Of a DNA stretch of 64,000 nucleotides, positions 1 through 64,000 are shown piece after piece (within the stretch, counting starts at the first letter, position 1; the number at the start of each line of letters is the position of its first letter). Below the pieces are notes generated by a model that did not search any database, had not been told where the DNA came from, and worked only from the letters and a program-made list of their open reading frames with translations. Source of the DNA: Candidatus Freyarchaeum deiterrae (GTDB lineage Archaea; Asgardarchaeota; Jordiarchaeia; Jordiarchaeales; Jordiarchaeaceae); contig CP147778.1 of assembly GCA_037305845.1 (NCBI GenBank), forward strand, positions 832,001 through 896,000, written 5' to 3'. The position numbers and the translations under genes were made by a program.

Positions 1-132
1 CGTAAAACTTCGTCGGATAGTTAAAGTCTCGCGGCATACTCCACTTGTTACGACCGTTGTACGCTTGTAGCTTGAGAGAAAGTCAAGTAAGTCTAATGAT
101 GACAAATTTGTAGAGTATTCGGGGGTAATCTT

Positions 133-696
133 ATGGCGTTAGATCCTTGGGTCGTTAGTGTGCTGGTTTCTCTGCTACTTCTGAGTATTGGTATAATCCT
201 TATGATTCTTGAAGCTAAAATAGGGCATGGACTTTTAGCTGTTTGTGGAATTGGTTGCGTGATAATTGCTGTCGTTATACTTTTCCAACTACAGGTTCCA
301 CTGGAATCACAAGCATACGCCTACTATGCAGATGCAATAAAGTACACAATTATTACAACATGTGTAGTGTTAGGCGTCTTTTTCGGGTACGTAGCATACA
401 AGGGGTATCAGGTTAGAAAACTCAAGTCCAAGTTAGGCCCCCAATCATTAATAGGTAAAATCGGAATAGCCAAAACGGATATTGATCCTAAAGGGCAGGT
501 AAACGTTGAAGGAGAACTGTGGAGTGCAGTTTGTAACCAGAAACCTTATGCTTATGAGGGAGAAGATGTCGAGATTATTGGTTATGATGGTTTGACGCTT
601 CAAGTTCGACCAGCGACACTCAAGAGTGAGGAGAAAGAAACTGCGGAAGAAGAGGTAAATAAGCCATCAAAAAGTAAGAAAACAGCCAGGCTTTAG
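133..696 (+). CDS. NfeD-family membrane protein (C-terminal OB-fold)
   Basis: Three to four N-terminal TM segments (LMILEAKIGHGLLAVCG) followed by the NfeD OB-fold pattern LIGKIGIAKTDIDPKGQVNVEGELWSA...GEDVEIIGYDGLTLQV. Confidence 0.85.
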   Translation: MALDPWVVSVLVSLLLLSIGIILMILEAKIGHGLLAVCGIGCVIIAVVILFQLQVPLESQAYAYYADAIKYTIITTCVVLGVFFGYVAYKGYQVRKLKSKLGPQSLIGKIGIAKTDIDPKGQVNVEGELWSAVCNQKPYAYEGEDVEIIGYDGLTLQVRPATLKSEEKETAEEEVNKPSKSKKTARL

Positions 697-815
697 AATC
701 CTAAAAAATTATTTTTTTATTATTTTTCCCAACCAAGGAAAAACTATGGTGCATTATTAGCCGCAAGGGAGAGATAAGTAGAGATTTTATTCCTTTTTAC
801 TTGTTTTTGGGTTTT

Positions 816-1955
816 TTATTTCATTATTGTTTTCAGGGTTCTTATGAATTTTTTATTGTTTTCAGGTGTTGATGTGGATACTCTGAAAAATTTTTCGTTT
901 AAACCTCTTTGGTCTCCGCAGTTTCTGACGAGAATTTTGCTTTCTAACAGTTTTGCGATTATTTTTCCAGCATCCATGTTTTCTTTTGTGATTTCTATTA
1001 GTATGAAATTGGCTTCTGAGGAGTAGGGCTTTAGACCATTGATTTTTGAGATTTCTTCTATTAGGTATTCTCTCTCTTTTATGGTTTCTGATACCACTTT
1101 TTCAGCGTAGTCAATATTCTCTAGGGCTGTGATGGCTGCTTGCATTGAGATAGTGTTTACGGTGAAGTACAATTGGAGTTTGTGTAGTTGTCTTATGATT
1201 TCAGGGTTTGCGAGTCCGTATCCTATTCTCAAGCCAGCTAAGCCGAAGGCTTTGGAGAATGTTCTAAGCACTATTAGGTTTTCATATTTGGGAATCAAGG
1301 GAGCTACTGTTTTTTTGCAGTATTCAAAGTAGGCTTCGTCGATGACAACGATTGCGTCCTCATCTAGAATTCTTTTAATGCTTTCTTCTGGTGTAAGGTT
1401 GCCTATGGGGTTGTTTGGATTGACAATAATTATGAGCTTGGTTTTCGGAGAAACTCGTTCCGTGATTCTTTCTGGTTCTAATATGAAATCTGGTTTGTGC
1501 AGTTGTATGAAAACAGGTTTTCCACCATTTATATTCAAAATTTGTTCGTATTGTTCGAATGTGGGTTGAGGTAAGATAACTTCATCGTCAGGGTCTACAA
1601 ATGCGTTATAAATTAGCGGGATTATACCAAGCGATCCTTGCCCCACGATAATATTTTCCTGTTTGAGACCAACGTATTCAGAGATTTTCGTAGACAAGGC
1701 GTAATAGGTGGGATCAGGGTATCTGTTCACCAAGTGTAACGAATCTTTTACAGCCTCCAAAACTTTAGGAGAGGGCCCGTAAGGATTCTCGTTAGCGACC
1801 ATCCTTATTGTTTCTTCACTTGTCATAATGTCACTAATTATTTTTGAACTCAAAAACTGAGTTAAAATTTCATAATCAGATTTAACATCCAGCACATGAG
1901 GTTTAACAAATTTAGTAATATCCTTCACTATGAAACCACCTCCCGAAACTATCAT
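816..1955 (-). CDS. hisC: Histidinol-phosphate aminotransferase (class I/II PLP aminotransferase)
   Basis: ANENPYGPSP, NRYPD, NPNNPIG, DEAYFEY, RTFSKAFGLAGLRIGY motifs; true start probably about 9 codons in, after a GGAGGTGG RBS. Confidence 0.85.
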   Translation of the reverse strand: MIVSGGGFIVKDITKFVKPHVLDVKSDYEILTQFLSSKIISDIMTSEETIRMVANENPYGPSPKVLEAVKDSLHLVNRYPDPTYYALSTKISEYVGLKQENIIVGQGSLGIIPLIYNAFVDPDDEVILPQPTFEQYEQILNINGGKPVFIQLHKPDFILEPERITERVSPKTKLIIIVNPNNPIGNLTPEESIKRILDEDAIVVIDEAYFEYCKKTVAPLIPKYENLIVLRTFSKAFGLAGLRIGYGLANPEIIRQLHKLQLYFTVNTISMQAAITALENIDYAEKVVSETIKEREYLIEEISKINGLKPYSSEANFILIEITKENMDAGKIIAKLLESKILVRNCGDQRGLNEKFFRVSTSTPENNKKFIRTLKTIMK

Positions 1956-2103
1956 TATGCTTTCCAGCTTCTTGATTAAAGAATTAAGTTATCAGTATCT
2001 ATTTTAATATAGCGGAATCATGAGAGTATATTAGAATGAAAGGGAGCAATCTAGAATTATTTTTAATACTTAAAAGCTAAAGATTTGGGATCGTGAGGAT
2101 TAA

Positions 2104-2874
2104 ATGAAAGTTAAGGTGCTTGGTTCTAGTTCTGGCTGGGCGTTTCCTAGACTCGGTTGCGGTTGCAAAATCTGTTCCTCCGCAAATGAGAGAGATAAAC
2201 GTTTGAGGCCCTCTATTTTGATTAATTATTCAATTTTGATTGATGCGGGACCAGATGTTTACCATCAATTTTTAAGATTTAAGATAACGAAGGTGGATTC
2301 GATTGTTCTGACTCACGGTCATCAGGATCATGTTTTCGGTTTGCATGATCTTGCTCCAAAAAAAGTCAAGGCTATGAAAGGTGTTACACTTTATGGATCA
2401 GAAAAAACTTGGGCGATTCTTAACCGACTTTTTCCGAACGCGGGCTTTAAGAAAGAAATCTTTGAGAATTATAAATCATTTGAAGTAGGCGGATTAAGAT
2501 TTACTCCAGTACCTGTAGTTCACTCGAAGAGTGCGCCTACCGTGGGATTTGTCATCGAAGACAAAAACAGCGTTCTATGCTACTTTCCAGATTTTAGAAG
2601 TTTTAGTAATGAAGAGGACAAAAAATATTTTGAGGGAGTAGATTGTTTATTCCTAGACGGCTCAGTGCTGAAGAACCCTTTCCCAGTCTGGACGAACAAG
2701 TGGGGACATATGAGCATCATGGATGGAATAAAGTTGGCGACTGAGTGCAGAGTGAAAAAAACAATATTTACTCACATTGGACACCGAACGATACCTCATG
2801 ATGATTTGAGCGAATTACTCAAAAAGAAGGGTGAATTTTTCCCAGCCTACGACGGCATGGAGTTAGAACTATAA
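2104..2874 (+). CDS. MBL-fold metallo-hydrolase, PhnP-like
   Basis: VLGSSSGWAFPRLGCGCKIC, THGHQDH metal motif, GHMS, FTHIGH, AYDGM. Confidence 0.85.
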   Translation: MKVKVLGSSSGWAFPRLGCGCKICSSANERDKRLRPSILINYSILIDAGPDVYHQFLRFKITKVDSIVLTHGHQDHVFGLHDLAPKKVKAMKGVTLYGSEKTWAILNRLFPNAGFKKEIFENYKSFEVGGLRFTPVPVVHSKSAPTVGFVIEDKNSVLCYFPDFRSFSNEEDKKYFEGVDCLFLDGSVLKNPFPVWTNKWGHMSIMDGIKLATECRVKKTIFTHIGHRTIPHDDLSELLKKKGEFFPAYDGMELEL

Positions 2875-2993
2875 AGAATGAATAAATGCGTTTATGCTCT
2901 AACACTTTACAAAACTGTTTGTTTGTTGTTCCTTCCGGTCAGTAATCAGGTTTCGTTCCTTGTACGTGCATTTTTGATCCGGTTTCGCGATTT

Positions 2994-3623
2994 TCATTTT
3001 CTCTCCATAAAAACATAGTTTGCTATGTGTGGGGCTGACTTGCCGCTAATTTCTATTGTTCTTAAATCGATTATGTTGAAATATGGTTCGAAAAGATTTC
3101 TTAATTCGTCTTCAGAGGAAAAGTACAGGATAGTACCCAGTGTAGTTTTTCTATATTTTCCTGAGCCACCAAATTGAGCATCATTCTCACTAAAACAAAC
3201 GGAGAGGTACTTCCCTCTCGGATTAAGTATTCTATTCACATTTTCAACATATTTACTTCTTTTCTCCGGGAATATATGATGTAACAGCTCCCAGTCATAG
3301 GCGAAGTCAAAAGTTCCCTTAACTTCATCCAAAACGCCAAGTACATCTGCGACAAGAAAATTACACTTAACCCTTTTCTTCCTTGCATTTTCTTTGGCGA
3401 TCTTTATAGCCGATGGAGAAATGTCAACTCCGGTAACATCAAATCCCGTACTGGCAAGATAAATAGCATAATTGCCTGCACCACAGCCCATATCAATAGT
3501 TTTGCAGGGTTTGACTTTCCCACTCTCAACCAGCCCAACTAGAGCATCGGGAGGAGTCTCATTGTTCCAAGGAATGTTCTCCAGAGATATATTTCTATAA
3601 ATTCTATCCAGTTCATCCTGCAC
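2994..3623 (-). CDS. Class I SAM-dependent methyltransferase (TPMT/TehB-like)
   Basis: IPWN, IDMGCGAG motif I, VTGVDISPSAI, FDFAYDWELLHH. Confidence 0.85.
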   Translation of the reverse strand: MQDELDRIYRNISLENIPWNNETPPDALVGLVESGKVKPCKTIDMGCGAGNYAIYLASTGFDVTGVDISPSAIKIAKENARKKRVKCNFLVADVLGVLDEVKGTFDFAYDWELLHHIFPEKRSKYVENVNRILNPRGKYLSVCFSENDAQFGGSGKYRKTTLGTILYFSSEDELRNLFEPYFNIIDLRTIEISGKSAPHIANYVFMERK

Positions 3624-3801
3624 AATAGCATCCTCCTTATATCATGTTTACTTTAACTGGAAAACGATTATAAGTTTATACCTTAAAGCTTGTAGTAAAT
3701 TCCTATATGTTTTTCAGACCTGACTTTTTAAATCCGCAGCATTGATTGCTATCAAAAACATCTGATGGGAATTATTTATAATACTAGTAAATTTTTGTTA
3801 G

Positions 3802-5106
3802 ATGATAGTATTAAAATTATTAATGTTGGTGACTTTTTTGAAATCGGTGAAAGTCGTTAAAGGAATAGAGGATAAACGGGAAGAAATGGTAAAACTTTGT
3901 TGTGATTTGATTGGCTTTAAGAGCGAGAATCCGCCAGCGAACGTTACGGACATATCCTGCTTTATTAGAGACTACTTTAAGGAAAGAGGGTTTAAGGTTA
4001 GTACCTATGAGCCTAGAAAGGGCAAAATAAGTGTGTCTGCCAGATTGGAGAAAGGGGAGGGAAAGAGGCTTTTATGGAACGGTCATGTAGACGTGGTTCC
4101 TGCGGGTAGGCGTGAGAACTGGTCGACTGATCCATTTGTGGGAGTGGTGAGTGAAGGGAAAATCTTTGGTAGGGGGGCTTCGGATATGAAGGCGGGTGTA
4201 GCAGCCGCCATGGTTACGGCGTCCCACCTAGCCGAGGCAGACGTAGATTTTAAAGGGAGTATCCAGATGGATTTTGTCCCCGATGAGGAAACAGGAGGAG
4301 ATCATGGAACAAAGTATCTGGTCGAGAGGGGAATAAGTGTTGGCGACGCTTGCATTGTCGGTGAAGGGACCTCTTCCAGAGCGTGGGGGGTTGCTGTGCG
4401 GATTGCGGAGAAGGGAATTCTTAAACTGAATGTGTCTGCACAGGGAAGGACTTCTCACGCTAGTTCTCCTTTCCTCGGAGATAACGCTATTGACAAGCTC
4501 ATCAGGGTGCTGTCGATGGTTAAGGAGCTGGAGAATAAAAAAATCGAGACACCACCCATTGTGCGCAAAATTATCGAGCAGAGCATGCCTTACTATGAGA
4601 AAATCTCCAAGAGTTTCGGTATCCCATCTGATAACTTCAAGCAACTGTTCAGCAAAATGACTGTTAATATTGGAATAATTAGGGGAGGGGTTAAGAGCAA
4701 CGTGGTTCCGGATTATGCCGAAGCAAAGGTGGACATCAGGCTGCTTCCGGGTCAGAACCCCGAGGAAGTGTTCTCCGAGATTGTAAAAAAAGTTACTGAT
4801 TCGGATATAAAAGGAATTGAGCTGAAAAAGGATGTTTCTTTACCCTCTTACGAGGATCCTGAAGGCTCATTCGTTTCTCTTGTTAAAAGATGCGTCTCAG
4901 AATTAACAGGAGTGAAAGAGGTGAACACTATTATTGGTTCAGGTGCCACCGACGCTCGATACATAAGAAGTTTAAGGGGTATACCCACGGTTATTCTGGG
5001 TCCCGGAAATGAGACCTCTCACTCCGCCAACGAGTACATTGAGATTGAAGACATGACTATGATATCAAAAATCTATACACTCATCGCCCTAGAGTTTCTC
5101 TCATGA
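3802..5106 (+). CDS. M20 family ArgE/DapE-like deacylase
   Basis: NGHVDVVP, GRGASDMKAG, DEETGG, GRTSHAS, GATDAR, HSANEYI; true start probably slightly downstream. Confidence 0.9.
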   Translation: MIVLKLLMLVTFLKSVKVVKGIEDKREEMVKLCCDLIGFKSENPPANVTDISCFIRDYFKERGFKVSTYEPRKGKISVSARLEKGEGKRLLWNGHVDVVPAGRRENWSTDPFVGVVSEGKIFGRGASDMKAGVAAAMVTASHLAEADVDFKGSIQMDFVPDEETGGDHGTKYLVERGISVGDACIVGEGTSSRAWGVAVRIAEKGILKLNVSAQGRTSHASSPFLGDNAIDKLIRVLSMVKELENKKIETPPIVRKIIEQSMPYYEKISKSFGIPSDNFKQLFSKMTVNIGIIRGGVKSNVVPDYAEAKVDIRLLPGQNPEEVFSEIVKKVTDSDIKGIELKKDVSLPSYEDPEGSFVSLVKRCVSELTGVKEVNTIIGSGATDARYIRSLRGIPTVILGPGNETSHSANEYIEIEDMTMISKIYTLIALEFLS

Positions 5107-5145
5107 CCGTTCAGGCTATGCACTAAAAAAATGAGAGGATTATTG

Positions 5146-5178
5146 TTTGTATTATTTATTTGTTTGTTTGTTTGTTTG
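5146..5178. repeat. (TTTG/TTTA)n low-complexity tract between convergent genes
   Basis: gtttgtattatttatttgtttgtttgtttgtttg; likely a T-rich terminator zone. Confidence 0.5.
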
Positions 5179-5208
5179 AAATTTTTTGAGAGTTTACCTG
5201 GGGCATTC

Positions 5209-5862
5209 TCAATCTGCTTTGTGGAAATACTTGTATACGTCTAGTTCGAATTTGACGGATTCTTCTGGTAACGGTTTGGGCTTGCCAATGAGTAGACTGG
5301 TGACGTATATTTGTGCCATTCTTTCCAAAAACTCTGTTACGTTAAACGCTTCCTTTAGATCTTTACCGCAACATAGAGATCCATGGTTTGCTAAGAAAAC
5401 CGCGGTTCTGCTTCCCAACGCTTTTAAGGCGCTGTCCGCTAAATCTTGAGTGCCGGCCATTTTGTATTCAGCTACCTCTACCTGGCCTCCCAGTCTTATT
5501 GCCATTTCGTCTATCAGCATTGGTAGGGGCTTACTCACAACTCCCAGAATTGTTCCATAAACAGGGTGAGCGTGAATAACTGAGCCCACATCCTTTCTCG
5601 CATTGTAAACCGCGAGGTGCATGATCTTTTCTGTTGATGGAGCTAGTTTTCCTTCTAGTACGTCGCCCTTCAAGTTGACTAGAGGTATATCCTCCGGTTT
5701 TAATACTTGATATTCTATCATGCTGGGAGTGATTAGAACAGTGTTTTCCCCAGGAACTCGTACACTGAGGTTTCCAGATTTACCTACAACCAAGTTTCTT
5801 TCGGGCATAAGTTTTCCATACATGACTAATTCTTCTCTTAGCTTCTGCTTTACAGTGCTCAT
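5209..5862 (-). CDS. Class II aldolase/adducin family protein (FucA-like)
   Basis: GKSGNLSVR, ITPS, PSTEKIMH, IHAHP, LANHGS; start set at ATG 5862 (MSTVKQK) after a GGTGGTG RBS. Confidence 0.85.
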   Translation of the reverse strand: MSTVKQKLREELVMYGKLMPERNLVVGKSGNLSVRVPGENTVLITPSMIEYQVLKPEDIPLVNLKGDVLEGKLAPSTEKIMHLAVYNARKDVGSVIHAHPVYGTILGVVSKPLPMLIDEMAIRLGGQVEVAEYKMAGTQDLADSALKALGSRTAVFLANHGSLCCGKDLKEAFNVTEFLERMAQIYVTSLLIGKPKPLPEESVKFELDVYKYFHKAD

Positions 5863-5891
5863 AAGTACACCACCTACACTGGAGTAATAAT

Positions 5892-7427
5892 TTATTTTTG
5901 CAGATTTAACATTTTTGAGTATAGGTCTTTCCACTGTGAATAGTATCCTTGGTACAGATTATAGGTCGCATCAACGGGGTTAAATATTTCATCCCAAACT
6001 ATCATGGATTTCACGGCTTCGTTAAAGTTTTTGTAAATGCCCGCCCCCACAGCTGCACATATGGCACAGCCGAGGGCACTGCCCTCCTTAACCTTTGGTG
6101 TCGTCACTGACACACCTAAAGTATCGGCGAGAATTTTCAATAGTATTTTGCTTCGTGACAATCCGCCGGTAACTCTCATAGTGTCAAATTTGACTTTTGA
6201 GACCTCAACTATCCGCTCGCTGTTAGCTCTTATGGCGAAAGCAAAGTTTTCAAAAATTGATCTGATTATATTCTTCATGGATAACGCATCGGAAACCAAC
6301 AAGAGAGGAGGAAAAACAATAGCTGCGGGATAAACATTTATCTCTTGGCTGAAATCCATTATTTGAGGACCTAAAGACGCCCTCAATCCGTTTGCGCCTG
6401 GAGGAGCTTCGGAAGCCCAAAGATTAAGCATATCATAGATACTGGATTGATTGCCTGCAACCTCCTTCATTTCAAGGCTTATTACCCAATTTTTAAAAGA
6501 TTCTAAAACACTGCCCATTATACCACAGTTACCTTCTATAACCCATCTCTCAGGAATAATGTGGCATCCAGTCCAGATTTTTCTCTCAGCATCAACTATC
6601 GGTTTGGAGAGAATCATCTGAACCGGGGTGGTAGTCCCCGCAATAGCACCTATTTGTCCTTCATCTAGGGCTCCAGCTGCTACTAAGGCGCACTGAGTAT
6701 CCGCACCGCCAGCGATTACTGGAGTGCCCTTCTTAAGTCCAGTTAAACTGCTTACCTCTGAGGTTACTTCACCCACTACCGTGCCTGAGGGATACACTTT
6801 GGGTAAGATTTCTGGAGAGAGTTGGAAGCTTTCAACTATTTCATCTGACCAAGTCATATTTCTAATGTCGAATAGAAATGATTCGCTAGCATTACTGTGT
6901 TCCGAGGAGTACACTCCTGAGAGTTTGTATAAAACCCAGTCGTTAATCATCAGCATATGCGCTATTTTGTTATACACTTGCGGTTGATTCTCCCTAAACC
7001 AGACTATACGTGCAGGAGCGAACATTGAGGGAGGCCAGTGTCCAGTGATTTTTTGAAAGTCGGTTCGAACCATTTCCCGAACTTTGCTGTCTACGAGTAC
7101 ACCTCTAATGTCGAGGTTTGGTCCTCCGCAGAGTTCCTTTCCTTCCTTGTCCAGAAGAATTATTCCCTCTCTTTGACTTGTGGAACTCACACCTAGAACC
7201 CTTTCTTTATTGATTTTACCCTTTTTCATCGCCTCTCTTACGAGGCTGGCTATTAAATCCCATAGTTCCCAGCATACAAACTCTTTTCCGATGCCGAAAG
7301 TTTCTGGGGAGGTTTGGTATTCCCATGTCTGGGAAGCGAATGAGATTAGGTTTCCCGCTGTATCAAAAATTGCGCATCTTACGGAGCCCGTTCCCACATC
7401 TATAGCGATTAGATTTTCTCCAACCAT
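5892..7427 (-). CDS. FGGY-family carbohydrate kinase
   Basis: IAIDVGTGSVR, STSQREG, GGADTQCA, AGTT, VTGGLSRS, EGSALG. Confidence 0.9.
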   Translation of the reverse strand: MVGENLIAIDVGTGSVRCAIFDTAGNLISFASQTWEYQTSPETFGIGKEFVCWELWDLIASLVREAMKKGKINKERVLGVSSTSQREGIILLDKEGKELCGGPNLDIRGVLVDSKVREMVRTDFQKITGHWPPSMFAPARIVWFRENQPQVYNKIAHMLMINDWVLYKLSGVYSSEHSNASESFLFDIRNMTWSDEIVESFQLSPEILPKVYPSGTVVGEVTSEVSSLTGLKKGTPVIAGGADTQCALVAAGALDEGQIGAIAGTTTPVQMILSKPIVDAERKIWTGCHIIPERWVIEGNCGIMGSVLESFKNWVISLEMKEVAGNQSSIYDMLNLWASEAPPGANGLRASLGPQIMDFSQEINVYPAAIVFPPLLLVSDALSMKNIIRSIFENFAFAIRANSERIVEVSKVKFDTMRVTGGLSRSKILLKILADTLGVSVTTPKVKEGSALGCAICAAVGAGIYKNFNEAVKSMIVWDEIFNPVDATYNLYQGYYSQWKDLYSKMLNLQK

Positions 7428-7428
7428 G

Positions 7429-8460
7429 CTATTTTGCTCCTTTTTTGGGTTTAGGTTTTTTTAGAACCTCCTTGTTAAGAACGTATTTGGGTTCCTTTCC
7501 GGTAAGGTAACTATCTATGCCCTCCGCTATCATCTTTGATTGGCGTGTGACAGTATCGGTTGTGTTTCCTCCTATATGGGGGGTGGCTACAATGTTGTCT
7601 AGGGTTAGAAACCGGTCGCCGGATTCTATTGGGTCTTTAATGAAGACATCTAAGCCTGCTCCCGCTATTTTTTTGTCTCTAAGAGTTTCAAATAGAGCGT
7701 CTTCTTCGGTTATGGCGGCTCTGGCGGTGTTAATGAAGTAGGCGGTTTTTTTCATCATCTCAAAATGTTTTCTGGTAATCAGACCCTTAGTTTCGTTGGT
7801 AACTTTGGTGTGTACGGTTACGATGTCGGACTCTCTCATTAGGGTCTCTAGATCAACGCTTTTTCCATTGACCTCTTTTAGGCGATTCTTGTCCACGTAG
7901 GGATCATAGACCAGAATTTCTGAACCGAAACCGTTTCTCAGTCTTTTGGCTACCTCGAAACCTATTGCGCCCAAACCGATTATGCCCACTTTTTTCCCGC
8001 CGAGTTCAATTCCCTCGAACATGTTATGGTACTCTAAAAAGTCGGTCTCACTCTTGTAGATAATCTTTCCCGCTCTCAAGTAGCGGTCTGCCTTTGTGAT
8101 GTTACGCGCCACGCTCAGTATGAGTCCTAGGGTTAGTTCGGCGACTGACTGGGTGTTTCTGTGTGGGGCGGAGAAAACCGGAATGCCCTTTTCTGTGGCA
8201 GTTTTGATATCCACGTTCCAAGGGTCATCTCTGCAAGAGGCGATTATTTTCGGGTTGCATTGCTCTATGACGTTTTTCAAAACAAAATCGGGTTCAACAA
8301 TGAGAACATCTGCTCCTACACTCTTAATTTTTTTAATAAACTCGTTCTCATCAAAGAAAATCTTTTTGGTAGTACGCCAGCTCTCATATACGTATTCCAT
8401 ATGCTTCGTCAACAGTTTAAGCCCATACTCATCAAATTCAGCCGTTATAAACGCCTTCAT
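7429..8460 (-). CDS. D-isomer-specific 2-hydroxyacid dehydrogenase (NAD-dependent)
   Basis: SVAELT, GIIGLGAIG, FINTAR, GAGLDVF, ATPHIGG. Confidence 0.9.
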   Translation of the reverse strand: MKAFITAEFDEYGLKLLTKHMEYVYESWRTTKKIFFDENEFIKKIKSVGADVLIVEPDFVLKNVIEQCNPKIIASCRDDPWNVDIKTATEKGIPVFSAPHRNTQSVAELTLGLILSVARNITKADRYLRAGKIIYKSETDFLEYHNMFEGIELGGKKVGIIGLGAIGFEVAKRLRNGFGSEILVYDPYVDKNRLKEVNGKSVDLETLMRESDIVTVHTKVTNETKGLITRKHFEMMKKTAYFINTARAAITEEDALFETLRDKKIAGAGLDVFIKDPIESGDRFLTLDNIVATPHIGGNTTDTVTRQSKMIAEGIDSYLTGKEPKYVLNKEVLKKPKPKKGAK

Positions 8461-8651
8461 AAAAGCACCTTTAACAAAGCAAATTTAAATTATTTAACTA
8501 ATTAAGAAATAGCAAATTGGTTTAATAACCCTTTATGTGTAATTTACTGTGAACTTTTGTACGATACTCAAAAATGCATAGTAAAATTAAACTCTTAGTA
8601 AGAAGGGTGAATTCATATTTAAATTCTTGAATACCAAAAAGGGTGTTTTAC

Positions 8652-9092
8652 ATGAGCGAGGATGAAAAACCTGAAGTCTGCGAGATTTCTTCTGACCTTT
8701 TGAAACGAGCGGTAGAATTCCATGGGCATTTGGGTCCTTTCTTGGTGTTAGGTCTTATGATGTCGAATACAGCTTGCAGATTCCTGAAGCAAGTATCGGG
8801 TGTTAAAATTAAAACTAGATTAGTGCCCCCGCGTAGCTGTGTCCTTGACGGAGTTCAAGTAGCAACCAAATGCACATTGGGTAATACAAAACTGTTCTCC
8901 GTTGAATCCCAATCGGAGATAAGCGGTGAGTTCAGAGGCGAAGGTAAAAAAATATTAATAGTTTGTAAGAAAAAATTCTTGGAAAACCTTGAAAATCGCA
9001 TGAAAAGAAAGGAGAAAACTGGTGAAGAAGAGGCTTTGAACATCGCGGAAATGAATTATGAAGAAATATTTGATGTTAAGAAAATCGAATAA
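8652..9092 (+). CDS. FmdE-family protein
   Basis: AVEFHGHLGPFLVLG, SCVLDGVQVATKCTLG. Confidence 0.85.
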   Translation: MSEDEKPEVCEISSDLLKRAVEFHGHLGPFLVLGLMMSNTACRFLKQVSGVKIKTRLVPPRSCVLDGVQVATKCTLGNTKLFSVESQSEISGEFRGEGKKILIVCKKKFLENLENRMKRKEKTGEEEALNIAEMNYEEIFDVKKIE

Positions 9093-9211
9093 GAATATAC
9101 CAACTCATCTGACTCAATGTGACGAGAAATTCAGAACCGCTGCAAAACCTCAATATGGAACATATGTTTATTTCTAATACTTCTTAAGCTTGCAAGCTTC
9201 CGAGTATTCTA

Positions 9212-9368
9212 CTATTACATCTAAACCAGCACTGACATACTCCCAACCCTGAAGGGTTAGGGGTTCTACACTTCTACTACTGTTGTTAGTGTTAGAAGTG
9301 TTGGACGTGCCACCGCCCAGTTAACGGCTTCCGCACCCCTCTCTCTTCGGGGTGAGCAAGCCCTATTA
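9212..9368 (-). ncRNA. Putative stand-alone TnpB-type omegaRNA (reRNA) scaffold plus about 20-nt flank-derived guide
   Basis: Stems GGCUU/AAGCC, CACCCC/GGGGUG, UGGGCG/CGUCCA, ACACUUCUA/UAGAAGUGU and the RE hairpin; loop UGGCA can pair with terminal UGUCA (pseudoknot); TATA box about 25 nt upstream; ends approximate. Confidence 0.6.
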
Positions 9369-9452
9369 TCCTCTTTTCTCTTTTTTCACTATTTAAACTC
9401 CACGCAATTCATCCCCGTCTTTAAAATAATGGGGCTTTCTTGCTAATCCTCT
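9232..9452 (-). mobile_element. Non-autonomous IS200/IS605-family mini-element (PATE-like, TnpB-type orientation), 221 bp, no ORF
   Basis: Minus strand left end: TTAC|AGAGGATTA-GCAAG-AAAG-CCCC...GGGGATGAATTGC. Right end: GAAC-CCCTAACCCTTCAGGGTTGGGAGTATG-TCAG|. The guide/cleavage pairs AAAG/TTAC and GAAC/TCAG fit the IS608 TnpA pairing rule. Confidence 0.8.
9390..9397 (-). promoter_or_regulatory. TATA box (TTTAAATA) inside the mini-element left end
   Basis: Archaeal TATA consensus positioned to start transcription at the beginning of the structured RNA. Confidence 0.5.
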
Positions 9453-9604
9453 GTAATAATTGAGTTTGAATGGAAGGCGCCCTCTTGATTAGCTGAGTGG
9501 TTTATTACAAGCTTTATATTTGGGAAGTTTATTAATAGTGAACTAGTCTAAAGTATGTTTTTAGATTGGGTTAATTGAAAATTTTCAAATATGCAGGGTG
9601 ATAT

Positions 9605-11797
9605 TTGATGAGATCCGCGGTGGTTCGAGTATCAGAGGCGAAGCCCCGAGATGTAGGACATGGAATTGTTAGGGTTGATCCCCAAGTCGCTGAAAAACTC
9701 AACATAACCACAGGGGATACAGTTGAGATTGTTGGCAAGAAAAGAACCGTGGCGCTGTCTTGGTATGGTTATCCAGAGGATAGAGGGAATCAAATCATAA
9801 GAATTGATGGCGCATCACGAAGGAATGCTGGTGTAGGGATTGATGATAAGGCAAGTATTAGAAGAATCGATGCTCGACCCGCTACCAAGCTGGTTTTGGC
9901 TCCTACTGAAAACCTCAGCTTGACCGAAGGAGAAGAATATTTCAAAAAAATCTTAGAGGGTAGAGCAGTTACTTCCGGTGACTATCTGGAAATACCCGTG
10001 ATGGGTGAAAAGATTCTGCTAGTAGTAGCTTCTTATAAGCCAAAATGTGAAGCGATAATCGTAAACAAGGGAACGGAAATAAAAATCAACCCCAAACCAG
10101 TTAAGGAAATTAAAGATACCAGTGTGCGTAAGGTCTCATACGAGGATATCGGTGGTCTGCATGAGGAGGTTAGGCGAGTGCGTGAAATGATTGAGCTTCC
10201 TCTACGCCACCCTGAGGTATTCGATCGTCTGGGAATCTCTGCGCCCAAGGGGGTTTTGTTGCACGGACCACCAGGAACAGGAAAAACACTTCTCGCGAAA
10301 GCGGTTGCAAACGAAACCGAAGCATACTTTGTCGCCATAAGCGGCCCAGAAATCATGAGTAAATTCTACGGTGAGAGCGAAGGCAGACTGAGGGAAATAT
10401 TCCGAGACGCGGAGAGAAACGCCCCCAGCATAGTCTTTATAGACGAGCTTGATAGCATAGCCCCAAAAAGGGAAGAAGTAACAGGGGAAGTGGAGCGAAG
10501 AGTCGTCGCCCAACTCCTAGCACTAATGGATGGTTTACAATCCCGGGGTGAACTGGTTGTTATAGGTGGCACCAACCGACCTAATGCTCTCGACCCTGCT
10601 CTGAGGCGGGGAGGGCGTTTCGATAGGGAAATCGAATTCGGCATACCCAACAAGCAAGCCCGGTTAGAAATATTACAGATACACACCCGAGGAATGCCGC
10701 TGGCAGACGATGTGGATCTAAAATTTATATCAGAGTACACGCATGGTTTTGTAGGCGCTGACATCGAGGCGCTGTGTAAAGAAGCAGCTATGCTTGCTTT
10801 AAGAAGAGTTCTGCCCGAGATATATTTAGAAACAGATAGTATACCAGCAGAAGTGCTAAACAAGATAGAAGTAAACATGCAAGACTTTACTAATGCTCTC
10901 AGAAACATTGAACCATCCGCCATGAGAGAAGTCCTAGTAGAAGTCCCGAACGTAAAGTGGGAGGAAGTTGGGGGATTGCTGGAAGCAAAACAGCAACTAA
11001 TAGAAACTGTGGAATGGCCCCTCAAATATGGCAAGTTTTTCAACCATATGGGTGCAAAACCTCTGAAGGGAATATTCCTGCACGGCCCACCGGGAACTGG
11101 TAAGACTCTGCTGGTTAAGGCTCTGGCGAACGAGAGTCAGGCGAACTTCATCTCCATTAAGGGTCCGGAGTTTCTTAGCAAGTATGTTGGAGAGAGTGAG
11201 AGAGCGGTTAGAGAGACTTTTAGAAAAGCGAGACAATCAGCTCCCTGCATCGTATTCTTTGACGAGATTGACGCTATCGCTCCGGTTCGCGGTATGGGTT
11301 TCGGCGACTCTCATGTTTCCGAGAGGGTTATAAGCCAGATACTCACCGAAATGGACGGTTTAGAAGAACTCCACAACGTTGTTGTCGTTGCTGCAACCAA
11401 TAGACCGGATATCGTGGATCACGCATTACTGCGACCAGGCAGATTTGACCGCATAGTTTACATTCCTATTCCAGACAAAGAGTCAAGGATGGAGATTTTC
11501 AAAATCCACACTGCTCACAGTCCAATTGACAGAGATATAGACTTGAAAGAATTGGCGGAGAGGACTGATGGCTATACCGGAGCAGATATTTACGCTATCT
11601 GTAACGAGGCTATTATGATTGCAATAAGGGAGTATATAATGAGCAACCAGATAGACGAAAAAACCGAAGACTTCCAGACGTACACAATTAAAAGGAGCCA
11701 CTTCGAAAAAGCTTTGGAGAGAGTTAAACCGCTAACGAAAGGGCAAATAGAAAGATACGAAGAGATAGCCAGAAACTTCGCTGAAGGTTTGGCATAA
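9605..11797 (+). CDS. cdc48: CDC48/VCP family AAA ATPase
   Basis: N-domain plus two AAA modules (GPPGTGKT twice, [31 protein letters not shown]). Confidence 0.95.
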
Positions 11798-11882
11798 AGC
11801 TCTAAAAATTCAGAGACTAAAAATGAGAGAAAGGGCTACACGAATCAGACGAAGTGTTATACCGGTTCTTTAAAATAATGAG

Positions 11883-11921
11883 CAGGGAAGGTTTTTTCCT
11901 TCGCCTGTGATTCTTTTTCTT
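11883..11921. terminator. Hairpin plus T-tract between convergent cdc48 and roadblock genes
   Basis: gaagg-tttttt-ccttc stem followed by ttctttttcttt. Confidence 0.4.
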
Positions 11922-12305
11922 TTACATTTGTTTAAGTACGCCAACTATCTTTTCTCCGGCTCTTTTCATTTCCACTAGTAGAAGCCCGAGATTGGCTCCA
12001 GATTTGGTTATCGCTGATAATACGGCTTCTGATCCTACTCCTCTAAGTATTATGTCACCTCTACTCCCGCTGACTATTACCTTGTCCATTTCTCCTCTTG
12101 CGAGTTCCGTTACAGCTCTGTTTCCTATGTTAAGGAGAGCGGCGCTCATAGCTGCGATTAAGCCCTCGTCTGCACTCTTAGGTAGAGCTGAGGCCATTAC
12201 CAGACCATCTGTCCTCACTATAGCAGAAGATTCTATATCTGGGTCAGCATCTTCCATGCCTTTTAATAGGCCTTCGAGTTCATTTTTCCAACTCTTCGAC
12301 GGCAT
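11922..12305 (-). CDS. Roadblock/LC7 (MglB-like) domain protein
   Basis: SAIVRTDGLVMASALP, IAAMSAALL, ELARGEMDKVIVSG, NLGLLLVEMKRA; ATG 12305 follows an AGGTGA RBS. Confidence 0.9.
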   Translation of the reverse strand: MPSKSWKNELEGLLKGMEDADPDIESSAIVRTDGLVMASALPKSADEGLIAAMSAALLNIGNRAVTELARGEMDKVIVSGSRGDIILRGVGSEAVLSAITKSGANLGLLLVEMKRAGEKIVGVLKQM

Positions 12306-12683
12306 ATTTTTTCTCACCTGTTAGACTTATTTTATTTCCAACATAATTAAAGTTTCCATTTTTGAGGAACATATTATTCTGTTTTTTAGTAAAATCTACT
12401 TATTAAGGTTTATTTTTGCTTAAAATCCCCCCCGAAATGATGTATCAGTTTCTAGGCGCTTGTATGAACTATTCTTTGCGTTTTTCTAATTGAAAATTTT
12501 GAAATAGTGAATATACATACCCCATGTGAGATTCTGTACTTCTAAAAAATTTGGGTAAAGTAATTGAGAAATGTTATATATTTTAGCAGCTTGGTAATCA
12601 CTAGATAAGAGAACTTCTGGAATATTCAATGGTTTTCCGTTGAGAATTTTCTCAAAATACCATTGCTTAAAGAGATGTTATAA

Positions 12684-13112
12684 ATGAGCCGACTCTCAAG
12701 GAGGATTCGTGGGCGGAGTGAATCCAAGGTAAAGAAGATTTTGAAGGTTCGAATTAAGAGTGAGGTTGTGGAGGGTGTTCTGGAGGCTTGTAGAAATGTT
12801 CATCCTAGAGAATTTCTAGGTCTTCTCAGAGCAGAAGAAGGTGTGATTACTGAAATCGTTCTTGCTCCAGCAAGCATTTACGGTAGAGGGGTGGCACAGT
12901 TTCAACCCCACATGCTACCGTTTGACTTCTCGCTTGTAGGAAGCATTCACTCACACCCATCCGGTTCTGGTAGACCCTCTACTCAGGACCTTAACTCTAT
13001 GTTTAATTTCGGTGTAGTACACATTATTGTAACTTTCCCCTACAGCAGCCATCAAGACCTGCACACGTACGACAAAAGGGGAAACCCCATTCAATGCGAA
13101 GTTGTAGAATAA
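12684..13112 (+). CDS. JAB1/MPN/Mov34 (JAMM) metalloprotease
   Basis: HPREFLGLL and HSHPSGSGRPSTQD (E...HxH-x7-S-x2-D). Confidence 0.9.
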   Translation: MSRLSRRIRGRSESKVKKILKVRIKSEVVEGVLEACRNVHPREFLGLLRAEEGVITEIVLAPASIYGRGVAQFQPHMLPFDFSLVGSIHSHPSGSGRPSTQDLNSMFNFGVVHIIVTFPYSSHQDLHTYDKRGNPIQCEVVE

Positions 13113-13257
13113 TCCAATATGGAATCTCCATTCAAGAGGGTTAGATAAAAAAATTAAATATAAAAAGCAGGACAAAGAAAGTGGTATAGATAAAAATAAT
13201 AACACTGTTGTACTAGTATTTTTAGTTTTTAGACGGGTGCTTTTGAGGTGAGAGTTT

Positions 13258-14097
13258 TTGTGCAAATTTTGTTACAAGCACGGAGCCGGTAATAGATGGT
13301 ATCTGAACGAAAGAAACCTTTCCGTGAAATTGGCAAAAGAGCTAGGATACGAACAATGGGAGCTGGATCACTGGAAACTAATCGACAAAGTCTATGGTGA
13401 CGCAACAAAAATGTTAGCGGGCGTACTCAACGACCCCAAAATGCTGGAGCCAACAAAAATGATGCTTGAACAAATGATACAAAAAGACGAAGGCCCACGA
13501 GTTTTCCCAGAGGGTCACCTTGGACAGGTGATTACACTAGAAGAGGCTAAAAAGATTTGTGAAGTATCTGGAGACGTTTACAGAGTTATGTGCCCCTGTC
13601 GCAGGATGAACCGAAACGAGAAAGTGTATACCTGTATGCCGTTAGGATTACACGGTGAGACTGTGGAGGGATACGTAGACCACGCTCCAAAGGGAGTGGA
13701 GAGACTAACCGTTGCGGAAGGACAGGAATTCTTGGATGAATGCGATGAAAAGGGAATGGTTCACACAATAGCGGGAACACCACTTCCAATGGCATTCGCA
13801 ATGTGTAATTGCCAATATCCAGAATGCATCGCCCTAAGACCGAGAATAGATTTTGACATTCACCACTTCCTTAAGGGACACTACGTGGCAAATGTAAACA
13901 TAGACAATTGTACAGGATGCGGAAGCTGTGCGATGCGCTGCCAGTTCGGAGCAATAACTATCCAACCCACACTAGGCAGAGCCCACATCAACCAGTTCAA
14001 GTGCTTCGGGTGCGGAGTATGTAGAGGCGCATGCCCAGTGGGTGCGATATCTCTGCTTCAGAGAGAGGATATTCCAGCATTAAGAGAGGAGTGGTAA
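13258..14097 (+). CDS. 4Fe-4S dicluster-binding protein
   Basis: CPCR, MCNCQYPEC, and C-terminal CTGCGSCAMRCQ and CFGCGVCRGACP. Confidence 0.8.
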   Translation: MCKFCYKHGAGNRWYLNERNLSVKLAKELGYEQWELDHWKLIDKVYGDATKMLAGVLNDPKMLEPTKMMLEQMIQKDEGPRVFPEGHLGQVITLEEAKKICEVSGDVYRVMCPCRRMNRNEKVYTCMPLGLHGETVEGYVDHAPKGVERLTVAEGQEFLDECDEKGMVHTIAGTPLPMAFAMCNCQYPECIALRPRIDFDIHHFLKGHYVANVNIDNCTGCGSCAMRCQFGAITIQPTLGRAHINQFKCFGCGVCRGACPVGAISLLQREDIPALREEW

Positions 14098-14101
14098 ATA
14101 G

Positions 14102-14341
14102 ATGGCAGCCAAAGTTTCTGTCGAGTGGTTTGAAAACAAGTGCCCCAAACCGCAGGATTGCGGAAAATGTTTAGAGGTATGCCCCAGCACGGTTTTCGTC
14201 ATGTATGCAACAGAAAGGGAGCGTTACAAAGTACCAGAGCACTATGTGATTGTACCATCATTCGCAAACTTCTGTGTAACATGCAACAAGTGTACAGACA
14301 TCTGCCCCAACGACGCGATTAAAGTTGAAGTAAAACAATAA
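14102..14341 (+). CDS. 2x[4Fe-4S] ferredoxin
   Basis: CPKPQDCGKCLEVCP and CVTCNKCTDICP. Confidence 0.85.
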   Translation: MAAKVSVEWFENKCPKPQDCGKCLEVCPSTVFVMYATERERYKVPEHYVIVPSFANFCVTCNKCTDICPNDAIKVEVKQ

Positions 14342-14594
14342 GGTGAGGAGACATAAAATAACATTAGGGCGACTTTTTAATGGCCCTTATTTTTTATTTT
14401 TCTTTTTTTCTGTGTTTTTGGTTTTTTATCTTGGGTTTTCCTTTTTGTTTTTCTGGGATATTTTTTAATATTTTTCTTCATTATTATTGGTTGTTTTTGA
14501 ATTTTGAGGAGGGAGAGGCTTGTTACTCATTTATTGGTAGCAACTCTTATATGTTAGGATGGGTGTATTTTCATCGAAATCTAGGTGGATTGAT

Positions 14595-15302
14595 ATGCCC
14601 TCAGAAAATATTCGCACCGCAATAAAGAGTTTGGCGGAAGGAAAATTCATTTTGTTGTTCGACAGGGAAGGCAGAGAAGGAGAAGTAGATCTGGTGAAGC
14701 TTGCAGAGATGGTTAAACCAGAAGATGTTTTCACATTGAGGCGTGATGCTGGTGGCTTAATATGTGTTGCAATGCATCCGGAAATCTGGCACCGCTGGGA
14801 GCTGCCTTTTCTCCATGAGTTGTTTCAATCATGCTATTGTAATTATGGAGTTCTTCAAGCTTTGATTCCCAACGATATTCCGTACGATGAGAAATCCGCT
14901 TTCTCGGTGACCGTTAATCACAGGAAAACATTTACAGGAGTAACCGATAAGGATAGGGCTTTAACTATTAGAGAACTGGGATTGTTGGGAAAGAATACTT
15001 ACTATAGCAAAAGTGACAACAATTGGAAGGAGGAATTGGGTAGAAATTTCCGATCCCCGGGTCATGTGCATCTCTTGTTAGCCACAGATGGTTTGTTGAG
15101 AAAGCGTCAGGGTCATACTGAGCTCACTGTTTCCTTAGCAGAGATGGGGTCATTGAATCCGGTTTTGGTTCTCTGTGAGATGCTCGACGGAAAAACGGGA
15201 AAGGCTCTTTCGGTTAACGATGCAAAAAAGTATGCACAAAAGAATAATCTGGTTTATGTTAGCGGCGTGGAGATAATGGATGAGTATTTAAAGAGGGCTT
15301 AG
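14595..15302 (+). CDS. ribB: 3,4-dihydroxy-2-butanone-4-phosphate synthase
   Basis: DREGREGEVDL, GGLICVA, YDEKSAFS, TGVTDKDRALT, FRSPGHV, RQGHTE, CEMLD; start at ATG 14595 after AGGTGG. Confidence 0.95.
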   Translation: MPSENIRTAIKSLAEGKFILLFDREGREGEVDLVKLAEMVKPEDVFTLRRDAGGLICVAMHPEIWHRWELPFLHELFQSCYCNYGVLQALIPNDIPYDEKSAFSVTVNHRKTFTGVTDKDRALTIRELGLLGKNTYYSKSDNNWKEELGRNFRSPGHVHLLLATDGLLRKRQGHTELTVSLAEMGSLNPVLVLCEMLDGKTGKALSVNDAKKYAQKNNLVYVSGVEIMDEYLKRA

Positions 15303-15303
15303 A

Positions 15304-15777
15304 ATGGCTAAAGTGAACGTGGGCGTTACAGACACAACATTTGCGCGTTACGACATGGCTAAGGTAGCTATTGAGGAGATGGAAGATAACAGCTCAAAGG
15401 TGAACATAATAAGGTACACTGTTCCCGGAGTGAAGGATCTTCCGGTAGCATCGAAAAAGCTGATAGAGGAGTATGGTTGCGAAATAGTTATGGCTATCGG
15501 AATGCCCGGGGCGGAACCCATCGATAAGCTGTGTGCACACGAAGCTGCGCTGGGCATAATAGACGCACAGATCTTAACTAACAAACACGTTATTGAGTGC
15601 TTTGTTTACGAGGATGAAGCAGAAACTCCTGAAGAGTTGGCGTCAGTGTGCGAAGACCGTGCCCGAAAACACGCTAGGAATGTGCTAAGACTTTTGTTCG
15701 ATAAGGAGTGGCTAACTAAAAATGCGGGGCAAGGGTTAAGACAGGGCCGCCAAGATGTGGGGCCTCTAAAACCGTGA
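15304..15777 (+). CDS. ribC: Archaeal (pentameric) riboflavin synthase
   Basis: VTDTTFARYDM, RYTVPGVKDLPVASKKLIEEYGC, AGQGLRQG. Confidence 0.95.
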   Translation: MAKVNVGVTDTTFARYDMAKVAIEEMEDNSSKVNIIRYTVPGVKDLPVASKKLIEEYGCEIVMAIGMPGAEPIDKLCAHEAALGIIDAQILTNKHVIECFVYEDEAETPEELASVCEDRARKHARNVLRLLFDKEWLTKNAGQGLRQGRQDVGPLKP

Positions 15778-15791
15778 TGTGAGGTATTGTT

Positions 15792-16208
15792 ATGGAAGAA
15801 AAAATAAGATTGGGTATTGTTGTTTCAGAATTTAATTACGATATAACGTATATGATGCTTCAGAGAGCGCTAGACCATGTCGAGTTTCTGGGTGCCACTG
15901 TTGAAAAAGTACTGAAAGTACCCGGAGCTTTCGATATGCCTCTCGCTATTAAGAAGCTCCTCGGAATGGACGAAATTGACGCGGTGGTCACCTTAGGTAC
16001 CGTCCTTAAGGGAGACACAGACCACGATCAGGTGGTAGCTCAGCATGCCGCGCGAAAAATGATGGATCTAGCTTTAGAGTACGGAAAGCCGGTTACGTTA
16101 GGTGTATCCGGACCAGGAGTGACTAGGGCTGAAGCAACGGAGAGAATTGATGAGTATGCGAAGAGGTCCGTTGAATCTGCCGTGAAGATGGTTAGGCGTC
16201 TTAAATAG
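15792..16208 (+). CDS. ribH: 6,7-dimethyl-8-ribityllumazine synthase
   Basis: [37 protein letters not shown]. Confidence 0.95.
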
Positions 16209-16247
16209 AATATAATCGTTGTAGTAGAGTAGTAGAGGCGGAGTAGT

Positions 16248-17012
16248 ATGATTCAATTGACTTTGATACAGCTTGACAACTACGGTCCTTGGACTGAACT
16301 GTTGGGTACTGATCGTGAGCCTGATTTGCAGATATTGCAAGCTGAAATCTACGCGGATCTTCAGAGAATGTTTGCCTTAAAGAGGGGTTTGGTTTTCTTT
16401 AATCGTTTTGATAACATGATTGCTGTGTCCAATGGTATATCTGTTAAGGATCATGAATTGATGCTGAGAAGTGTGTCTAGGAGATATCCGGTTTCTGTTA
16501 GTATGGGTATAGGTTCCGCCGAATCGCCCTATGAAGCCCAGGTGTTAGCCACGAGGGTTCTTCAAGATGTTGGTAGTGCGCATTCCCAAACTAGGAAGGA
16601 AGTCCTTGTACAAGCGTCTAATGATGACAGCGGGCCGGATTACGTTCAGATCGCGCACATAGACGTGAATAAGTTTACAAGGGATGTTGTCGACCGTGAA
16701 TCGGCTTATCAGAGTTCTATTATGATTTATTCCGCCACTTCTATTCTCATGAGAATGTTTGCGAATAAGGGTGCCATTCTATTTTTTGTCAGTGGGGACA
16801 ATTTTATGGCTATTTGTAATGGTTTGAAGAAGAATGACTTCAAGGAGATATTCGACAAGTTTGAGGCAAGCATAAATCTGAAGCTTAAAGCAGGAGTTGG
16901 CTTTGGTAAAAACGCTTTAGATGCCTTATCGATAGCGAATGAGGGTCTCTCTCTGATTAGGGAAAAGAAGACTAATGAGGCAATCGTTATTAGCGAGGAA
17001 GAGAAGCTTTAA
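16248..17012 (+). CDS. gch3: GTP cyclohydrolase III (ArfA)
   Basis: IQLDNYGPWT, REPDLQILQA, RFDNMIA, IAHIDVN, GDNFM. Confidence 0.9.
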   Translation: MIQLTLIQLDNYGPWTELLGTDREPDLQILQAEIYADLQRMFALKRGLVFFNRFDNMIAVSNGISVKDHELMLRSVSRRYPVSVSMGIGSAESPYEAQVLATRVLQDVGSAHSQTRKEVLVQASNDDSGPDYVQIAHIDVNKFTRDVVDRESAYQSSIMIYSATSILMRMFANKGAILFFVSGDNFMAICNGLKKNDFKEIFDKFEASINLKLKAGVGFGKNALDALSIANEGLSLIREKKTNEAIVISEEEKL

Positions 17013-17015
17013 GCC

Positions 17016-18176
17016 ATGTCTTACACCATTTACTCGGACTTCTGTCTGGTGGGAAGAGAACTAGAACTACTGGAAGAGGTTTACATAACAATCTCGAGTG
17101 AAGGGTATTTCGAAAGTATTTCAGATAAAGCCCCGAGTTCCCGCAACTATTCGGTTTTTGAGGACTGCCTCGTACTTCCTACTTTTATAAATGCTCATAC
17201 ACATGTTGGAGACTCTTTTGCCAAGGAGGAGGGCTACAATTACTCCATAGAGGAAGTGGTTGAATCCCTCCGTGGATTAAAACATAGACTCTTGGCGGAT
17301 GCTTCCGATGAGGAGCTGATGTATGGAATCCATGATTCCTGCTTGGAGATGTTATTCTCGGGTACATCTACCTTCGTTGATTTTAGAGAGGGTGGATTGA
17401 AAGGGATAAACCTCATGAACGAGGCAACAAAAGATTTACCCATTACGGTTATAAAACTGGGTCGACCTACCCAAGAAACATCTCTGGGAGAGCTGATTCC
17501 AGTTGTCGACGGAATCGGGTTAAGTTCCACAAATGGTTACACAGATAAGGAATTAAAACAGATTTCAAGAAAATGCAAGGAGAGCGGAAAAATCGTCGCG
17601 GTTCACGCTTCGGAAACAGAGACGGAGAGAAAAATAGCTTGCGAAAAATATGGATTTTCAGACATTAAGAGAGCCATAACTGTTCTAGACGCTGATGTCC
17701 TAGTCCACCTGACTCATGCGGAAGAGGAAGATATAAGGTTATTAAATGGTAGAAGAGTGGTTTGTTGCCCTCGTGCAAACTCTTACTTCGGTGTGGGTTT
17801 CCCTCCGGTGCGTGAACTAGTAGAGGCGGGAATGAATGTTTGTCTGGGAACCGATAATGTTATGGCTAACTCTTTAGACCTTTTCAGGGAAATGGAATTC
17901 TTGGGGAAAACACTGAGGGGAATATATGGTAAAAATGCGCTGCACTCCAAGAAAATTATCGAAATGGTTACAGTTAATCCCTCCGATGCGTTTAATTTAC
18001 AGTCGGGATGGATAGGCGAGGGAAGAAACGCAGACTTCATGGTTATAGATCTGAACGCTCCCAATATTAGACCAGTCCACAACATTTATCACTCGGTGGT
18101 TCACAGAGCAAAGTCAGAAAATGTGCAACTTGTTTATATTAAGGGTAAAAAGGTGTACGAAAAAGGGAGCATATAA
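17016..18176 (+). CDS. Amidohydrolase-superfamily metallo-deaminase inside the riboflavin operon
   Basis: NAHTHVGD, HASET, VHLTH, CPRAN, LGTDN motifs. Confidence 0.8.
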   Translation: MSYTIYSDFCLVGRELELLEEVYITISSEGYFESISDKAPSSRNYSVFEDCLVLPTFINAHTHVGDSFAKEEGYNYSIEEVVESLRGLKHRLLADASDEELMYGIHDSCLEMLFSGTSTFVDFREGGLKGINLMNEATKDLPITVIKLGRPTQETSLGELIPVVDGIGLSSTNGYTDKELKQISRKCKESGKIVAVHASETETERKIACEKYGFSDIKRAITVLDADVLVHLTHAEEEDIRLLNGRRVVCCPRANSYFGVGFPPVRELVEAGMNVCLGTDNVMANSLDLFREMEFLGKTLRGIYGKNALHSKKIIEMVTVNPSDAFNLQSGWIGEGRNADFMVIDLNAPNIRPVHNIYHSVVHRAKSENVQLVYIKGKKVYEKGSI

Positions 18177-18190
18177 AAGAGGGCTTCAAT

Positions 18191-18859
18191 TTGGGAAAAC
18201 CGTACGTAATCCTTAGCGCTGCCATGAGTGTTGATGGAAAAATCGCAACTCGAGGAGGAGACTCCGCCTACTCTGATGATGAGGACTGGAAACGTGTCCA
18301 TAAACTCAGATCCGAGGTTGACGCCATAATGGTCGGTATTCACACTATTCTTGTAGACGACTCGAAACTCACCTCAAAGGAGGGTAAAAATCCCATTAGA
18401 GTAGTTGTTGACAGCGATGCAAGAACACCTCCCAACGCTAGGGTAATCACTGTACGACCAGAAGTGGAGACAATCATAGCGGTAACAAGCATAGCACCCC
18501 CAGAAAGAATCTCTAATCTACAAAAAAAAGGAGCAAAAATACTAGTCTGCGGAGATGGAGAACTGGTAGACCTAAAAAGTCTCATGGAAAAACTTTTCGA
18601 CCGGGGCGTTAAGAAACTAATGCTTGAAGGAGGAGGAAACGTAAACTGGGGAATGATTAGCAAGGGACTTATTGATGAAATCAGAATAGCAGTCGCCCCC
18701 GTAATAGTCGGGGGAATTGAGGCAATAACCCTAGTCGAGGGCGAAGGGTTCACCAAAGTATCGGAAGGCGTAAAACTAGAACTAATCAACACCGAAAAAG
18801 TAGGCAAAAACTTGGTTCTCACATACAAAATCCTAAGAGATGCCAAGAGGGGATACTAG
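18191..18859 (+). CDS. arfC: 2,5-diamino-6-(ribosylamino)-4(3H)-pyrimidinone 5'-phosphate reductase (Rib7-type, no deaminase domain)
   Basis: AAMSVDGKIA, VHKLRSEVDAIMVG, RVVVDS, LMLEGGG, IDEI. Confidence 0.9.
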   Translation: MGKPYVILSAAMSVDGKIATRGGDSAYSDDEDWKRVHKLRSEVDAIMVGIHTILVDDSKLTSKEGKNPIRVVVDSDARTPPNARVITVRPEVETIIAVTSIAPPERISNLQKKGAKILVCGDGELVDLKSLMEKLFDRGVKKLMLEGGGNVNWGMISKGLIDEIRIAVAPVIVGGIEAITLVEGEGFTKVSEGVKLELINTEKVGKNLVLTYKILRDAKRGY

Positions 18860-19573
18860 GTGAAATCGGTTATACTGCCAATCGGCAGCACAGAACAACA
18901 CGGACCCCACCTCCCCCTAGGCACGGACAGCATAATCGCAAAAAGATTATCCGAAGCGGTAGCCACAGAGCTAAAAGCAGATATACTCCCCGTGATAAAC
19001 TACGGAGTCTCATTCGAACACGCTGATTTTCCGGGAACAGTAAGCATCCGGCCGGAAACACTAACCCAAGCAGTAAGGGAGATATGCGAATCCCTGCTGA
19101 AACGCTATCAGAGTATCGTCATTATCAACTGTCACGGAGGCAACACCACTACGCTTCGGAGCCTAAATTGTGAAAAAACAGTTTTTATTGACTTTTTCAT
19201 CGTTCTGAAAAAAATTATAAACGAAGTAAGAGAAACGAAAATAGGAGGAGTAGGCCACGCCTGTGAGGTTGAGACCTCTCTAATGCTGTACCTTGAACCC
19301 CACTTGGTAAGAAGAGAAAAAATAACAGAAGACATAGTAAAATACGTCCCTCAGGTAGACCCCCAATCAGAAGAACCACTCCCAGACGGTTGGAAAACCA
19401 TAAACTTCTCCAAATCAGGCGTAATCGGCGACCCCACGAAAGCAACCGCAGAAAAGGGAGAAAAAATATTTCACCTCCTAGTCCAAAAAATTACCGAAAC
19501 ACTAAAAGAATCTCAAAAAGGAGAGAAAACAAGAACCAAACCAAAACTAGGAAAAGCGAAAAAGCCAAAGTAA
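18860..19573 (+). CDS. arfB: Creatininase-family formamide hydrolase, probable ArfB
   Basis: LPIGSTEQHGPHLPLGTD, SFEH, NCHGGN, HACEVETS, GVIGDP; last gene of the riboflavin operon. Confidence 0.75.
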   Translation: MKSVILPIGSTEQHGPHLPLGTDSIIAKRLSEAVATELKADILPVINYGVSFEHADFPGTVSIRPETLTQAVREICESLLKRYQSIVIINCHGGNTTTLRSLNCEKTVFIDFFIVLKKIINEVRETKIGGVGHACEVETSLMLYLEPHLVRREKITEDIVKYVPQVDPQSEEPLPDGWKTINFSKSGVIGDPTKATAEKGEKIFHLLVQKITETLKESQKGEKTRTKPKLGKAKKPK

Positions 19574-19618
19574 AGTAAATCCAAAAAGCAAATTAAAGAC
19601 AATATCCATCTGCAAATT

Positions 19619-20140
19619 TTATGAACCCTGTTTTTGAGAATTGAGAATTTTTAGAATGAGGCTATAAAAAAGGTTCATTACGTTTTTACCAGTTTTGGCT
19701 GACGACTCCAAATACTCCGCCCCATGACTCGAAGCGTAACTAAGAGCCTCCTGCTTCTGCACCCTGCGAGAACCACCAAGATCATACTTGTTACCAACAA
19801 GAACCAAAGGCACTTCCCCACCCAAATTTGACTCAGTCTGAGCAAACCAATCATCCAAAACTTGAAAACTGCCGTCACTCGTAATATCAAAAACTATTAC
19901 AGCACCATCAGCCCCCTTGTAAAGAACATTTTCCCCAAATCTAAACTTCTCCGGACCCCCAATCTCGAAAATACTCAGGGTAACATGCCTATCATCAACA
20001 TCCAACTCCTTAGTAAAAATACGCGTTCCAACAGTAGCCCTATACTTCTCCTCAAAAATACCCTGAATATACCTGCGGATAATACTGGTCTTACCAACAC
20101 CAGGCTCCCCAACCAAAACAATCTTAAACGTATACTCCAA
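19619..20140 (-). CDS. Rab-like small GTPase (atypical G3 motif)
   Basis: GEPGVGKTS, YRATVG, EIGGPE (G3 variant), GNKYD, SSAK; start TTG 20140 after GGTGGA. Confidence 0.9.
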   Translation of the reverse strand: MEYTFKIVLVGEPGVGKTSIIRRYIQGIFEEKYRATVGTRIFTKELDVDDRHVTLSIFEIGGPEKFRFGENVLYKGADGAVIVFDITSDGSFQVLDDWFAQTESNLGGEVPLVLVGNKYDLGGSRRVQKQEALSYASSHGAEYLESSAKTGKNVMNLFYSLILKILNSQKQGS

Positions 20141-20273
20141 TCCACCCAACCAAAACAACCCCTAACAAACCTAACCCAACCAAAAAAACCACACACACTA
20201 ACCAAAAAAAACAAAAAATTACAAATAGTACTCCCCGCGAGAATCACTCAACAAGAACAAAAGAAAAGTTAAT

Positions 20274-20801
20274 TCAAACACCCTTGCACTTAAGAATACA
20301 TTTAGCCAACGCTACAAAAGCATTCTCTACATTATCGCCAGCCTTGGCAGAAGTCTCAAAAAACGGCGCATTTATACCATCCGCATACTCCTTACCCTCA
20401 CTCTTCTTAACTTCCCTCAAACTATCCAAGTCACACTTATTACCAACCACAACACCAGCCGAAAGATCACCGCTATTCTTCCCCATCTCACTCCTCCAGT
20501 TATCAAGATTCTCTAAAGTAGTTCTACGAGTAACATCGTAAACCAACAAGCAACCAGCGGCACCCAGATAAAAACCAGCCCGCACATACTTGAAATGCGG
20601 CTGACCAGCCAAATCCCAAATAATAAGCTTCACACTACTACCATCAACAACAAGACTCTTCGCAAAAATATTCGTTCCAAGAGTCATTTTGTAGTCTTTT
20701 TCGAATTTTCCTGTGATGAATTTTTCTATTAGGCTTGTTTTTCCTACTGCTCCGTCTCCAGCCAAGATTACTTTGTACATGAGTTCTTTGCTTGCTGCCA
20801 T
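20274..20801 (-). CDS. Rab-like small GTPase
   Basis: GDGAVGKTS, YKMTLG, IWDLAGQ, GNKCD, FETSAK. Confidence 0.92.
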   Translation of the reverse strand: MAASKELMYKVILAGDGAVGKTSLIEKFITGKFEKDYKMTLGTNIFAKSLVVDGSSVKLIIWDLAGQPHFKYVRAGFYLGAAGCLLVYDVTRRTTLENLDNWRSEMGKNSGDLSAGVVVGNKCDLDSLREVKKSEGKEYADGINAPFFETSAKAGDNVENAFVALAKCILKCKGV

Positions 20802-20997
20802 TTTCTTACTTCCTTTATTTTGTGGTTTGGTTTATTTTTAGTTTTGTTTTTGCTTGCTCACTTTTTGCTTTCCTTTTCTTTTTATTTCATTTAAGTTTTT
20901 GTGTCTGGTTTAATATATTGTCAAGGTATAATATTTGTTTTTCGTTTTGGGCGCTTTTTTTATTATTGGCTGTTTTCGTGTTCGCTTTTTTCATTGT

Positions 20998-21048
20998 GTT
21001 AGTGAGTTATTGAACATTCTAATATTATATGTATTTAAAATTATTTGT
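20998..21048 (+). repeat. Left copy of imperfect ~50-bp direct repeat bounding the HEAT island
   Basis: gttagtgagt...ttctaat...tatttaaaattatttgt; 17-bp core at 21032-21048 is identical to 28164-28180. Confidence 0.55.
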
Positions 21049-21140
21049 GAATTTTCTCCTATGTGCACGGAATGTGATGGATGTAATTAATAAAACTGAA
21101 ATTTTTGAAGTGAAGAGATGTACTTTTATAGGGTTTGGAT

Positions 21141-22256
21141 TCAGCGTTTTATTCTTTTTACTATTTTTGGGCGTTTTGATTTTAGTTCTTCTTGGTTGAT
21201 TAGTTTGGTTTTTTTCGGGAGTCTGGGTAGGTAGAACCATCTGTAACGGTGAAATTCTGGGTGGGTGTCGTCTACGAATTTTTCCATTCCTGCGTATCTT
21301 TTGCAGTTTTCGCAGTAGAAGCATATTACGTCTCGTGTCTGGAAGTGCCATCCTTCGTCGTCGCTTATATCCCACATTCTTTTTGACAGCTTGTTCACGT
21401 ATCCCCATTGTACGTATTCTCCGCAGAGGCATAGTAGGAAGTGTTTGTCGAAGTTTACTATTTCATCGATTGTTTCCCGTAAGTCTAGTTTTTCGATGAA
21501 ACCGCGTAATTCTCCCGAATCGAAGTATTCTTCCCAGCTGTGCTTCGCATCTAAATAGTAGTAAACCTTTTTTTCAACGTATTTGTATAGGCTCATTGAC
21601 GGCTTGTACTCCGAGGGTGGACCTAGGTTATCGAGAGAACCGTAAGACTTTTTGACAAGATCCAAATCTCTTTCAACCTCTTCTACGTTTTCTGTAGGCG
21701 TTAAGCGGTTCGCCTGTACTATTTTTTCGGCTCTCTCTGAATCCAACTGCAGGAGCGCTCTTCCGGCAACTTCGCGCAGCAGTTCCGGTTCTTTGGGGTC
21801 GTTGAAAACCTCCTCCAGCGCAGGGAAAGCTTTTCGGTCTCCTATTTTTCCTAGAGCGTAGGCGGTGAACTTCCGCGTCTCGGAATATTCATTTTTCAGG
21901 AGCAAGAGTTCTGTGAGCGGTTGTACTGCCTCTCTTCCAAATTTTATTAGGGTATCCGTTGCGGCTTTCACGTGGAATGGTTCGAAAAATTCCGGGTTAA
22001 TCCCTGAATCTTTTAATGATTTTATAAGGAATGGAACCACAACATTTGGGTCGCCTAGCATCTCAAAAATGCGACAGGCTAGAATGAATTTATAAAAATC
22101 GTGATCTTCCTTTTCCAGATAATCCATGGCGCGAAGAGCCAAGTTCCCCCAAGCGTCGCCATGTTCCTTCACCAGTAATCCCACCATATAAAGACCAAAA
22201 ATAACGATATAAACTTGCTGCAAACATAAATAATAGTAGTGTACAGTTCCTTTCAA
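21141..22256 (-). CDS. HEAT-repeat protein with C-terminal Cys-rich (CxC...CxxC) domain
   Basis: PBS-lyase-type HEAT repeats (TAYALGKIGDRKAFPALEEV), then CLCGE...CFYCENC; start may be ATG 22187. Confidence 0.65.
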   Translation of the reverse strand: MKGTVHYYYLCLQQVYIVIFGLYMVGLLVKEHGDAWGNLALRAMDYLEKEDHDFYKFILACRIFEMLGDPNVVVPFLIKSLKDSGINPEFFEPFHVKAATDTLIKFGREAVQPLTELLLLKNEYSETRKFTAYALGKIGDRKAFPALEEVFNDPKEPELLREVAGRALLQLDSERAEKIVQANRLTPTENVEEVERDLDLVKKSYGSLDNLGPPSEYKPSMSLYKYVEKKVYYYLDAKHSWEEYFDSGELRGFIEKLDLRETIDEIVNFDKHFLLCLCGEYVQWGYVNKLSKRMWDISDDEGWHFQTRDVICFYCENCKRYAGMEKFVDDTHPEFHRYRWFYLPRLPKKTKLINQEELKSKRPKIVKRIKR

Positions 22257-22263
22257 AAATTTT

Positions 22264-24327
22264 TTATTGTATATACCGCATTCCGTATTCTGCGGTCATT
22301 CTAACTAATTTATCTTTGTCTTTGAGAGCTTTTTTTAGTTGCCTCACGGATTGAACGCCTCCCATTTTCAGGAGCGCCTCTACTGCTGCCATGCGGATGC
22401 GGGATTTGGGGTCGTAGAGTTTACTTCTCAGTATTTCGAGCGTGTATTTAGGGGGGAAGGAGGCGAGTGCCAGGATTGTTGCTTCCTGAACGCTTAAATC
22501 CTCATCTTTGAGGAGATTATTTAGGGTTTCAATAGCAGCTGGGTCTTCTAGCCGTCCTAGAGCGCATACTGCGAGCCTACGTATTTGGGTTTTTTCGCTT
22601 TTAAGCATGTTGATGAATAAATCCAAGGGCTTCGTGTCTTTCTTGGTTTCTGTTTCCGAGGTTTTGAGAGCTTCTGCTAGGCTGAGAACATTGTGTTGTT
22701 CTACGCCGAGTATTCCTAGTGACTCTAGGGCGGCTTGTCTGATGCTCTGTTCTTCGTCCCGTAGGGCTTCTATTAGTGATTCTGTGAAGGAGCTTTGCTC
22801 GGGCATGAAAGTATCCCAGTATGCGGCCATTTTTTCGGCGGTGTCTTTTCTAACCTCTGGATTGGGATTTTTAATCAGACTTTTGAGATCTTCTATTGCT
22901 TCCTCGGGTACAAACCACAAGTCTTCTCTCAGTGTCTCGTGTGTGAACTTTCTTATCCACTCATTCGGGCCGTTTCCTAGTTTTTTTATCAAAATTTCTG
23001 TGTATTCGTCGAAGCCTATATCTATGAGTTTATATGCTATCTCTGCGCGGAGGTCATCGTCTTCTTGGACCGCCGCCTCGATTAGATAATTTATGAATTC
23101 TTGGAACTTTTCTAGGTTGAAACTTTTTTTGTGATACACAGCCCATACTGCGTCTAGTAGGGTTTCCCTCACGTTTCGTCTGATATAGGGATTTTCACTC
23201 TTGAGCAATGGGTATAGTGCAGGAAATTTTGCGTATACGGAGAAGCCTTTGATAGCTTTTTTAGCCGCTTCTCGAATCTCCGAGTCTTCATTTCCCATGG
23301 CGTCAATAACAGCATCTCGATACATGCCTTCGTTTAATTCGTCTTTGACCTCCCATGCGTCACTGTAGCATGATTCGGGGTGGCTTACTTCGGACTGAGC
23401 GTTCGTAAAAACTTTAATAGCTTCTATTCTAACCTTATTATCGTCACTAATCATATAGTTAAAAAGCTCCTTCATGGCGTCCCTGAAAAGAGCACGATTC
23501 TCCTTGCACTCGAAGGAACACAAATCTGAGTGGTAACCAATTTTTTCCATAATCATCTCGTACTCTATGGGGTCAAATCTTAAGAAATCCTCTTGAAAGT
23601 CATAATCTGAATAGGAACGTCGGTTAGTATATCTCTTGATTATTCCTTCTATAAGTTTCAACCTCTCAAACACATATACGTCAATCTTGTCTTTTAGAAC
23701 CTGATTAAGACGCTCCTCCGCCCTTTCATTTATTATCTTTTCAAGGGATATTGCTGCAGCCATTCGAATCTCCCATTTCTCATCCTTTAGTGCTTCGTTG
23801 AGAGGTTTAACTGCTCTTTCATCCTTTATATAACCAAGAGCTCGAGCTGCCCCCCAACGAATGAACCAGTTTTCGTTTTTTAGTGCTTGGATGAGGTAGT
23901 CTAATGCAGGTTTACCAATATTTCTAAGAGCTAGTACGGCTTCTTCCCGAATATCGAAACGTTCATCGTTCAGGCTATGAATGAGAACTTGTACAGCTCG
24001 CTCATCCCCTATCTTCCCAAGCGCCTCAATGGCTCCCCTTAGAACAAGCATATCTTTGTCCTTAAGAGCTTGAATTAACGGTTCTACTGCTCTCTTATCT
24101 CGTATATTCCCTAGGGCATTTGCCGCTCCCTGTCTAACGAGCCAATAATCATCCTTTAGCGCCAGAACAAGAAATTCTACTGCGGGTTCTCCAATTTTTG
24201 CAAGAGCCTCTGTTGCTTTTTCGGTGATAATATAAAAACTATAGCTTAGAGCTTTTATCAAGCCTTTAACATCTTTCTCTGCTTCCATCCTTTCGATATC
24301 GCTCTCAGAGAGACTAGATTCTTTCAT
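22264..24327 (-). CDS. HEAT-repeat (PBS lyase-like) protein, paralog A
   Basis: Multiple ALG.I.D.RAV.PLI.ALKD repeats at both ends around a non-repeat core; ATG 24327 after GAGGGG. Confidence 0.85.
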   Translation of the reverse strand: MKESSLSESDIERMEAEKDVKGLIKALSYSFYIITEKATEALAKIGEPAVEFLVLALKDDYWLVRQGAANALGNIRDKRAVEPLIQALKDKDMLVLRGAIEALGKIGDERAVQVLIHSLNDERFDIREEAVLALRNIGKPALDYLIQALKNENWFIRWGAARALGYIKDERAVKPLNEALKDEKWEIRMAAAISLEKIINERAEERLNQVLKDKIDVYVFERLKLIEGIIKRYTNRRSYSDYDFQEDFLRFDPIEYEMIMEKIGYHSDLCSFECKENRALFRDAMKELFNYMISDDNKVRIEAIKVFTNAQSEVSHPESCYSDAWEVKDELNEGMYRDAVIDAMGNEDSEIREAAKKAIKGFSVYAKFPALYPLLKSENPYIRRNVRETLLDAVWAVYHKKSFNLEKFQEFINYLIEAAVQEDDDLRAEIAYKLIDIGFDEYTEILIKKLGNGPNEWIRKFTHETLREDLWFVPEEAIEDLKSLIKNPNPEVRKDTAEKMAAYWDTFMPEQSSFTESLIEALRDEEQSIRQAALESLGILGVEQHNVLSLAEALKTSETETKKDTKPLDLFINMLKSEKTQIRRLAVCALGRLEDPAAIETLNNLLKDEDLSVQEATILALASFPPKYTLEILRSKLYDPKSRIRMAAVEALLKMGGVQSVRQLKKALKDKDKLVRMTAEYGMRYIQ

Positions 24328-24419
24328 CTTTATCGCCCCTCTAACAACAATATTGTTTACAGCTACGTTATGTAAGACCTTGTGGTGTGGTAGCATGTTT
24401 ATATCCTTTGATTAGCTTT

Positions 24420-26525
24420 TCATTCTCCGTTTTTCTTTTCATCAATCATCTGTAAAGCTCCCTTCGCTACTTCTTGAACCCACCTGTCCTTATCGTTGAG
24501 GTAATTTTTCAGGGTGTCAACGACACCAGTATCTCCCAGATAGGCTAGCGAGAGGATTGCGAGTACGCGGATTGAGGGTTTTTCACTATTTAGCAATTTG
24601 AGAAATATCTCCACAGCCGTCAGGTGTTTTTTGGCTTCTTTTTCCATTGAGGCTCTAAGGGCTTCAGCTATGTTTCCTGCAAGCGACTTTGTCACTCCGA
24701 TTGCTTCGAGTGCTTCTAAGATTGCTTCTCTGAAGCTCTGGTCTTTGTCCCCTAGAGTTTTTATTAGCTTGTATGTGAAGGGATTTTCTTCAGGTTTAGG
24801 CCTATCCTCAGGTTTGAGGTAGCAGAAAAATTCTCCCATTGTTTTTACAACTGCTTTTCTGACTCTGGGACTGGGGTCTTCAAGCGCCTCCAAAAGGGCA
24901 TCTATCTCTTCTTCTGTGCACTCCTGTTCTAGTAGCATCTCAGCTGAGTACTCTCTAACATGCTCGTTGGTACTGTTTCTGAGTTTTTCGACGAAAACAT
25001 CCGTGAAGTAAGGTTTGTTCATGCTTCTGAATTCAGATACTATCTTTTCGCGGATGTCATCATCTTCTTGACCAGCAGCCTCTATTAGATATTTCAGAAA
25101 TTCCTTAAAAGAATACTTATTGTACTTTTCGTAGGAGACACCGTCTTTATAATCATTATAGTAAACTTCCAATATTGAGTCTGCGATTGCTTCTCTTGCC
25201 ACTTGTCTGATACGGGGATTCTCGTTTTCAAGTAGGTCGTAGAGATCCGGAATTTTTACGTAAATCGAGAAGCCTTTAGCTGCGCTCTTAGTTAGTTCTC
25301 GAATCTCTGGGTTTTCCTCGCCCATAACGTCGACAACAGCGTCCCAGTAAATGCCTTCGTTTAGTTCGTCTTTGACCTCCCACTTGACACTGTATTCTTC
25401 TGATGCAATATGTCTTACTTTTGACTGGGCGTCTGTAAAAACTTTCATAGCTTCTACTCTAACCGTATTATCGTCGCTAATCATATAGTTATAAAGCTCG
25501 TCCATGGCGTCCATGAAAATTATGCGTTCCTCCTGGTACTCCCAAACACTTACCCTTTTTTTCTCCCCGATTTCCTGTATGATTTTATTATATTCTACTG
25601 GATTGAATCTCTGGAAGTTCTCGTTAGATATGCCACTGTCGCTAATGTACTGATCGATCATCTGATTTATTAGTTGTAGTCGGTCAAACACATCCATGCC
25701 AGTTTGCTCTTTTAGAGCCTGAGTTAGGGGATCCCACGCTCTCTTGTCTCCTATCTTTTTTAGAGACTTTGTGGCTATCATGCGAACGTACTTGTTTTCA
25801 TCTTTCAGCGCTTGGATGAGTGGCTCTACTGCCCTTTTATCGTCTATATCTCCAAGGATTTTTGCTGAGTCTATTCTAATTTGCACATTTTCATCTTTCA
25901 GCGCTTGGATGAGTGGTTCTACTGCGGGTTCTCCTATCTCTAAAATGGTCATTGCTGCCTGCATTCGTATATTTTCATCTTCATCCTTCAGAGCTTGAAT
26001 TAGGGGGGCTACAGCTTGCACATCTCTGATCTTGAGAAGAGCCACTCCTAAGCTAATTTTAAATTTTGAATCTGCTTTCTTTTGAACTTGTAGAATGGGT
26101 TCCACTGCTCTTGCGTCCCCTATATCTCCAAGAACATCTGCTGCTATATTCTGAATCTCTTCATTCTCATACTTTAGCAACTCAATGAGGGGCTCAACCG
26201 CTGATTTTCCAATATTTACAAGTTTTTTTGCGGCGTACATTCGAATGTACTTGTCTTTTTCATTATACTTATTCTTCAAGGCTTGGATTAGGAATTCTAC
26301 AGTTGGTTCTCCAGTATTTCCAAGAGCTTCTGCCCCTTTTTCTTGAACTGCTCTATCTATAAGAACATCTATAAATGAAGGACCCAGACTACGAAGAGCT
26401 TCCGCTGCTTTAAAGTGAATTACTGGGTCTAACCTATAATTCAAGCGTATGTTCTCCAGTCTCCGAGTATTGTTCTCTGCTCTCATTCTTTCAATAAATT
26501 GCTTGTACCAATTAATCCTACCCAC
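24420..26525 (-). CDS. HEAT-repeat (PBS lyase-like) protein, paralog B
   Basis: AVEPLIQALKDE repeats with 93-bp DNA periodicity near 25800-25920; shares the NYMISDDN/WEVKDELNEG core with paralog A. Confidence 0.85.
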   Translation of the reverse strand: MGRINWYKQFIERMRAENNTRRLENIRLNYRLDPVIHFKAAEALRSLGPSFIDVLIDRAVQEKGAEALGNTGEPTVEFLIQALKNKYNEKDKYIRMYAAKKLVNIGKSAVEPLIELLKYENEEIQNIAADVLGDIGDARAVEPILQVQKKADSKFKISLGVALLKIRDVQAVAPLIQALKDEDENIRMQAAMTILEIGEPAVEPLIQALKDENVQIRIDSAKILGDIDDKRAVEPLIQALKDENKYVRMIATKSLKKIGDKRAWDPLTQALKEQTGMDVFDRLQLINQMIDQYISDSGISNENFQRFNPVEYNKIIQEIGEKKRVSVWEYQEERIIFMDAMDELYNYMISDDNTVRVEAMKVFTDAQSKVRHIASEEYSVKWEVKDELNEGIYWDAVVDVMGEENPEIRELTKSAAKGFSIYVKIPDLYDLLENENPRIRQVAREAIADSILEVYYNDYKDGVSYEKYNKYSFKEFLKYLIEAAGQEDDDIREKIVSEFRSMNKPYFTDVFVEKLRNSTNEHVREYSAEMLLEQECTEEEIDALLEALEDPSPRVRKAVVKTMGEFFCYLKPEDRPKPEENPFTYKLIKTLGDKDQSFREAILEALEAIGVTKSLAGNIAEALRASMEKEAKKHLTAVEIFLKLLNSEKPSIRVLAILSLAYLGDTGVVDTLKNYLNDKDRWVQEVAKGALQMIDEKKNGE

Positions 26526-26880
26526 TTTCGCACCTCTTGCACGAATAAATGTGCATAATCAAGATTTCTAGATAATTACAGTTTTATTTTACTACAATAA
26601 AGTTTTATTCACTTTTGAGAGTGCAGAAGTTGTACTTTTGGGATTCCTTGGATTGATTTATTTTTGACTCGATTTTGGGATAAGTCTATGTAAGATTGTT
26701 ATTAATATTTTTTTGGTGTCTTGTGTGGCATTTTTATGCTTTAGAGCTCTTATTTTTTCATGGTAGAACTGGTCCACTATTGAAAGCGTGAATACTAATT
26801 CAGCAATTTCGAATGTTAATTCAACGTATGTGTATAGCTTTACTCCTAATATTCTCGGTATTGGTTTCATTATTTATATT

Positions 26881-27660
26881 TTAGCTTCTCGATGACTGGT
26901 TCTGTGGTAGGTCTTTCCAGTTTTCGATAACTTTGGATTGTACGCTTCTGAACACCGCTAGAGTTTTGCGCAAATCGTTGAGTACGCCCAAATCTACATC
27001 GGTGTACGCTCGATAGCCTCCCAGCCATGCGGGTATGCCGGATTTGCTGGTTACCTCGCCGACTATTCTCTCCACTATTCCCTTCGTGTGCAGCCACCCT
27101 TTGGATAACTGTTTCCACAGGAACCTGACGCCCTTAACCTCCTTCTCCCAGCCGCACTCCTCCATGAGTTCAGACATGCTCTTATCACTGTCCTGCATCT
27201 CCCCTTCAAGCATCCGGATCTTATCCGTGAAGGACAGCTTGTTGGGGTACTTCATATCCGCATAGTAGAACTTGACCAGGGACTCGACCATTAGGCGTAG
27301 CTCCATGAAGCAGGCGACCACGTTTGAGGCCAGCAGGTCTGTGAACATCGCGTAGCTGAACGGCCGCAGGATCAGGAAAACGTAGGGGCGGATGCAGGAG
27401 TTGGCATATCTCTGTGGGAACTCGCCTCCTTCCATGAAATAGTTTACATACCGGTTCATATCGGCGATAAGCCTTAGAACCTCGCGGCTAACCGACTTGG
27501 TTTTACCGGGCTCAGAATCATCGAGGAGAAATTTCTGGTTCTCACGCATAACATCCACGATTCTCTCCAAAGAATCATTTTGCCCATTTTTTTCCACCAA
27601 TTTTTTAACACTATTCTCCCCGACCTTTTCTATACTTTTGGTGTCTCCCAAACTGGACAC
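26881..27660 (-). CDS. Hypothetical protein, possibly DUF5677/HEPN-like
   Basis: Helical protein with ELRLMVESL and LWKQLSKGWLH patterns; visibly more GC-rich than its flanks. Confidence 0.5.
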   Translation of the reverse strand: MSSLGDTKSIEKVGENSVKKLVEKNGQNDSLERIVDVMRENQKFLLDDSEPGKTKSVSREVLRLIADMNRYVNYFMEGGEFPQRYANSCIRPYVFLILRPFSYAMFTDLLASNVVACFMELRLMVESLVKFYYADMKYPNKLSFTDKIRMLEGEMQDSDKSMSELMEECGWEKEVKGVRFLWKQLSKGWLHTKGIVERIVGEVTSKSGIPAWLGGYRAYTDVDLGVLNDLRKTLAVFRSVQSKVIENWKDLPQNQSSRS

Positions 27661-28134
27661 GTAAGTTCACCTCTCTCCATTTTTTGGGTTTTGTATAATC
27701 ATTTTTTCTATTCTCACGATGGTTGTTTGTGGGATGCGGCATTGCTGTTTGGACAATTTTTTGTATTGGTTTTTAATGCGAGAGAAACTTGATGAGATGA
27801 TTTCTGCGTCGCATCCAAGGGTTTTTTGGGTGGCTCCCTCGTTTATAAATTAATGTGTCTGTTTTTTGGGGAGAATTTCCACCTTTTTCGGGATGTTTTT
27901 TGGGTGCTTTCGATTTTTTGAGGATTTTTCACTTGTTTTTTTCATTTATCTCGTTTCTTTATTTTTGGTTTTCATTTTAGAGTTTTATGAGATTCCTTTT
28001 TTTCTGGTATAAAAGAAGGAGGATACATTGCGAAAGTACCGCGTGCAAAAAATATGTAAAAAAATGGTCAAAAATTACATATTTCTGTGGGCAAAAATTT
28101 CAGATAAAAAATAGGGGGATGGCTCTTAATTGTA

Positions 28135-28180
28135 GTTAAGTGAGTGGATGTTCTAATGGTATATATTTAAAATTATTTGT
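28135..28180 (+). repeat. Right copy of imperfect direct repeat bounding the HEAT island
   Basis: gttaagtgagt...ttctaat...tatttaaaattatttgt. Confidence 0.55.
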
Positions 28181-28279
28181 AAGAGTCTACTGAAAAATCG
28201 TTTTATGAAGGAAATACTAAAGCTTAAAATAAAACATGTTTAATAGTGGTATAGGAACTTACTTTGAGGGGTTTGTATC

Positions 28280-29062
28280 GTGTCAGGAGAGCTTCAACCG
28301 AATAAAAACTATGCTGAAATGGTGGAAAACTGTAACAAGTTGATTGATAGAGGAACTTTTCTTTATTCTCTTGAAAAATTTGAAGAAGCCCTGGGGTGCT
28401 TTGACGAGGCTACTAAGATAAATCCGAGGGATGGAGACGCGTGGACTAATAAGGGTGCTACTCTTTACAATCTCGGCAGGTTTGATGAGGCTTTGATATG
28501 TTTTGATGAGGCGAACAAGTTAAGTCCGAACATTTCTGAGGCGTGGTATGATAAGGGGGTTATTCTTAGTGGGCTGCGTAGATATGATGATGCGTTAAAA
28601 TGCTTTGATAAGGTAACTAAATTAAGTCCAAAGCTTGTTGAAGCGTGGTATAATAAGGGTGCTGTTCTTCATAAGATTGGTAAAGTGAAGGAATCCATGA
28701 AATGCCTCGATGAAGCAATCAAGTTAAACCCTGAGTACATTGAAGTGTGGAATCTTAAAGGTGCTGTTCTTCTCGGACTTGGTAAATTTAATGAGGCCGT
28801 GAAATGCTTTGACGAGGCAATTAAGATAAACCCAAAGTTTGCTGAAGCGTGGCACAATAAGGGTCTTGTTTTTCACAAGCTTGCTAGGGATGACGAAGCA
28901 ATCAAGTGCTATGACGAAGCAATCAAAATAAATCCCAAGTATACTGAAGCATGGTATAATAAGGGCGCCGCTCTCCAGGCGCTTGGTAAGGCTGAGGAAG
29001 CCAAAAAATGCTACGATGAAGCAATCAAGATAGACCCAAGGCTTGAAAATCCGCTTAGGTAA
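28280..29062 (+). CDS. Tetratricopeptide-repeat protein (about 7 TPRs)
   Basis: 34-aa repeats EAWYNKG..L..LG...EA.KC.DEAIKINP. Confidence 0.92.
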   Translation: MSGELQPNKNYAEMVENCNKLIDRGTFLYSLEKFEEALGCFDEATKINPRDGDAWTNKGATLYNLGRFDEALICFDEANKLSPNISEAWYDKGVILSGLRRYDDALKCFDKVTKLSPKLVEAWYNKGAVLHKIGKVKESMKCLDEAIKLNPEYIEVWNLKGAVLLGLGKFNEAVKCFDEAIKINPKFAEAWHNKGLVFHKLARDDEAIKCYDEAIKINPKYTEAWYNKGAALQALGKAEEAKKCYDEAIKIDPRLENPLR

Positions 29063-29263
29063 ATTTCTTCAAAACCCACTCCACTAACTCTCATTATCGA
29101 AGAATATAACGAAAATATTTGTTTCTCAATAGCTTTCGACTGAGTAATGTTTTTCATTAATACTATTGGTTGTTTTTTGGTTTTTTGAAGTAATTTTTAT
29201 ATGGTTTTCTTTGTTATGGTGTAGTCTGAAAAAATTGTTTAATTCGGTCGGTATGGTGGTTCT

Positions 29264-29605
29264 ATGGAAGAGTTACTGGGGGAAGTTCTTGGTCAAATCG
29301 ATAAGGCTAAGTCTGCGGGTGATGCTGAGGCGAGGAAGTTGGAGGCTTGGATGGCTCGGACTAGTTTGGAGCTTTTTCTTGTTAAACTGGTTTTATTGCA
29401 CGGTTTGGAGGAAAGGGATGCTCCTCCTGCGCCTAGGATTAAAAGGGACGAGCCGGATAGGGATTTGAAACTTTTGAATTTGGCTGAGGAGAAGGTTAAG
29501 GAAGCGTTGAAGTATTTCAGTGAGGAGGATTATATTTTAACGTATGAAAATGTTTGGGGGGCTAAGAATTTTCTAACCAAAATCGTAACTTCTACTCTCA
29601 GTTGA
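29264..29605 (+). CDS. Hypothetical helical protein
   Basis: 113-aa ORF with a GGTGGT RBS; no recognisable motif. Confidence 0.6.
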   Translation: MEELLGEVLGQIDKAKSAGDAEARKLEAWMARTSLELFLVKLVLLHGLEERDAPPAPRIKRDEPDRDLKLLNLAEEKVKEALKYFSEEDYILTYENVWGAKNFLTKIVTSTLS

Positions 29606-29719
29606 GTGAAAAACATGTTTTTTACTTTGTTGAGTTCGTTTATTGAGGTTGTTTTTTGTTTGTTTTGGTGAAAAGTTTTATTTTTGTTTTGTGTTTCTTT
29701 TGTGTGTGGGGTTTGTTTC

Positions 29720-30292
29720 TTGAAGTTGGGTGTTAGAGTTTTGGGTATTGCGGAGAGTTTTGTGAAGGGTAAGAGTGAGAGGTCTGTGCTTGCGGGAGTG
29801 GTTATGAGGGGTGATTTTCTGATTGACGGTTTTGCTTTTGCCACTATTGCTGTGGGGGGCATGGATGCTACCGAGGGTGTGATTAGTGTTTATAGGAGTT
29901 TGGATAGGAGTGATATTAACTATCTGTTTTTGAATGGTTGTGTTATTAGTTGGTTTAATATTGTGGATTTGGATCGAGTTTATGCTGAGCTCGGCATCCC
30001 TCTGGTGTGTGTAACTTATGAGGAGTCTGAGGGGTTGGAGAAGTATTTTAAGGAGTACTTTGCGGATTGGGAGGAGAGGTTACAAATCTATAATAGGTTA
30101 GGGGTGAGGGAGCTAGTCAAGCTTCGAACAGGTTATGAGGTTTATGTGCGTTATCTGGGGATGAGTAGGGAGGATGCGGTTAGGGTTTTGAACAAGTTCA
30201 CTCTTCAGGGGTCTGTTTCTGAGCCTTTAAAAACAGCTCGGCTGGTTTCAAGGGCGATTATCAGAAGCGGTATAGCTGACCTAGAGACCTAG
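29720..30292 (+). CDS. DUF99 family protein (endonuclease V-like)
   Basis: RVLGIAESF, LAGVVMRGD, VGGMDAT, NGCVISWFNIVD, EPLKTARL. Confidence 0.85.
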   Translation: MKLGVRVLGIAESFVKGKSERSVLAGVVMRGDFLIDGFAFATIAVGGMDATEGVISVYRSLDRSDINYLFLNGCVISWFNIVDLDRVYAELGIPLVCVTYEESEGLEKYFKEYFADWEERLQIYNRLGVRELVKLRTGYEVYVRYLGMSREDAVRVLNKFTLQGSVSEPLKTARLVSRAIIRSGIADLET

Positions 30293-30398
30293 TGCGGACT
30301 AGCACCAGAATTTTTCTCTATTTTTCCCCTCTTTTTTGAAGTTTAAGGTTTGTGAGTACGCTTTTCTGTGGTTTTGCCTGTTTTGTTTTGTGTTTGTT

Positions 30399-30857
30399 TT
30401 AGGGTTTTTCGGGTTCGTTTTTCTTGTTCCAGAGGAGGTCTTCTATGGCTTGGAAGTTCATTATGCTGTCTGCTTTTCCTTCAACTATTTTGAAGACTTC
30501 GTTTTCAAAGTTTTCTAATTCCGTTTTGTCTTTTTTTCCGTCTGTGGTTAAGGTTTGTTGTTTGTCTTGGAATTTTTTGTAGATTTTTTTGATTTTTGAC
30601 AAGTCTGATGAGTCTAGCTTGGCGTCAATTAGTGATATTATTGTAAATTCGGTGTCTTTGTGGAATATGAATCCGTTTTGTCCTAGTACGAATGATGAAA
30701 AGTCCCCGTCTTTCCCTTTTTCCGAGAATTGATTGGCGAAGTCGGATATTGCTGTAACAAAGTTGGTTAGTTCTCTAATTTTCAGGGTGCTTTTAGAGTA
30801 TTCTCTGGTGAATATCATTTTGCCCTCATTTGACAGTATGTATATTGCGTGGATCAA
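30399..30857 (-). CDS. Longin-like domain protein
   Basis: N-terminal MIHAIYILSNEGKMIFTREY beta-hairpin and FVTAISDFA helix, resembling longin/sigma-adaptin folds. Confidence 0.65.
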   Translation of the reverse strand: MIHAIYILSNEGKMIFTREYSKSTLKIRELTNFVTAISDFANQFSEKGKDGDFSSFVLGQNGFIFHKDTEFTIISLIDAKLDSSDLSKIKKIYKKFQDKQQTLTTDGKKDKTELENFENEVFKIVEGKADSIMNFQAIEDLLWNKKNEPEKP

Positions 30858-31320
30858 GCGTTTCCCCGACCTTTATTTTTGTATTTATCCTGAAATATAA
30901 TTACAGTAATCTAAAATAAAAATTTTTTGTATATAAGATTCACTACTAGAAAATAGTGAAAAACGTTCAGTTTAAAGTAAGGGTATATTTTTAGTATAAT
31001 TCTCAAAAGACTTGGTTTAAAGTGGGTTTGCTAGTTAAAAAGTCCAAGTGGCATTCCCTCTGTTTTGAAGAGTAAAAATATGCTTGAAGTAGTGGAACAT
31101 TGCTCGGAGTGAAAATTATCGATAAATGTATCCATCTGTAAAATTTGAGAATCTTGGCACAGTAGTTTGCCACTATACTCTTATCCATGTGGAGTTATTT
31201 GGAGAAATAACATTTTTTAATAGAAGGATCAGAAGTTATGGAATGGTTAGTGAAATAACCAGAAATCCTAATAAAGGGGCGAAATATTGTTGTTCACGGA
31301 TGTAGCCCAATCGAGATAAA

Positions 31321-31842
31321 ATGGTGTTAAACTTGGCGGAATCTAGTACAGAAAAAAATGTTGTGGATACGGAAAAGTTGGATTCATCGTTTCTTAGAAA
31401 GATAATGAAGCACCCCGGCGGTGAGAAAATTCTTGTTTGTCTCCAGTGCGGGGTCTGTTCTTCCAGTTGCCCCCTAAGGTTGGTGAATCCTGATTACAAT
31501 CCGAGAAAAACGGTTAAAAAAGCAATTCTGGGCATGAAGGATCAGGTGCTATCCAACGAGTTCATCTGGTTCTGCGCAGATTGCAACGCTTGCACGGAGA
31601 GGTGTCCGCAGGGTGTTAACCCCTCAGAGGTGATGAAGGCGATAAAAAACGTGGCGGTAGAGGAGGGAGTTATGCCAGATGCGGTTAAGAAGATTGTAGC
31701 CAACCTCGAGGAACATGGAAGAGTGTATCCTATAGAGGAGTTTACACAGGATGAGAGAGAGATGCATGATTTGCCAAAAATTGAACCAGACGCCAAGCTT
31801 TTCAAGATTAACAGAAAAAAATTGTTGAGGGAAAAGAGTTGA
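31321..31842 (+). CDS. hdrC: Heterodisulfide reductase subunit C
   Basis: CLQCGVCSSSCP, IWFCADCNACTERCPQGV. Confidence 0.9.
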   Translation: MVLNLAESSTEKNVVDTEKLDSSFLRKIMKHPGGEKILVCLQCGVCSSSCPLRLVNPDYNPRKTVKKAILGMKDQVLSNEFIWFCADCNACTERCPQGVNPSEVMKAIKNVAVEEGVMPDAVKKIVANLEEHGRVYPIEEFTQDEREMHDLPKIEPDAKLFKINRKKLLREKS

Positions 31843-32723
31843 GTGAAGAGGAGTTTGCACTATTCTTAGGATGCACCATTCCAGTGAGGGGTATCGGTTA
31901 CGAGATATCCACTAGGAAGGTTGCTAAGGAGTTGGGAATTAAACTAGTCGATCTCAACTTCTCCTGTTGCGGTTATCCTCTAAAAAGTGTGGACATGGTT
32001 ACTGCTAAATCGATGGCTACAGCTAATCTTGCGCTCGCAGAGTCCAAGAAGCTTAATGTACTTACGATTTGTAGCGCCTGCACCGGAACTTTGACCGATG
32101 CTTGTGTTAATAGGGAGAATCCGGTGGGGGAGCAGGTTAAAGAAGAGGTTGAAAAACAGGGATTAACGTATAACGGAACAATTTGGGTTAAGCATTTTGC
32201 GAGATATCTGTATGAGGAGTATGGTATCGAAAAATTAAAGGAGCATGTAAAGGTTCCTCTGAAAAATCTCAGGATAGCTATACATTATGGTTGCCACTAC
32301 CTGAAACCTTCTGAAATATACGATGAGTTTGATGACCCTGAACATCCGGAGAGCGTGAAGAAGATTATTGAGGCTCTCGGGGCTACCGTTGTAGATTACG
32401 CGGGTAGGCTTGATTGCTGTGGAGGAGCGACGATGACCTTTAACCAGAAATTGGGAGCTAGTTTGGCTAAGAAGAAGCTTGATAATGTTAAGAAAGCCAA
32501 TGTTGACGCTTTGGTTTTGTTCTGTCCGTTCTGCTCGATAATGTATGATGGACACCAGAGATTTATTGAAGAGGAGTTTAACTGCGGACCTTATAATATT
32601 CCAGTCCTCTTTCTGACCCAACTGATTGGTTTAGCGTTGGGTATAGACTCCAAAGAATTGGGGTTTGATTTTAACAGGGTTGATGTACAACCCTTATTAT
32701 ATAAAATAGGTAAGGAAGGGTGA
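31839..32723 (+). CDS. hdrB: Heterodisulfide reductase subunit B
   Basis: FLGCTIP, SCCG, HYGCHYLKP, DCCGG, CPFC. Confidence 0.92.
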   Translation: MSEEEFALFLGCTIPVRGIGYEISTRKVAKELGIKLVDLNFSCCGYPLKSVDMVTAKSMATANLALAESKKLNVLTICSACTGTLTDACVNRENPVGEQVKEEVEKQGLTYNGTIWVKHFARYLYEEYGIEKLKEHVKVPLKNLRIAIHYGCHYLKPSEIYDEFDDPEHPESVKKIIEALGATVVDYAGRLDCCGGATMTFNQKLGASLAKKKLDNVKKANVDALVLFCPFCSIMYDGHQRFIEEEFNCGPYNIPVLFLTQLIGLALGIDSKELGFDFNRVDVQPLLYKIGKEG

Positions 32724-35059
32724 ATGAAATGATTGGAGTGTTTATTTGTGAGTGTGGAGGAAACATCGGGGAAGTTGTTGACGTTAACGCGGTAAGGGAA
32801 GCCGTTCAAAAAATTCCAGATGTTAAAACCGTGAGAATTCAAAGGTTTCTATGCTCCAAACCAGGTTTGAATCAGATAATAGATTCGATTAAAAAACAGA
32901 ATCTGGATCGAGTAGTCGTAGCTTCTTGCTCTCCACACATGCATGAAGAAACATTTAGAGAAGCTGTGGTTCAAGCAGGAATTAACCCCTACATGTTTGT
33001 ACACACAAATATCAGAGAACAAGACTCGTGGGTAACAAAAGATAAGAAAAAAGCTACAGAAAAAGCAATAGCGATATTATCAGGAGCCGTGTACCGGGCC
33101 AGAAAATTGGAACCACTCCAACAGACCCGGGTTGAAATCTCCAAGGACGTTATGGTTATAGGCGGTGGAATAGCGGGGATAACGGCGGCTCTGCAGTTGG
33201 CGAACTCGGGATACCATGTTGTACTGGTAGAGAAAAAGCCGAGCGTAGGAGGAAAGATGGCTCAGCTTAGCAAGGTTTTTCCAACCCTTGACTGTGCACC
33301 CTGCATTCTTAGTCCAAGGATGGCGGACGTGGACAAGAGTTCCAATATTACGCTTCTAACCAGCTCAGAAGTTGAGGAAGTAGCCGGCGGGCCTGGAAAT
33401 TACCAGGTAGTAGTTAGAACTATGCCCAGAGGAGTTGATGTCACCAAGTGTCTAAGATGCGGCAAGTGTGAGAAGGTTTGCGAGGTTGAGGTTCCAAACG
33501 AGTATGAGGAGGGACTCTACACGCGTAAAGCGATACGCCTTCCGTTCGCACAAGCCGTTCCTTCCGCTTACGCCATTGACTTTGAAAACTGTACTAAATG
33601 CGGCGCATGCCAAGAAGCGTGCCCTGCAGAGGCTATTAACATAAATGAGGAAGAAAAGAGAGAAACCTACAACGTGGGAGCAATCATAGTCACCACGGGT
33701 TACGAACTTCTTGAAGAGGGCGAGATAGAAAGATACAAGATCGACGAATCATCCACCATAACCTCTCTCCAGTTAGAGAGACTGATAGAAAACGAACTTG
33801 CGGCTGGAGAAGTCTTGAAGAATCCTCAGGGTAAACGCATAAAGGATGTTGCTTTCATTCTCTGCGTAGGCTCAAGAAGCCCTCACAAGGGAGTTCCCTA
33901 CTGCAGCAAGGTCTGCTGCCCGTACGCGGTTAAGGAAGCAATACTACTGAAGAAGACTTTACCATACCTCAAAATATGGATATACTACATCGACCTGAGA
34001 ATGTCTGGACGGGGCTACGAAGAACTCTACAAACAGGCACGCGAAATGAACATAAACTTCCTCCACGGCAAACCTGCAGAGGTAACAAAGGATCCTGAAA
34101 CGGGAAGACTTCAGATAATCGCTGAAGATATTGACAGCGGCGAATTGATAAAGAACTCTGTGGACCTAGTTGTTTTAGCATCTGCTATGATCCCCTCCAA
34201 AGACCTGCCTGATTTAGCGGGTACGCTTGGCATCTCTATTGCGGAGGATGGTTTCATCGCTGAGAAGCATCCCAAACTCAATCCAGTATCAACCCTGAGA
34301 GAAGGTATATTCGCTGCGGGAACATCCCTTGGTCCCAAAGATATCAGAGAATCAGTGGTGGACGCCAGATCAACCGCTGCTCAAGCAATTGAATTCCTAG
34401 GCGAGGGATACAAGGACCTCTCACCAATTAAAGCGCGACTGGTGGGCGAGTGTCATGGGGTAGGCGAATGCGTAAGGGTTTGTCCCCACAACGCTATATC
34501 GATAAACGAAAAAACAGGGAAGGCAGAGATAAACATTCTTGCCTGTAATGGTTGCGGAGCCTGTATCCCAGTGTGTCCTTACAACGCCCTACAATTAGCA
34601 CACTACACAAAGGAGCAAATACTGGAGGAGGTAAAGGGACTCCTATCGGTGCCGTCAGAGGATTTGAGAATAATTGGATTCTTCGGAGACGCTACGGCTT
34701 ATCCTGCGGCTGACACTGCCGGCGTCGCACGTCTTCAGTATCCTCCGAATCTACTAATCGTAAGAGTACCATCTACCGCGGTGTTAGACATAGACACTCT
34801 CGTAAAAACACTCAAGATGGGTGCAGACGGAATCATGCTGTGCGAAAACGGAGATACGAAAGAAGGAGAATTAACGGAGCAGAACGTGAAGAAAGCGCAA
34901 GCCAAGATTGCTGAAATGGGAATGGAGAAAGATAGAATATTCTACCAGCCACTCGCAATACCCGCATACAAGTCTCTCCCATACCTAGTAGAAACCTACC
35001 TTTCAAGAATCAAAAAAATAGGAAAAGTAGGAGCCAAAGCCGCGGCAGCCCCCCTCTAA
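32720..35059 (+). CDS. hdrA: Heterodisulfide reductase subunit A fused to a degenerate MvhD-like domain
   Basis: GVFICECG, GGGIAG, FPTLDCAPC, CVGSR...YCSKVCC, GPKDI; C-terminal AYPAADTAGVARLQYPPN...GADG. Confidence 0.9.
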   Translation: MNEMIGVFICECGGNIGEVVDVNAVREAVQKIPDVKTVRIQRFLCSKPGLNQIIDSIKKQNLDRVVVASCSPHMHEETFREAVVQAGINPYMFVHTNIREQDSWVTKDKKKATEKAIAILSGAVYRARKLEPLQQTRVEISKDVMVIGGGIAGITAALQLANSGYHVVLVEKKPSVGGKMAQLSKVFPTLDCAPCILSPRMADVDKSSNITLLTSSEVEEVAGGPGNYQVVVRTMPRGVDVTKCLRCGKCEKVCEVEVPNEYEEGLYTRKAIRLPFAQAVPSAYAIDFENCTKCGACQEACPAEAININEEEKRETYNVGAIIVTTGYELLEEGEIERYKIDESSTITSLQLERLIENELAAGEVLKNPQGKRIKDVAFILCVGSRSPHKGVPYCSKVCCPYAVKEAILLKKTLPYLKIWIYYIDLRMSGRGYEELYKQAREMNINFLHGKPAEVTKDPETGRLQIIAEDIDSGELIKNSVDLVVLASAMIPSKDLPDLAGTLGISIAEDGFIAEKHPKLNPVSTLREGIFAAGTSLGPKDIRESVVDARSTAAQAIEFLGEGYKDLSPIKARLVGECHGVGECVRVCPHNAISINEKTGKAEINILACNGCGACIPVCPYNALQLAHYTKEQILEEVKGLLSVPSEDLRIIGFFGDATAYPAADTAGVARLQYPPNLLIVRVPSTAVLDIDTLVKTLKMGADGIMLCENGDTKEGELTEQNVKKAQAKIAEMGMEKDRIFYQPLAIPAYKSLPYLVETYLSRIKKIGKVGAKAAAAPL

Positions 35060-35060
35060 A

Positions 35061-35108
35061 AGTTAGTCCTAACGATCAGGAACTAACTCATATATCTTCT
35101 TTTTTTTT
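35061..35108 (+). terminator. Hairpin plus poly-T terminator after hdrA
   Basis: agttagtcct...aggaactaact inverted repeat followed by a T run. Confidence 0.6.
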
Positions 35109-35459
35109 AATTCATAATTTATAATAACCTTGATGGATAAAAAACTGAATTTGGATTTTCAGACCGCTCAATATCTTGCAGTTTATGAACTCTAGTAAAA
35201 AGCGAGAAAAAGAGATGAATTCAGATTCAATCTATGTGACTTCGAATTTTTTGCCGATGCTTAAAGCCTTGTTTCTTAAGGGTGGAGATGCAATGATTTG
35301 AATTTTAAGGTAGGTCGACCAAACACATAGTTCCCTTATCTGACGGCTAGAACTTTGAATAAGATACGGCTGGCTCTTTTGCCTAAAACAGCAGAGTTAT
35401 TTAAAAGCTCCTCAGTAATTTAATCAACTTTAATTTCTATAATTCAAGGGGTTTGAAAC

Positions 35460-37259
35460 ATGAGAATCATAAAGAGGGGTAAAAAACTAAAAATGTTATT
35501 CTTTGCGGCAATTCTTCTCACAGCAACAACCGTAATGGTCATCTCAGTCCAGAACCAAAACCAAAACACGTACCCACTCATCAACATATACATACAGAGC
35601 GTTTCCCAAGGACCCCCTGCTATCATTCGAGAGAAGACTATTCCAATCTCGTCTGACTACAATTTTTCAGGGAATGTCTATGATACTATAAATGTGACTG
35701 CGGACAACATAGTGATAAACGGAAACGGATACACATTGCAGGGCAATGGATCTGGAAACGGTTTCTACTTGAGCGGTAGAAGCAATGTAACCATAGAGAA
35801 TGTTATAGTCAGAGGGTGGCTATGCGGATTCTACTTGGAGAATAGTTTGAACAATAATCTTTTGGGTAACACTATAAATAATGGCGGCAGAATCTCTAAT
35901 GGTGCCAACAGAGGTTTCTACTTAGTTAACTCAAGTAACAACACTATTACAAACAACACCATGAACAACAACGGCTGGGGTTTCGAACTGGATTCCAGCT
36001 CGAATAACAACACTATTACAAACAACACCGCCCAAGATAACTTCTACAGCGGCTTCATCTTGGCAGGAGGGTCGAACTACAATAATCTTTCGGGTAACAC
36101 CGCTGCATACAATGGCTGGGGCGGTGGCTGGGGCGGCTTCCATTTGGATGGTTACAGTTCGTACAATAATCTTTCGGGTAACACCGCTGCATACAACGGC
36201 GAAGGATTCGATCTGTGGTCTGGTTCGTATAATATTATTACTGGTAACACTATCGTAAACTTCTGGGGTGGAGGCTTCGAAATAAGCTATTACTTTGTCA
36301 ATAACACTATTGAGAACAACACAGTCATCTCTACCGGCCCGTCTCTTATGGGTACTCTGTTATATGGTGTGTATATCTCGTTTTACTTTTATCAGCAGAA
36401 TATACCATCTGTCTCAAATTTTCTGATAGTAGGTTTATTGGTTGCGTCGGTTACGGTTGCTTTGGTATGCTCAGTGGTTGTCTCTAGGAGGAGAAAAGTT
36501 GTTGGCGCGGGCGAAGGAGTTTGGAGAATGCCTAGAGACGCGTTCTTAGTGGGTACAGTTGGAGGAATAATGGGATTCATAACCTCAGTCATAGGGATAA
36601 TATGGAGTATTGTAGTTAATGCACTTCTAACTGAAATAAACAGTTACTTAGGGCAATTGAGTTATTACACCAGCTTCTTGAATCCGATCACGAAGGTAGT
36701 TCCCTATCATGGCGAACCCTTCCCACTTCTACTAGCCTTTTATCCGTCTGCCTCTTCATTCTATGTATTATCTTTTATACTGTCTACATTTCTCATATTG
36801 ACCAGTGTAGTGATAGGTATTGGTTTCTATGGTACGTACAAAGCTGGTGGAGGGGCTATGGGTGTAGTGGGTCTTACCTTCAGTATTATAGGAATCACAT
36901 CGGGGGCTCTGCTAATCATTATGGGTAATCTAGCAACAGGCTACATGTATGTACAAATGCTCGTGGAAATGTCTTCTGCTCCCTTTTTGCCTGTACCTAC
37001 ACCGAACTTTCCGCTCATCTGGATAGGTTTTCTTATACTATGTGTTACTTTCATCTTGCTTGGTTCGGCTAGTATACGCGTACGTGAAATGACTGATAAG
37101 CCGGGTGCTTCTTATGCTGCGGGGGTCCTGAGCATCATAGGTGCGGTGTTTTTCCTTATAGGTAGCCTTTGGTATATACTACTAATTATTGGCTTCGGAC
37201 TGATACTTGTAGCTTTCATTCTCTGGGCCGTGATTTTCTACTCCTCCCGAAACCTGTAA
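35460..37259 (+). CDS. Exported NosD/CASH parallel beta-helix protein with multi-pass C-terminal membrane domain
   Basis: Signal-like N-terminus, Asn-rich (SxNNxIxxN) repeats including a duplicated ~35-bp unit at about 36078 and 36162, and about 7 TM helices at the C-terminus. Confidence 0.75.
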   Translation: MRIIKRGKKLKMLFFAAILLTATTVMVISVQNQNQNTYPLINIYIQSVSQGPPAIIREKTIPISSDYNFSGNVYDTINVTADNIVINGNGYTLQGNGSGNGFYLSGRSNVTIENVIVRGWLCGFYLENSLNNNLLGNTINNGGRISNGANRGFYLVNSSNNTITNNTMNNNGWGFELDSSSNNNTITNNTAQDNFYSGFILAGGSNYNNLSGNTAAYNGWGGGWGGFHLDGYSSYNNLSGNTAAYNGEGFDLWSGSYNIITGNTIVNFWGGGFEISYYFVNNTIENNTVISTGPSLMGTLLYGVYISFYFYQQNIPSVSNFLIVGLLVASVTVALVCSVVVSRRRKVVGAGEGVWRMPRDAFLVGTVGGIMGFITSVIGIIWSIVVNALLTEINSYLGQLSYYTSFLNPITKVVPYHGEPFPLLLAFYPSASSFYVLSFILSTFLILTSVVIGIGFYGTYKAGGGAMGVVGLTFSIIGITSGALLIIMGNLATGYMYVQMLVEMSSAPFLPVPTPNFPLIWIGFLILCVTFILLGSASIRVREMTDKPGASYAAGVLSIIGAVFFLIGSLWYILLIIGFGLILVAFILWAVIFYSSRNL

Positions 37260-37556
37260 TCCTTAGAAAAATACTAACAAACTATCACTCTTTTTTTGTT
37301 TATTTTCTAGGTTTATTGAATTGGTTGTTCGCTCTAGGGTCTACTCCAAACTGGAGGGGTAGGTGTTCCAGATGTTAATGGTTTTCAATTGTTCTACGAT
37401 AGTAAATATTGTGCAAGTGAAGGTTAGAACTCCATCGTAGTGTAAGGGCATAATATTTTTGTAAAAAATGAAGATTAATATGTTTGAAATAGGTAGAATT
37501 TTCTGGAGATTCTTGGTGCAATTTTAGATTCTAAAAGAGTTTATGGAGATTAAGGT

Positions 37557-38453
37557 ATGGTTAACGAAATAAAGACTGTAGCGGTGATTGGAGCAGGAGT
37601 TATGGGAAAGCAGATTGCTTCTTGGACTGCACTATACGATTATAATTTACGCATTTATGATATTAACCCCGAGGCGATGGAGGCGATGAGAGAATACATC
37701 GAGCGCTACTTCAAGCCGGAAGATGTTAAGGGAAAATCAGAATTACTTCGAAAAATCACCTATCACAATAATCTACCAGAAGCGGTGGAGAACGCGGACC
37801 TCATAATCGAGTCGGTGCCAGAGGATCTTAAGTTAAAGAAGAAGGTTTTCTCCCAGATTGACAAAGCAGCGCCGCCCCATGCGATTATTGCCACTAACAG
37901 CTCCTCGATTCCCGTCTCAAAAATTGAGGAAGCAGTCAAGCGTAAGGACAAGGCGTTAAATATTCACTTCTATCCGCCAATCAATCTGAGACCTATGGTT
38001 GATATCATGGGAGGACGTGAAACGAGTGACGAGACGCTTGAGAAGGGAAAAGCGTGGATTGAGAGCATCGGCTGTGTTCCACTCGTTGTGTTGAAGGAAT
38101 GCTTGGGCTTTGTCTTCAACCGAGTGTGGAGGGCAGTTAAGAAAGAATGCTTGAAAATCTGGGCTGAAGGAAACGCCGACTTTGAGGATGTTGACCGCGG
38201 TTGGAGAATATTCACTGGAATGAATATGGGGCCCTTCGCAATGATGGATGGGGTAGGTCTGGATGTGGTTTATGATGTCGAGAAGTCTTACTATAAGGAG
38301 AGTGGTAATCCCGATGATAAACCGCCGCAAGCGTTGAAGGATAAGATTGACCGAGGTGAGCTTGGGTTAAAGGCTGGGAAGGGTTTTTATGACTGGACTG
38401 GTTCACTAGATTTTACGTCTCCAGACTTTATTAAGCCTAAAAAGGAAAAGTAA
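37557..38453 (+). CDS. 3-hydroxyacyl-CoA dehydrogenase family protein
   Basis: GAGVMG, IESVPEDL, ATNSSS, HFYPP, GFVFNR, GPF.MMD.VGLD, G.KAGKGFY. Confidence 0.9.
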   Translation: MVNEIKTVAVIGAGVMGKQIASWTALYDYNLRIYDINPEAMEAMREYIERYFKPEDVKGKSELLRKITYHNNLPEAVENADLIIESVPEDLKLKKKVFSQIDKAAPPHAIIATNSSSIPVSKIEEAVKRKDKALNIHFYPPINLRPMVDIMGGRETSDETLEKGKAWIESIGCVPLVVLKECLGFVFNRVWRAVKKECLKIWAEGNADFEDVDRGWRIFTGMNMGPFAMMDGVGLDVVYDVEKSYYKESGNPDDKPPQALKDKIDRGELGLKAGKGFYDWTGSLDFTSPDFIKPKKEK

Positions 38454-38472
38454 TTTTACATTTTTAAAGGTT

Positions 38473-38499
38473 AAAGGAGAAATTCTTCTCTCCTTTTTT
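38473..38499 (+). terminator. Hairpin plus T-tract
   Basis: aaaggaga-aattcttc-tctcctttttt. Confidence 0.5.
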
Positions 38500-38596
38500 C
38501 CGGCATGTGCATGATGGTCAAGTAGGGGAATCATAAAACTTTTGGGTTAAATAGTGGTTTTCTTTTTCGATGAGGTGTTTAGTGAGGAGATAAATT

Positions 38597-39538
38597 ATGG
38601 ACGCGGAAGATGTTAAGAGGGTTGTGGTTGTTGGAGCAGGTACTATGGGTCATTCCATCGCTCAGGTTTTTGCCCAGGCCGGCATTGAGGTGGGTCTTGT
38701 AGATGTGGATGAAAAATGCCTGGAGCATGCTATGAGATTGGTAAAGTCCAATTTGGATACGTTAGCGGAGTTTAAGCGTGTGCCTATGGGTAAGATTCCG
38801 GCGATTCTCAAACGTATTCACCCATCTACAGATCTTGCCGCCGCGGCTCAAGATGTTAACTTTGTTATTGAGGCAGTTTCTGAAGTTGCTGATATTAAGA
38901 AGAATATTTTTTCGCAGTTGAATGAAATCTGTTCTGAAGATGTGGTTTTAGCTAGCAATACCTCTGGGCTAAACATTTTTAGCGTTGTGGAGGTCAAAAA
39001 GCCTGAACGGTTGATTATTTCCCACTGGTTCGCTCCGCCGCACATAATTCCTTTAGTTGAGGTGGTTCCGGGACCTATGACTTCTCCGGAAGTCGTTGCC
39101 TTTACTGCGAAGTTGATGGAAAGACTTGGCAAAAAGCCTGTGGTAATGAAAGAGTTTGTACGTTCCTTTATCGTCAACAGGATTCAAAACCAAATTTCTC
39201 TAGCGGTTTTGGAGATGCTGGATAAAGGTTGGGCAACTCCGGAGGAAATCGATTTAGCTGTGAAATCCAGTTTAGGCATTCGACTTCCTATTGTGGGAGT
39301 GGTCCAGACTTATGATTTCACGGGACTCGATTGTGTGCTCGATATAATGAAGAGTTATGGGAGAATTCACCCTCTCTTCGAGGAGAAGGTAAAGAAAGGA
39401 TACCTCGGAGCGAAAACTTCTAAGGGCATTTATGATTACGGCGGGCGGAGTGAGGAGGAAATTCTCAGGAAGAGAGATAGATTGTACCTCAAAATGCTTG
39501 ACTGTCTGGAGAGTATAAATGCTTTTGAACCTGTGTGA
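38597..39538 (+). CDS. 3-hydroxyacyl-CoA dehydrogenase family protein
   Basis: GAGTMG, IEAVSE, ASNTSG, HWFAPPH, FIVNRIQ, GAKTSKGIY. Confidence 0.9.
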   Translation: MDAEDVKRVVVVGAGTMGHSIAQVFAQAGIEVGLVDVDEKCLEHAMRLVKSNLDTLAEFKRVPMGKIPAILKRIHPSTDLAAAAQDVNFVIEAVSEVADIKKNIFSQLNEICSEDVVLASNTSGLNIFSVVEVKKPERLIISHWFAPPHIIPLVEVVPGPMTSPEVVAFTAKLMERLGKKPVVMKEFVRSFIVNRIQNQISLAVLEMLDKGWATPEEIDLAVKSSLGIRLPIVGVVQTYDFTGLDCVLDIMKSYGRIHPLFEEKVKKGYLGAKTSKGIYDYGGRSEEEILRKRDRLYLKMLDCLESINAFEPV

Positions 39539-39641
39539 CGCCGTGTTTGATTAGCTCAGTGCTGGAGGTTTAAAGTTCAATAAACGTTAAAACTCAGGGA
39601 TGCGCTTTTACATTATTGTTAATTAATTGTGAGGAATTTTT

Positions 39642-41246
39642 ATGGCTGTAAAGTTCACTGATTCTGAAATTGATTCCGTTACAGTTTTTCGCGACGGTGC
39701 TAGAGTAACTCGCACCGCCAGCGTGACTCTGGAGTCTGGAACCCATGTTTTGAGCTTTGAGGTTCTCACACCTTACATTGACACTAACTCTGTGAGGGTT
39801 AAAGGCCTGGGCAAGGGCGCCCTGTCCAACATTAATGTTTACCCCCTCTGGAGGGAACTCCTACCCGAGGGAGACCTAGTGTCACTTCTTGCTAGGAAGG
39901 AAGAGCTTGAGAGGCAGTTAAGGGAGATTCAGGAAGAGATACAGTTCTACGAGGGACGGGTTAAACAGTTCTCAACGCTTGTTGATAGTTTCGTAGCCAC
40001 TTTTCCGCAGTTTTACTCAGCGGGGGAGAGTACCATAAACACCCTAACTGACCTCGACTCCCTCACTTCCGAGAAAATCTTAGAGCTGAAGAAAATTATT
40101 AGGGAGAAGTCCATGAAGCTGAAGGATGTAAGTGACGAGCTGCAAGTGGTGACGAACAACATTCAGAAGTACAGCAAGAGCAAAACAGAGCAGGTATATG
40201 TTGTAGACGTAACCATAGATGCAGCCCAACGCTCAGAATTCAAAGTTGAAATGGCGTACCAGACTGGTGGCGCGGCGTGGACTCCGGTTTACGATGTGAA
40301 CATTGAGAATGGAAACGCTGTAATTAGAACCAACGGTGCAGTGGGAAATAGAACTCGAGAAGACTGGAGTAATGTGCAGCTAACGGTTTCCACAGCCACA
40401 TCGAAACCCGCTGTAGTTATTGAACCCCAACCATACTACATAGATGTCTACAGACCCCCCCAGCCAGTATTGAGTAAGTCAGCTCGCGGAGCAGGGGGGA
40501 TGCCTGCATCGGCACCGAAACGTGATGATGGGATAATGGCTAAAGAGAAAGATAGAGGGGAACCAATGGAACGCGAGGAAGTGATGCCGGAAGCTCAACT
40601 CGCTGAAACCTTCGCTACACCAGAAGTAGCACTATCGGGAATCCAGATATACAATGTTCCGGGGCGTGTCTCAATACCCGCTGATAATGCGAGTCACCCC
40701 ATAGTTTTAACGGAGAACACATTCCCCTCTGAGAGGTTCTACTACTGGTACAGCGAGGCGGGAAGCGAGGTTATAGCTCAGGATGAAATCACAAACGGTG
40801 AAGGAGTCCTCCTTTCTGGAAGGATGAAGGTTTTCGCTTCCGGAGACTACATGGGAGAGAGTTCGATAGGTTTGATATCTCCCGGTGAGAAGTTCAAGCT
40901 GGGTGCGAGGTTCACTTACGATGTTAAGGTTGAAAAGAAGTTGGTCGCAAGGGAGGCTGAAAAGGGAGGAATAACCAAGGGCAAGCTTAGAAACGAGTAC
41001 AAGTACCGGTTAAAGTTAAACAACTACTCCAGTGACAAATCCAAAATAGAGCTAGTTGATAGAATTCCCCACAGCTTGTCCCCCGAAATAGAAGCTAAGA
41101 TAACTTCTATAAAGCCTCAGCCAGACAAGCAGGAACTAGGAATCCTAAGATGGAAACTAGAACTCAACCCCGGAGAGGAGACCGAAGTAAGTTACGAGTA
41201 CAATGTGGAGTGGAACAGAAACTACACGGTAACCGGACTGCCCTAA
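39642..41246 (+). CDS. DUF4140/DUF4139 (MuiA-like) protein
   Basis: SVTVFRDGARVTR, coiled coil, AAWTPVYD, NRTREDWSNVQLTVST, LVDRIP, GILRWKL. Confidence 0.85.
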   Translation: MAVKFTDSEIDSVTVFRDGARVTRTASVTLESGTHVLSFEVLTPYIDTNSVRVKGLGKGALSNINVYPLWRELLPEGDLVSLLARKEELERQLREIQEEIQFYEGRVKQFSTLVDSFVATFPQFYSAGESTINTLTDLDSLTSEKILELKKIIREKSMKLKDVSDELQVVTNNIQKYSKSKTEQVYVVDVTIDAAQRSEFKVEMAYQTGGAAWTPVYDVNIENGNAVIRTNGAVGNRTREDWSNVQLTVSTATSKPAVVIEPQPYYIDVYRPPQPVLSKSARGAGGMPASAPKRDDGIMAKEKDRGEPMEREEVMPEAQLAETFATPEVALSGIQIYNVPGRVSIPADNASHPIVLTENTFPSERFYYWYSEAGSEVIAQDEITNGEGVLLSGRMKVFASGDYMGESSIGLISPGEKFKLGARFTYDVKVEKKLVAREAEKGGITKGKLRNEYKYRLKLNNYSSDKSKIELVDRIPHSLSPEIEAKITSIKPQPDKQELGILRWKLELNPGEETEVSYEYNVEWNRNYTVTGLP

Positions 41247-41427
41247 CATCATAATTCAAATACCAGCCACTCATTTTTTTCATATTCTTTTTCATTTGTT
41301 TGCTTGAGCGTTTTTGAGACCAAGAAGCTAAATAAACCTATTTCGTTTTTATGGTTTAGAGAAGCGTTTAATTTAGGATAAAGCATTCTAAAATCAAGTT
41401 GTTACTCGGCTAAATGAGGAGATAAAG

Positions 41428-43164
41428 GTGGCCACAACGCTAACGGGAAGTCCAAAGTCGATCTTGCCGAAGGGTTATATTAGACATAAAGAGGTAAGAA
41501 GAACAAACATTATGATTGCAAGGGCGATTTCCGATGTTGTAAAAACAATGTTGGGACCTAAGGGAATGGATAAAATGCTAGTGACCGAAACAGGAGATGT
41601 GGTTGTCACAAATGATGGTAAGACGCTATTGGATAATATACGTGTTACTCATCCTATTGCCAAGATTCTTATAGGTGTTGCAAAGACGCAGGATGCTATT
41701 GCAGGTGACGGCACGAAGACCGTTGTAATGCTCGCAGCGGAACTGCTGAAGGAAGCGGGGAAGTTGTTAGATCAAAAGATTCATCCCACAGTTATAGTTA
41801 GGGGGTACGATAAAGCTACCAAGAAGACCTTAGAGATTTTGGATAGTATCGCAATGCCTGTATCCATCGAGGAGGAGGAGACCTTGAAAAGAGTCGCACG
41901 AACCGTTATGGGAGGCAGAATCGGTGCAGGATTAAAAAATCATCTTGCGGGTCTTGTTGTTATCGCAGTTAAGCGTGTTGCCGAGGAGAGGAGGGGCAAA
42001 GTAATCGTAGATGTGGATCAGGTTGGTTTCGCAAAAAAGGCTGGGGGAAGTATAAACGATTCTGAATTAGTTGAAGGAGTGGTCATCTCCAAAGGGAAAC
42101 CTCATCCAAAGATGCCCGAGAGGATTGAAGACGCAAAAATTGCTTTATTGGAGTGCTCACTTGATCCTCTCACACGAAAGAACACGGATTGGAGAAAGGA
42201 GTATGTAATTAAGAAACCAGAGCAGCTGAAAGGTTTCATTGATAAGGAGAAAGAACTTAACATGGGAATTGCGGAGCACGTTAAACGTGCGGGTGCGAGA
42301 GTTTTGTTCTGCCGTAAGCGCGTTAGCGAATCGATTCTTAATTGCTTTGCTGAAGAAGGGGTGTTAGCGTTCGATTTGGTGAGAGAGAATGATATGACGA
42401 GACTGGGGAGAGCAACGGGAGGTAAAATTGTGTCCAGTGTGGATGATTTAACAGAGAACGACTTGGGCGAAGCGGGGTTAGTGGAGTTCCGTAAAATCGC
42501 GGGAGATGAGATGCTGTTTATAGATTGCTGCAAAGATTCAAAGGCAACTACGATGTTGATCAGAGGTGGAACTGAACAGGTTATAGAGGAAGTGGAGAGA
42601 GTTATTAAAGACAGCTTTAAAGCAGTGGCTGTTACAGTCGAGAGCGGTAAAGTCATCGCGGGCGGCGGAGCCATAGAAATGGAAGTTTCTGGAAAGTTAA
42701 GAGATTTTTCGAAAACATTTAAGGGCATAGAACAACTGGCAATAGAAGCTTTTGCAGTTGCTATGGAAGTTATTCCAAAGACTCTTGCAACTAACGCCGG
42801 ATTAGACCCTATAGATGTTTTGATAAAGTTGAGGACCGGACATGCTAATGGCTGTACGCACCTTGGAATTAATGCCGTAGAACATGAGGTTGAGAATGTA
42901 ATGGAGAGAGGCTTGGTTGACGCGTTCAAGGTCAAACAGCATGCAATTAAAGCTGCAAGCGAGACCGCAGCGATTATTTTGAGGGTTGACGATTTTATCG
43001 CCGCCACTAATCAAAAGGAAATAAAAGAAGAGGAGAAGAGAAAAGAAAGCGAACGAAAACGGATCATGGGTGAACAGGTTAGAAGGGTTCTAGAGAAAGA
43101 AGAAGAGTTGAAAGAGATCGACAGGCGTTTTATGGAAAAGATAAAGCATCCAGAAACCGTCTAA
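41428..43164 (+). CDS. Divergent group II chaperonin (thermosome) subunit
   Basis: LGPKGMDKML, TNDG, GDGTKT, IRGGT, AGGGAIE, ILRVDD. Confidence 0.9.
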   Translation: MATTLTGSPKSILPKGYIRHKEVRRTNIMIARAISDVVKTMLGPKGMDKMLVTETGDVVVTNDGKTLLDNIRVTHPIAKILIGVAKTQDAIAGDGTKTVVMLAAELLKEAGKLLDQKIHPTVIVRGYDKATKKTLEILDSIAMPVSIEEEETLKRVARTVMGGRIGAGLKNHLAGLVVIAVKRVAEERRGKVIVDVDQVGFAKKAGGSINDSELVEGVVISKGKPHPKMPERIEDAKIALLECSLDPLTRKNTDWRKEYVIKKPEQLKGFIDKEKELNMGIAEHVKRAGARVLFCRKRVSESILNCFAEEGVLAFDLVRENDMTRLGRATGGKIVSSVDDLTENDLGEAGLVEFRKIAGDEMLFIDCCKDSKATTMLIRGGTEQVIEEVERVIKDSFKAVAVTVESGKVIAGGGAIEMEVSGKLRDFSKTFKGIEQLAIEAFAVAMEVIPKTLATNAGLDPIDVLIKLRTGHANGCTHLGINAVEHEVENVMERGLVDAFKVKQHAIKAASETAAIILRVDDFIAATNQKEIKEEEKRKESERKRIMGEQVRRVLEKEEELKEIDRRFMEKIKHPETV

Positions 43165-43278
43165 AAAAGAGTATCCTAGTCTGCAAACCCTTATTTTTAT
43201 AATGAAGACTTTTTCGTGTGCAAGTAGGAGGATTAATAAAAAAATGAGGGAGTTTGTTATTCTCTCTTATATTTATTC

Positions 43279-43935
43279 CTATTTAATTTCGAGGATTTCT
43301 TTGACTTTTTCCAAGGCTATGGTTACGTCAGTGGCATAGCCGTCAGCCCCCACCTCGTTGCACCATTCCTCTCCCGGAAATGCTCCGCCGCCGACCAGGT
43401 ATATGTACTTGTCTCTCAGCCCCCTCTTCTTGAGAGCGTCGCCGAGGAGCCTCTGCTGCTGAAGCGTGTTGCTCATCAGAGCGGATGCACCTATTATGTC
43501 GGCATTGACCTCTTCAGCCTTCTTTATGAAGTTTTCCACCGGCTGGTCGGAACCTAGGTTGTACACCTTAAATCCTGCCGCAGAGAAAACTGCTGCTACT
43601 ATGCTCACGCCCAAGTCATGTATGTCGCCTTGAACAGTTCCAATAACTATCGTGGCTAAGGGTTTAGGCAATTTATCCTTCGGGATGTGTTCCTGAAGCT
43701 TTTCAGATGCCTTGCTCATAACCTGAGCAGCCAACATCAGCTCGGGGATGTAGGCCTCGCCCTTCGCAAACTTATCACCAATTTCCTTGATACCTGTACT
43801 GAGACCTTTCGTGATGGCATCTATAGGATTAATCCCAGATTTAATTGCTTCATCCACAGTAGCCATAGCAGCATCCTCATCATAACTTGCGACAGCCTTC
43901 GCCAATTTTTCCAAGATTTTTTCCTTATCCGCCAT
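43279..43935 (-). CDS. Methyltransferase cognate corrinoid protein (MttC/MtgC-like)
   Basis: B12-cap domain (YIPELMLAA) plus GTVQGDIHDLG, SALM, GGGA. Confidence 0.9.
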   Translation of the reverse strand: MADKEKILEKLAKAVASYDEDAAMATVDEAIKSGINPIDAITKGLSTGIKEIGDKFAKGEAYIPELMLAAQVMSKASEKLQEHIPKDKLPKPLATIVIGTVQGDIHDLGVSIVAAVFSAAGFKVYNLGSDQPVENFIKKAEEVNADIIGASALMSNTLQQQRLLGDALKKRGLRDKYIYLVGGGAFPGEEWCNEVGADGYATDVTIALEKVKEILEIK

Positions 43936-43938
43936 TCC

Positions 43939-45438
43939 TTATCCCACCTTGAGCTCCTCATTTCCTTCTTTCACGATAGCGTCCATCCGTTCAACTACAT
44001 CATCCGGCAATGGTTTCGGTTCGTGTTTCTCCAGTTCCTTCAGCTTCTCTCTGCAACGAATGTAGACCCACGAAGGTGCTCCAGCTTTGAGCCAATCATC
44101 AAAAGCGTTGTTTTCAAGGCAGAAAGCCTGGGGGAATATGTGTAGACGCTTGAGGTTATACTTGTGTGTCATCCATTTCTCTCCCTTGGGCCCAATCTCT
44201 TTAATCACGTCAAGGGCAAGGTTTTCAGGTGTAGGGCTAATCTGGTCGAAAGTGGACATCAGATTTTTACTCTCCCTTGCTATCTCAGCAGCGATAGGTA
44301 TCAATACAGGATCAAAAGCTTCTGTTCCACATTGAATAAATATCATATCTGTTCCCAACGCCATCTCCAAAGCCATCCAATTCGAAAGATTAAACGCTTG
44401 CTGGTCAAGACTTGAAGCGAAAACGCCGCCATACTGTGCTGTAGGTAGTCCATAAAGTTCATGCCATAGTTGATTCATAGCGCCTGAACCTAACAGAAAA
44501 TGTGGAGATAACGGGCTTCCTCTTCCTGTCTTTGGATCCAAGTTGAAAACGGCGTTATTTGCTACCGCTGCTGTGCTTGGATCGTAGAACTGTTGGAGCG
44601 CTATCATGAAGAGTACTCCTGCGTGGCTAATCGCGGTGTTTCCGGCAGCCATCGCGGGACCTAGTAATGGTGCTGCGTCGGTCACAGCAGGCATTATTGG
44701 GAAGTGATGCTTGATTGCTGCCCGGAGCAGCCAGCTATTGAACCTGTTTAACTGCAGTGTTCCAGCGTAGTTATAAACGGTCCAGAAGAGGGGTCTCTTC
44801 CTTAACTCCTCTTCGCCTCCGGCTACTTCTGCACCTAATCTTTCTACGTAATCGTATTCTTCAATGTGTGAAACGGTTGTGCAGAGGTGTCCAGCCCACT
44901 TCGTAGTACCCTGAAGCATGGCGTTCATCTTGTTGAGTTCTGAGGGTAGTCCTCGCTGCCCCTCTTCTGCAGCATCGTAGAGGTAGATATTAAGATCGAA
45001 GTCATCTATGCCGTCTACGATTTTGGCTCCATACAATGTGTCTTTCGAACTTGCTCTCCTTCTAAAATAAGTCTTCTTCCCTTCATCCCACTCAATGCGA
45101 TCTGTCGCTCCGCTTTCCGGTGCCCAGAACTGTTTTCTTCCGGGTCCCTCAATAACAACATCCCACTCGGGATCTCTGCCAGCTAATATGAAGCTTCTAG
45201 GCGCCTTGTGCACATTCTCTTTAATTACATATTCAGGAATCTCTTTGATTATCTTCTTCTCATAGTCAACACTGCCTCCCATTTTCTCCGCCATCTTTAG
45301 CAGCTCCTCGTCATCTATGAAAACACCAGCATCGTTCAGAATCTTGTAAGCAGCAGCATCAATGATATCCAACTCTTCCTTATTCAACAACTTCCATAAT
45401 CTACGTGATGATGGTAAAGTAACGCCAGGTTTAGGCAT
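43939..45438 (-). CDS. MttB-superfamily methyltransferase without pyrrolysine
   Basis: LNKEELDIIDAAAYKILNDAGV, KAPRSFILAGRDP, GGEEELRKRP, LALDVIKEIGP, HEPKPLP; no in-frame amber codon. Confidence 0.85.
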   Translation of the reverse strand: MPKPGVTLPSSRRLWKLLNKEELDIIDAAAYKILNDAGVFIDDEELLKMAEKMGGSVDYEKKIIKEIPEYVIKENVHKAPRSFILAGRDPEWDVVIEGPGRKQFWAPESGATDRIEWDEGKKTYFRRRASSKDTLYGAKIVDGIDDFDLNIYLYDAAEEGQRGLPSELNKMNAMLQGTTKWAGHLCTTVSHIEEYDYVERLGAEVAGGEEELRKRPLFWTVYNYAGTLQLNRFNSWLLRAAIKHHFPIMPAVTDAAPLLGPAMAAGNTAISHAGVLFMIALQQFYDPSTAAVANNAVFNLDPKTGRGSPLSPHFLLGSGAMNQLWHELYGLPTAQYGGVFASSLDQQAFNLSNWMALEMALGTDMIFIQCGTEAFDPVLIPIAAEIARESKNLMSTFDQISPTPENLALDVIKEIGPKGEKWMTHKYNLKRLHIFPQAFCLENNAFDDWLKAGAPSWVYIRCREKLKELEKHEPKPLPDDVVERMDAIVKEGNEELKVG

Positions 45439-45817
45439 TTTCCATTTTCCTCCATATATTTAAACAAGTGTACGTTATAGCGTTCTTATATAAGCGACTT
45501 TTAATCTTTTTAATAAATAAATTTTATGCTAATTGGTTGTAGATTTACGCTTGGATAGTATCTGAAGGAGTAATCGAATGTAAATTCAGAAATCATTGAT
45601 GAGTGGTTTGTGGATAAAGCTGGCGTAATCCTTGCTCATTAAAAGATATTTTCTTAAATCTGGATTTTTAACCCGAATTGAGTGAGTACATGACACAATA
45701 ATCGCATGAAAAGAAAAACAAAATTTAATAGCTAAATACATTAATGGGAATTAATAAATAAAAAAAGTTTTTTAAAAACAGTTAATGAATATGAAAGCTT
45801 TAAGATGAGTGGTTTAG

Positions 45818-47746
45818 ATGGCTGCAGAAGTGGAAGTTATTTTTCAGCCGGAAGGAAAACGTGCGAAGATTAAATCTGGAGCTACCATATTAGAAGGAGC
45901 AAAACTGGTAGGTGCCGATCTAACCTCTATTTGTGGTGGAAGTGGTAAGTGTGGAAAATGTAAGGTCATAGTTGAAAAAGAATTGGGAAACGTGGGTTCT
46001 GTAACCGAATTGGAGGAGGAGCTCCTATCGCCGATGGAGATGTCTGCGGGCTATAGGCTGGCTTGCTGTGTATCAGTTAAGGATCGTCTTACCGTTAGGA
46101 TTCCAGAGGAAAGCAGAACTGGTCGGCAGAGACTTCAGGTTGAAGGAATAGAAACACCTGTGAAACTTGAACCTCTAATCAACAAATATTTTGTCAAATT
46201 GTTAGCTCCAACTCTCCAGGACCCCAAGTCCGATGTCGACAGACTGTTAGACGAGTTACGAGTTCGACATGGCTTTGAGAACCTCGAAGTAAGCTATAAT
46301 CTTCTTCAACGTCTACCGCTCATCTTAAGAGATAGTGAATGGGAGATAACGGTTGTTGTGTGGAACAATGACACAATCATTGGTGTGGAGTCTGGAGACA
46401 CAACTCACAGAATTTTTGGATACGCCGTTGACATAGGTACGACTAAACTCGCCGGGTACCTCCTAGACTTAAACACAGGAGGGGTAATGGCAGTAGAATC
46501 TTTGATGAACCCACAGATACCCTACGGTGAGGATATAATAACAAGAATCACTTATGCAAACAGGGGGCTTGAGGAGCAGAAAGAACTTCAACAAGCCGTT
46601 GTAAATGGTATAAACCAAATCCTTGAGCGACTCTTAGACAAGACGGATGCGAATCCGGATGAAGTGTATGAAATGACCGCCGTTGGTAACACCGCCATGC
46701 ATCACCTCTTCCTAAATATCTGTCCAAAGTATGTGGCTCTATCGCCATACCCTCCGGTCATAAGACGGAGGATGAACGTTAACGCAGAAAGTATCGGGAT
46801 GAAAATCAATCCAAATGGTAAAGTCCATGTCCTTCCCGTAATTGCGGGATTTGTTGGAGCTGATACGGTTGCGGTAATATTGGCAACCGAAGTCTACAAG
46901 AGAGATGAACTTTGCATGGCGTTAGATATTGGGACGAATACTGAAGTTTTTTTGGGGAATAAAGACGAGATACTAGCATGCTCCTGTGCGTCTGGCCCAG
47001 CACTTGAAGGCGCTCATATAAAACATGGAATGAGAGCCGCTACAGGCGCGATTGAAAAAGTGAGAATAGAGCCGGATACATTTGAGGTTAGGTATAGGAC
47101 TATAGATGATGCTAAACCTTGTGGAATTTGTGGTTCAGCTATGGTGGACATACTTGCTGAGATGTTAAAGGCTGGAATAATTGAAGTTACAGGAACGATG
47201 AACAAAAATGTTGCCTCACCCAGATTGCGCGCCGGGGAAGATGGACTTGGGTTTGTGCTAGCGTGGGGAAAGGAAACCTCGACCGGAGAAGACATTGTTT
47301 TCACCCAAAAAGACATCAGGGAAATTCAGCTAGCGAAGGCAGCTATGCATACAGGGACCATGGCGCTGATGAGAAAGAAGGGCGTAGTTGAGAAAGACAT
47401 AGATATACTCTTCATAGCGGGAGCCTTCGGCTCTTACATAGATCCGGAAAACGCAAGGATAATCGGCATGTACCCTGAGATAACATTAGAGAAGGTAAGA
47501 GTTGTGGGAAACGCAGCAGGAACAGGAGCAAGAATGGCTCTAGCTTCCAAAACGGCTAGGAAAACCGCTGAAGAAGTATCAGGTAAGGTCACATATGTGG
47601 AGCTTGCAGCAGAACCTAATTTTCAATCGGAATTCTTTAACTCAAATGTTTTACCCTACGCGGATCTAGCAAGATACCCACAGACAAGCGAACTGCTCAA
47701 GAAGTTGGGTAAGTATCCGAAAAAACCTCCAACAATCTTTCATTGA
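45818..47746 (+). CDS. Reductive activator of corrinoid proteins (RACo, DUF4445 ASKHA ATPase with N-terminal 2Fe-2S)
   Basis: CGGSGKCGKC, RLACC, VDIGTT, DIGTNTE, GICGS, AGAFG, GNAAG. Confidence 0.92.
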   Translation: MAAEVEVIFQPEGKRAKIKSGATILEGAKLVGADLTSICGGSGKCGKCKVIVEKELGNVGSVTELEEELLSPMEMSAGYRLACCVSVKDRLTVRIPEESRTGRQRLQVEGIETPVKLEPLINKYFVKLLAPTLQDPKSDVDRLLDELRVRHGFENLEVSYNLLQRLPLILRDSEWEITVVVWNNDTIIGVESGDTTHRIFGYAVDIGTTKLAGYLLDLNTGGVMAVESLMNPQIPYGEDIITRITYANRGLEEQKELQQAVVNGINQILERLLDKTDANPDEVYEMTAVGNTAMHHLFLNICPKYVALSPYPPVIRRRMNVNAESIGMKINPNGKVHVLPVIAGFVGADTVAVILATEVYKRDELCMALDIGTNTEVFLGNKDEILACSCASGPALEGAHIKHGMRAATGAIEKVRIEPDTFEVRYRTIDDAKPCGICGSAMVDILAEMLKAGIIEVTGTMNKNVASPRLRAGEDGLGFVLAWGKETSTGEDIVFTQKDIREIQLAKAAMHTGTMALMRKKGVVEKDIDILFIAGAFGSYIDPENARIIGMYPEITLEKVRVVGNAAGTGARMALASKTARKTAEEVSGKVTYVELAAEPNFQSEFFNSNVLPYADLARYPQTSELLKKLGKYPKKPPTIFH

Positions 47747-47932
47747 TACTATTAAAAAATGATGATACTGTTCCTGTTGATTTTGCAACGATGATTGAAC
47801 GCGACACTTTAATATATAGGTACTTATTTAACATTACTAGAGTTTCTTAATTGGACATCAGAATTCGCTTACGCAAATAATTCGCGATGTTGGGATTGAA
47901 GATAGTAGTCATTCGAGGAGGTGTAAACTATC

Positions 47933-49171
47933 ATGGATAAGGAATTTTATACCATGTCCGATTTTGATTTTAGTGGAAAGACTGTTTTGTTGCGTGTAGA
48001 TTTTAATAGCGCCGTGGATCCGAATACAAAAGCGATTTTGGACGATTCACGCATCAGGGACCATGTTCCCACTCTTAAGGAATTAGTTAAGAAAGGGGCG
48101 AAGGTTGTGGTTCTTGCTCATCAGGGTCGTAAAGGAGATTATGATTTTATTTCCTTGGAGCCACACGCTAAAATATTGGGCAAGTTATTGGGTAAGCCTG
48201 TAGGATTTGTAGATGATGTTTATGGAGATAAGGCGAAAAATGCGATAAAAAATTTGAAGAAAGGGGATATTCTGGTTTTACAGAATGTTAGATTTACTCC
48301 CGATGAGAAGGCGGATTTGCCTCCGGAGAAACTTGCGGACACGGATATGGTTCGTACCCTTTCTAAGCTTGCGGACTATTATGTAAACGATGCTTTTAGT
48401 GCAGCTCACCGAGCGGATGCCTCTCTGGTGGCCTTTGACCAGGTTTTGCCTGCTATGGCTGGTCGACTTATGGAGCGCGAGCTGGAAAATTTGGAAAAAG
48501 TTTCCAAGGATCCAGAGAAACCATCTGTCTATGTTCTCGGTGGCACAAAGGTAGAGGATACTTTTACAATAGTTAAATACGTGCTGGAGGAGAACATAGC
48601 GACCAACGTTCTAACGACCGGGCTAGTCGCCAACACCTATCTTCTAGCAGAGGGACATGATCTAGGTGAAGTGAATAATTCGTTGATAGAAAAGAAGGGC
48701 CATCTCACGTACCTTTCTCCTATTAAAGAGGTGCTGGATAAGTTCAGAGACAAAATAGAACTGCCTGAGGATTTAGCATACGATGATGGTGGAAAGAGGG
48801 TCGAGATTGACGTGGAGAAGCTGCCCGTGGAGAAGCCAATAAAGGACATCGGGTCCAAATCCATTGAGAAGTACTCCAAAATAATTCAAAACGCAAAGAC
48901 TATAGTATGTAACGGTCCTCCGGGAATGTTTGAAGAACAAAATTTTGAAATGGGAACAAAAAAGATTTTCCAAGCGATAACCCAATCAAAGGCATTTTCG
49001 CTGGTTGGAGGAGGGCATACCACAGCAGCACTCCGCAAGTACGGACTAGAGAAAAAGGTTTCTTACTCCACCACTGCGGGAGGAGCGTTCATATCTTACT
49101 TGTCTGGCGAAAAGCTGCCCGCCGTTGAGGCTCTCAAAGAAGCCTACGAGAAAAAGAAAACCTCTAAATAA
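47933..49171 (+). CDS. pgk: Phosphoglycerate kinase
   Basis: RVDFNS, AHQGR, QNVRF, NDAFSAAHR, GGTKV, NGPPGMFE, GGGH, TAGGA. Confidence 0.96.
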   Translation: MDKEFYTMSDFDFSGKTVLLRVDFNSAVDPNTKAILDDSRIRDHVPTLKELVKKGAKVVVLAHQGRKGDYDFISLEPHAKILGKLLGKPVGFVDDVYGDKAKNAIKNLKKGDILVLQNVRFTPDEKADLPPEKLADTDMVRTLSKLADYYVNDAFSAAHRADASLVAFDQVLPAMAGRLMERELENLEKVSKDPEKPSVYVLGGTKVEDTFTIVKYVLEENIATNVLTTGLVANTYLLAEGHDLGEVNNSLIEKKGHLTYLSPIKEVLDKFRDKIELPEDLAYDDGGKRVEIDVEKLPVEKPIKDIGSKSIEKYSKIIQNAKTIVCNGPPGMFEEQNFEMGTKKIFQAITQSKAFSLVGGGHTTAALRKYGLEKKVSYSTTAGGAFISYLSGEKLPAVEALKEAYEKKKTSK

Positions 49172-49274
49172 TCATTGAAATTCTCCCTTAATACTGAGGA
49201 GTGTCTATGTTTAAAGTCCTAAACTCAAACCCCAAACAATTTTCTACGGCGCATCACGTGTATATATCACAACA

Positions 49275-49739
49275 CTAGGTTTTGGCGGTTCTTTTCCTGT
49301 AAGTAATCAATCGGTTGTGGAGATATTCAAAATGTGAAAAGAAAAACGGTTCCTTGAGGCTTTCTCTCATGCCATAAATCAAGTGGCTGATTGAGTCCCA
49401 CAATAAATTCAAGGAAGAACCGAAAAGGCTGTCAACTAATTTAATGTCTATTAAATTTTGCTCCAGAAGAGCCCCAAGTCCTTCAAAAAGTACGGCGATC
49501 TGCGTGACTTCTGTCAATCCATATTTCTTCGTGTAATCCTGAAAGGTCTCAGTTTTAGCTGGGCCAACTTTGTACATGGCCTCTACCATTTCTCTGCTAC
49601 AGAATCTATCATAAATTTTCAGGATGACATCTGTTCTTCTGGTTCTAGCCAGGTGACGAATTTCCATTACGGTGAAGACAACGCCGATGATGACGCTCAC
49701 TGCTGCAACTATCGTCGAGACTTCAGTTATGTCAACCAT
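49275..49739 (-). CDS. Hypothetical protein with N-terminal TM helix (DUF4760-like)
   Basis: TM helix, then FEGLGALLEQNLID...FSHFEYL pattern. Confidence 0.6.
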   Translation of the reverse strand: MVDITEVSTIVAAVSVIIGVVFTVMEIRHLARTRRTDVILKIYDRFCSREMVEAMYKVGPAKTETFQDYTKKYGLTEVTQIAVLFEGLGALLEQNLIDIKLVDSLFGSSLNLLWDSISHLIYGMRESLKEPFFFSHFEYLHNRLITYRKRTAKT

Positions 49740-49890
49740 ACGATTCGCCTAACTATATGAACTATTTTGCCTTAAAGAACTTTCCGAACTCAATAATTCT
49801 GCTAATACTCACCTTATGAAACAGCTTTAGGGATAGAAATATAATTAAAATCAATCTTTGTAAAAACATGGAGTTTTTTGGTGAATAGTT

Positions 49891-51321
49891 ATGGATCAAA
49901 AGGAAATTTATGAAACCCTAGCGTCTATAGTTGGAGAAGACGATGTAACCATAGACCCAGTGGAACTCCTAGCATACGCTTCGGACGCCTCATTCCTAAG
50001 AGTCATACCGGGAGCTGTCGTAAGACCCGAAAACAAGGAAGAAGTGGCTGAAATCCTCAAATTCGCTGACAAAAACAGAATACCAGTAACTCCTAGAGGA
50101 GCTGGAACCAGTTACGCCGGGCAATCCCTAGGATACAATAACGCGATCCTAATAGATTTTGTGAAAATGGACAAAATTTTGGAAATCAACCTAAAGGACA
50201 GAGTCGCAGTAGTCCAACCCGGTGTAATTTATGGAGAATTAAACAAGGAGCTTAAAAAGCATGGTTACTGCTTCCCCCCAGACCCCGGCTCCGCAATCGC
50301 CTGCACAGTAGGAGGAATGGTGGGAAACAACGCCAGCGGAGTCAGAGCGTTAAAATACGGGGCGACAGTAGACCATGTACTCGGTTTAGAGGTTGTGCTA
50401 CCCGGAGGCAAAATTATAAGAACAGGTGGGAGAGTTTGGAAGAGTTCCTCGGGTTACAATTTGACCAAGCTACTTGTCGGCTCAGAGGGAACACTAGGGG
50501 TATTCACGGAGATTATTTTGAAGATTACTCCAGCACCAAAATATACAGCTATGATAGTACCGGTTTTTGAAAAGTATGATCAGGGATTAGAATCATCCAC
50601 TGAAATCATAAAAACTGGAATCTTACCCTCAGCTATGGAGATTCTGGACGACATATGTATTATGGTTCTGAACTCGTCTCTCAAAGAGAAACTTCCACAA
50701 GCGGGAGCGGTACTATTCATTGAAGTCGATGGAAGCAACGAAGAAGTGGTAAAGGAACAGACTGAAATAGTTAGGAGTGTTTGTGAAAAAATAGGAGTGA
50801 AACAGATAATATACTCCACGGATCCCGAAAGAACAGAGGAGCTTTGGAGACTCAGACACTCACTAGCAAACCTGTTGGCGAAAGTAAGGGGAGAGAACAT
50901 TGCTATAAACAGTATCATGGACTTTGCGATACCCATTTCTCAAGTGCCGGAAGCCGTGAAAGAAATTAAAGCATTAGCAACAAAGTACGGGAGACTCATG
51001 GCTACCTTCGGACACATAGGGGATGGTAACATCCATAACGGGAGTGCTATCAACGTGGAGGATCCTGCGCAGAGGGAGATGGCTGTGAAATTTTCAAAGG
51101 AAGCGGCAGAGATTATCATAAAGAAGTATGGCGGTACCCTTTCCGCGGAGCATGGTGTTGGTATGGCGAAATCGGCGTTTATCAATATGGAGCACGAGGA
51201 CACGCTTCCCCTGATGCGGGGAATCAAGAAGGTGTTTGACCCTCACAACATCATGAACCCTATGGTAATGGGTCTCACCGAGATTCCCGAATCAGAATAC
51301 GTGTACATGCCTACGAGGTGA
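49891..51321 (+). CDS. FAD-linked oxidase, GlcD/D-lactate dehydrogenase-like
   Basis: PRGAGTS, PPDPGS, GSEGTLG, GHIGDGNIH, AEHGVG, DPHNIMNP. Confidence 0.9.
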   Translation: MDQKEIYETLASIVGEDDVTIDPVELLAYASDASFLRVIPGAVVRPENKEEVAEILKFADKNRIPVTPRGAGTSYAGQSLGYNNAILIDFVKMDKILEINLKDRVAVVQPGVIYGELNKELKKHGYCFPPDPGSAIACTVGGMVGNNASGVRALKYGATVDHVLGLEVVLPGGKIIRTGGRVWKSSSGYNLTKLLVGSEGTLGVFTEIILKITPAPKYTAMIVPVFEKYDQGLESSTEIIKTGILPSAMEILDDICIMVLNSSLKEKLPQAGAVLFIEVDGSNEEVVKEQTEIVRSVCEKIGVKQIIYSTDPERTEELWRLRHSLANLLAKVRGENIAINSIMDFAIPISQVPEAVKEIKALATKYGRLMATFGHIGDGNIHNGSAINVEDPAQREMAVKFSKEAAEIIIKKYGGTLSAEHGVGMAKSAFINMEHEDTLPLMRGIKKVFDPHNIMNPMVMGLTEIPESEYVYMPTR

Positions 51322-51326
51322 AATAA

Positions 51327-52514
51327 ATGGAAGTTAGCGACGACGAGAAGAAGAAAACCATGGAAGAATATGAGAAGCTGAAGGCGGCTGAGAAAAAGAC
51401 TCTGAATGATTATCGAACGCAGCTTGCTATGTGTAATATCTGTGCCTTCTGCAGAATTCGGTGCCCTGTTTATCAACAGGTTAAATGGGAGTCTGTAACG
51501 CCGAGAGGAAAGATGCAGATACTCAGGAATGTGGTTAAGGGATGGCTTAAGCCCTCGCCTCAAGTTGCTGAGAGGATTTTCTCGTGTACTACCTGTCAGA
51601 TTTGCAACGAGCAGTGTGATGCGGATGTTCGCCCATTTGATATACTTAAAGTTGCGAGAAGGGAACTTACTGGGCAGGAATTGGGTCCGCTTTCCGCGGA
51701 GAAAAAAATGGATAATAGGATAGTGGAGTATAAGAATCCTTACAAAGAGCCTCAGGAGAGTCGCTTCAACTGGCTGGAAGTTGAGGTACCGAAGACCTCG
51801 GACACCCTGCTTTACTTCGGCTGTGTGACCGCCTACAGATATGGAGAAACGGGGAAAGCTATTGTAGAGCTGCTCAAAAAGGCTGACTACGACTTCACAA
51901 TAACTCCCGATGAGGGCTGCTGCGGTATGCACCCGTACTGGGATGGTGAAATAAAACTAACCGCTGACATAGCCCGGGAGAACGTTGAGATATTCAAAAA
52001 GACCGGTGCGAAAACAATTGTGACTGCGTGTGCGGGATGCTATTCAACATTCAAGAACGCTTATCCAGCACTCGTGGAAAACTTCGACTTCAAAGTAGTA
52101 CACTTCTCAGAACTACTTTGGGAGCTGATAAAAGGGGGTAAGCTCAAACTTAAGAAAACAACTCCAATGAAAGTGACTTACCATGATCCCTGCCACTTGG
52201 GAAGACATGCGGAAGTCTTTGATGCTCCCCGTGAGGTAATCAAATCCATTCCGGGAGTGGAACTAGTAGAGATGGAGCATCACGGGAGGGACTCGAACTG
52301 CTGCGGTGGCGGTGGAGGATACTTTACCGCGTTTCCTGAAAACTCGGTAGAGATTGCCGAGAAGCGTGTACGTGAAGCGGAGGAAACCGGAGCAGATGCA
52401 CTGGTTACAACCTGTCCTCTCTGTAAAACAAATCTGGACCTAGGTATTAAGAGATTGGACTCGAAACTTAAACTCTACGAACTATCGGAACTGGTATTAG
52501 AACACTTGGCTTAA
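51327..52514 (+). CDS. GlcF/HdrD-like Fe-S oxidoreductase (2x4Fe-4S plus two CCG domains)
   Basis: CNICAFCRIRCP, CTTCQIC, GCCG, YHDPCHLGR, CCGGGGG, TCPLC. Confidence 0.88.
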   Translation: MEVSDDEKKKTMEEYEKLKAAEKKTLNDYRTQLAMCNICAFCRIRCPVYQQVKWESVTPRGKMQILRNVVKGWLKPSPQVAERIFSCTTCQICNEQCDADVRPFDILKVARRELTGQELGPLSAEKKMDNRIVEYKNPYKEPQESRFNWLEVEVPKTSDTLLYFGCVTAYRYGETGKAIVELLKKADYDFTITPDEGCCGMHPYWDGEIKLTADIARENVEIFKKTGAKTIVTACAGCYSTFKNAYPALVENFDFKVVHFSELLWELIKGGKLKLKKTTPMKVTYHDPCHLGRHAEVFDAPREVIKSIPGVELVEMEHHGRDSNCCGGGGGYFTAFPENSVEIAEKRVREAEETGADALVTTCPLCKTNLDLGIKRLDSKLKLYELSELVLEHLA

Positions 52515-52886
52515 AATAAAAATTAGAACCAGTCTCTACCCATCCTTTTTTATTGACTTCTTTATCCAAAGGTTGTGGGGTTCTTTCTCTTCGCGTTTTT
52601 GTTTGACTTGGTTATTTTAACCTCAAAGTTTATAAAGTACAGCTTAACTTAAGTCTTAAAGATTGGCTCAGAGGGATAGAGGGATTTTTAGAGATATTGA
52701 AAACAAGTGGCTACACTAAACCTGTGAATTGTGATTTTGTGAGAAAAGATGAGAGATTTGGTTTCCTGTTTCCGTGGATTGCTTATAGTAATAGGGAAAC
52801 AGGGTTTCCGAAATGCGAAGCCTTGCCCTTTACAGAACGGGAATGGAGTAAAGTCAACGGTATAATCCCGTTTGGTGGGGATAATT

Positions 52887-54278
52887 ATGGGAAGTATTGG
52901 AACAAAAAGCGGAGCATTAAAAATAGCGGTATTAGTGACAATTCTCCTAACTGCGTCTACAGTAACAGCTGCCTTGATAATCCAAAGCCAGAATCAGAAC
53001 TCGAATCAGACTATTAACCAGGCCTTCGAACTAAACTTGTATTTCTCACTATTTAGTGCCCCTTTCGGAGTTGAACGGGCTTTCCCGAATCTGCTCTTTG
53101 ACCATCCAGTGGGACTCTATAGCGCGGGAGATGGATCGAATCGTCTCTTCGTGATTGAACAGCCGGGTGTAATTAAGGTATTTAATAATTCTGTGAACAC
53201 GACTACAGCTGAAGTCTTCCTCGATATTCGTGACCAAGTAGTATACGGTGGTGAGCAGGGCTTACTAGGCTTGGCGTTTCACCCAAACTTTACCACTAAT
53301 CATTATTTCTACGTCGATTACACAGCTAAAAATGACGGACGAACCGTGATTGCAAGATACACAGTTAACCAAACTAATCCAGACCAAGCCAACAGGAGCA
53401 GTGAACAAATCATATTAGAGGTGCCACAGCCTTTCGCGAACCACAACGGCGGACAGTTGGCCTTCGGACCTAGTGATGGTTACCTTTACATCGCTCTCGG
53501 GGACGGCGGTTCAGAAGGTGACCCTCAGGGTAACGGCCAGAACCTATCTACACTATTAGGCAAAATTCTACGCATAGATATCAATACGGCTACACCGCCC
53601 CTAAACTATAGCATTCCACCGGATAACCCCTTCGCTAGCAATACTCAAAATATTAGGGAGGAAATCTACGCGTACGGTTTTCGCAACCCGTGGCGATTCA
53701 GTTTCGATAATGTTACTGGCCAGCAGCTATGGGCAGGAGATGTAGGTCAAAATTCTTGGGAAGAAATAGACATTATTCAGAGTGGCAGGAACTACGGCTG
53801 GAACATCATGGAAGGCAATCATATCTTCATTCTTCCGCCGGGTTTCAACACAGGCACGCTTACGCCCCCAATCTGGGAGTACAGTCATTTGGTAGGTGAT
53901 GCTATAATGGGCGGATTCGTTTACCGAGGCTCAGAACTCCCTGAATTGAATGGATCCTACATCTACGGAGATTTTGGGAGTGGCAGGATTTGGGCACTGA
54001 ACTACGATGGCGTGAACCCTACAAATAATACACTGCTTGCTCATAGCAATCTCCCGATCACCGCGTTCGGGGTCGACGAAAACAATGAACTTTATATAGT
54101 CGACTATGGGGGCGGAATCTATCAGTTAAATTCTTCGACATCACCTAAAGAAATAGTTTCCACAATGCTTCTTTCGACGCTTAATCCTATTCAGCAAAAC
54201 CTTCAAGTCAGTCAAACTTATCTAGTACCTGCCTTACCAACTATCGTCGCTCAATCGGTTAAAGACTTTAGTAAATAA
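52887..54278 (+). CDS. Exported PQQ-dependent sugar dehydrogenase (GSDH family)
   Basis: EQGLLGLAFHP, NHNGGQLAFGP, GDGG, GKILRID, YGFRNPWR, DVGQ..WEEID, NYGW. Confidence 0.9.
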   Translation: MGSIGTKSGALKIAVLVTILLTASTVTAALIIQSQNQNSNQTINQAFELNLYFSLFSAPFGVERAFPNLLFDHPVGLYSAGDGSNRLFVIEQPGVIKVFNNSVNTTTAEVFLDIRDQVVYGGEQGLLGLAFHPNFTTNHYFYVDYTAKNDGRTVIARYTVNQTNPDQANRSSEQIILEVPQPFANHNGGQLAFGPSDGYLYIALGDGGSEGDPQGNGQNLSTLLGKILRIDINTATPPLNYSIPPDNPFASNTQNIREEIYAYGFRNPWRFSFDNVTGQQLWAGDVGQNSWEEIDIIQSGRNYGWNIMEGNHIFILPPGFNTGTLTPPIWEYSHLVGDAIMGGFVYRGSELPELNGSYIYGDFGSGRIWALNYDGVNPTNNTLLAHSNLPITAFGVDENNELYIVDYGGGIYQLNSSTSPKEIVSTMLLSTLNPIQQNLQVSQTYLVPALPTIVAQSVKDFSK

Positions 54279-54492
54279 CCAAGCGGAATCTTTCCTCTTT
54301 TTTCTATTTTTTAATTTATTTTTTTGTTTCTTGTTTAATAACGAGTATCTCAGAAAGGAAATAGTTAGTAAATCGATGACTGTTTTTTAGTTTAAATACC
54401 CGACTTCCCCAAGTTACCAAAATAGATTATCAAATCAGCGTAGAGTGACCAAAAGCGCTGAGGATAGTGACTCAAAAAGCCTCGATAAGGTT

Positions 54493-54831
54493 TCATGCCT
54501 TTTTCAATTGGTCTTCATAACCATATTTTTCGAAAAATTTCTTGATTTTATTCAACAGGGAATTTTCTGCTCCCATATCAAACTGAAGCATTCCCCTTCC
54601 TCCACCTGCAACAATTATTTTTATATTGCATACGTCAACGCTTTCTAAATCGAATAACAGGGTCACCGCCAGATTAGAATTGGTTCTAAAAAAATCGTAT
54701 TTATCTAAGACTAAAATTTTAAGATTTCCTGATTTTGAATCATATTCAAATGGAGGATGGAACTTCTCCTTGAAAGTGTTAATCGCAATAGTGGCATTCT
54801 CCCTCTTGATGGACATTGTGTCAATTTTCAT
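54493..54831 (-). CDS. Small hypothetical protein (DUF6054-like), paralog of 56731-57060
   Basis: ILVLDKY.FFRTNSNLAVTLLF, IIVAGGGRG...GAE. Confidence 0.65.
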   Translation of the reverse strand: MKIDTMSIKRENATIAINTFKEKFHPPFEYDSKSGNLKILVLDKYDFFRTNSNLAVTLLFDLESVDVCNIKIIVAGGGRGMLQFDMGAENSLLNKIKKFFEKYGYEDQLKKA

Positions 54832-54860
54832 AACTTCAATATTTCTAATGGTCTTTTTTA
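54788..54860 (-). repeat. Left arm of ~75-bp inverted repeat flanking the AbiE pair
   Basis: Reverse complement is nearly identical to 56618-56692. Confidence 0.75.
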
Positions 54861-54865
54861 AAGAC

Positions 54866-55795
54866 TTATACTAATTCCTCTGTAACCCTTTTCAAGAACA
54901 CGCTGAAGTCTCTGAGGAACTTGTAGAATTCCTTTTCATCTATATCTGACAGTAGCAGCTCTCGTTCTTCTCCCCAGGTAAAGGCATTTTCTGAAGTGAT
55001 TATATCTTTCTTCGCTTCCAGATTCATCCTGTACTTCTCGTAAAGGTTGAGTATAAATTTGGTCTTGTCAATTATGATTTCGTGCAGGTCTTCCAGATTG
55101 ACACCGAACTTGCTGCAGATCAGGTAAACGTCCAGAAAGTCGCGTGCTTTAATTCCCTTCCTTGTCAGAATCGCTCTTACCTTTTCGCTCAGAATCTCCC
55201 GAATATCGTAAACATCAAAGCTAATTCCATGCGCGTATTCTTTGTACTCTGGAAACAGCACGTCGAGCTCCTCCTGTTTTATCTCGCTTAGTAGGCTTTT
55301 CAGTTCTACTTTCTGAGGGGCAAAGTATAGTTCTTCAACAAAATTTATCTGGATTTTTATGAAGCTTAATCGCTCAAGTGTTTCTGATTGGTACCAGATT
55401 TTAAGCGTGCAGGTTTTGTCGCTTCCTCCAAGCTCAACATAGTTTCTGTTGTGCTTCTCGCACTTGAAGTCAAAGCCTCGCTTCAAGACTATCTCCTCTA
55501 AAACAGCACCCACCTCATCTATGACTTTTGACAGATAACTCCGAATCTCTTTCTGAGACTTGCCCTCAAAGACCTCTTGATTCTTCCATGTGAAGTCTGT
55601 GTCCTCTGAGAAGCGGAAGTAACCGAGGTAGCCTTTAATCAGGCAAGTTCCGCCTTTGAAAATGAAGTTTTCTGAAAAGAACTTGTTCAGGGAAAGGTCA
55701 AGGAGCAGCTGGTGGAGGATTAAATCCTTCTCAATCAAATCTGTTCTCTGGATTCCCTGAAGTCTGCCGACTTCGTTCACAAAATCTTTCCTCAT
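54866..55795 (-). CDS. AbiEii/AbiGii nucleotidyltransferase toxin (type IV TA)
   Basis: LIEKD, FKGGTCL, RFSEDTDF, EKVRAIL.R, ARDFLD. Confidence 0.9.
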   Translation of the reverse strand: MRKDFVNEVGRLQGIQRTDLIEKDLILHQLLLDLSLNKFFSENFIFKGGTCLIKGYLGYFRFSEDTDFTWKNQEVFEGKSQKEIRSYLSKVIDEVGAVLEEIVLKRGFDFKCEKHNRNYVELGGSDKTCTLKIWYQSETLERLSFIKIQINFVEELYFAPQKVELKSLLSEIKQEELDVLFPEYKEYAHGISFDVYDIREILSEKVRAILTRKGIKARDFLDVYLICSKFGVNLEDLHEIIIDKTKFILNLYEKYRMNLEAKKDIITSENAFTWGEERELLLSDIDEKEFYKFLRDFSVFLKRVTEELV

Positions 55796-56436
55796 TTTAC
55801 CACCTCTCTAACAATTTCCCTAACAGTCTTTGGATACTTCTCAGAATACTTCTTGATTTTTGCTCTTGAAACATTCTTCGCCCAATCTTCAACATCCAAA
55901 ATTATCTTATTTCTCGGCACTCCGTTGTACCTCCACACGTAGATGAAGTCAAGAATAGTTTTCTCAACATCAGAGTACCTCAAGCGGTCCTCCACCGTTA
56001 CACCGAATTCCAACAACTCGGGCGCAAGCTTAACGAATTTGAACTTGTAGCCCGCAATGTTCACCGGCTTAGCGCGAAAAATCCGGTCATTAACAACGTG
56101 GTCAACGGCAAAATGTTCGTGAGTCACGTTATTCAGCTTCAAGGCGGTGTATAAGCCGAAATACCAGTTCTTAACATTTTTTAGCTCCATTCCTTTAGCA
56201 ACCAGCTCCAGATGACTGTATTTGGTTTTACCCAGCTCAATCTCATCCAAAGCTTTAACATAAAAGATTCCTCGAAAAATCCGTACTAGGTAACCTCTCG
56301 AAATAAAGTGTCTAATGGCTATCTCATAGTCAAGATTCATTGAGCCGCAGTACCGCTTGAGTTCCGTAGAGGTCACAAACTCCTTTCCTTCCATGCGAAG
56401 CTTCCTGAGCAAAAGGTTCGTTTTCATACATATCAC
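55792..56436 (-). CDS. AbiEi-like antitoxin / transcriptional regulator
   Basis: N-terminal wHTH (LVRIFRGIFY), YFGLYTAL, SDVEKTILD; 4-nt overlap with the toxin; start may be ATG 56427. Confidence 0.8.
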   Translation of the reverse strand: MICMKTNLLLRKLRMEGKEFVTSTELKRYCGSMNLDYEIAIRHFISRGYLVRIFRGIFYVKALDEIELGKTKYSHLELVAKGMELKNVKNWYFGLYTALKLNNVTHEHFAVDHVVNDRIFRAKPVNIAGYKFKFVKLAPELLEFGVTVEDRLRYSDVEKTILDFIYVWRYNGVPRNKIILDVEDWAKNVSRAKIKKYSEKYPKTVREIVREVVK

Positions 56437-56457
56437 AAAGTCACAGAAATGTGATAT
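56430..56457. promoter_or_regulatory. Candidate AbiEi autoregulatory operator
   Basis: 8-bp inverted repeat atatcaca-N12-tgtgatat at the abiEi start, next to an AT-rich TATA-like tract. Confidence 0.45.
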
Positions 56458-56617
56458 TATAATATATATCAGAAAGTAATATAAATTCTTATTCCCAACC
56501 AGAAAATTCGCTTACCAGCATCCTTGGCATAGGTGTTCAATCACTCAATAGATAACGACCATCACCCAATTACCATCATCGCTAAAAAGGATAATATCAT
56601 AATAGAACACTGGGACA

Positions 56618-56692
56618 TAAAAAAGGAACCATTAGAAACGTTGAAGCTATGAAATATGACACATTGTCCATCAAGAGGGAGAATGCCGCTAT
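56618..56692 (+). repeat. Right arm of the inverted repeat
   Basis: taaaaaaggaaccattagaaacgttgaagctatgaaatatgacacattgtccatcaagagggagaatgccgctat. Confidence 0.75.
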
Positions 56693-56717
56693 AGAAACTT
56701 TTTTTAAGAACCATTAG
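56649..56717 (+). pseudogene. Truncated third copy (5' fragment) of the DUF6054-like gene
   Basis: MKYDTLSIKRENAAIETFFKNH* versus MKIDTMSIKRENATI and MKYDVLSIERKNAEI. Confidence 0.6.
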
Positions 56718-56730
56718 GAATTCAAAAATT

Positions 56731-57060
56731 ATGAAATACGATGTATTATCAATTGAGAGGAAGAATGCCGAAATTCTGATCAATGCTTTCAAGCAGAAGT
56801 TTCAACCATCATTTGAATACACTTCAAAATCAGGAAATGTTAAAATTCTGGTTTTAGAAAAATTCGGTTTAAACGGTGCTTATATGGCCGCGACCGTGTT
56901 ATTCGATTCCAAAGATAATGACTCATGCATTATAAACATAGTTGTTACTGGTGGAAAAAAGGGCAGCGGTGGGAGCTTCGGGAGCCAAGAAAAAATGTTA
57001 AATGAAATCAAGCGCTTTTTACAGAAATCTGGTTGTGAAAAATCATGGAAAGAAGTTTGA
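56731..57060 (+). CDS. Small hypothetical protein (DUF6054-like), paralog of 54493-54831
   Basis: FEYTSKSGNVKILVLEKF, IVVTGG. Confidence 0.65.
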   Translation: MKYDVLSIERKNAEILINAFKQKFQPSFEYTSKSGNVKILVLEKFGLNGAYMAATVLFDSKDNDSCIINIVVTGGKKGSGGSFGSQEKMLNEIKRFLQKSGCEKSWKEV

Positions 57061-57082
57061 AATCCGAATATTAATTAAAAAT

Positions 57083-57376
57083 TCAGCCTCCGGCAATAGC
57101 CGTAGTCAAATCTACTCTAGAGTTCTCTCTTAGCACGACCTTGTCATAACCACCCAGAGCCATAGGGTCCTCGCCGTCAACAACAACCAAAACCAAGGGT
57201 TTGAGTTCTTTCTCCTTCTTATCCCACAACTTATCGTACAAGTCATCCCTCTTATGCTTCTCAACAATCAGATTCATCAAATCTATGAACACAGAACCCT
57301 CCGGCAAAACATACTCCTCCGTAGAAGTTCCAGCGAACTCCTTAATCACACCATAGTACTTGACAAAAACTCTCAT
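57083..57376 (-). CDS. MoaD/ThiS (SAMP-like) ubiquitin-fold protein
   Basis: MRVFVKYYG...C-terminal IAGG; near AOR. Confidence 0.85.
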   Translation of the reverse strand: MRVFVKYYGVIKEFAGTSTEEYVLPEGSVFIDLMNLIVEKHKRDDLYDKLWDKKEKELKPLVLVVVDGEDPMALGGYDKVVLRENSRVDLTTAIAGG

Positions 57377-57492
57377 TCTGCATCGCTGCCTCCTTAAAAT
57401 CTTTAACAAACCTCAAGACTGGCATAAATTTGATACTGTATGTATTGACAATTCATCAAGATAACTTCATAGTACCAAATGCTACTCGTTTT

Positions 57493-58233
57493 TTATATGA
57501 CCTTCAAAGAAGCAATATAATAATATCCCGCTGGTGCATTATTCTGTGCCGTTTCATCGCTTATGAATTCAATGTTTTTACCAAAATGTTTTGCAGCTAT
57601 CCACAAGTGGCAAAGAGCTATACCAATACTAATCGCGTTCATTTTTTTAAGCATAATTGACTTAACACAATATGCATGAAGTAAGTCTCTACTACCCGTA
57701 AAAAACCAAGGCTGACTGTTCGTTCCGGATGGGGCAAGGCGAGCAGGTTCCAACAACTCATCCATACCATTAATGTTACTTATCTGTCCAAGAGGTTTTC
57801 TCTTAAATTCCGAAACACGCTCTCTATGCAATGGTTCTTTAGGCTTCCCAAAAGCTAATACAATGACAAATTCAAGCTTTGAATTGCTCAATATTTCTTT
57901 GGTCGGTTTTTGCAGTCCTCGCCAACAGGCACCGATACCGTTAGCTGAAAGGAACAAATCAATCTGCTGCAGCATAAAGCCTACATTTTCCAAATAACCG
58001 TCTTTAGTTTCGGAAAATGCAACAATATAATGGGGTGCTGGTGATCCCAACAAACCTTTAACATCTTTTTGTGATACAATTTTCATTTCGGTTTTGATGT
58101 TACCATACATCGGGCTTAAGGTGCTCATATAAGTTGAAATCTCCGCCAGAGTATCCTCATCAAGCGGAGTCAAATCATATTTTCTGATCGATTTGCGCTT
58201 AAATATTGTTTCGTAAAGGTCTGTACTTTCCAT
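57493..58233 (-). CDS. Nitroreductase family protein (two-domain)
   Basis: IFKRKSIRKY, ENVGFMLQQ, ARLAPSGTNSQPW, GIALCH; strong AGGAGGAGG RBS. Confidence 0.88.
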   Translation of the reverse strand: MESTDLYETIFKRKSIRKYDLTPLDEDTLAEISTYMSTLSPMYGNIKTEMKIVSQKDVKGLLGSPAPHYIVAFSETKDGYLENVGFMLQQIDLFLSANGIGACWRGLQKPTKEILSNSKLEFVIVLAFGKPKEPLHRERVSEFKRKPLGQISNINGMDELLEPARLAPSGTNSQPWFFTGSRDLLHAYCVKSIMLKKMNAISIGIALCHLWIAAKHFGKNIEFISDETAQNNAPAGYYYIASLKVI

Positions 58234-58430
58234 TGTTTTACCTCCTCCTTAGATATTATTATCTTTAGGCAATTATTAGAGCAGAATTTAATCGTTCATT
58301 TTTTCTTAATAAGACTTTTCCTTATATGTTTCTGTCGGTGAATGGTTATTCTCTAAACAAACAAAACCAGCAAAAAACAATAAAAAAATAAACGAAATAA
58401 AAGAAAAAAGAGAGGGTTTTCAGTTTAAAC

Positions 58431-60302
58431 TTATTCGCCCCATAGATCCTTAGCCACATCGGGCAAACCAAGCAGTATCAATCTATCCTTCTCTGGAATA
58501 GCGTCCTCAGTCCATCCACGAAAAGCATAGTACTGTTCCATCATCTCTTTCATCGGCGGAACTTTGCCCTTCTGACTGCCCTCTTTGGTGGGCGTCAAAA
58601 GCCTTGGCGGAAGCTTATTGTCTTTATCACGCATTCCTACACGTACGTTATAGGCCCACTTAAGATTGTACAATTTATCTGCAGTAATGTTCAAGTAGAG
58701 CTCGTCAGTCGCCCAACCGCAACAATTCTTAAAGGCTTCAATAAAAGTCGTTATTCCAAAGGGCATAGCTCCGAAAAAGCATAGTACTGATGATCCTAGT
58801 AATGCGAATAGGTCTTGTACTATTGCGGTGATTTCGCCCTTTCTTGCGGGGTCGAATCTTCCTGTTCTTTTCAGCAATCCTGCGGAGGCGTTTAGTATTC
58901 CCATGTCTGATATGCAGGCGTATCCGGTTACGTGGCATGCTCCTCTGTGTGAGGTGGCGTATTCTACTCCCATTGAGTAGAATGCTCGGGGGTCGTGTCC
59001 GGGGGCTTCGAGTCCTTTGACTGTTGTGAGGAATTCGTGTCCTTTACCCAGTTTGTCAGCTGCTGCTTGTGAGCCGTCACCTAGGAGTACTCCTGCTTTT
59101 CCTTCTCTCTTGACTATCTTCTCTGTTATCTCAAGCATTGCTTCAGCGTCTCCCCATTTTAGGGCTATTCCGTCGAGGTCATTCTTTTTTATTATTCCCT
59201 TCTCGAGTGCTTCAGTCGCCCAGGCGATTGTTGACCCTGTGGATATGGTGTCTACTCCATAGTCGTTGCAGAGCTGGTTCGCCATAGATATTGCTTTAAG
59301 GTCGTCTATGAGTAGCATGGAGCCGAATGTTACACAGGTTTCATATTCTGGTCCCGGGCCTTCGAACTCGAAGGGTTCTTTAATTTCTATCCATCTGCCG
59401 CATCTTATGGGGCAGCCGAAGCAGCCAGTTCCTCTCTTAAGTATGGTATTAGCCATTTCCCCTCCGCCAATCTTGGTTGTTCCTTCCCATTCTCCCAGTT
59501 GCCAGTTTTTGATCGGAATGTCTCCCATGGGGGCCATGGAGTCCATCATATATTCGGTTCCGTATTTTTGCATTCCTGATACTAGCATGGGTCCGACAGA
59601 GCTGGGTGACCCCTTCGGAATAATCAATTGGGTGAGTCTTTTGATTTGTTCTTTTACTGCTCCAGAGTCTGCCCACTGTATTTCTCCGGTTCCTCTCACG
59701 GCTATGGCTTTGAAGTTTTTGCTTCCCATCACTGCCCCGGAGCCGCCTCTTCCTAAGGCTCGGGCTTCATCGTTTAGAATGTTAGCTAGTTTTGATTGCT
59801 TCTCGCCGGCTGGTCCTATGCATAGGACTCTGGCTTTTTTCTCTCCGGTTTCTTCTTGGATCATTTCTTGGGTTTTGAAGGTTCCTTGTCCCCATATGCC
59901 AGAGGCGTCTCTGAGTTCTTTTTGAGCGTCTTTTATCCAGAGGTATACTGGTTTGTCGGATTTTCCTTCGATGATTATTCCGTCGTATCCTGCTCTTTTC
60001 ATTTCTATAGCGAAGTAGCCGCCGGAGCTTGCTTCTCCGTAGCCGTGCGAGATTGGTGATTTGAATACTACGGTGAATCTTGAGCTGCAGGGTAAGCCGC
60101 CTGAAAGTGGTCCTGTGAAGAAGTAGAGTTTGTTTCTCTCGTCGAGTTCATCAATGTCTGGGGGGACTTCGTCGTAGAGTAGTCGGGCTCCGAATCCGCT
60201 TCCTCCGAGCCAGTTTTTCGCCCATTGCTCATCTAATGGTACTTCTTTTATTGTTCCCTCTGAGAGGTTTACTCTTAGGTATTTACCCATCCATCCGAAC
60301 AT
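58431..60302 (-). CDS. aor: Aldehyde:ferredoxin oxidoreductase (tungsten AOR family)
   Basis: GRGGSGAVMGSK, CFGCPIRC, EYET, DTISTG, VKGLE.PGHDPR, RGACH. Confidence 0.9.
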   Translation of the reverse strand: MFGWMGKYLRVNLSEGTIKEVPLDEQWAKNWLGGSGFGARLLYDEVPPDIDELDERNKLYFFTGPLSGGLPCSSRFTVVFKSPISHGYGEASSGGYFAIEMKRAGYDGIIIEGKSDKPVYLWIKDAQKELRDASGIWGQGTFKTQEMIQEETGEKKARVLCIGPAGEKQSKLANILNDEARALGRGGSGAVMGSKNFKAIAVRGTGEIQWADSGAVKEQIKRLTQLIIPKGSPSSVGPMLVSGMQKYGTEYMMDSMAPMGDIPIKNWQLGEWEGTTKIGGGEMANTILKRGTGCFGCPIRCGRWIEIKEPFEFEGPGPEYETCVTFGSMLLIDDLKAISMANQLCNDYGVDTISTGSTIAWATEALEKGIIKKNDLDGIALKWGDAEAMLEITEKIVKREGKAGVLLGDGSQAAADKLGKGHEFLTTVKGLEAPGHDPRAFYSMGVEYATSHRGACHVTGYACISDMGILNASAGLLKRTGRFDPARKGEITAIVQDLFALLGSSVLCFFGAMPFGITTFIEAFKNCCGWATDELYLNITADKLYNLKWAYNVRVGMRDKDNKLPPRLLTPTKEGSQKGKVPPMKEMMEQYYAFRGWTEDAIPEKDRLILLGLPDVAKDLWGE

Positions 60303-60309
60303 CTCTCTT

Positions 60310-61632
60310 TCACCTCACTTTTGTTATGTCGGGTTCCTCCACGCGTTTAAATCCTTCTTTAGGAACTGGGTCTATCTTCTTGTAGAACCTTCTTAGAACA
60401 AGTCCCGCGGGTTGCTGGTGCAGGAAGGTTGGTTTTGCTGATTCCATGGGTTCAATGTCTTTGAGCTCGTAATCCTTACTACCTAAGCCGATTTCTTGTC
60501 CTACGTTACACTGTATGTCCTCGCTTACACCCAAGAATGAACCTGAAACAGAAAACTTTGGTCTCCCTTTAGTTGCATCTTTCTCCTCGGCTACAGAACC
60601 AGGCATTGCTATTGATTTAACAGCCATGTCTAAGCAAGCTCGGTCTATAGCAACGGGATCTTTACTGGCGAAGATTCCCATGTTGGGAATGATGGCGCGG
60701 TCGGAATAAGGAATACAGTCACACCAAGGTGTGCTGTCTAATCCAAAGTTTAGGAATCCCACTTTTCCTGGCTCAAATGTGTTCATACAGGCTTTTGCCG
60801 AATCAGCCACTGCGACGCAAGTAGCTTCAAACCAGTCTATTAATTTCAAGTTCGCGAAAACTCCGCAATCCAGAGTCGTGAACATGTGACATGTGCAACC
60901 ATTGCAGAGTTCCTTAATGAATTCAATAGGCCCCTTTTCCGGAACGACCAGCGCCCCTTCAGGACAGATAGAATTACACGTCTCCCACTTCGAGCATTCC
61001 CTGCCGCCACAATAACCGGGTATGTATTCCATCGTTTGCATGCCTAGGACTGGATGAGCTCCCATGTGAAGGTTGTATTTCCCTCTCTTAGATGCACACC
61101 CCACACCAACGTTTTTAATGGCTCCACCAAAGACTCCCCATGGGTGTCCCTTGAAGTGGCTTAGGACTATCATGGAGTCAGCGCATGCTACTGCTGTTGC
61201 TACGTATTGTTCTTTGAGTATGTATCCTTCGGGTAGGTCTATTCTGACATCGTCGGTTCCTAGGAATCCGTCTCCGACTATCACTGGGCATCCTACTGTT
61301 CCGGAGTTGAATCCGTTTCTTTCAGCGGTCATGTAGAGGTCCCAGCCGTTTGTTCGGAAGCAGAAGGGTGCGTATGGTAGTGTGGTTGTTTCGACTACGA
61401 ATGGTCTCCCTCCGAGTTCTTTTACTTTGTCTACTATTGCTCTTACGTAAACTGGTCTGAGATAGCCGGTGTTGTTCCATTCTCCCAAGTGGGCTTTTAT
61501 TACTACATAGTCATCTTTGTCTATGCACTCGTTTAGTTTGGCTTCGTTGAATAGATGTAGTGCTTTTGCAACTAGGCTGGTAGAAGTTCCATAAGCTCTA
61601 TCATCCATATGCAATACTTCAGATTTTGCCAT
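60310..61632 (-). CDS. DUF362 family Fe-S protein
   Basis: KAHLGE, SHFKGH..GVFGGAIKNVGVGCAS, WCDC, ASKDPVAIDRAC. Confidence 0.85.
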   Translation of the reverse strand: MAKSEVLHMDDRAYGTSTSLVAKALHLFNEAKLNECIDKDDYVVIKAHLGEWNNTGYLRPVYVRAIVDKVKELGGRPFVVETTTLPYAPFCFRTNGWDLYMTAERNGFNSGTVGCPVIVGDGFLGTDDVRIDLPEGYILKEQYVATAVACADSMIVLSHFKGHPWGVFGGAIKNVGVGCASKRGKYNLHMGAHPVLGMQTMEYIPGYCGGRECSKWETCNSICPEGALVVPEKGPIEFIKELCNGCTCHMFTTLDCGVFANLKLIDWFEATCVAVADSAKACMNTFEPGKVGFLNFGLDSTPWCDCIPYSDRAIIPNMGIFASKDPVAIDRACLDMAVKSIAMPGSVAEEKDATKGRPKFSVSGSFLGVSEDIQCNVGQEIGLGSKDYELKDIEPMESAKPTFLHQQPAGLVLRRFYKKIDPVPKEGFKRVEEPDITKVR

Positions 61633-61842
61633 CTTTTACTCTCCCTTTCATAAATATTTTCAAAATTCGTCATTTTTTATAAATTTGTTATGTATTGACT
61701 TGATTTTTCTAATTCTTAAATTTTATTCTGCAATTGTCGTATTTTTTTGTCGGGTTGAAGATAAAAGTAGATTAGTGTTGTGTTTCCAATATTATATTAT
61801 ACTTTTTCTCAGTTTTTGAAACAGAACGATTTATTTTCGAGT

Positions 61843-62733
61843 CTACATGCACCTGTAGAGTTGGATGAGGGGTGTCACATCGTTTAGTGCCGCTTCAAGG
61901 CTTATGGAGGAGTATTGGTCTATTTGATATTGTTCATCATCATCTTTCTTTATTACGTTGTGTTTTTCTAGGAGTTCTAACGCTTCTGCTGCGCTTTCGA
62001 AAAGGTTGGAGTTTTTTGTTTGGTTTATTGTTTGATGTTGTAGTATTTGGAGTGCTGTTACTTCTAGTTTCTCTTGGCGTATTTCTTTGAGAGCTAGTAT
62101 TATGTTTTTGGGGGGTGGGGTTCCTGCTTTCCAAATGAACGTTTCTTTTCCTAGCCCTTGTAGACTGATTATTTTGTTGTCGTGAAGTTCTTTTATGAGC
62201 AGCTTGGGGTTATCGGTGAAGTTTTGGGTGAGCTTAATGATATCTTCCGTGTTTGCCGGGTTAGGGGAGTGAAGTATTGCATCGAATACTTTTCTAAGTT
62301 CGCTCCAGTCTTTGTGGTTTCCTTGGAGTAGAAAACCGCTGTATTTCAGAACCGAGATTTTTCCGTTTTTCACTATGATGGGGTTCAGTTCATTCTCGAC
62401 TTTTGTGAGAAGATCCTTGAAAACTCCATTTCCGTTTGGAGTTACTCCGGTTATCTCTGTTACCAGTTCGGGAAGTTCAGCGGGTATGTTTAGAAGCCTA
62501 GCGGCTCTGGCAGTGATTGATTCTATTCCATTTGAGAAGAAAACGTCTATGAGTTTCCTCACATGGTAGGTGGGAAGGATGGATTTTTTTTCATAGAATT
62601 TTTTTATGCACTGGTCAATGAATTTTCTTCGGAGTGTTTCCCCTATTTTTAGGGAGGGAAAAAGTGTGGTGAATGCTACCGCATCCCTGTTTGCTCGAAT
62701 GAAGCTCAGTGAACCAGATTGTTCAGGGTGCAA
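61843..62733 (-). CDS. Hypothetical protein (possible C-terminal winged helix), operonic with the nurA-like gene
   Basis: 296-aa ORF with TTG start after GGGGGT; ALELLEKHNVIKKDDDEQYQI resembles a wHTH end. Confidence 0.6.
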   Translation of the reverse strand: MHPEQSGSLSFIRANRDAVAFTTLFPSLKIGETLRRKFIDQCIKKFYEKKSILPTYHVRKLIDVFFSNGIESITARAARLLNIPAELPELVTEITGVTPNGNGVFKDLLTKVENELNPIIVKNGKISVLKYSGFLLQGNHKDWSELRKVFDAILHSPNPANTEDIIKLTQNFTDNPKLLIKELHDNKIISLQGLGKETFIWKAGTPPPKNIILALKEIRQEKLEVTALQILQHQTINQTKNSNLFESAAEALELLEKHNVIKKDDDEQYQIDQYSSISLEAALNDVTPLIQLYRCM

Positions 62734-62771
62734 AGTTAAACCCCCTTATAATTTCTTATACTCCAAATCAC

Positions 62772-63086
62772 CTCTACTCCGCAAGGAAGCCCACTAACTT
62801 TAGTTAAGGCTCGAGAAATTGCGGATTTATGGGGTGGGGCTTTCATTGTCTATAAGGTCTGGTGACCCACAAACCAGTTTAACCCCTTCGACAAGCCGAG
62901 CCGGACCTTAGCTACCCCTAGGCGCCACGTATTGAGTAGTTCTGCCGAAGGGAAGCGGGACTAGACCGCATATCCCGCCGTTCTCGTAGCCCGAGGTGGG
63001 CAATCGTTTGAAACTACAATGTCCGGTTAAGATTTGCGTTTTTACAATCATTACAAGCCCGCACGATTTGGCCGTAGGTTCTTGAT
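62772..63086 (+). mobile_element. Non-autonomous IS200/IS605-family element (IscB/IsrB-type arrangement), 315 bp, inserted in the nurA-like 3' end
   Basis: Left end: TCAC|CTCTACTCC-GCAAG-GAAG-CCC...AATTGC. Right end: CAAG-CCCGCACG...CGTAGGTTCT-TGAT|. Removal restores the reading frame of the host gene. Confidence 0.75.
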
Positions 63087-63106
63087 GTCTATCCCGTGTT
63101 TTGGTT
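62830..63106 (-). ncRNA. Putative IscB/IsrB-type omegaRNA (HEARO-like), stand-alone
   Basis: Scaffold begins AUCAAGAACCUACGG...GGGCUUG; multiple helices with minus-strand G-U pairs and three possible pseudoknots; ends approximate. Confidence 0.6.
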
Positions 63107-64000
63107 TAAATAGGCGATAAAACTTTTTTGGGGATATGTTGTTTTGTCTGGCTATTTTAACTATTTTGGCTAGTAGTTCATCTGCTAGAAAGTTGGGTAA
63201 ATCTGTTTCTATGAGGCTGAAGGCGTGAGCGAATTCCAGTGACCAGGGTATATTGTTTAGGTTATTTGCCTGGTGGTAAATGGCTGAGCATATGTATTCA
63301 AGCTGCTTCTCGCTTTCAGCCAAACTCTTGTGTATTTCTACTCTGATAGGGAGCGCGTCCTTGTGAGGTTTTATGTAGAAAAATCTCTGCTCCGCAAGAA
63401 ATCTGGAATATCTCGCCCCAAAAATATTCCTTTGTGCCAGCATTGACCACAGGCCGCTCATTTGCGGGACTGTTATGTGGAGTTCCTCCGGATTACACGG
63501 CTGGAGAATTGAATCCAGAAGATTTACATCGTTTATTCTTCCGTAAATACCGCTCAGCCAAGAGGATACGTTTCTGTAATTTGCGATAAAATCCATGGAG
63601 TGGGGAGACTTTATTACAAACGCGTGGAGCGTGTCTAAGAGTTTTTCTGCCAGTATGTCCGCGGTGCCGTTGCTTCCATAAATTTTTTCAAAAACTATTT
63701 GGTACTCCTGTTGAACCTCTCTCGCCCGATTACTGAAAGCTTTTGTGTCCGCTGGGCCGTATGGCAGGAGATCGTATTGGGGAAGAAAGGGACCGTCCAG
63801 CAAAACTAGATCGTAACTGTTACCTTCGAGTGTCCTAAGGGTGACTAGCCGCTCCAAATACTGTCGGGATACCGCCTGGATTCGCTCAACATCCTCGTCC
63901 ACTAATCCCATGACTGGTATACATTTTCCAATGACATAGGGATTCTGTGCTACCGGATTGTTGCATTTGAAGGTGATGCCCGCAGCGGAAACCACTATGA
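63051..64000 (-). CDS. NurA-family nuclease, divergent (5'-partial; C-terminus supplied by the inserted element)
   Basis: LVLLDGPFLP, FVIKS, ND..LL, PIRVEI, IPWSLEFAH match the NurA DG/K/P..L..AH pattern; the frame stays open to the window edge. Confidence 0.7.
   Translation of the reverse strand, partial: IVVSAAGITFKCNNPVAQNPYVIGKCIPVMGLVDEDVERIQAVSRQYLERLVTLRTLEGNSYDLVLLDGPFLPQYDLLPYGPADTKAFSNRAREVQQEYQIVFEKIYGSNGTADILAEKLLDTLHAFVIKSPHSMDFIANYRNVSSWLSGIYGRINDVNLLDSILQPCNPEELHITVPQMSGLWSMLAQRNIFGARYSRFLAEQRFFYIKPHKDALPIRVEIHKSLAESEKQLEYICSAIYHQANNLNNIPWSLEFAHAFSLIETDLPNFLADELLAKIVKIARQNNISPKKFYRLFKPKHGIDIKNLRPNRAGL

Follow-up and report, generated by a model that had tools for sequence, protein, structure and literature searches.

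A gene-less IS200/IS605-type element carrying a predicted omegaRNA cassette in the Asgard archaeon Candidatus Freyarchaeum deiterrae

The 64,000-nucleotide stretch of the Candidatus Freyarchaeum deiterrae genome analyzed here (the window) contains, between an open reading frame that ends at 9092 and cdc48, which begins at 9605, a 221-bp segment (9452-9232, minus strand) in which an earlier note had recognized a TnpB-type guide-RNA cassette without a TnpB. This raises the question of how a guide-RNA gene came to stand on its own between transposon ends and what, if anything, its RNA could guide. The measured length agrees with the 221 bp that had been claimed, all of the named features are found on the minus strand where they had been placed, and an open-reading-frame check found no frame of at least 60 aa inside the element. 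The features, including those of the flanking DNA, are as follows.

9453-9456, minus: TTAC target tetranucleotide (host DNA), directly 5' of 11/11 near-full copies and of both tnpB-bearing parents described below; left cleavage site for TnpA and the TAM predicted for TnpB
9402-9452, minus: left end, with AAAG guide tetranucleotide (9438-9435), subterminal hairpin (9434-9413) and conserved ATGAATTGC
9390-9397, minus: TATA box TTTAAATA, from the parent tnpB promoter and found in both parents; predicted promoter
9364-9389, minus: deletion joint, made up of an A-rich spacer and the invariant TAATA; similarity to the parent breaks at element positions 87/91
9268-9362, minus: helices 1-3 of the omegaRNA scaffold, contributed by the 3' end of tnpB; TGGCA (9312-9308) is the pseudoknot loop
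9362-9326, 9319-9302, 9301-9268 and 9264-9239, minus: the four scaffold helices
9232-9266, minus: right end, with GAAC guide tetranucleotide (9266-9263), UUCA hairpin, terminal TGTCA (9237-9233, the 3' strand of the pseudoknot) and TCAG ending at 9232 (right cleavage site)
9212-9231, minus: predicted guide, the 20-nt 3' flank, antisense to a guaA-type (GMP synthase) gene-end remnant
9150-9475, plus: decayed guaA-type 3' remnant, split by the element

AAAG/TTAC is the guide-target pair of IS608. The left-end hairpin of the window copy is weak, at about -6 kcal/mol, and archaeal TATA spacing predicts that transcription would start at about 9369-9364. Beyond the right end, at a distance of 30 nt and within the pseudogene remnant, lies a short palindrome (a doubled AAGCTT, window 9171-9200).

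We searched the host genome (G000, a single 3.58-Mb contig, C1) using BLAST, nhmmer and a covariance model and recovered 11 near-full and three decayed copies, along with end fragments and a single orphan scaffold. TTAC directly precedes every near-full copy, against a genome background of 0.41% per site, and TCAG ends eight of the 11, the right end being broken in a duplicated pair; bar one duplicated pair, the flanks all differ. Identity of the window copy to the others in G000 is in the range 73-85%; its closest relative, at 87.6%, sits at an unrelated site in the congener G002. The same ends also bound two 1.4-kb tnpB-only elements, here called parents (C1:2434934-2436345, plus strand, and C1:3247879-3249294, minus strand, L002). 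When the window copy is aligned with one of these, positions 1-87 (left end and promoter) match at 84% and positions 91-225 at 81%, the segment matched by the scaffold being the 3' end of tnpB; the mini-element is therefore a parent minus its leader and nearly all of tnpB. The parent TATA box stands 23 nt before the ATAG of the scaffold.

Judged by these sequence comparisons, the window element is a PATE, an internal-deletion derivative of a tnpB-only IS200/IS605 parent: it has hairpins with guide and cleavage tetranucleotides at both ends (AAAG/TTAC and GAAC/TCAG), it is a gene-less internal deletion of a known parent, and its family is dispersed, with insertion 3' of a fixed tetranucleotide and without target duplication. 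The 11 copies and the parents support the proposal that this is a minimal mobile element in which both ends, the promoter and the omegaRNA scaffold are kept, and the sequence proved to be neither single-copy nor devoid of a tnpB-linked homolog with a matching 3' region, two of the conditions that the earlier note had named as refuting its reading.

In both parents, a leader of ~85 nt with a nested inverted repeat (C1:2435015-2435100 and the matching part of C1:3249136-3249212) runs from the promoter to the TTG start of tnpB; it is gone from the mini-elements. The orphan scaffold (L221, C1:283077-283230, minus) has a TATA-like box, TAATA and helices 1 and 2 without a left end, and its 3' half is remodelled, with a TGTCA that can still pair with the loop. 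An origin from IS607 was rejected since the TnpB of the serine-resolvase/tnpB pair at C1:2623244-2625011 shows only distant relatedness and has a different 3' end, and a further candidate member (L111) was dismissed as a chance pattern match. Comparison of copy orientation with GC skew gave no clear strand bias.

The flanks of the copies bear on what the guides are. In congeners, a guaA-type gene lies between the equivalent of the 8643-9092 ORF and cdc48; it is a 313-aa ORF in G002, and the same gene end is present in G003 and G005. In G000 most of the gene is gone, leaving a remnant of ~70-80 frameshifted nt that can still be aligned; another guaA is located at C1:812148-813092. Cutting the element out after TTAC and after TCAG gives the empty site ITSKPAVIIEFE, which aligns ungapped with the congener sequence ITSKPPATIEFE (73% over 37 nt). 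Because the end of the guaA-type gene is restored without a gap, the guide of the window copy is merely insertion flank, antisense to the end of a pseudogene. Elsewhere, a metagenome contig 87% identical to G000 carries a copy (L110) where G000 is empty (C1:1220540), with TTAT and then the same seven bases; the copy at C1:274872 lies inside a broken antitoxin-like gene, with homology starting at TTAC. The orthologous sites of three G000 copies were checked in congeners and hold no copy, and the orphan scaffold at C1:283077 is absent at the orthologous site in G002.

Two further observations concern insertion sites. The intergenic region beside the copy at C1:2246531 is ~1 kb shorter than that of the congeners (C1:2246782-2249016, L209-L212), as at the window locus, and deletion adjacent to these elements may recur. 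Three copies, clustered 1.0-1.2 kb apart at C1:274872-277680 (L051), flank two two-gene units, one of them a HEPN/nucleotidyltransferase-like pair. Two of the copies have 56-59 bp of left flank in common, and one sits in a frameshifted antitoxin-like gene of which the other half is absent. The common flank and the half-missing antitoxin-like gene suggest recombination between copies.

The 138-nt RNA (9369-9232) folds at -58.9 kcal/mol (z = -5.06, with 0/200 shuffles as stable), and the four stem-loops predicted for it correspond to the four helices. When 16 sequences, both mini and tnpB-linked, are compared, pairing holds in 95.9% of cells and two-sided changes occur in 16/36 pairs, including 9/21 in helices 1-3; the covariation score is 0.301, a value inflated by the relatedness of the 16 sequences, as compared to 0.136 for shuffled and at most 0.085 for slid controls. 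The pairing of UGGCA with UGUCA held up as well: in the same 16 sequences its five loop-terminus pairs are formed in 98.8% of cells with one column varying, two homologs (L054 and L064) show two-sided changes, and a motif search favors pairing. Covariation of the pseudoknot is thin because its 3' strand doubles as a TnpA site. The RNA thus combines two hallmarks of a reRNA, a scaffold of conserved structure drawn from the 3' end of tnpB together with the right end and a pseudoknot with the terminal nucleotides, the latter matching the architecture of the ISDra2 reRNA, where such a pseudoknot has been described (PMC10097598). GAAC/TCAG versus GAAT/TCAA covary in 25/26 parsed tnpB-linked homologs. 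The covariance model, which was built including the window copy, scores the window scaffold at 127 bits. No Rfam family matches the window at its gathering score; a weak HgcC match (RF00062) over the 3' 113 nt reaches 18.8 bits (E 0.041) where the gathering score is 50. A GC-richer stretch at window 62772-63106 (minus) gave no match to the covariance model of the scaffold.

A conserved fold may still be a legacy of tnpB. The element could be an inert or purely TnpA-dependent PATE whose scaffold and TATA box are passengers of one deletion, with an RNA that TnpB does not use. The covariation comes mostly from tnpB-linked homologs, as this reading would have it, and among the mini copies alone pair-preserving changes amount to 13/29 with P ranging from 0.009 to 0.58 depending on the assumed transition frequency, and so are not significant once transitions are taken to be frequent; copies at C1:2966155, 3054049, 3055568, 2509244, 1640702 and 1634748 are decayed, and G000 has no TnpA (see below). 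We nevertheless consider it unlikely, given how divergence is distributed among the mini copies. The TATA box diverges by 1-3%, helices 1-3 by about 5% (up to 5.5%) and the TAATA at the deletion joint by 0% in 13 copies, whereas spacer, loops and left-end hairpin diverge by 14-19%; thus the parts that TnpA does not need are better kept than the left-end hairpin that it does need, though the copies are related and not independent. Moreover, indels are confined to loops, and the TATA box stays 21-25 nt before the scaffold ATAG in 14/15 copies.

The same layout recurs in congeners. The covariance model finds matches in 24/101 genomes of the phylum, and G003 and G004 each have a mini family that derives from other parents and, behind a TATA-like box, breaks at this same boundary of the scaffold, with an ATGAAT-to-ATAG distance of 49 and 52-57 nt, respectively, as compared to 46 in the window family. 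Independent deletions that join a tnpB promoter to the same scaffold boundary argue that the RNA, and not only the DNA ends, is under selection, contrary to what is expected of inert passengers; that the RNA is important for the element is best argued from this convergence. Congeners also hold variants of the layout: G005 has ~25-30 near-identical mini-elements with ~65 extra nt between promoter and scaffold (L141, L152, L156), apparently a recent burst in a genome where TnpA is still present, and a mosaic mini-element in G002 (C115:3340-3547, L175) combines promoter and helix 1 of the window family with a 3' half like that of a different tnpB parent in G002.

A trans-acting guide needs an effector, and the two parents provide candidates within G000. 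The first encodes a 418-aa TnpB (C1:2435100-2436356; NF040570, 142 bits, cut-off 100) with D192, D364, a glycine (G282) in the canonical RuvC-II position and E330 as its alternative, residues kept in 20-21 of 21 TnpB homologs, so that one of the two parents has D192, E330 and D364 intact. The TnpB of the second parent (L002) is full length, carries D to N at RuvC-I, the single such case among the 21 homologs, and is from its sequence probably nuclease-dead. Among named homologs, those closest to the parent TnpB come from Ca. Jordarchaeum madagascariense, and one of them has the same 3' end as a match in G002; single-sequence structure prediction of the parent protein reached a pLDDT of 41. A comparable rearranged active site has been shown to be active in TvoTnpB, whose TAM is the motif at its left end (10.1101/2023.06.13.544871). 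By analogy, TTAC is the predicted TAM of the parent TnpB, and the TTAC TAM proposed earlier is retained as a prediction. As in the TvoTnpB/RIIr clades (10.1101/2023.06.13.544871; PMC10691335), glycine replaces the canonical RuvC-II glutamate; the alternative glutamate lies 48 residues later in the parent TnpB and about 45 in the TvoTnpB/RIIr paper, and the TAM would be TTAC here versus TGAC for TvoTnpB, the likeness to RIIr lying in the active-site residues.

The transposase presents a different picture, as neither a profile search nor tblastn found a Y1 TnpA in G000, leaving the PATE without a compatible transposase in its own genome. Y1 TnpA matches are present in 4/5 congeners, one of them broken and some beside TTAC/AAAG-type left ends. 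The copies in G000 are thus probably immobile now; the missing TnpA bears on present mobility and not on origin.

Taken together, we favor, at a probability of about 0.72, a non-autonomous PATE that has kept a self-transcribed omegaRNA and borrows TnpB in trans to cut its own empty site. In the first step, read directly from the sequence comparison, a tnpB-only parent lost its leader and almost all of tnpB, joining the TATA box to the scaffold at start-site distance. In the second, for which flanks and empty sites provide the evidence, the mini-element moved in one piece into positions 3' of TTAC, with no duplication of the target, presumably by a Y1 TnpA acting in trans that is now absent from G000 and present in congeners. 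In the third, transcription from about 9368 would run through TCAG into the flank to give scaffold plus a guide of ~16-20 nt, and this RNA would load into TnpB in trans, which would cut the element-free allele so that repair from the filled copy restores the element, following the model of PMC10055086. Through these steps both enzymes would be borrowed and the guide would be aimed at the element's own empty site. With TnpA lost, the copies are at present probably frozen, and some are decaying. Three points count against this reading: without a Y1 TnpA in G000, excision cannot now create the target; one of the two parent TnpBs has the D to N change; and, once the guide is included, its first 9 nt pair back onto the scaffold in the nested minimum-energy fold, although the folding program does not model pseudoknots.

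The earlier note had gone further and envisaged dispersed copies as a distributed guide library. In such a library, kept by the host, the cassettes would direct TnpB, either the active enzyme or the D-to-N protein acting as a binder, to viruses, other mobile DNA or host promoters. There are many copies with differing guides and an intact scaffold, one parent TnpB is probably nuclease-dead, and the guide at C1:274872 runs antisense to a gene of toxin-antitoxin type, which congeners have in intact form, all of which fits a library. The guides themselves, being insertion flanks, do not. When 13 guides were compared with G000, no perfect TTAC-adjacent match exceeded 9 nt and near-match counts were close to those of shuffled guides, the two 2-mismatch TTAC-adjacent matches both belonging to low-complexity guides; against 222 CRISPR spacers, none matched beyond 10 perfect nt. 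The window guide, searched as TTAC plus 14 nt, does hit 10 viral contigs versus 1 and 0 for two shuffles. These TTAC matches stop at 14-16 nt, however, and several encode a common peptide in unrelated proteins, while five 18-nt viral matches lack TTAC and plasmids yielded no match to this guide; that the guide was once coding sequence is the best explanation for the viral excess, an effect for which the two shuffles do not correct. A domesticated system, TldR-like or a CRISPR-like library, would be expected to have conserved guides with TAM-flanked targets, and we found no targets above chance and no copies at the orthologous sites checked in congeners. The library proposal is therefore not upheld, and we rate it very unlikely. 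We give similarly little credence to the narrower idea that selection keeps the cassettes as trans guides that aim the two TnpBs of G000, one active-looking and one D-to-N, beyond their own empty sites, for example at incoming toxin-antitoxin cassettes or at alleles coming from relatives; if true, such cassettes would amount to a primitive guide library in an Asgard archaeon.

PATE-encoded and standalone omegaRNAs have already been published (PMC10055086, PMC4615843, PMC3124441, PMC10691335), and the favored reading, a PATE using TnpB in trans, has close precedents. PATEs often encode omegaRNAs, on which TnpB of other elements must act in trans (PMC10055086). The protein-less, PATE-like IS200/IS605 elements of Geobacillus stearothermophilus (Meers et al., PMC10055086) resemble the window element in their gene-less ends, target motif and omegaRNA; the window family differs in its Asgard host, in the fusion of a TATA promoter to the scaffold, in the rearranged RuvC-II of its TnpB and in the lack of any remaining TnpA in the genome. 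Standalone omegaRNAs, as reviewed in PMC10691335, are mobilized loci without effector or transposase that work in trans with effector loci in the same genomes; the arrangement is that of the window family, for which trans function is proposed.

Archaeal RNAs of this kind are known to be transcribed. In Pyrococcus abyssi, sRk48/sRk52 and sRkB/sRkC are transcribed and some bind L7Ae, with the start site of sRk52 located 22 nt after a BRE/TATA box (PMC3124441); like the window RNA they are multi-copy, intergenic, ~130 nt long and related to the 3' end of an orphan OrfB (tnpB), a likeness drawn from their description in a paper that does not analyze transposon ends or a guide role. In Halobacterium, sotRNAs and the PATE-derived VNG_R0052 are transcribed (PMC4615843). 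The latter has, as does the window element, ends fused after transposase deletion and a right-end hairpin with a UUCA tetraloop; unlike the window element, the haloarchaeal PATE retains just part of the left end (PMC4615843). Overexpression of PATE-derived RNA altered growth in Halobacterium (PMC4615843), which lends something to a reading in which the RNA is a decoy or regulator, scaffold copies titrating TnpB or other RNA-binding proteins or affecting growth whatever the guide. Scaffold genes outnumber parents by ~5 to 1, as titration would call for. A host function of this sort sits poorly with the lack of host conservation at orthologous sites, and we hold it to be the least likely of the readings considered.

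Nothing in the window family points to a new system of defense or regulation. As a natural example, it cleanly illustrates the known idea that gene-less elements live on both transposon enzymes in trans, to which repeated independent deletions in one Asgard genus make a modest addition by marking the 5' end of a minimal omegaRNA. For an archaeal TnpB whose active site is rearranged, from a group related to Fanzors, it also offers a ready scaffold and TTAC as the predicted TAM.

Finally, one mini-element is found at the end of a CRISPR array. The array (from 78785) ends in gene-sized gaps of 1.9, 0.87 and 2.25 kb between single repeats (C1:84600-89761), the mini-element lies in the first of these (1.9 kb), and similarly spaced single repeats occur in G002 (C49); the intervals are possibly repeat-bounded gene cassettes.

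Follow-up and report, generated by a model that had tools for sequence, protein, structure and literature searches.

One-sided target copies in the left-end linkers of IS200/IS605-group elements related to two omega-RNA-only mini-elements of Candidatus Freyarchaeum deiterrae

Elements of the IS200/IS605 group are defined as making no target duplication, and the mechanism of their transposase, TnpA, is established: it binds hairpins, and a four-base DNA guide pairs with the cleavage tetramer. IS608 of Helicobacter pylori resembles the elements described here in its left pair of guide and site (AAAG/TTAC), its pairing rule and its base triple (PMC3201880), but is autonomous and carries GAAT/TCAA at its right end, where GAAC/TCAG or CAAG/TGAT is found here. 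The ISGst family of Geobacillus stearothermophilus (Meers et al., 10.1101/2023.03.14.532601) is alike in having common ends across TnpB, IscB and omega-RNA-only elements, guides which covary with the TAM/TEM, one TnpA acting on all of them, flexible spacing, and IscB-type elements oriented with the upstream gene. In the present case the class found beside TnpB is IsrB, the elements sit in an Asgard archaeon that has no tnpA left, and some copies, a minority, have target bases duplicated on one side, whereas Meers et al. report that insertion creates no such copy. Common termini are also described for ISC1/ISC2 and IS605B (Kapitonov et al. 2016, PMC4810608); in the available passages of that paper, IscB1 (now IsrB) and TnpB elements lie opposite one another, the hosts are bacteria and Methanosarcina, the targets are GTGA and ATGA, mobilisation is in trans and target duplication is reported as absent, protein-free IsrB-type copies and Asgard hosts falling outside those passages. 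Restorative homing by TnpB and IscB (PMC8612924; Meers 2023; PMC13565253), in which the break lies on the right-flank side of the TAM and is repaired from the filled copy, is the closest parallel to the process proposed below; it is described as restoring the element, and no one-sided target copy is reported for it in the literature searched. Homing by IsrB is not among the cases shown in a 2026 review (PMC13565253).

The window, by which we mean the whole 64,000-nucleotide stretch analysed, holds two mini-elements, the only two exact matches to GCAAGRAAGCCC within it, both with subterminal hairpins at both ends and without terminal inverted repeats. Element 1 (9232..9452, minus strand; 221 bp) is a TnpB-type, omega-RNA-only IS605 mini-element (PATE) of F. 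deiterrae, whose ends recur in the genome on some 11 related mini copies and on two full-length copies with tnpB. Its target tetramer TTAC (9453..9456, minus strand), at once left cleavage site and TAM, lies outside the element; all members of the family in this genome, including the two full-length tnpB elements that have these ends, carry it on their 5' side. There follow, on the same strand, a 9-nt linker (9444..9452), unrelated to the element's own right flank, and the left-end core (9404..9443), made up of GCAAG (9439-9443), the guide AAAG (9435-9438), a hairpin and GATGAATTGC, with GAATTGC (9404-9410) 3' of the hairpin and its TTGC pairing with GCAA. A TATA-like box inside the left end, TTTAAATA (9390..9397, minus strand), is conserved in the family and is presumed to be the promoter of tnpB and the omega RNA. 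The right end, also on the minus strand, has a hairpin, the guide GAAC (9263-9266) and TCAG (9232-9235). The omega-RNA scaffold region (9232..9370, minus strand; 5' limit approximate) is 81% identical to the 3' end of a full tnpB element (G000, 3.248 Mb) and shows the features of a TnpB OMEGA RNA, namely a right-end RNA overlapping the tnpB 3' end and a 3' guide drawn from the flank. Weak matches were obtained for the scaffold, to HgcC (E 0.033), and for the empty site (colinear, 27/37, E 0.12), and Rfam gave no gathering-level match for the window's RNAs. Element 1 and most copies have no target-site duplication.

Element 2 (62772..63086, plus strand; 315 bp) is an IsrB-type, omega-RNA-only mini-element inserted 12 codons upstream of the stop codon of a nurA-like gene (63051..63995, minus strand; PF09376, E 1e-7), the last 11 codons and stop of which are now supplied by the element. 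Its boundaries are fixed by empty sites, colinear with the joint, in five congeners, and the full isrB element of the genome is inserted directly 3' of its tetramer, with a colinear empty site in five congeners. Flank alignment by itself favours a boundary 9 nt further to the right; this placement was rejected, as it would deprive the right end of the TGAY terminus that is conserved in the family. On the plus strand, the target tetramer TCAC (62768..62771; GTGA on the RNA strand) is followed by the linker (62772..62780), by the left-end core (62781..62822) with GCAAG (62781-62785), the guide GAAG (62786-62789), a partly decayed hairpin and AATTGC (62817-62822), and by the right end (63054..63086) with the guide CAAG (63054-63057), a hairpin and TGAT (63083-63086). 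The IsrB omega-RNA scaffold (62845..63086, minus strand), read inward from the right end, shares 70% identity with its counterpart from the isrB element of the genome, aligns with nine isrB-linked RNAs, and has compensatory changes in 34 of its 61 predicted pairs; it is structured and of the size class, about 250-300 nt, required of an IsrB OMEGA RNA. The upstream, nurA-like transcript is predicted to supply its 5' guide. As a mini-element, element 2 is present in one copy; the PATE features, multiple dispersed copies and no protein gene, are otherwise present.

The cognate IsrB protein is available in trans only (G000, 2160301-2161359; 353 aa). This RRXRR protein has the RRXRR/PLMP start and a split RuvC with its catalytic motifs kept, is without HNH, and matches DtIsrB of Desulfovirgula thermocuniculi (PDB 8DMB, PMC9581776) at E 2e-72, against 5e-14 for IscB. 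IscB was rejected as the partner of element 2: the single RRXRR gene of the genome encodes no HNH domain and resembles IsrB much more closely. The two Freyarchaeum IsrB-type sites carry GTGA and ATGA, which, on sequence grounds, fit the NTGA TAM of DtIsrB, placed 3' of the target. Searches for IsrB in plasmids found none, and neither element's guide has a self-target elsewhere in the genome better than 2 mismatches in 12 nt.

A first-pass annotation of the window had proposed that both elements follow the TnpA guide/cleavage code, and the layout and all four guide/site pairs are indeed present in the two sequences, three pairing exactly under the IS608 rule and one through a G-T wobble. The reading of TGAT as a wobble for TGAC stands in that respect, but it is not a lone slip: the full-length isrB element of the genome terminates in TGAT too, while the related IsrB and IscB elements that were examined have TGAC at this end, and the wobble is therefore fixed in this lineage. 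The view that a chance match is unlikely is upheld by two collection-wide scans with left-end motifs, in which guide and flanking tetramer were tabulated across copies and found to correlate: the predicted tetramer lay 8-12 nt upstream in 164 of 227 left ends, compared with a mean of 34.9 (maximum 54) in a guide-shuffled control. In 160 of these 164 there is also covariation between guide base 1 and the base that follows the hairpin, which the base triple known from IS608 predicts (PMC3201880). The 9-nt linker described earlier holds for both window elements but not for the family, in which lengths run from 8 to 13 nt (9 nt in some Freyarchaeum copies, 13 nt in others and 8-12 nt elsewhere). 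A single left-end family carrying two OMEGA RNA classes, TnpB-type and IsrB-type, in opposite orientation was confirmed, and the host suspected to be an Asgard archaeon is F. deiterrae.

Other parts of that annotation did not survive. It had suggested that one TnpA might serve both elements, yet neither a PF01797 HMM search with E values allowed up to 10 nor tblastn with the TnpA frames of nine relatives found a Y1 tnpA in the complete genome, and a TnpA common to both could thus only be a past or outside helper. Four of the five congeners have a Y1 tnpA, one of them decayed, and the left end of the congener tnpA element L013 is TTAC/AAAG, as in element 1. The sole transposase beside a tnpB in the genome, at 2.62 Mb, looks like an IS607 serine recombinase and has different ends. 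The left end itself is widespread in bacteria, archaea and phages, so that an Asgard-specific end had to be abandoned, and close homologs of the Freyarchaeum IsrB occur in unrelated archaea and bacteria. With a left end so widely found, IsrB homologs so scattered and a genome without Y1 tnpA, the claimed relevance to the ancestry of eukaryotic RNA-guided nucleases, or any special Asgard connection, is not supported.

The guide code and common ends are mostly published, and the host lineage is the sole addition of the first reading; what is new is the overwritten left-end linker. At times the linker, in related copies 9-10 nt between target tetramer and GCAAG, is replaced by the first 6-10 bases of the element's own right flank. 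Target-site duplication had been taken as a sign against the code; it is seen, one-sided and in a minority of copies, but the guide code is intact. Among 56 elements of one Asgard genus, anchored on an internal motif, four agree with their own flank over 8-10 nt (0.07 expected) and seven over at least 3 nt (0.94 expected), and matches were found in 4 of 94 mixed elements (0.15 expected) and, at 3 nt or more, in 3 of 22 of a phage set (0.33 expected), the counts being small, sets A and B sharing two cases, the copies being related and L092 being the discovery case. Overwritten copies make up roughly 1 in 15 related copies, and target copies of 7-10 nt occur in about 4-7% of them. The empty orthologs of L092, L590, L495 and L503 have a single copy of the target bases, and the right-end tail is nearly invariant, with no counterpart of the overwrite seen there. 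Tests for duplication made without right ends gave 2 versus 1.1 and 0 versus 0.3, numbers which are uninformative; seven GTDB elements with both ends showed no duplication, and scanning viral sequences for the IscB/IsrB right-end pattern yielded no further element that could be used. The overwrite counts are without a nuclease-free control set. No description of such an overwrite was found in the literature searched, outside which most subscription papers fell.

Such matches could arise with no overwriting at all if TnpA favoured targets resembling the donor linker, the window case then being chance. A +1 base preference of IS608 TnpA and engineered extended pairing (PMC5934647) lend this some plausibility, as do a few short matches with family-typical linkers (L240, L434). 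However, the long matches are singleton linkers which depart from their own family and are unlike those of sister copies, the 11 copies of the commonest linker show no match of at least 3 nt, and flanks are not enriched for the consensus linker (2.60 versus 2.70 matches); we regard a target preference as very improbable.

Of the nine bases in the linker of element 2, eight agree with the empty-site target of the congeners and six with the element's own right flank, with chance probabilities over all TCAY sites of the genome of 0.0002 and 0.013, respectively, although the last bases of this linker also equal the family consensus; the linker is probably an old one-sided target copy. At one orthologous site, the linkers of two assemblies each follow their own flank allele. 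Every genome is a metagenome assembly from a mixed population, one near-complete assembly having possibly been polished, and reads from an empty allele, if aligned a little way past the left junction, might have altered the consensus. Polishing could not, however, have produced the linker of element 2, which fits the allele of the congeners better than its own flank, or the diverged copy in L634; the cases are spread over four assemblies and one phage contig, fragmented assemblies included, the right end is unaffected in the same copies, and the hypervariability of the linker (39 types in 56 elements) exists regardless. An artefact of assembly or polishing is accordingly held to be improbable.

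We give somewhat better than even credence to the explanation as a whole, that the window elements are non-autonomous IS200/IS605-group mini-elements whose family acquires overwritten linkers through restorative homing, and about an even chance to its central part, that the overwrite is the scar of nuclease-triggered homing. A Y1 TnpA, past or supplied in trans from outside, would have bound each hairpin, and the four-base guide would have paired with the tetramer (guide base 1 with site base 2, 2 with 1 and 4 with 4), upon which a single strand would be excised and inserted. Each element would have kept only its omega RNA, that of element 1 being usable in trans by the two TnpB genes of the genome, and that of element 2 by its one intact IsrB, to cut the empty site. 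As no tnpA is left, both elements are probably now immobile, or at most homing. In restorative homing the empty allele would be cut by the nuclease beyond the TAM, towards the right flank; a short tail of target would stay on the end that bears the TAM, and this end, left untrimmed, would rejoin the copied element at a small in-register homology. Daughter copies would then inherit the new linker, which would account for the hypervariability of linkers.

Both nucleases cut towards the right flank, IsrB at 8-11 nt (PMC9581776) and TnpB at 15-21 nt from the TAM (PMC8612924). A duplication peculiar to IsrB, its length fitting the 8-11 nt nick, was considered and dropped because TnpB-type copies show the overwrite too. 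The longest copies (8-10 nt) end at the GCAAG boundary with both TnpB-type and IsrB-type cargo, and no copy beyond 10 nt was seen, though longer ones were detectable; given TnpB cuts at 15-21 nt, the folded left end, and not the cut, may be what bounds the length. That same halt in both cargo types, together with a core that folds GCAA to TTGC, would also suit an origin without any RNA-guided cut, in which a filled strand lies opposite an empty one after TnpA excision or insertion, the unstructured linker mispairs with the target, the folded core is extruded as a loop, and repair of the mismatch or gap writes target bases into the linker as far as the GCAA/TTGC stem. Passive repair of this kind does not readily explain why the right end shows no mirror-image event, though such events could be concealed by TnpA binding or by selection on the RNA, and the IscB cases, in which only 3-4 replaced bases are needed, hint at a length that depends on cargo; we consider it rather unlikely.

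Returning to homing, we tentatively propose, at a little under even confidence, that homing by TnpB, by IscB and by the nickase IsrB leaves a one-sided target copy of 3-10 nt, which would be the source of linker hypervariability and a countable record of the process in natural populations, and that element 2 and L092 would be the first genomic sign of homing from an IsrB nick. A class of 4-7% of copies with a duplication affects the calling of element boundaries and TAMs from genomes. If the overwrite marks homing, the restoration of elements by OMEGA nucleases in nature would become countable in public genomes, and whether the IsrB nickase homes at all would become both countable and testable.

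The window matches the proposed left-end motif exactly at two places, 9432-9443 (minus strand) and 62781-62792 (plus strand), which belong to two omega-RNA-only mini-elements: element 1, of the TnpB type (9232-9452, minus strand), and element 2, of the IsrB type (62772-63086, plus strand). Under the IS608 rule, guide base 1 pairs with site base 2, guide base 2 with site base 1 and guide base 4 with site base 4. The first-pass annotation had claimed four guide/site pairs for the two elements (AAAG/TTAC, GAAG/TCAC, GAAC/TCAG and CAAG/TGAT); on reading the sequence all were present and obeyed this rule, with one G-T wobble at the right end of element 2. The published pairing is consistent with it (PMC3201880).

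A scan for the motif across GTDB genomes and viral contigs gave 227 distinct left ends among the matches listed, of which 164 had the predicted tetramer, against 34.9 for shuffled guides (maximum 54). This count is inflated by the kinship of copies, yet seven guide/site classes agree: GAAA/TCAT (52), AAAT/TTAA (42), AAAA/TTAT (27), GAAG/TCAC (23), AAAG/TTAC (12), GAAT/TCAA (5) and AAAC/TTAG (3); the correlation of guide with tetramer proposed for other copies is thus borne out. In addition, the base 3' of the hairpin tracks guide base 1 in 160 of these 164 ends, a covariation which matches the base triple of IS608. The motif is patchy in Asgard genomes (26/400), and among the matches listed it also occurs in Firmicutes, Proteobacteria, cyanobacteria, Bathyarchaeota, Thermoplasmata, Methanobacteriota and others. 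One tnpB element (L049, G003:C43) has the left end GAAG/TCAC typical of IsrB elements and the right end CAAG/TGAC, thus guide class can vary independently of cargo class.

The Freyarchaeum deiterrae genome is complete as a single contig of 3,576,204 bp, and BLAST and motif scans of it recovered about 11 more mini copies of element 1 (200-230 bp, 72-83% identical), two full-length tnpB elements at 2.435 and 3.249 Mb whose proteins are 92% identical, and two left-end remnants. TTAC precedes every copy, the guide is AAAG in all but one, where it is lost, intact right ends terminate in TCAG, and the linker between target tetramer and GCAAG comes in two lengths, 9 or 13 nt, depending on the group of copies. 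The left end contains a TATA-like box and the RNA region of element 1 matches the 3' end of tnpB; the elements may be expressed and act in trans. Copies cluster at 274872-277679 and 3054057-3055772, where the common left flanks of two pairs point to local duplication; the pair at 3.05 Mb has lost its right end.

The empty site of element 1 in congeners gave a weak match, with 27/37 positions colinear. At this place (window 9093-9604 against L056:1930-3100) the congener G002 has a GMP synthase-like gene between fmdE and cdc48, which is absent here (nearest match elsewhere in the genome 42% identical), and two further congeners likewise hold about 1.2 kb. The TnpB RNA scaffold also has short matches, lacking element ends, at 283173-283234 and 485699-485748. 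An element of an IS607-like serine recombinase and tnpB lies at 2,622,000-2,626,300, about 2.7 kb from an element 1-family remnant. Three more tnpB-like families (459588, 1217578, 1345939 and 2615104; 2253075 and 2502073; 3154973 and 151896), 68-93% identical within each, have neither a left end of the element 1 or 2 type nor a nearby transposase, and are possibly domesticated or mobilised by a different route.

A 1,288-bp element at 2.160 Mb, whose non-coding part is the one relative of element 2 in the genome and 70% identical to it, encodes the sole RRXRR protein; at 353 aa, lacking HNH, and with E 2e-72 to PDB 8DMB vs 5e-14 to IscB, this is by its sequence IsrB. Its near homologs include Hydrothermarchaeota, Alkanophaga, Deltaproteobacteria and Heimdallarchaeota. 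Both sites are empty in five congeners and colinear with the predicted joints, which fixes the boundaries as TCAC|...TGAT| for element 2 and TCAT|...TGAT| for the isrB element; read on the RNA strand, GTGA and ATGA both fit the NTGA TAM of DtIsrB. The element 2 RNA can be aligned with nine isrB-linked RNAs, with covariation in 34 of 61 predicted pairs. A nurA-like gene carries element 2 at its 3' end, in sense orientation, and takes its last 11 codons from it, a placement predicted by the published orientation bias (Meers 2023, 10.1101/2023.03.14.532601). The isrB element (about 2,160,300; L001:929-950) is inserted 4 nt inside a 148-aa host gene, where its left end reads CCATAA vs CCGCAA in relatives, a change that rescues the gene by supplying an ATG in frame; its right flank also starts with CCATAA, and its guide has decayed to TAAG.

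No Y1 tnpA was found across the complete genome, and the Freyarchaeum elements are therefore orphans today, with which their divergence and the decayed hairpin of element 2 are consistent. Four of five congeners have tnpA, one copy being decayed, and the left end of one such element (L013) is TTAC/AAAG, as in the Freyarchaeum family. The proposal that one TnpA serves both elements thus finds no tnpA in this genome, and a matching left end in a congener.

In a minority of elements the linker has been overwritten by the first bases of the element's own right flank. The 9-nt linker of element 2 agrees with the congeners' empty-site target at 8/9 bases; with its own right flank the agreement is 6/9 (chance over all genomic TCAY sites 0.0002 and 0.013, respectively). 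In L092, an IsrB-like element of another Asgard genome, the linker is identical to the opening 9-10 bases of the right flank. Three sister elements have a family linker in common that is unlike it, and the empty ortholog holds one copy. Among 94 deduplicated two-ended elements, which include L092 as the discovery case, four match their own flank for 7-10 nt, whereas 0.15 matches of at least 5 nt were expected. A second set, anchored independently on an RNA motif inside the mini-elements of a TnpB-type family from one Asgard genus, had 56 elements with readable ends; four match for 8-10 nt (0.07 expected), two of which also belong to the first set, and seven for at least 3 nt (0.94 expected). 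Its 39 linker types stand beside a near-invariant right-end tail, and a tail with at least 5 left-flank bases was never seen in these 56 elements, in a search that left only the last 6 nt free to vary. G047 and G062 (L493-L670) hold about 52 and 41 copies, respectively, of a TnpB-type mini-element family whose size classes lie near 205, 315 and 340 bp; IscB/IsrB genes number about 16 in G047 and 26 in G038. Three of 22 phage-contig elements match for at least 3 nt (0.33 expected), one of them for 6 nt. The distinct cases of at least 6 nt are L092, L524 and L590 (10 nt), L495 and L503 (8 nt), L433 (7 nt), L701 (6 nt) and element 2 against its ancestral target. Single-copy empty orthologs were found for L590, L495 and L503, and the L495 site is filled in two separate assemblies, where each linker begins with its own genome's flank allele. 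Target-site duplications had been named as evidence against the guide code; a minority of copies do show them, in a one-sided form in which the code is undamaged.

As TnpA strand transfer is conservative, a duplicated stretch would require DNA synthesis and a joint between empty and filled alleles. The cuts fall on the right-flank side of the TAM, at a distance of 15-21 nt for TnpB (PMC8612924) and 8-11 nt for IsrB (PMC9581776), so that a target tail would remain on the TAM-side end, facing the donor's linker. The other end would be fully homologous to the filled donor, and an untrimmed tail could rejoin the donor at 1-5 nt of homology, so that only the left end would gain a copy; such homology is seen at the rejoining point in most overwrite cases. 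Passed to daughter copies, overwritten linkers would explain the linker variety. The copies end at the GCAAG boundary regardless of cargo, a point against this homing origin and one that nuclease-free heteroduplex repair would equally produce. Homing is inferred as the most likely origin, at about even odds, and an artefact is less likely.

The main text of the paper on mobile elements of this genome (PMC11529989) makes no mention of IS605, TnpB or IscB. The part of Kapitonov 2016 (PMC4810608) concerning ISC elements (IscB1, which is IsrB, and IscB2) describes common termini with IS605B elements and opposite gene orientation, an archaeon included, and in Meers 2023 guides covary and a single TnpA excises TnpB, IscB and RNA-only elements. 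A relevance to the ancestry of eukaryotic RNA-guided nucleases had been suggested, but we found no tie to eukaryote origins: Fanzors are thought to derive from several TnpB captures, Fanzor2 from IS607 (PMC10530073), and IsrB homologs occur in varied bacteria and archaea. The account of two elements sharing one code therefore reads known biology correctly, with the host as its new part. None of the papers searched described the one-sided overwrite, in which element 2 has a share, and this carries the observation beyond an extension of host range.

Follow-up and report, generated by a model that had tools for sequence, protein, structure and literature searches.

The window analysed here is a stretch of 64,000 nucleotides (nt; C1:832001-896000) of a genome consisting of one 3.58-Mb contig. 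The NurA proteins of relatives carry the labels Jordarchaeaceae or Freyarchaeota, which places the host among the Asgard archaea (Freyarchaeia/Jordarchaeia). Near its end it carries, on the minus strand, a nurA gene with an inserted ORF-less element, followed by a conserved gene (Table 1). The gene upstream of nurA carries PF01935 in orthologous loci. No Pfam family was found for the 296-aa downstream product, and its structure matches in the atlas were at TM 0.3-0.5 only. Five NurA-family matches (L131-L135) were seen in the genome. Element nt are numbered along the minus strand, with nt 1 at window position 63086.

Table 1. Features of the nurA locus, given in window positions
Feature	Position	Strand	Details
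nurA, 3′ part	63051..64000	minus	403 aa, begins beyond the window; PF09376; herA-like gene upstream
Would-be 20-nt guide, within nurA coding sequence	63087..63106	minus	NTGA-adjacent genomic sites all have at least 6 mismatches; empty alleles differ at 4 positions
ORF-less IS200/IS605 (ISC1/IsrB-type) element, with omegaRNA and transposon left end	62772..63086	minus	315 nt; orthologous loci empty; both ends homologous to resident isrB element; covariance model 90 bits
Element nt 1-36, transposon right end, now last 11 residues of NurA (IKNLRPNRAGL) and stop	63051..63086	minus	Ten related proteins; synonymous bias
Decayed group-B IsrB omegaRNA scaffold (S1-S4, SL1-SL7, adaptor and nexus pseudoknots)	62859..63086	minus	Helices by covariation in 21 homologues; 10/50 pairs broken
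Slow segment 1: SL4 hairpin and 5′ strand of a non-canonical 11-bp helix	62937..62983 (nt 104-150)	minus	0.49 parsimony steps/site
Slow segment 2: 3′ strand of 11-bp helix, invariant 14-mer, SL7-position hairpin	62854..62894 (nt 193-233)	minus	0.46 parsimony steps/site
Transposon left end, weakened hairpin	62772..62826	minus	Aligned to left end of resident isrB element; DNA fold z -1.3
Target tetranucleotide/TAM GTGA	62768..62771	minus	Junction of empty alleles; GTGA/ATGA after most related elements; described ISC targets (PMC4810608)
Orphaned ancestral NurA tail VIWSIRNYKGV, with G-rich ribosome-binding site of next gene	62736..62771	minus	Open in window copy
Conserved downstream gene	61843..62733	minus	296 aa; intact in filled and empty loci; weak winged-helix likeness

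A preliminary description of this DNA had proposed a GC-richer, ORF-less stretch with IS200/IS605-like ends, and the GC, ORF and end comparisons agreed with this, the ends and coordinates also being confirmed in the sequence. The GC content was 0.53-0.55 in the element vs. 0.38-0.45 in the flanks and 0.41 genome-wide, and no internal ORF of at least 50 aa was found. A 36-codon frame starting at an ATG (window 62736-62846, minus strand) crosses the left end and continues into what was the NurA tail; this ATG is absent in the orthologues. The insertion was missing from nine orthologous nurA loci (five of the same genus and four of the same order), and hence the segment is not a constant part of nurA. 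In the five same-genus empty loci the protein reads KPKHGLE-VIW and the junction is GTGA, as expected from the earlier assignment of GTGA as the TAM at the matching junction, and excising 62772-63086 in silico restored an equivalent tail, VIWSIRNYKGV. The insertion point is the codon boundary before GTGA. The element does lie within nurA, as had been claimed, but only 11 codons before its stop, so that the NurA domain is complete.

The described ISC targets are GT/GA and N/ATGA (PMC4810608), and GTGA or ATGA directly follows most related elements. The distance from the junction to the left-end motif is the usual one among them. The ancestral element ends were reconstructed by parsimony as GTCAAG and TCGAG, and because the ancestral 5′ end reads GTCA, the element boundary is ambiguous by 2 nt. 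The left end evolves at a neutral rate and carries deletions in orthologues. For 4 of 17 elements (L029, L046, L057 and L125 junctions) the last 3-6 nt are the same as the last nt of the 5′ flank, which suggests look-alike target choice or blurred boundaries. Elsewhere in the genome (L064, C1:1182481-1182520), a 36-nt right-end-like hairpin starting from ATCAAC and followed by GTGA lies directly upstream of a gene, and is possibly a minimal element remnant.

The nurA frame now ends within the right end of the element. The element-derived tail, [VI]KNLR plus six residues, terminates ten related NurA proteins, including relatives at 85-93% identity. The first five tail codons of six carriers showed five synonymous vs. 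one non-synonymous (conservative) change (P about 0.02), and the tail stop codon was fixed in all six. Read in the same frame, the 5′ ends of the resident isrB RNA and of the L055 omegaRNA likewise give 11 codons and a stop. Thus, as the element 5′ end supplied in frame a tail of the same length as the lost one, NurA stayed whole. A truncation or frameshift has disrupted the old tail in each of the other four filled copies, with the G-run of the ribosome-binding site kept. Since only one of five carriers still has an unbroken old tail and the new one is conserved, splicing could be excluded, leaving the new tail as the one translated. This shows, as far as codon conservation can tell, that nt 1-36 are now used by the host as coding sequence. 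The AlphaFold model of NurA had a mean pLDDT of 61, with the tail below 50 (low confidence). IStrons are IS605/IS607 elements removed from host mRNA by splicing. The window element resembles them as an IS605-family element that is harmless inside a host gene; unlike them it has no intron, its harmlessness coming from tail replacement, and an IStron was accordingly rejected.

An RRXRR search of the genome returned a single gene (C1:2160298-2161359), coding for a 353-aa IsrB without HNH insert. The protein matched DtIsrB (PDB 8DMB) at E 2e-72, with the three RuvC motifs present and R316/Q319 aligned to the TAM-reading R323/Q326 of DtIsrB. The resident isrB element (about C1:2160298-2161589, minus strand) is homologous to the window element at both ends: a copy of element nt 1-210 lies upstream of isrB (70% identity over 210 nt), and a homologue of the left end, followed by ATGA, lies downstream. 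A related copy sharing both ends therefore exists. With a covariance model built from IsrB-linked RNAs only, the window copy being excluded, the latter scored 90 bits (E about 1e-29, a rough value), and the same model found no third copy in the genome besides the window copy and the resident RNA. The model and the homology to the resident element agreed with the earlier reading of the omegaRNA as protein-free, IsrB-type rather than IscB-type and encoded on the minus strand. A nuclease encoded elsewhere had been postulated as well, and the one isrB gene would fit, its product being putatively compatible with the window RNA.

The same genome search was to look for tnpA. Here, Y1 TnpA was not found in the one-contig genome with the PF01797 and NF033573 profiles, and mobilisation by a Y1 TnpA in trans was not supported (TnpA not found, single copy). 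A plasmid search for IsrB gave no match at E 1e-40 and a viral scan found nothing. The suggested Rfam scan for HEARO (RF02033) gave no relevant match on the window copy. The resident isrB RNA and L125, an orthologous copy of the element, matched RF02033 below the gathering score (67 and 60 vs. 83 bits), which ties the family to this model.

The resident IsrB element (L002:4299-5590, minus strand) looks intact and interrupts a V4R-like gene at codon 2 (empty site MDEQIP, orthologue MEEQIP), where its end gives a new in-frame ATG. A 99.9% identical isrB locus from another sequencing run (L070:690) has a one-base deletion close to the first RuvC motif; the resulting frameshift may be a strain variant or an assembly error.

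Both ends are homologous to the isrB element, the omegaRNA comes without a protein, and several other Asgard genomes contain ORF-less elements of this type. Judged by these comparisons, the element is a PATE-like, ORF-less IS200/IS605 derivative of an IsrB element, a kind already known. Like PATEs (Meers et al., bioRxiv 10.1101/2023.03.14.532601), it has both ends, no protein gene and an omegaRNA inside, and depends on proteins in trans; it differs in being IsrB-type and not TnpB-type, in having a single, decayed copy that is fixed in several species-level lineages, and in its fusion to the host frame. It shares with ISC1 transposons (Kapitonov et al., PMC4810608) the GTCA-type 5′ end, subterminal hairpins, GTGA/ATGA target and lack of a clean target duplication, but not the nuclease gene, and the Y1 transposase was not found in the genome. 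A direct deletion derivative of the resident element was not supported: L125 showed much the same similarity to each of three IsrB RNAs (78-81%), none of which matched the linker following SL7.

Further ORF-less IsrB-type omegaRNAs with a left end were observed in other Asgard genomes (L087, L088, L097, L098, L108-L111, L116 and L118), several with an intact adaptor pseudoknot; these are better trans-guide candidates than the window copy. At L086:1501-1745, a well-preserved omegaRNA (175 bits) lies downstream and not upstream of an isrB-like gene, with no left end seen nearby. A close relative whose sequence comes from the metagenome of L125 carries a second IsrB element (L057:2772-4050); the corresponding site, near C1:758590, is unoccupied in the window genome.

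The state of the omegaRNA was assessed against a reference structure of 50 pairs from 21 IsrB-linked RNAs, with pairing in 94.8% of the cells and double changes at 32 pairs. Covariation was scored as pair counts, with shuffled and slid controls (slid pairing 30-48%). The structure corresponds to the group-B architecture of DtIsrB, with adaptor and nexus pseudoknots (Hirano et al., PMC9581776; PDB 8DMB). The window RNA shares with it the helix order, the two pseudoknots by homology and the NTGA TAM; it differs in having no linked isrB, partly broken pseudoknots, S1 and SL5, and a terminal hairpin without Shine-Dalgarno sequence. Ten of the 50 core pairs are broken in the window copy (two each in S1, the adaptor pseudoknot and SL5, and one each in the nexus pseudoknot, SL1, SL2 and S3), compared with 0-5 in 18 homologues of the same subtype, and S2, S3b, S4 and SL4 are intact. 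The covarying pseudoknots (nt 38-43/147-152 and 121-124/200-203) are both damaged. The adaptor (SL2-SL5) retains 4/6 pairs, one of the broken pairs being kept in 22/22 homologues, and the nexus retains 3/4, one of them weakened to G-U, all four being kept in 22/22. S1 retains 5/7 and SL5 2/4 pairs. Moreover, the window copy departs from 14 of 66 conserved columns (resident isrB RNA: one) and carries a mutated GACUAG motif, and the folding z-score of the element (-1.0) is no better than that of shuffles. All seven pairings drawn beforehand are present in the window sequence, but the three crossing ones are not the covarying pseudoknots of the family: they were 32-56% paired in homologues and variable in orthologues, and were rejected as pseudoknots. 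The proposed covariation check thus found the family helices covarying in IsrB-linked RNAs and these drawn pseudoknots not matching. The contrast of decayed end hairpins with intact RNA helices held for the weakened left end and not for the omegaRNA core.

The age of the insertion could be read from orthologous nurA alleles. The filled alleles comprise five full copies (window, L125, L127, L129 and L130; four from metagenome contigs) and one cut copy, and ancestral states were derived with our own parsimony script. The filled alleles are monophyletic (UFBoot 99), pointing to a single insertion. This indicates that the insertion is old, of single origin, inherited and fixed in the sampled clade of relatives. 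The four other full copies have 5, 15, 18 and 21 of 50 pairs broken, and the five copies scored 168, 90, 60, 49 and 36 bits, compared with 175-235 bits for intact held-out copies; L125, the best-preserved orthologue, is still fairly intact. The model score dropped with the host root-to-tip length (r = -0.96 on the log score, n=5). Overall pair loss (37) was close to that simulated under neutral placement (38.9 ± 4.4), and the non-coding divergence of the element was 0.7-1.1 times that of four-fold sites.

Two segments in the 3′ half evolved more slowly. Their parsimony steps per site (0.49 and 0.46) compare with 0.98-1.10 in the rest of the element and 1.04 at four-fold sites. The maximum-likelihood tree length was 0.57 for the two segments, 1.54 for the rest and 1.43 for four-fold sites, the segments evolving at about 40% of the four-fold rate. 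The contrast was significant for each of three alignments in a two-window scan (P at most 0.0003) and seen on 8/8 branches, with three gap columns inside the segments vs. 49 outside. A 14-mer, TAAACTGGTTTGTG (62868-62881), was invariant in the five copies (P about 0.001 or lower).

The helices in these segments form a different set from those of the guide fold, and the 11-bp helix (nt 135-145/193-203) is incompatible with the S2, S4, SL5 and nexus pairs of the canonical structure. As the preliminary description had drawn three such helices from the window copy alone, the branches not leading to this copy provided a fair test. On these, the SL4, 11-bp and SL7-position helices lost 6/92 pairs, compared with 24 ± 4 expected. 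The drawn non-crossing helices (11, 7 and 5 bp) were thus kept in orthologous copies more than chance predicts, and the earlier hint of selection on the RNA gains some support, though for helices other than those of the guide fold. Three double changes keep Watson-Crick pairs in the segments' helices, their excess having P 0.002 under one null and P 0.10 under another. The consensus fold of the five copies contained the same three helices. Full-length folding of the window RNA gave them near-zero predicted probability, and the stability of the retained region did not clearly exceed that of shuffles (z -0.1, +0.7, -1.8, -2.1 and -0.2 in the five copies). The 11-bp helix was pairable in 88% of cells in functional omegaRNAs, and it therefore predates the insertion. 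Gene conversion with the resident RNA was rejected as the cause of the slow segments, which carry different alleles and whose 14-mer occurs once in the genome, as was a hidden ORF across them, the frames not being conserved.

Elements of this kind are moved by a Y1 TnpA supplied in trans, with OMEGA nucleases re-establishing them at empty sites. Taken together, we favour, with a probability of roughly 0.7, a fossil protein-free IsrB-type element that is immobile, no longer a working guide and in part put to use by the herA-nurA operon. The element would owe its placement to a Y1 TnpA working in trans, and IsrB-guided nicking of empty alleles may have helped its early spread. It would have been tolerated because the tail swap was harmless and, once fixed, would have lost mobility and target. 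The two segments may have been kept as refolded hairpins (SL4, 11-bp helix, SL7-position) in the herA-nurA-orf mRNA, the retained structure sitting in the 315-nt gap opened between nurA and the formerly directly adjacent gene, where the hairpins could contribute to expression of the downstream gene or to transcript stability. This cis role in the mRNA, which we infer from five sequences, would be about an even bet should the favoured explanation hold. The fuller statement, that an omegaRNA was domesticated without its nuclease, the guide fold being lost and re-paired into a cis structure of this mRNA and the 5′ end becoming the NurA C-terminus, is accordingly put forward as tentative.

Selection may instead have acted on nothing besides the short coding tail, the slow segments being due to chance, alignment anchoring or mutational cold spots. 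The neutral overall pair loss and the weak folding z-scores would fit this, as would the various decay stages of stand-alone copies in other Asgard genomes and the finding of no promoter- or terminator-like site (by a bacterial-type scan of an archaeal host). We consider it rather improbable, as the rate contrast held in three alignments and after scan correction, extended to all branches and came with a 14-nt invariant run and with indels avoiding the segments.

Much less probable is that the segments represent a residual IsrB-binding module (decoy or regulatory), or a protein-binding site at the DNA level, and not host mRNA structure. They include SL4 and the region around SL7, in contact with the IsrB PLMP domain (PMC9581776), an IsrB element lies on the contig of a close relative from the metagenome of L125, and the 14-mer holds an imperfect palindrome. 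Yet the SL7-position hairpin is unlike that of IsrB-linked RNAs in sequence, other motifs invariant in functional RNAs are lost, and the double changes indicate pairing and not a DNA site.

The fossil reading also has to be weighed against what the preliminary description had inferred, a functional stand-alone guide cut from the nurA transcript, which would load the IsrB encoded elsewhere and nick empty nurA alleles. The best NTGA-adjacent genomic site for the guide had 6 mismatches in 20. Empty alleles of relatives differ from the guide at 4 positions, which in the tested same-genus alleles are all located no more than 10 nt from the TAM. The insertion is fixed in the sampled clade, and no TnpA was found that could make an empty allele. 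Disruption of the adaptor or nexus pseudoknot abolishes nicking by DtIsrB (PMC9581776). Although the resident IsrB retains its RuvC motifs and aligned TAM readers, four helices are intact and trans-acting stand-alone omegaRNAs are reported for IscB (in a passage of PMC9581776 citing earlier work), such a working trans guide is thus highly unlikely, given the broken pseudoknots, S1 and SL5, the mutated GACUAG, the 70% identity to the resident RNA, the clock-like decay with neutral pair loss in orthologues, and the missing target and TnpA.

Stand-alone omegaRNAs are usually read as trans-acting guides. The five orthologous copies with a known host tree show directly the fate of one such element after fixation, its guide fold having decayed with host divergence, and this cautions against calling stand-alone omegaRNAs functional from one sequence. 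The locus also illustrates how an IS200/IS605 element can be harmless in a gene without splicing, since its end reads as a protein tail of the same length. Provided that the residual constraint is real, the host would have co-opted the RNA half of an OMEGA system and not its protein, a case of which we found no report in the literature searched. Finally, the resident IsrB with its intact RNA offers a testable Asgard nickase.
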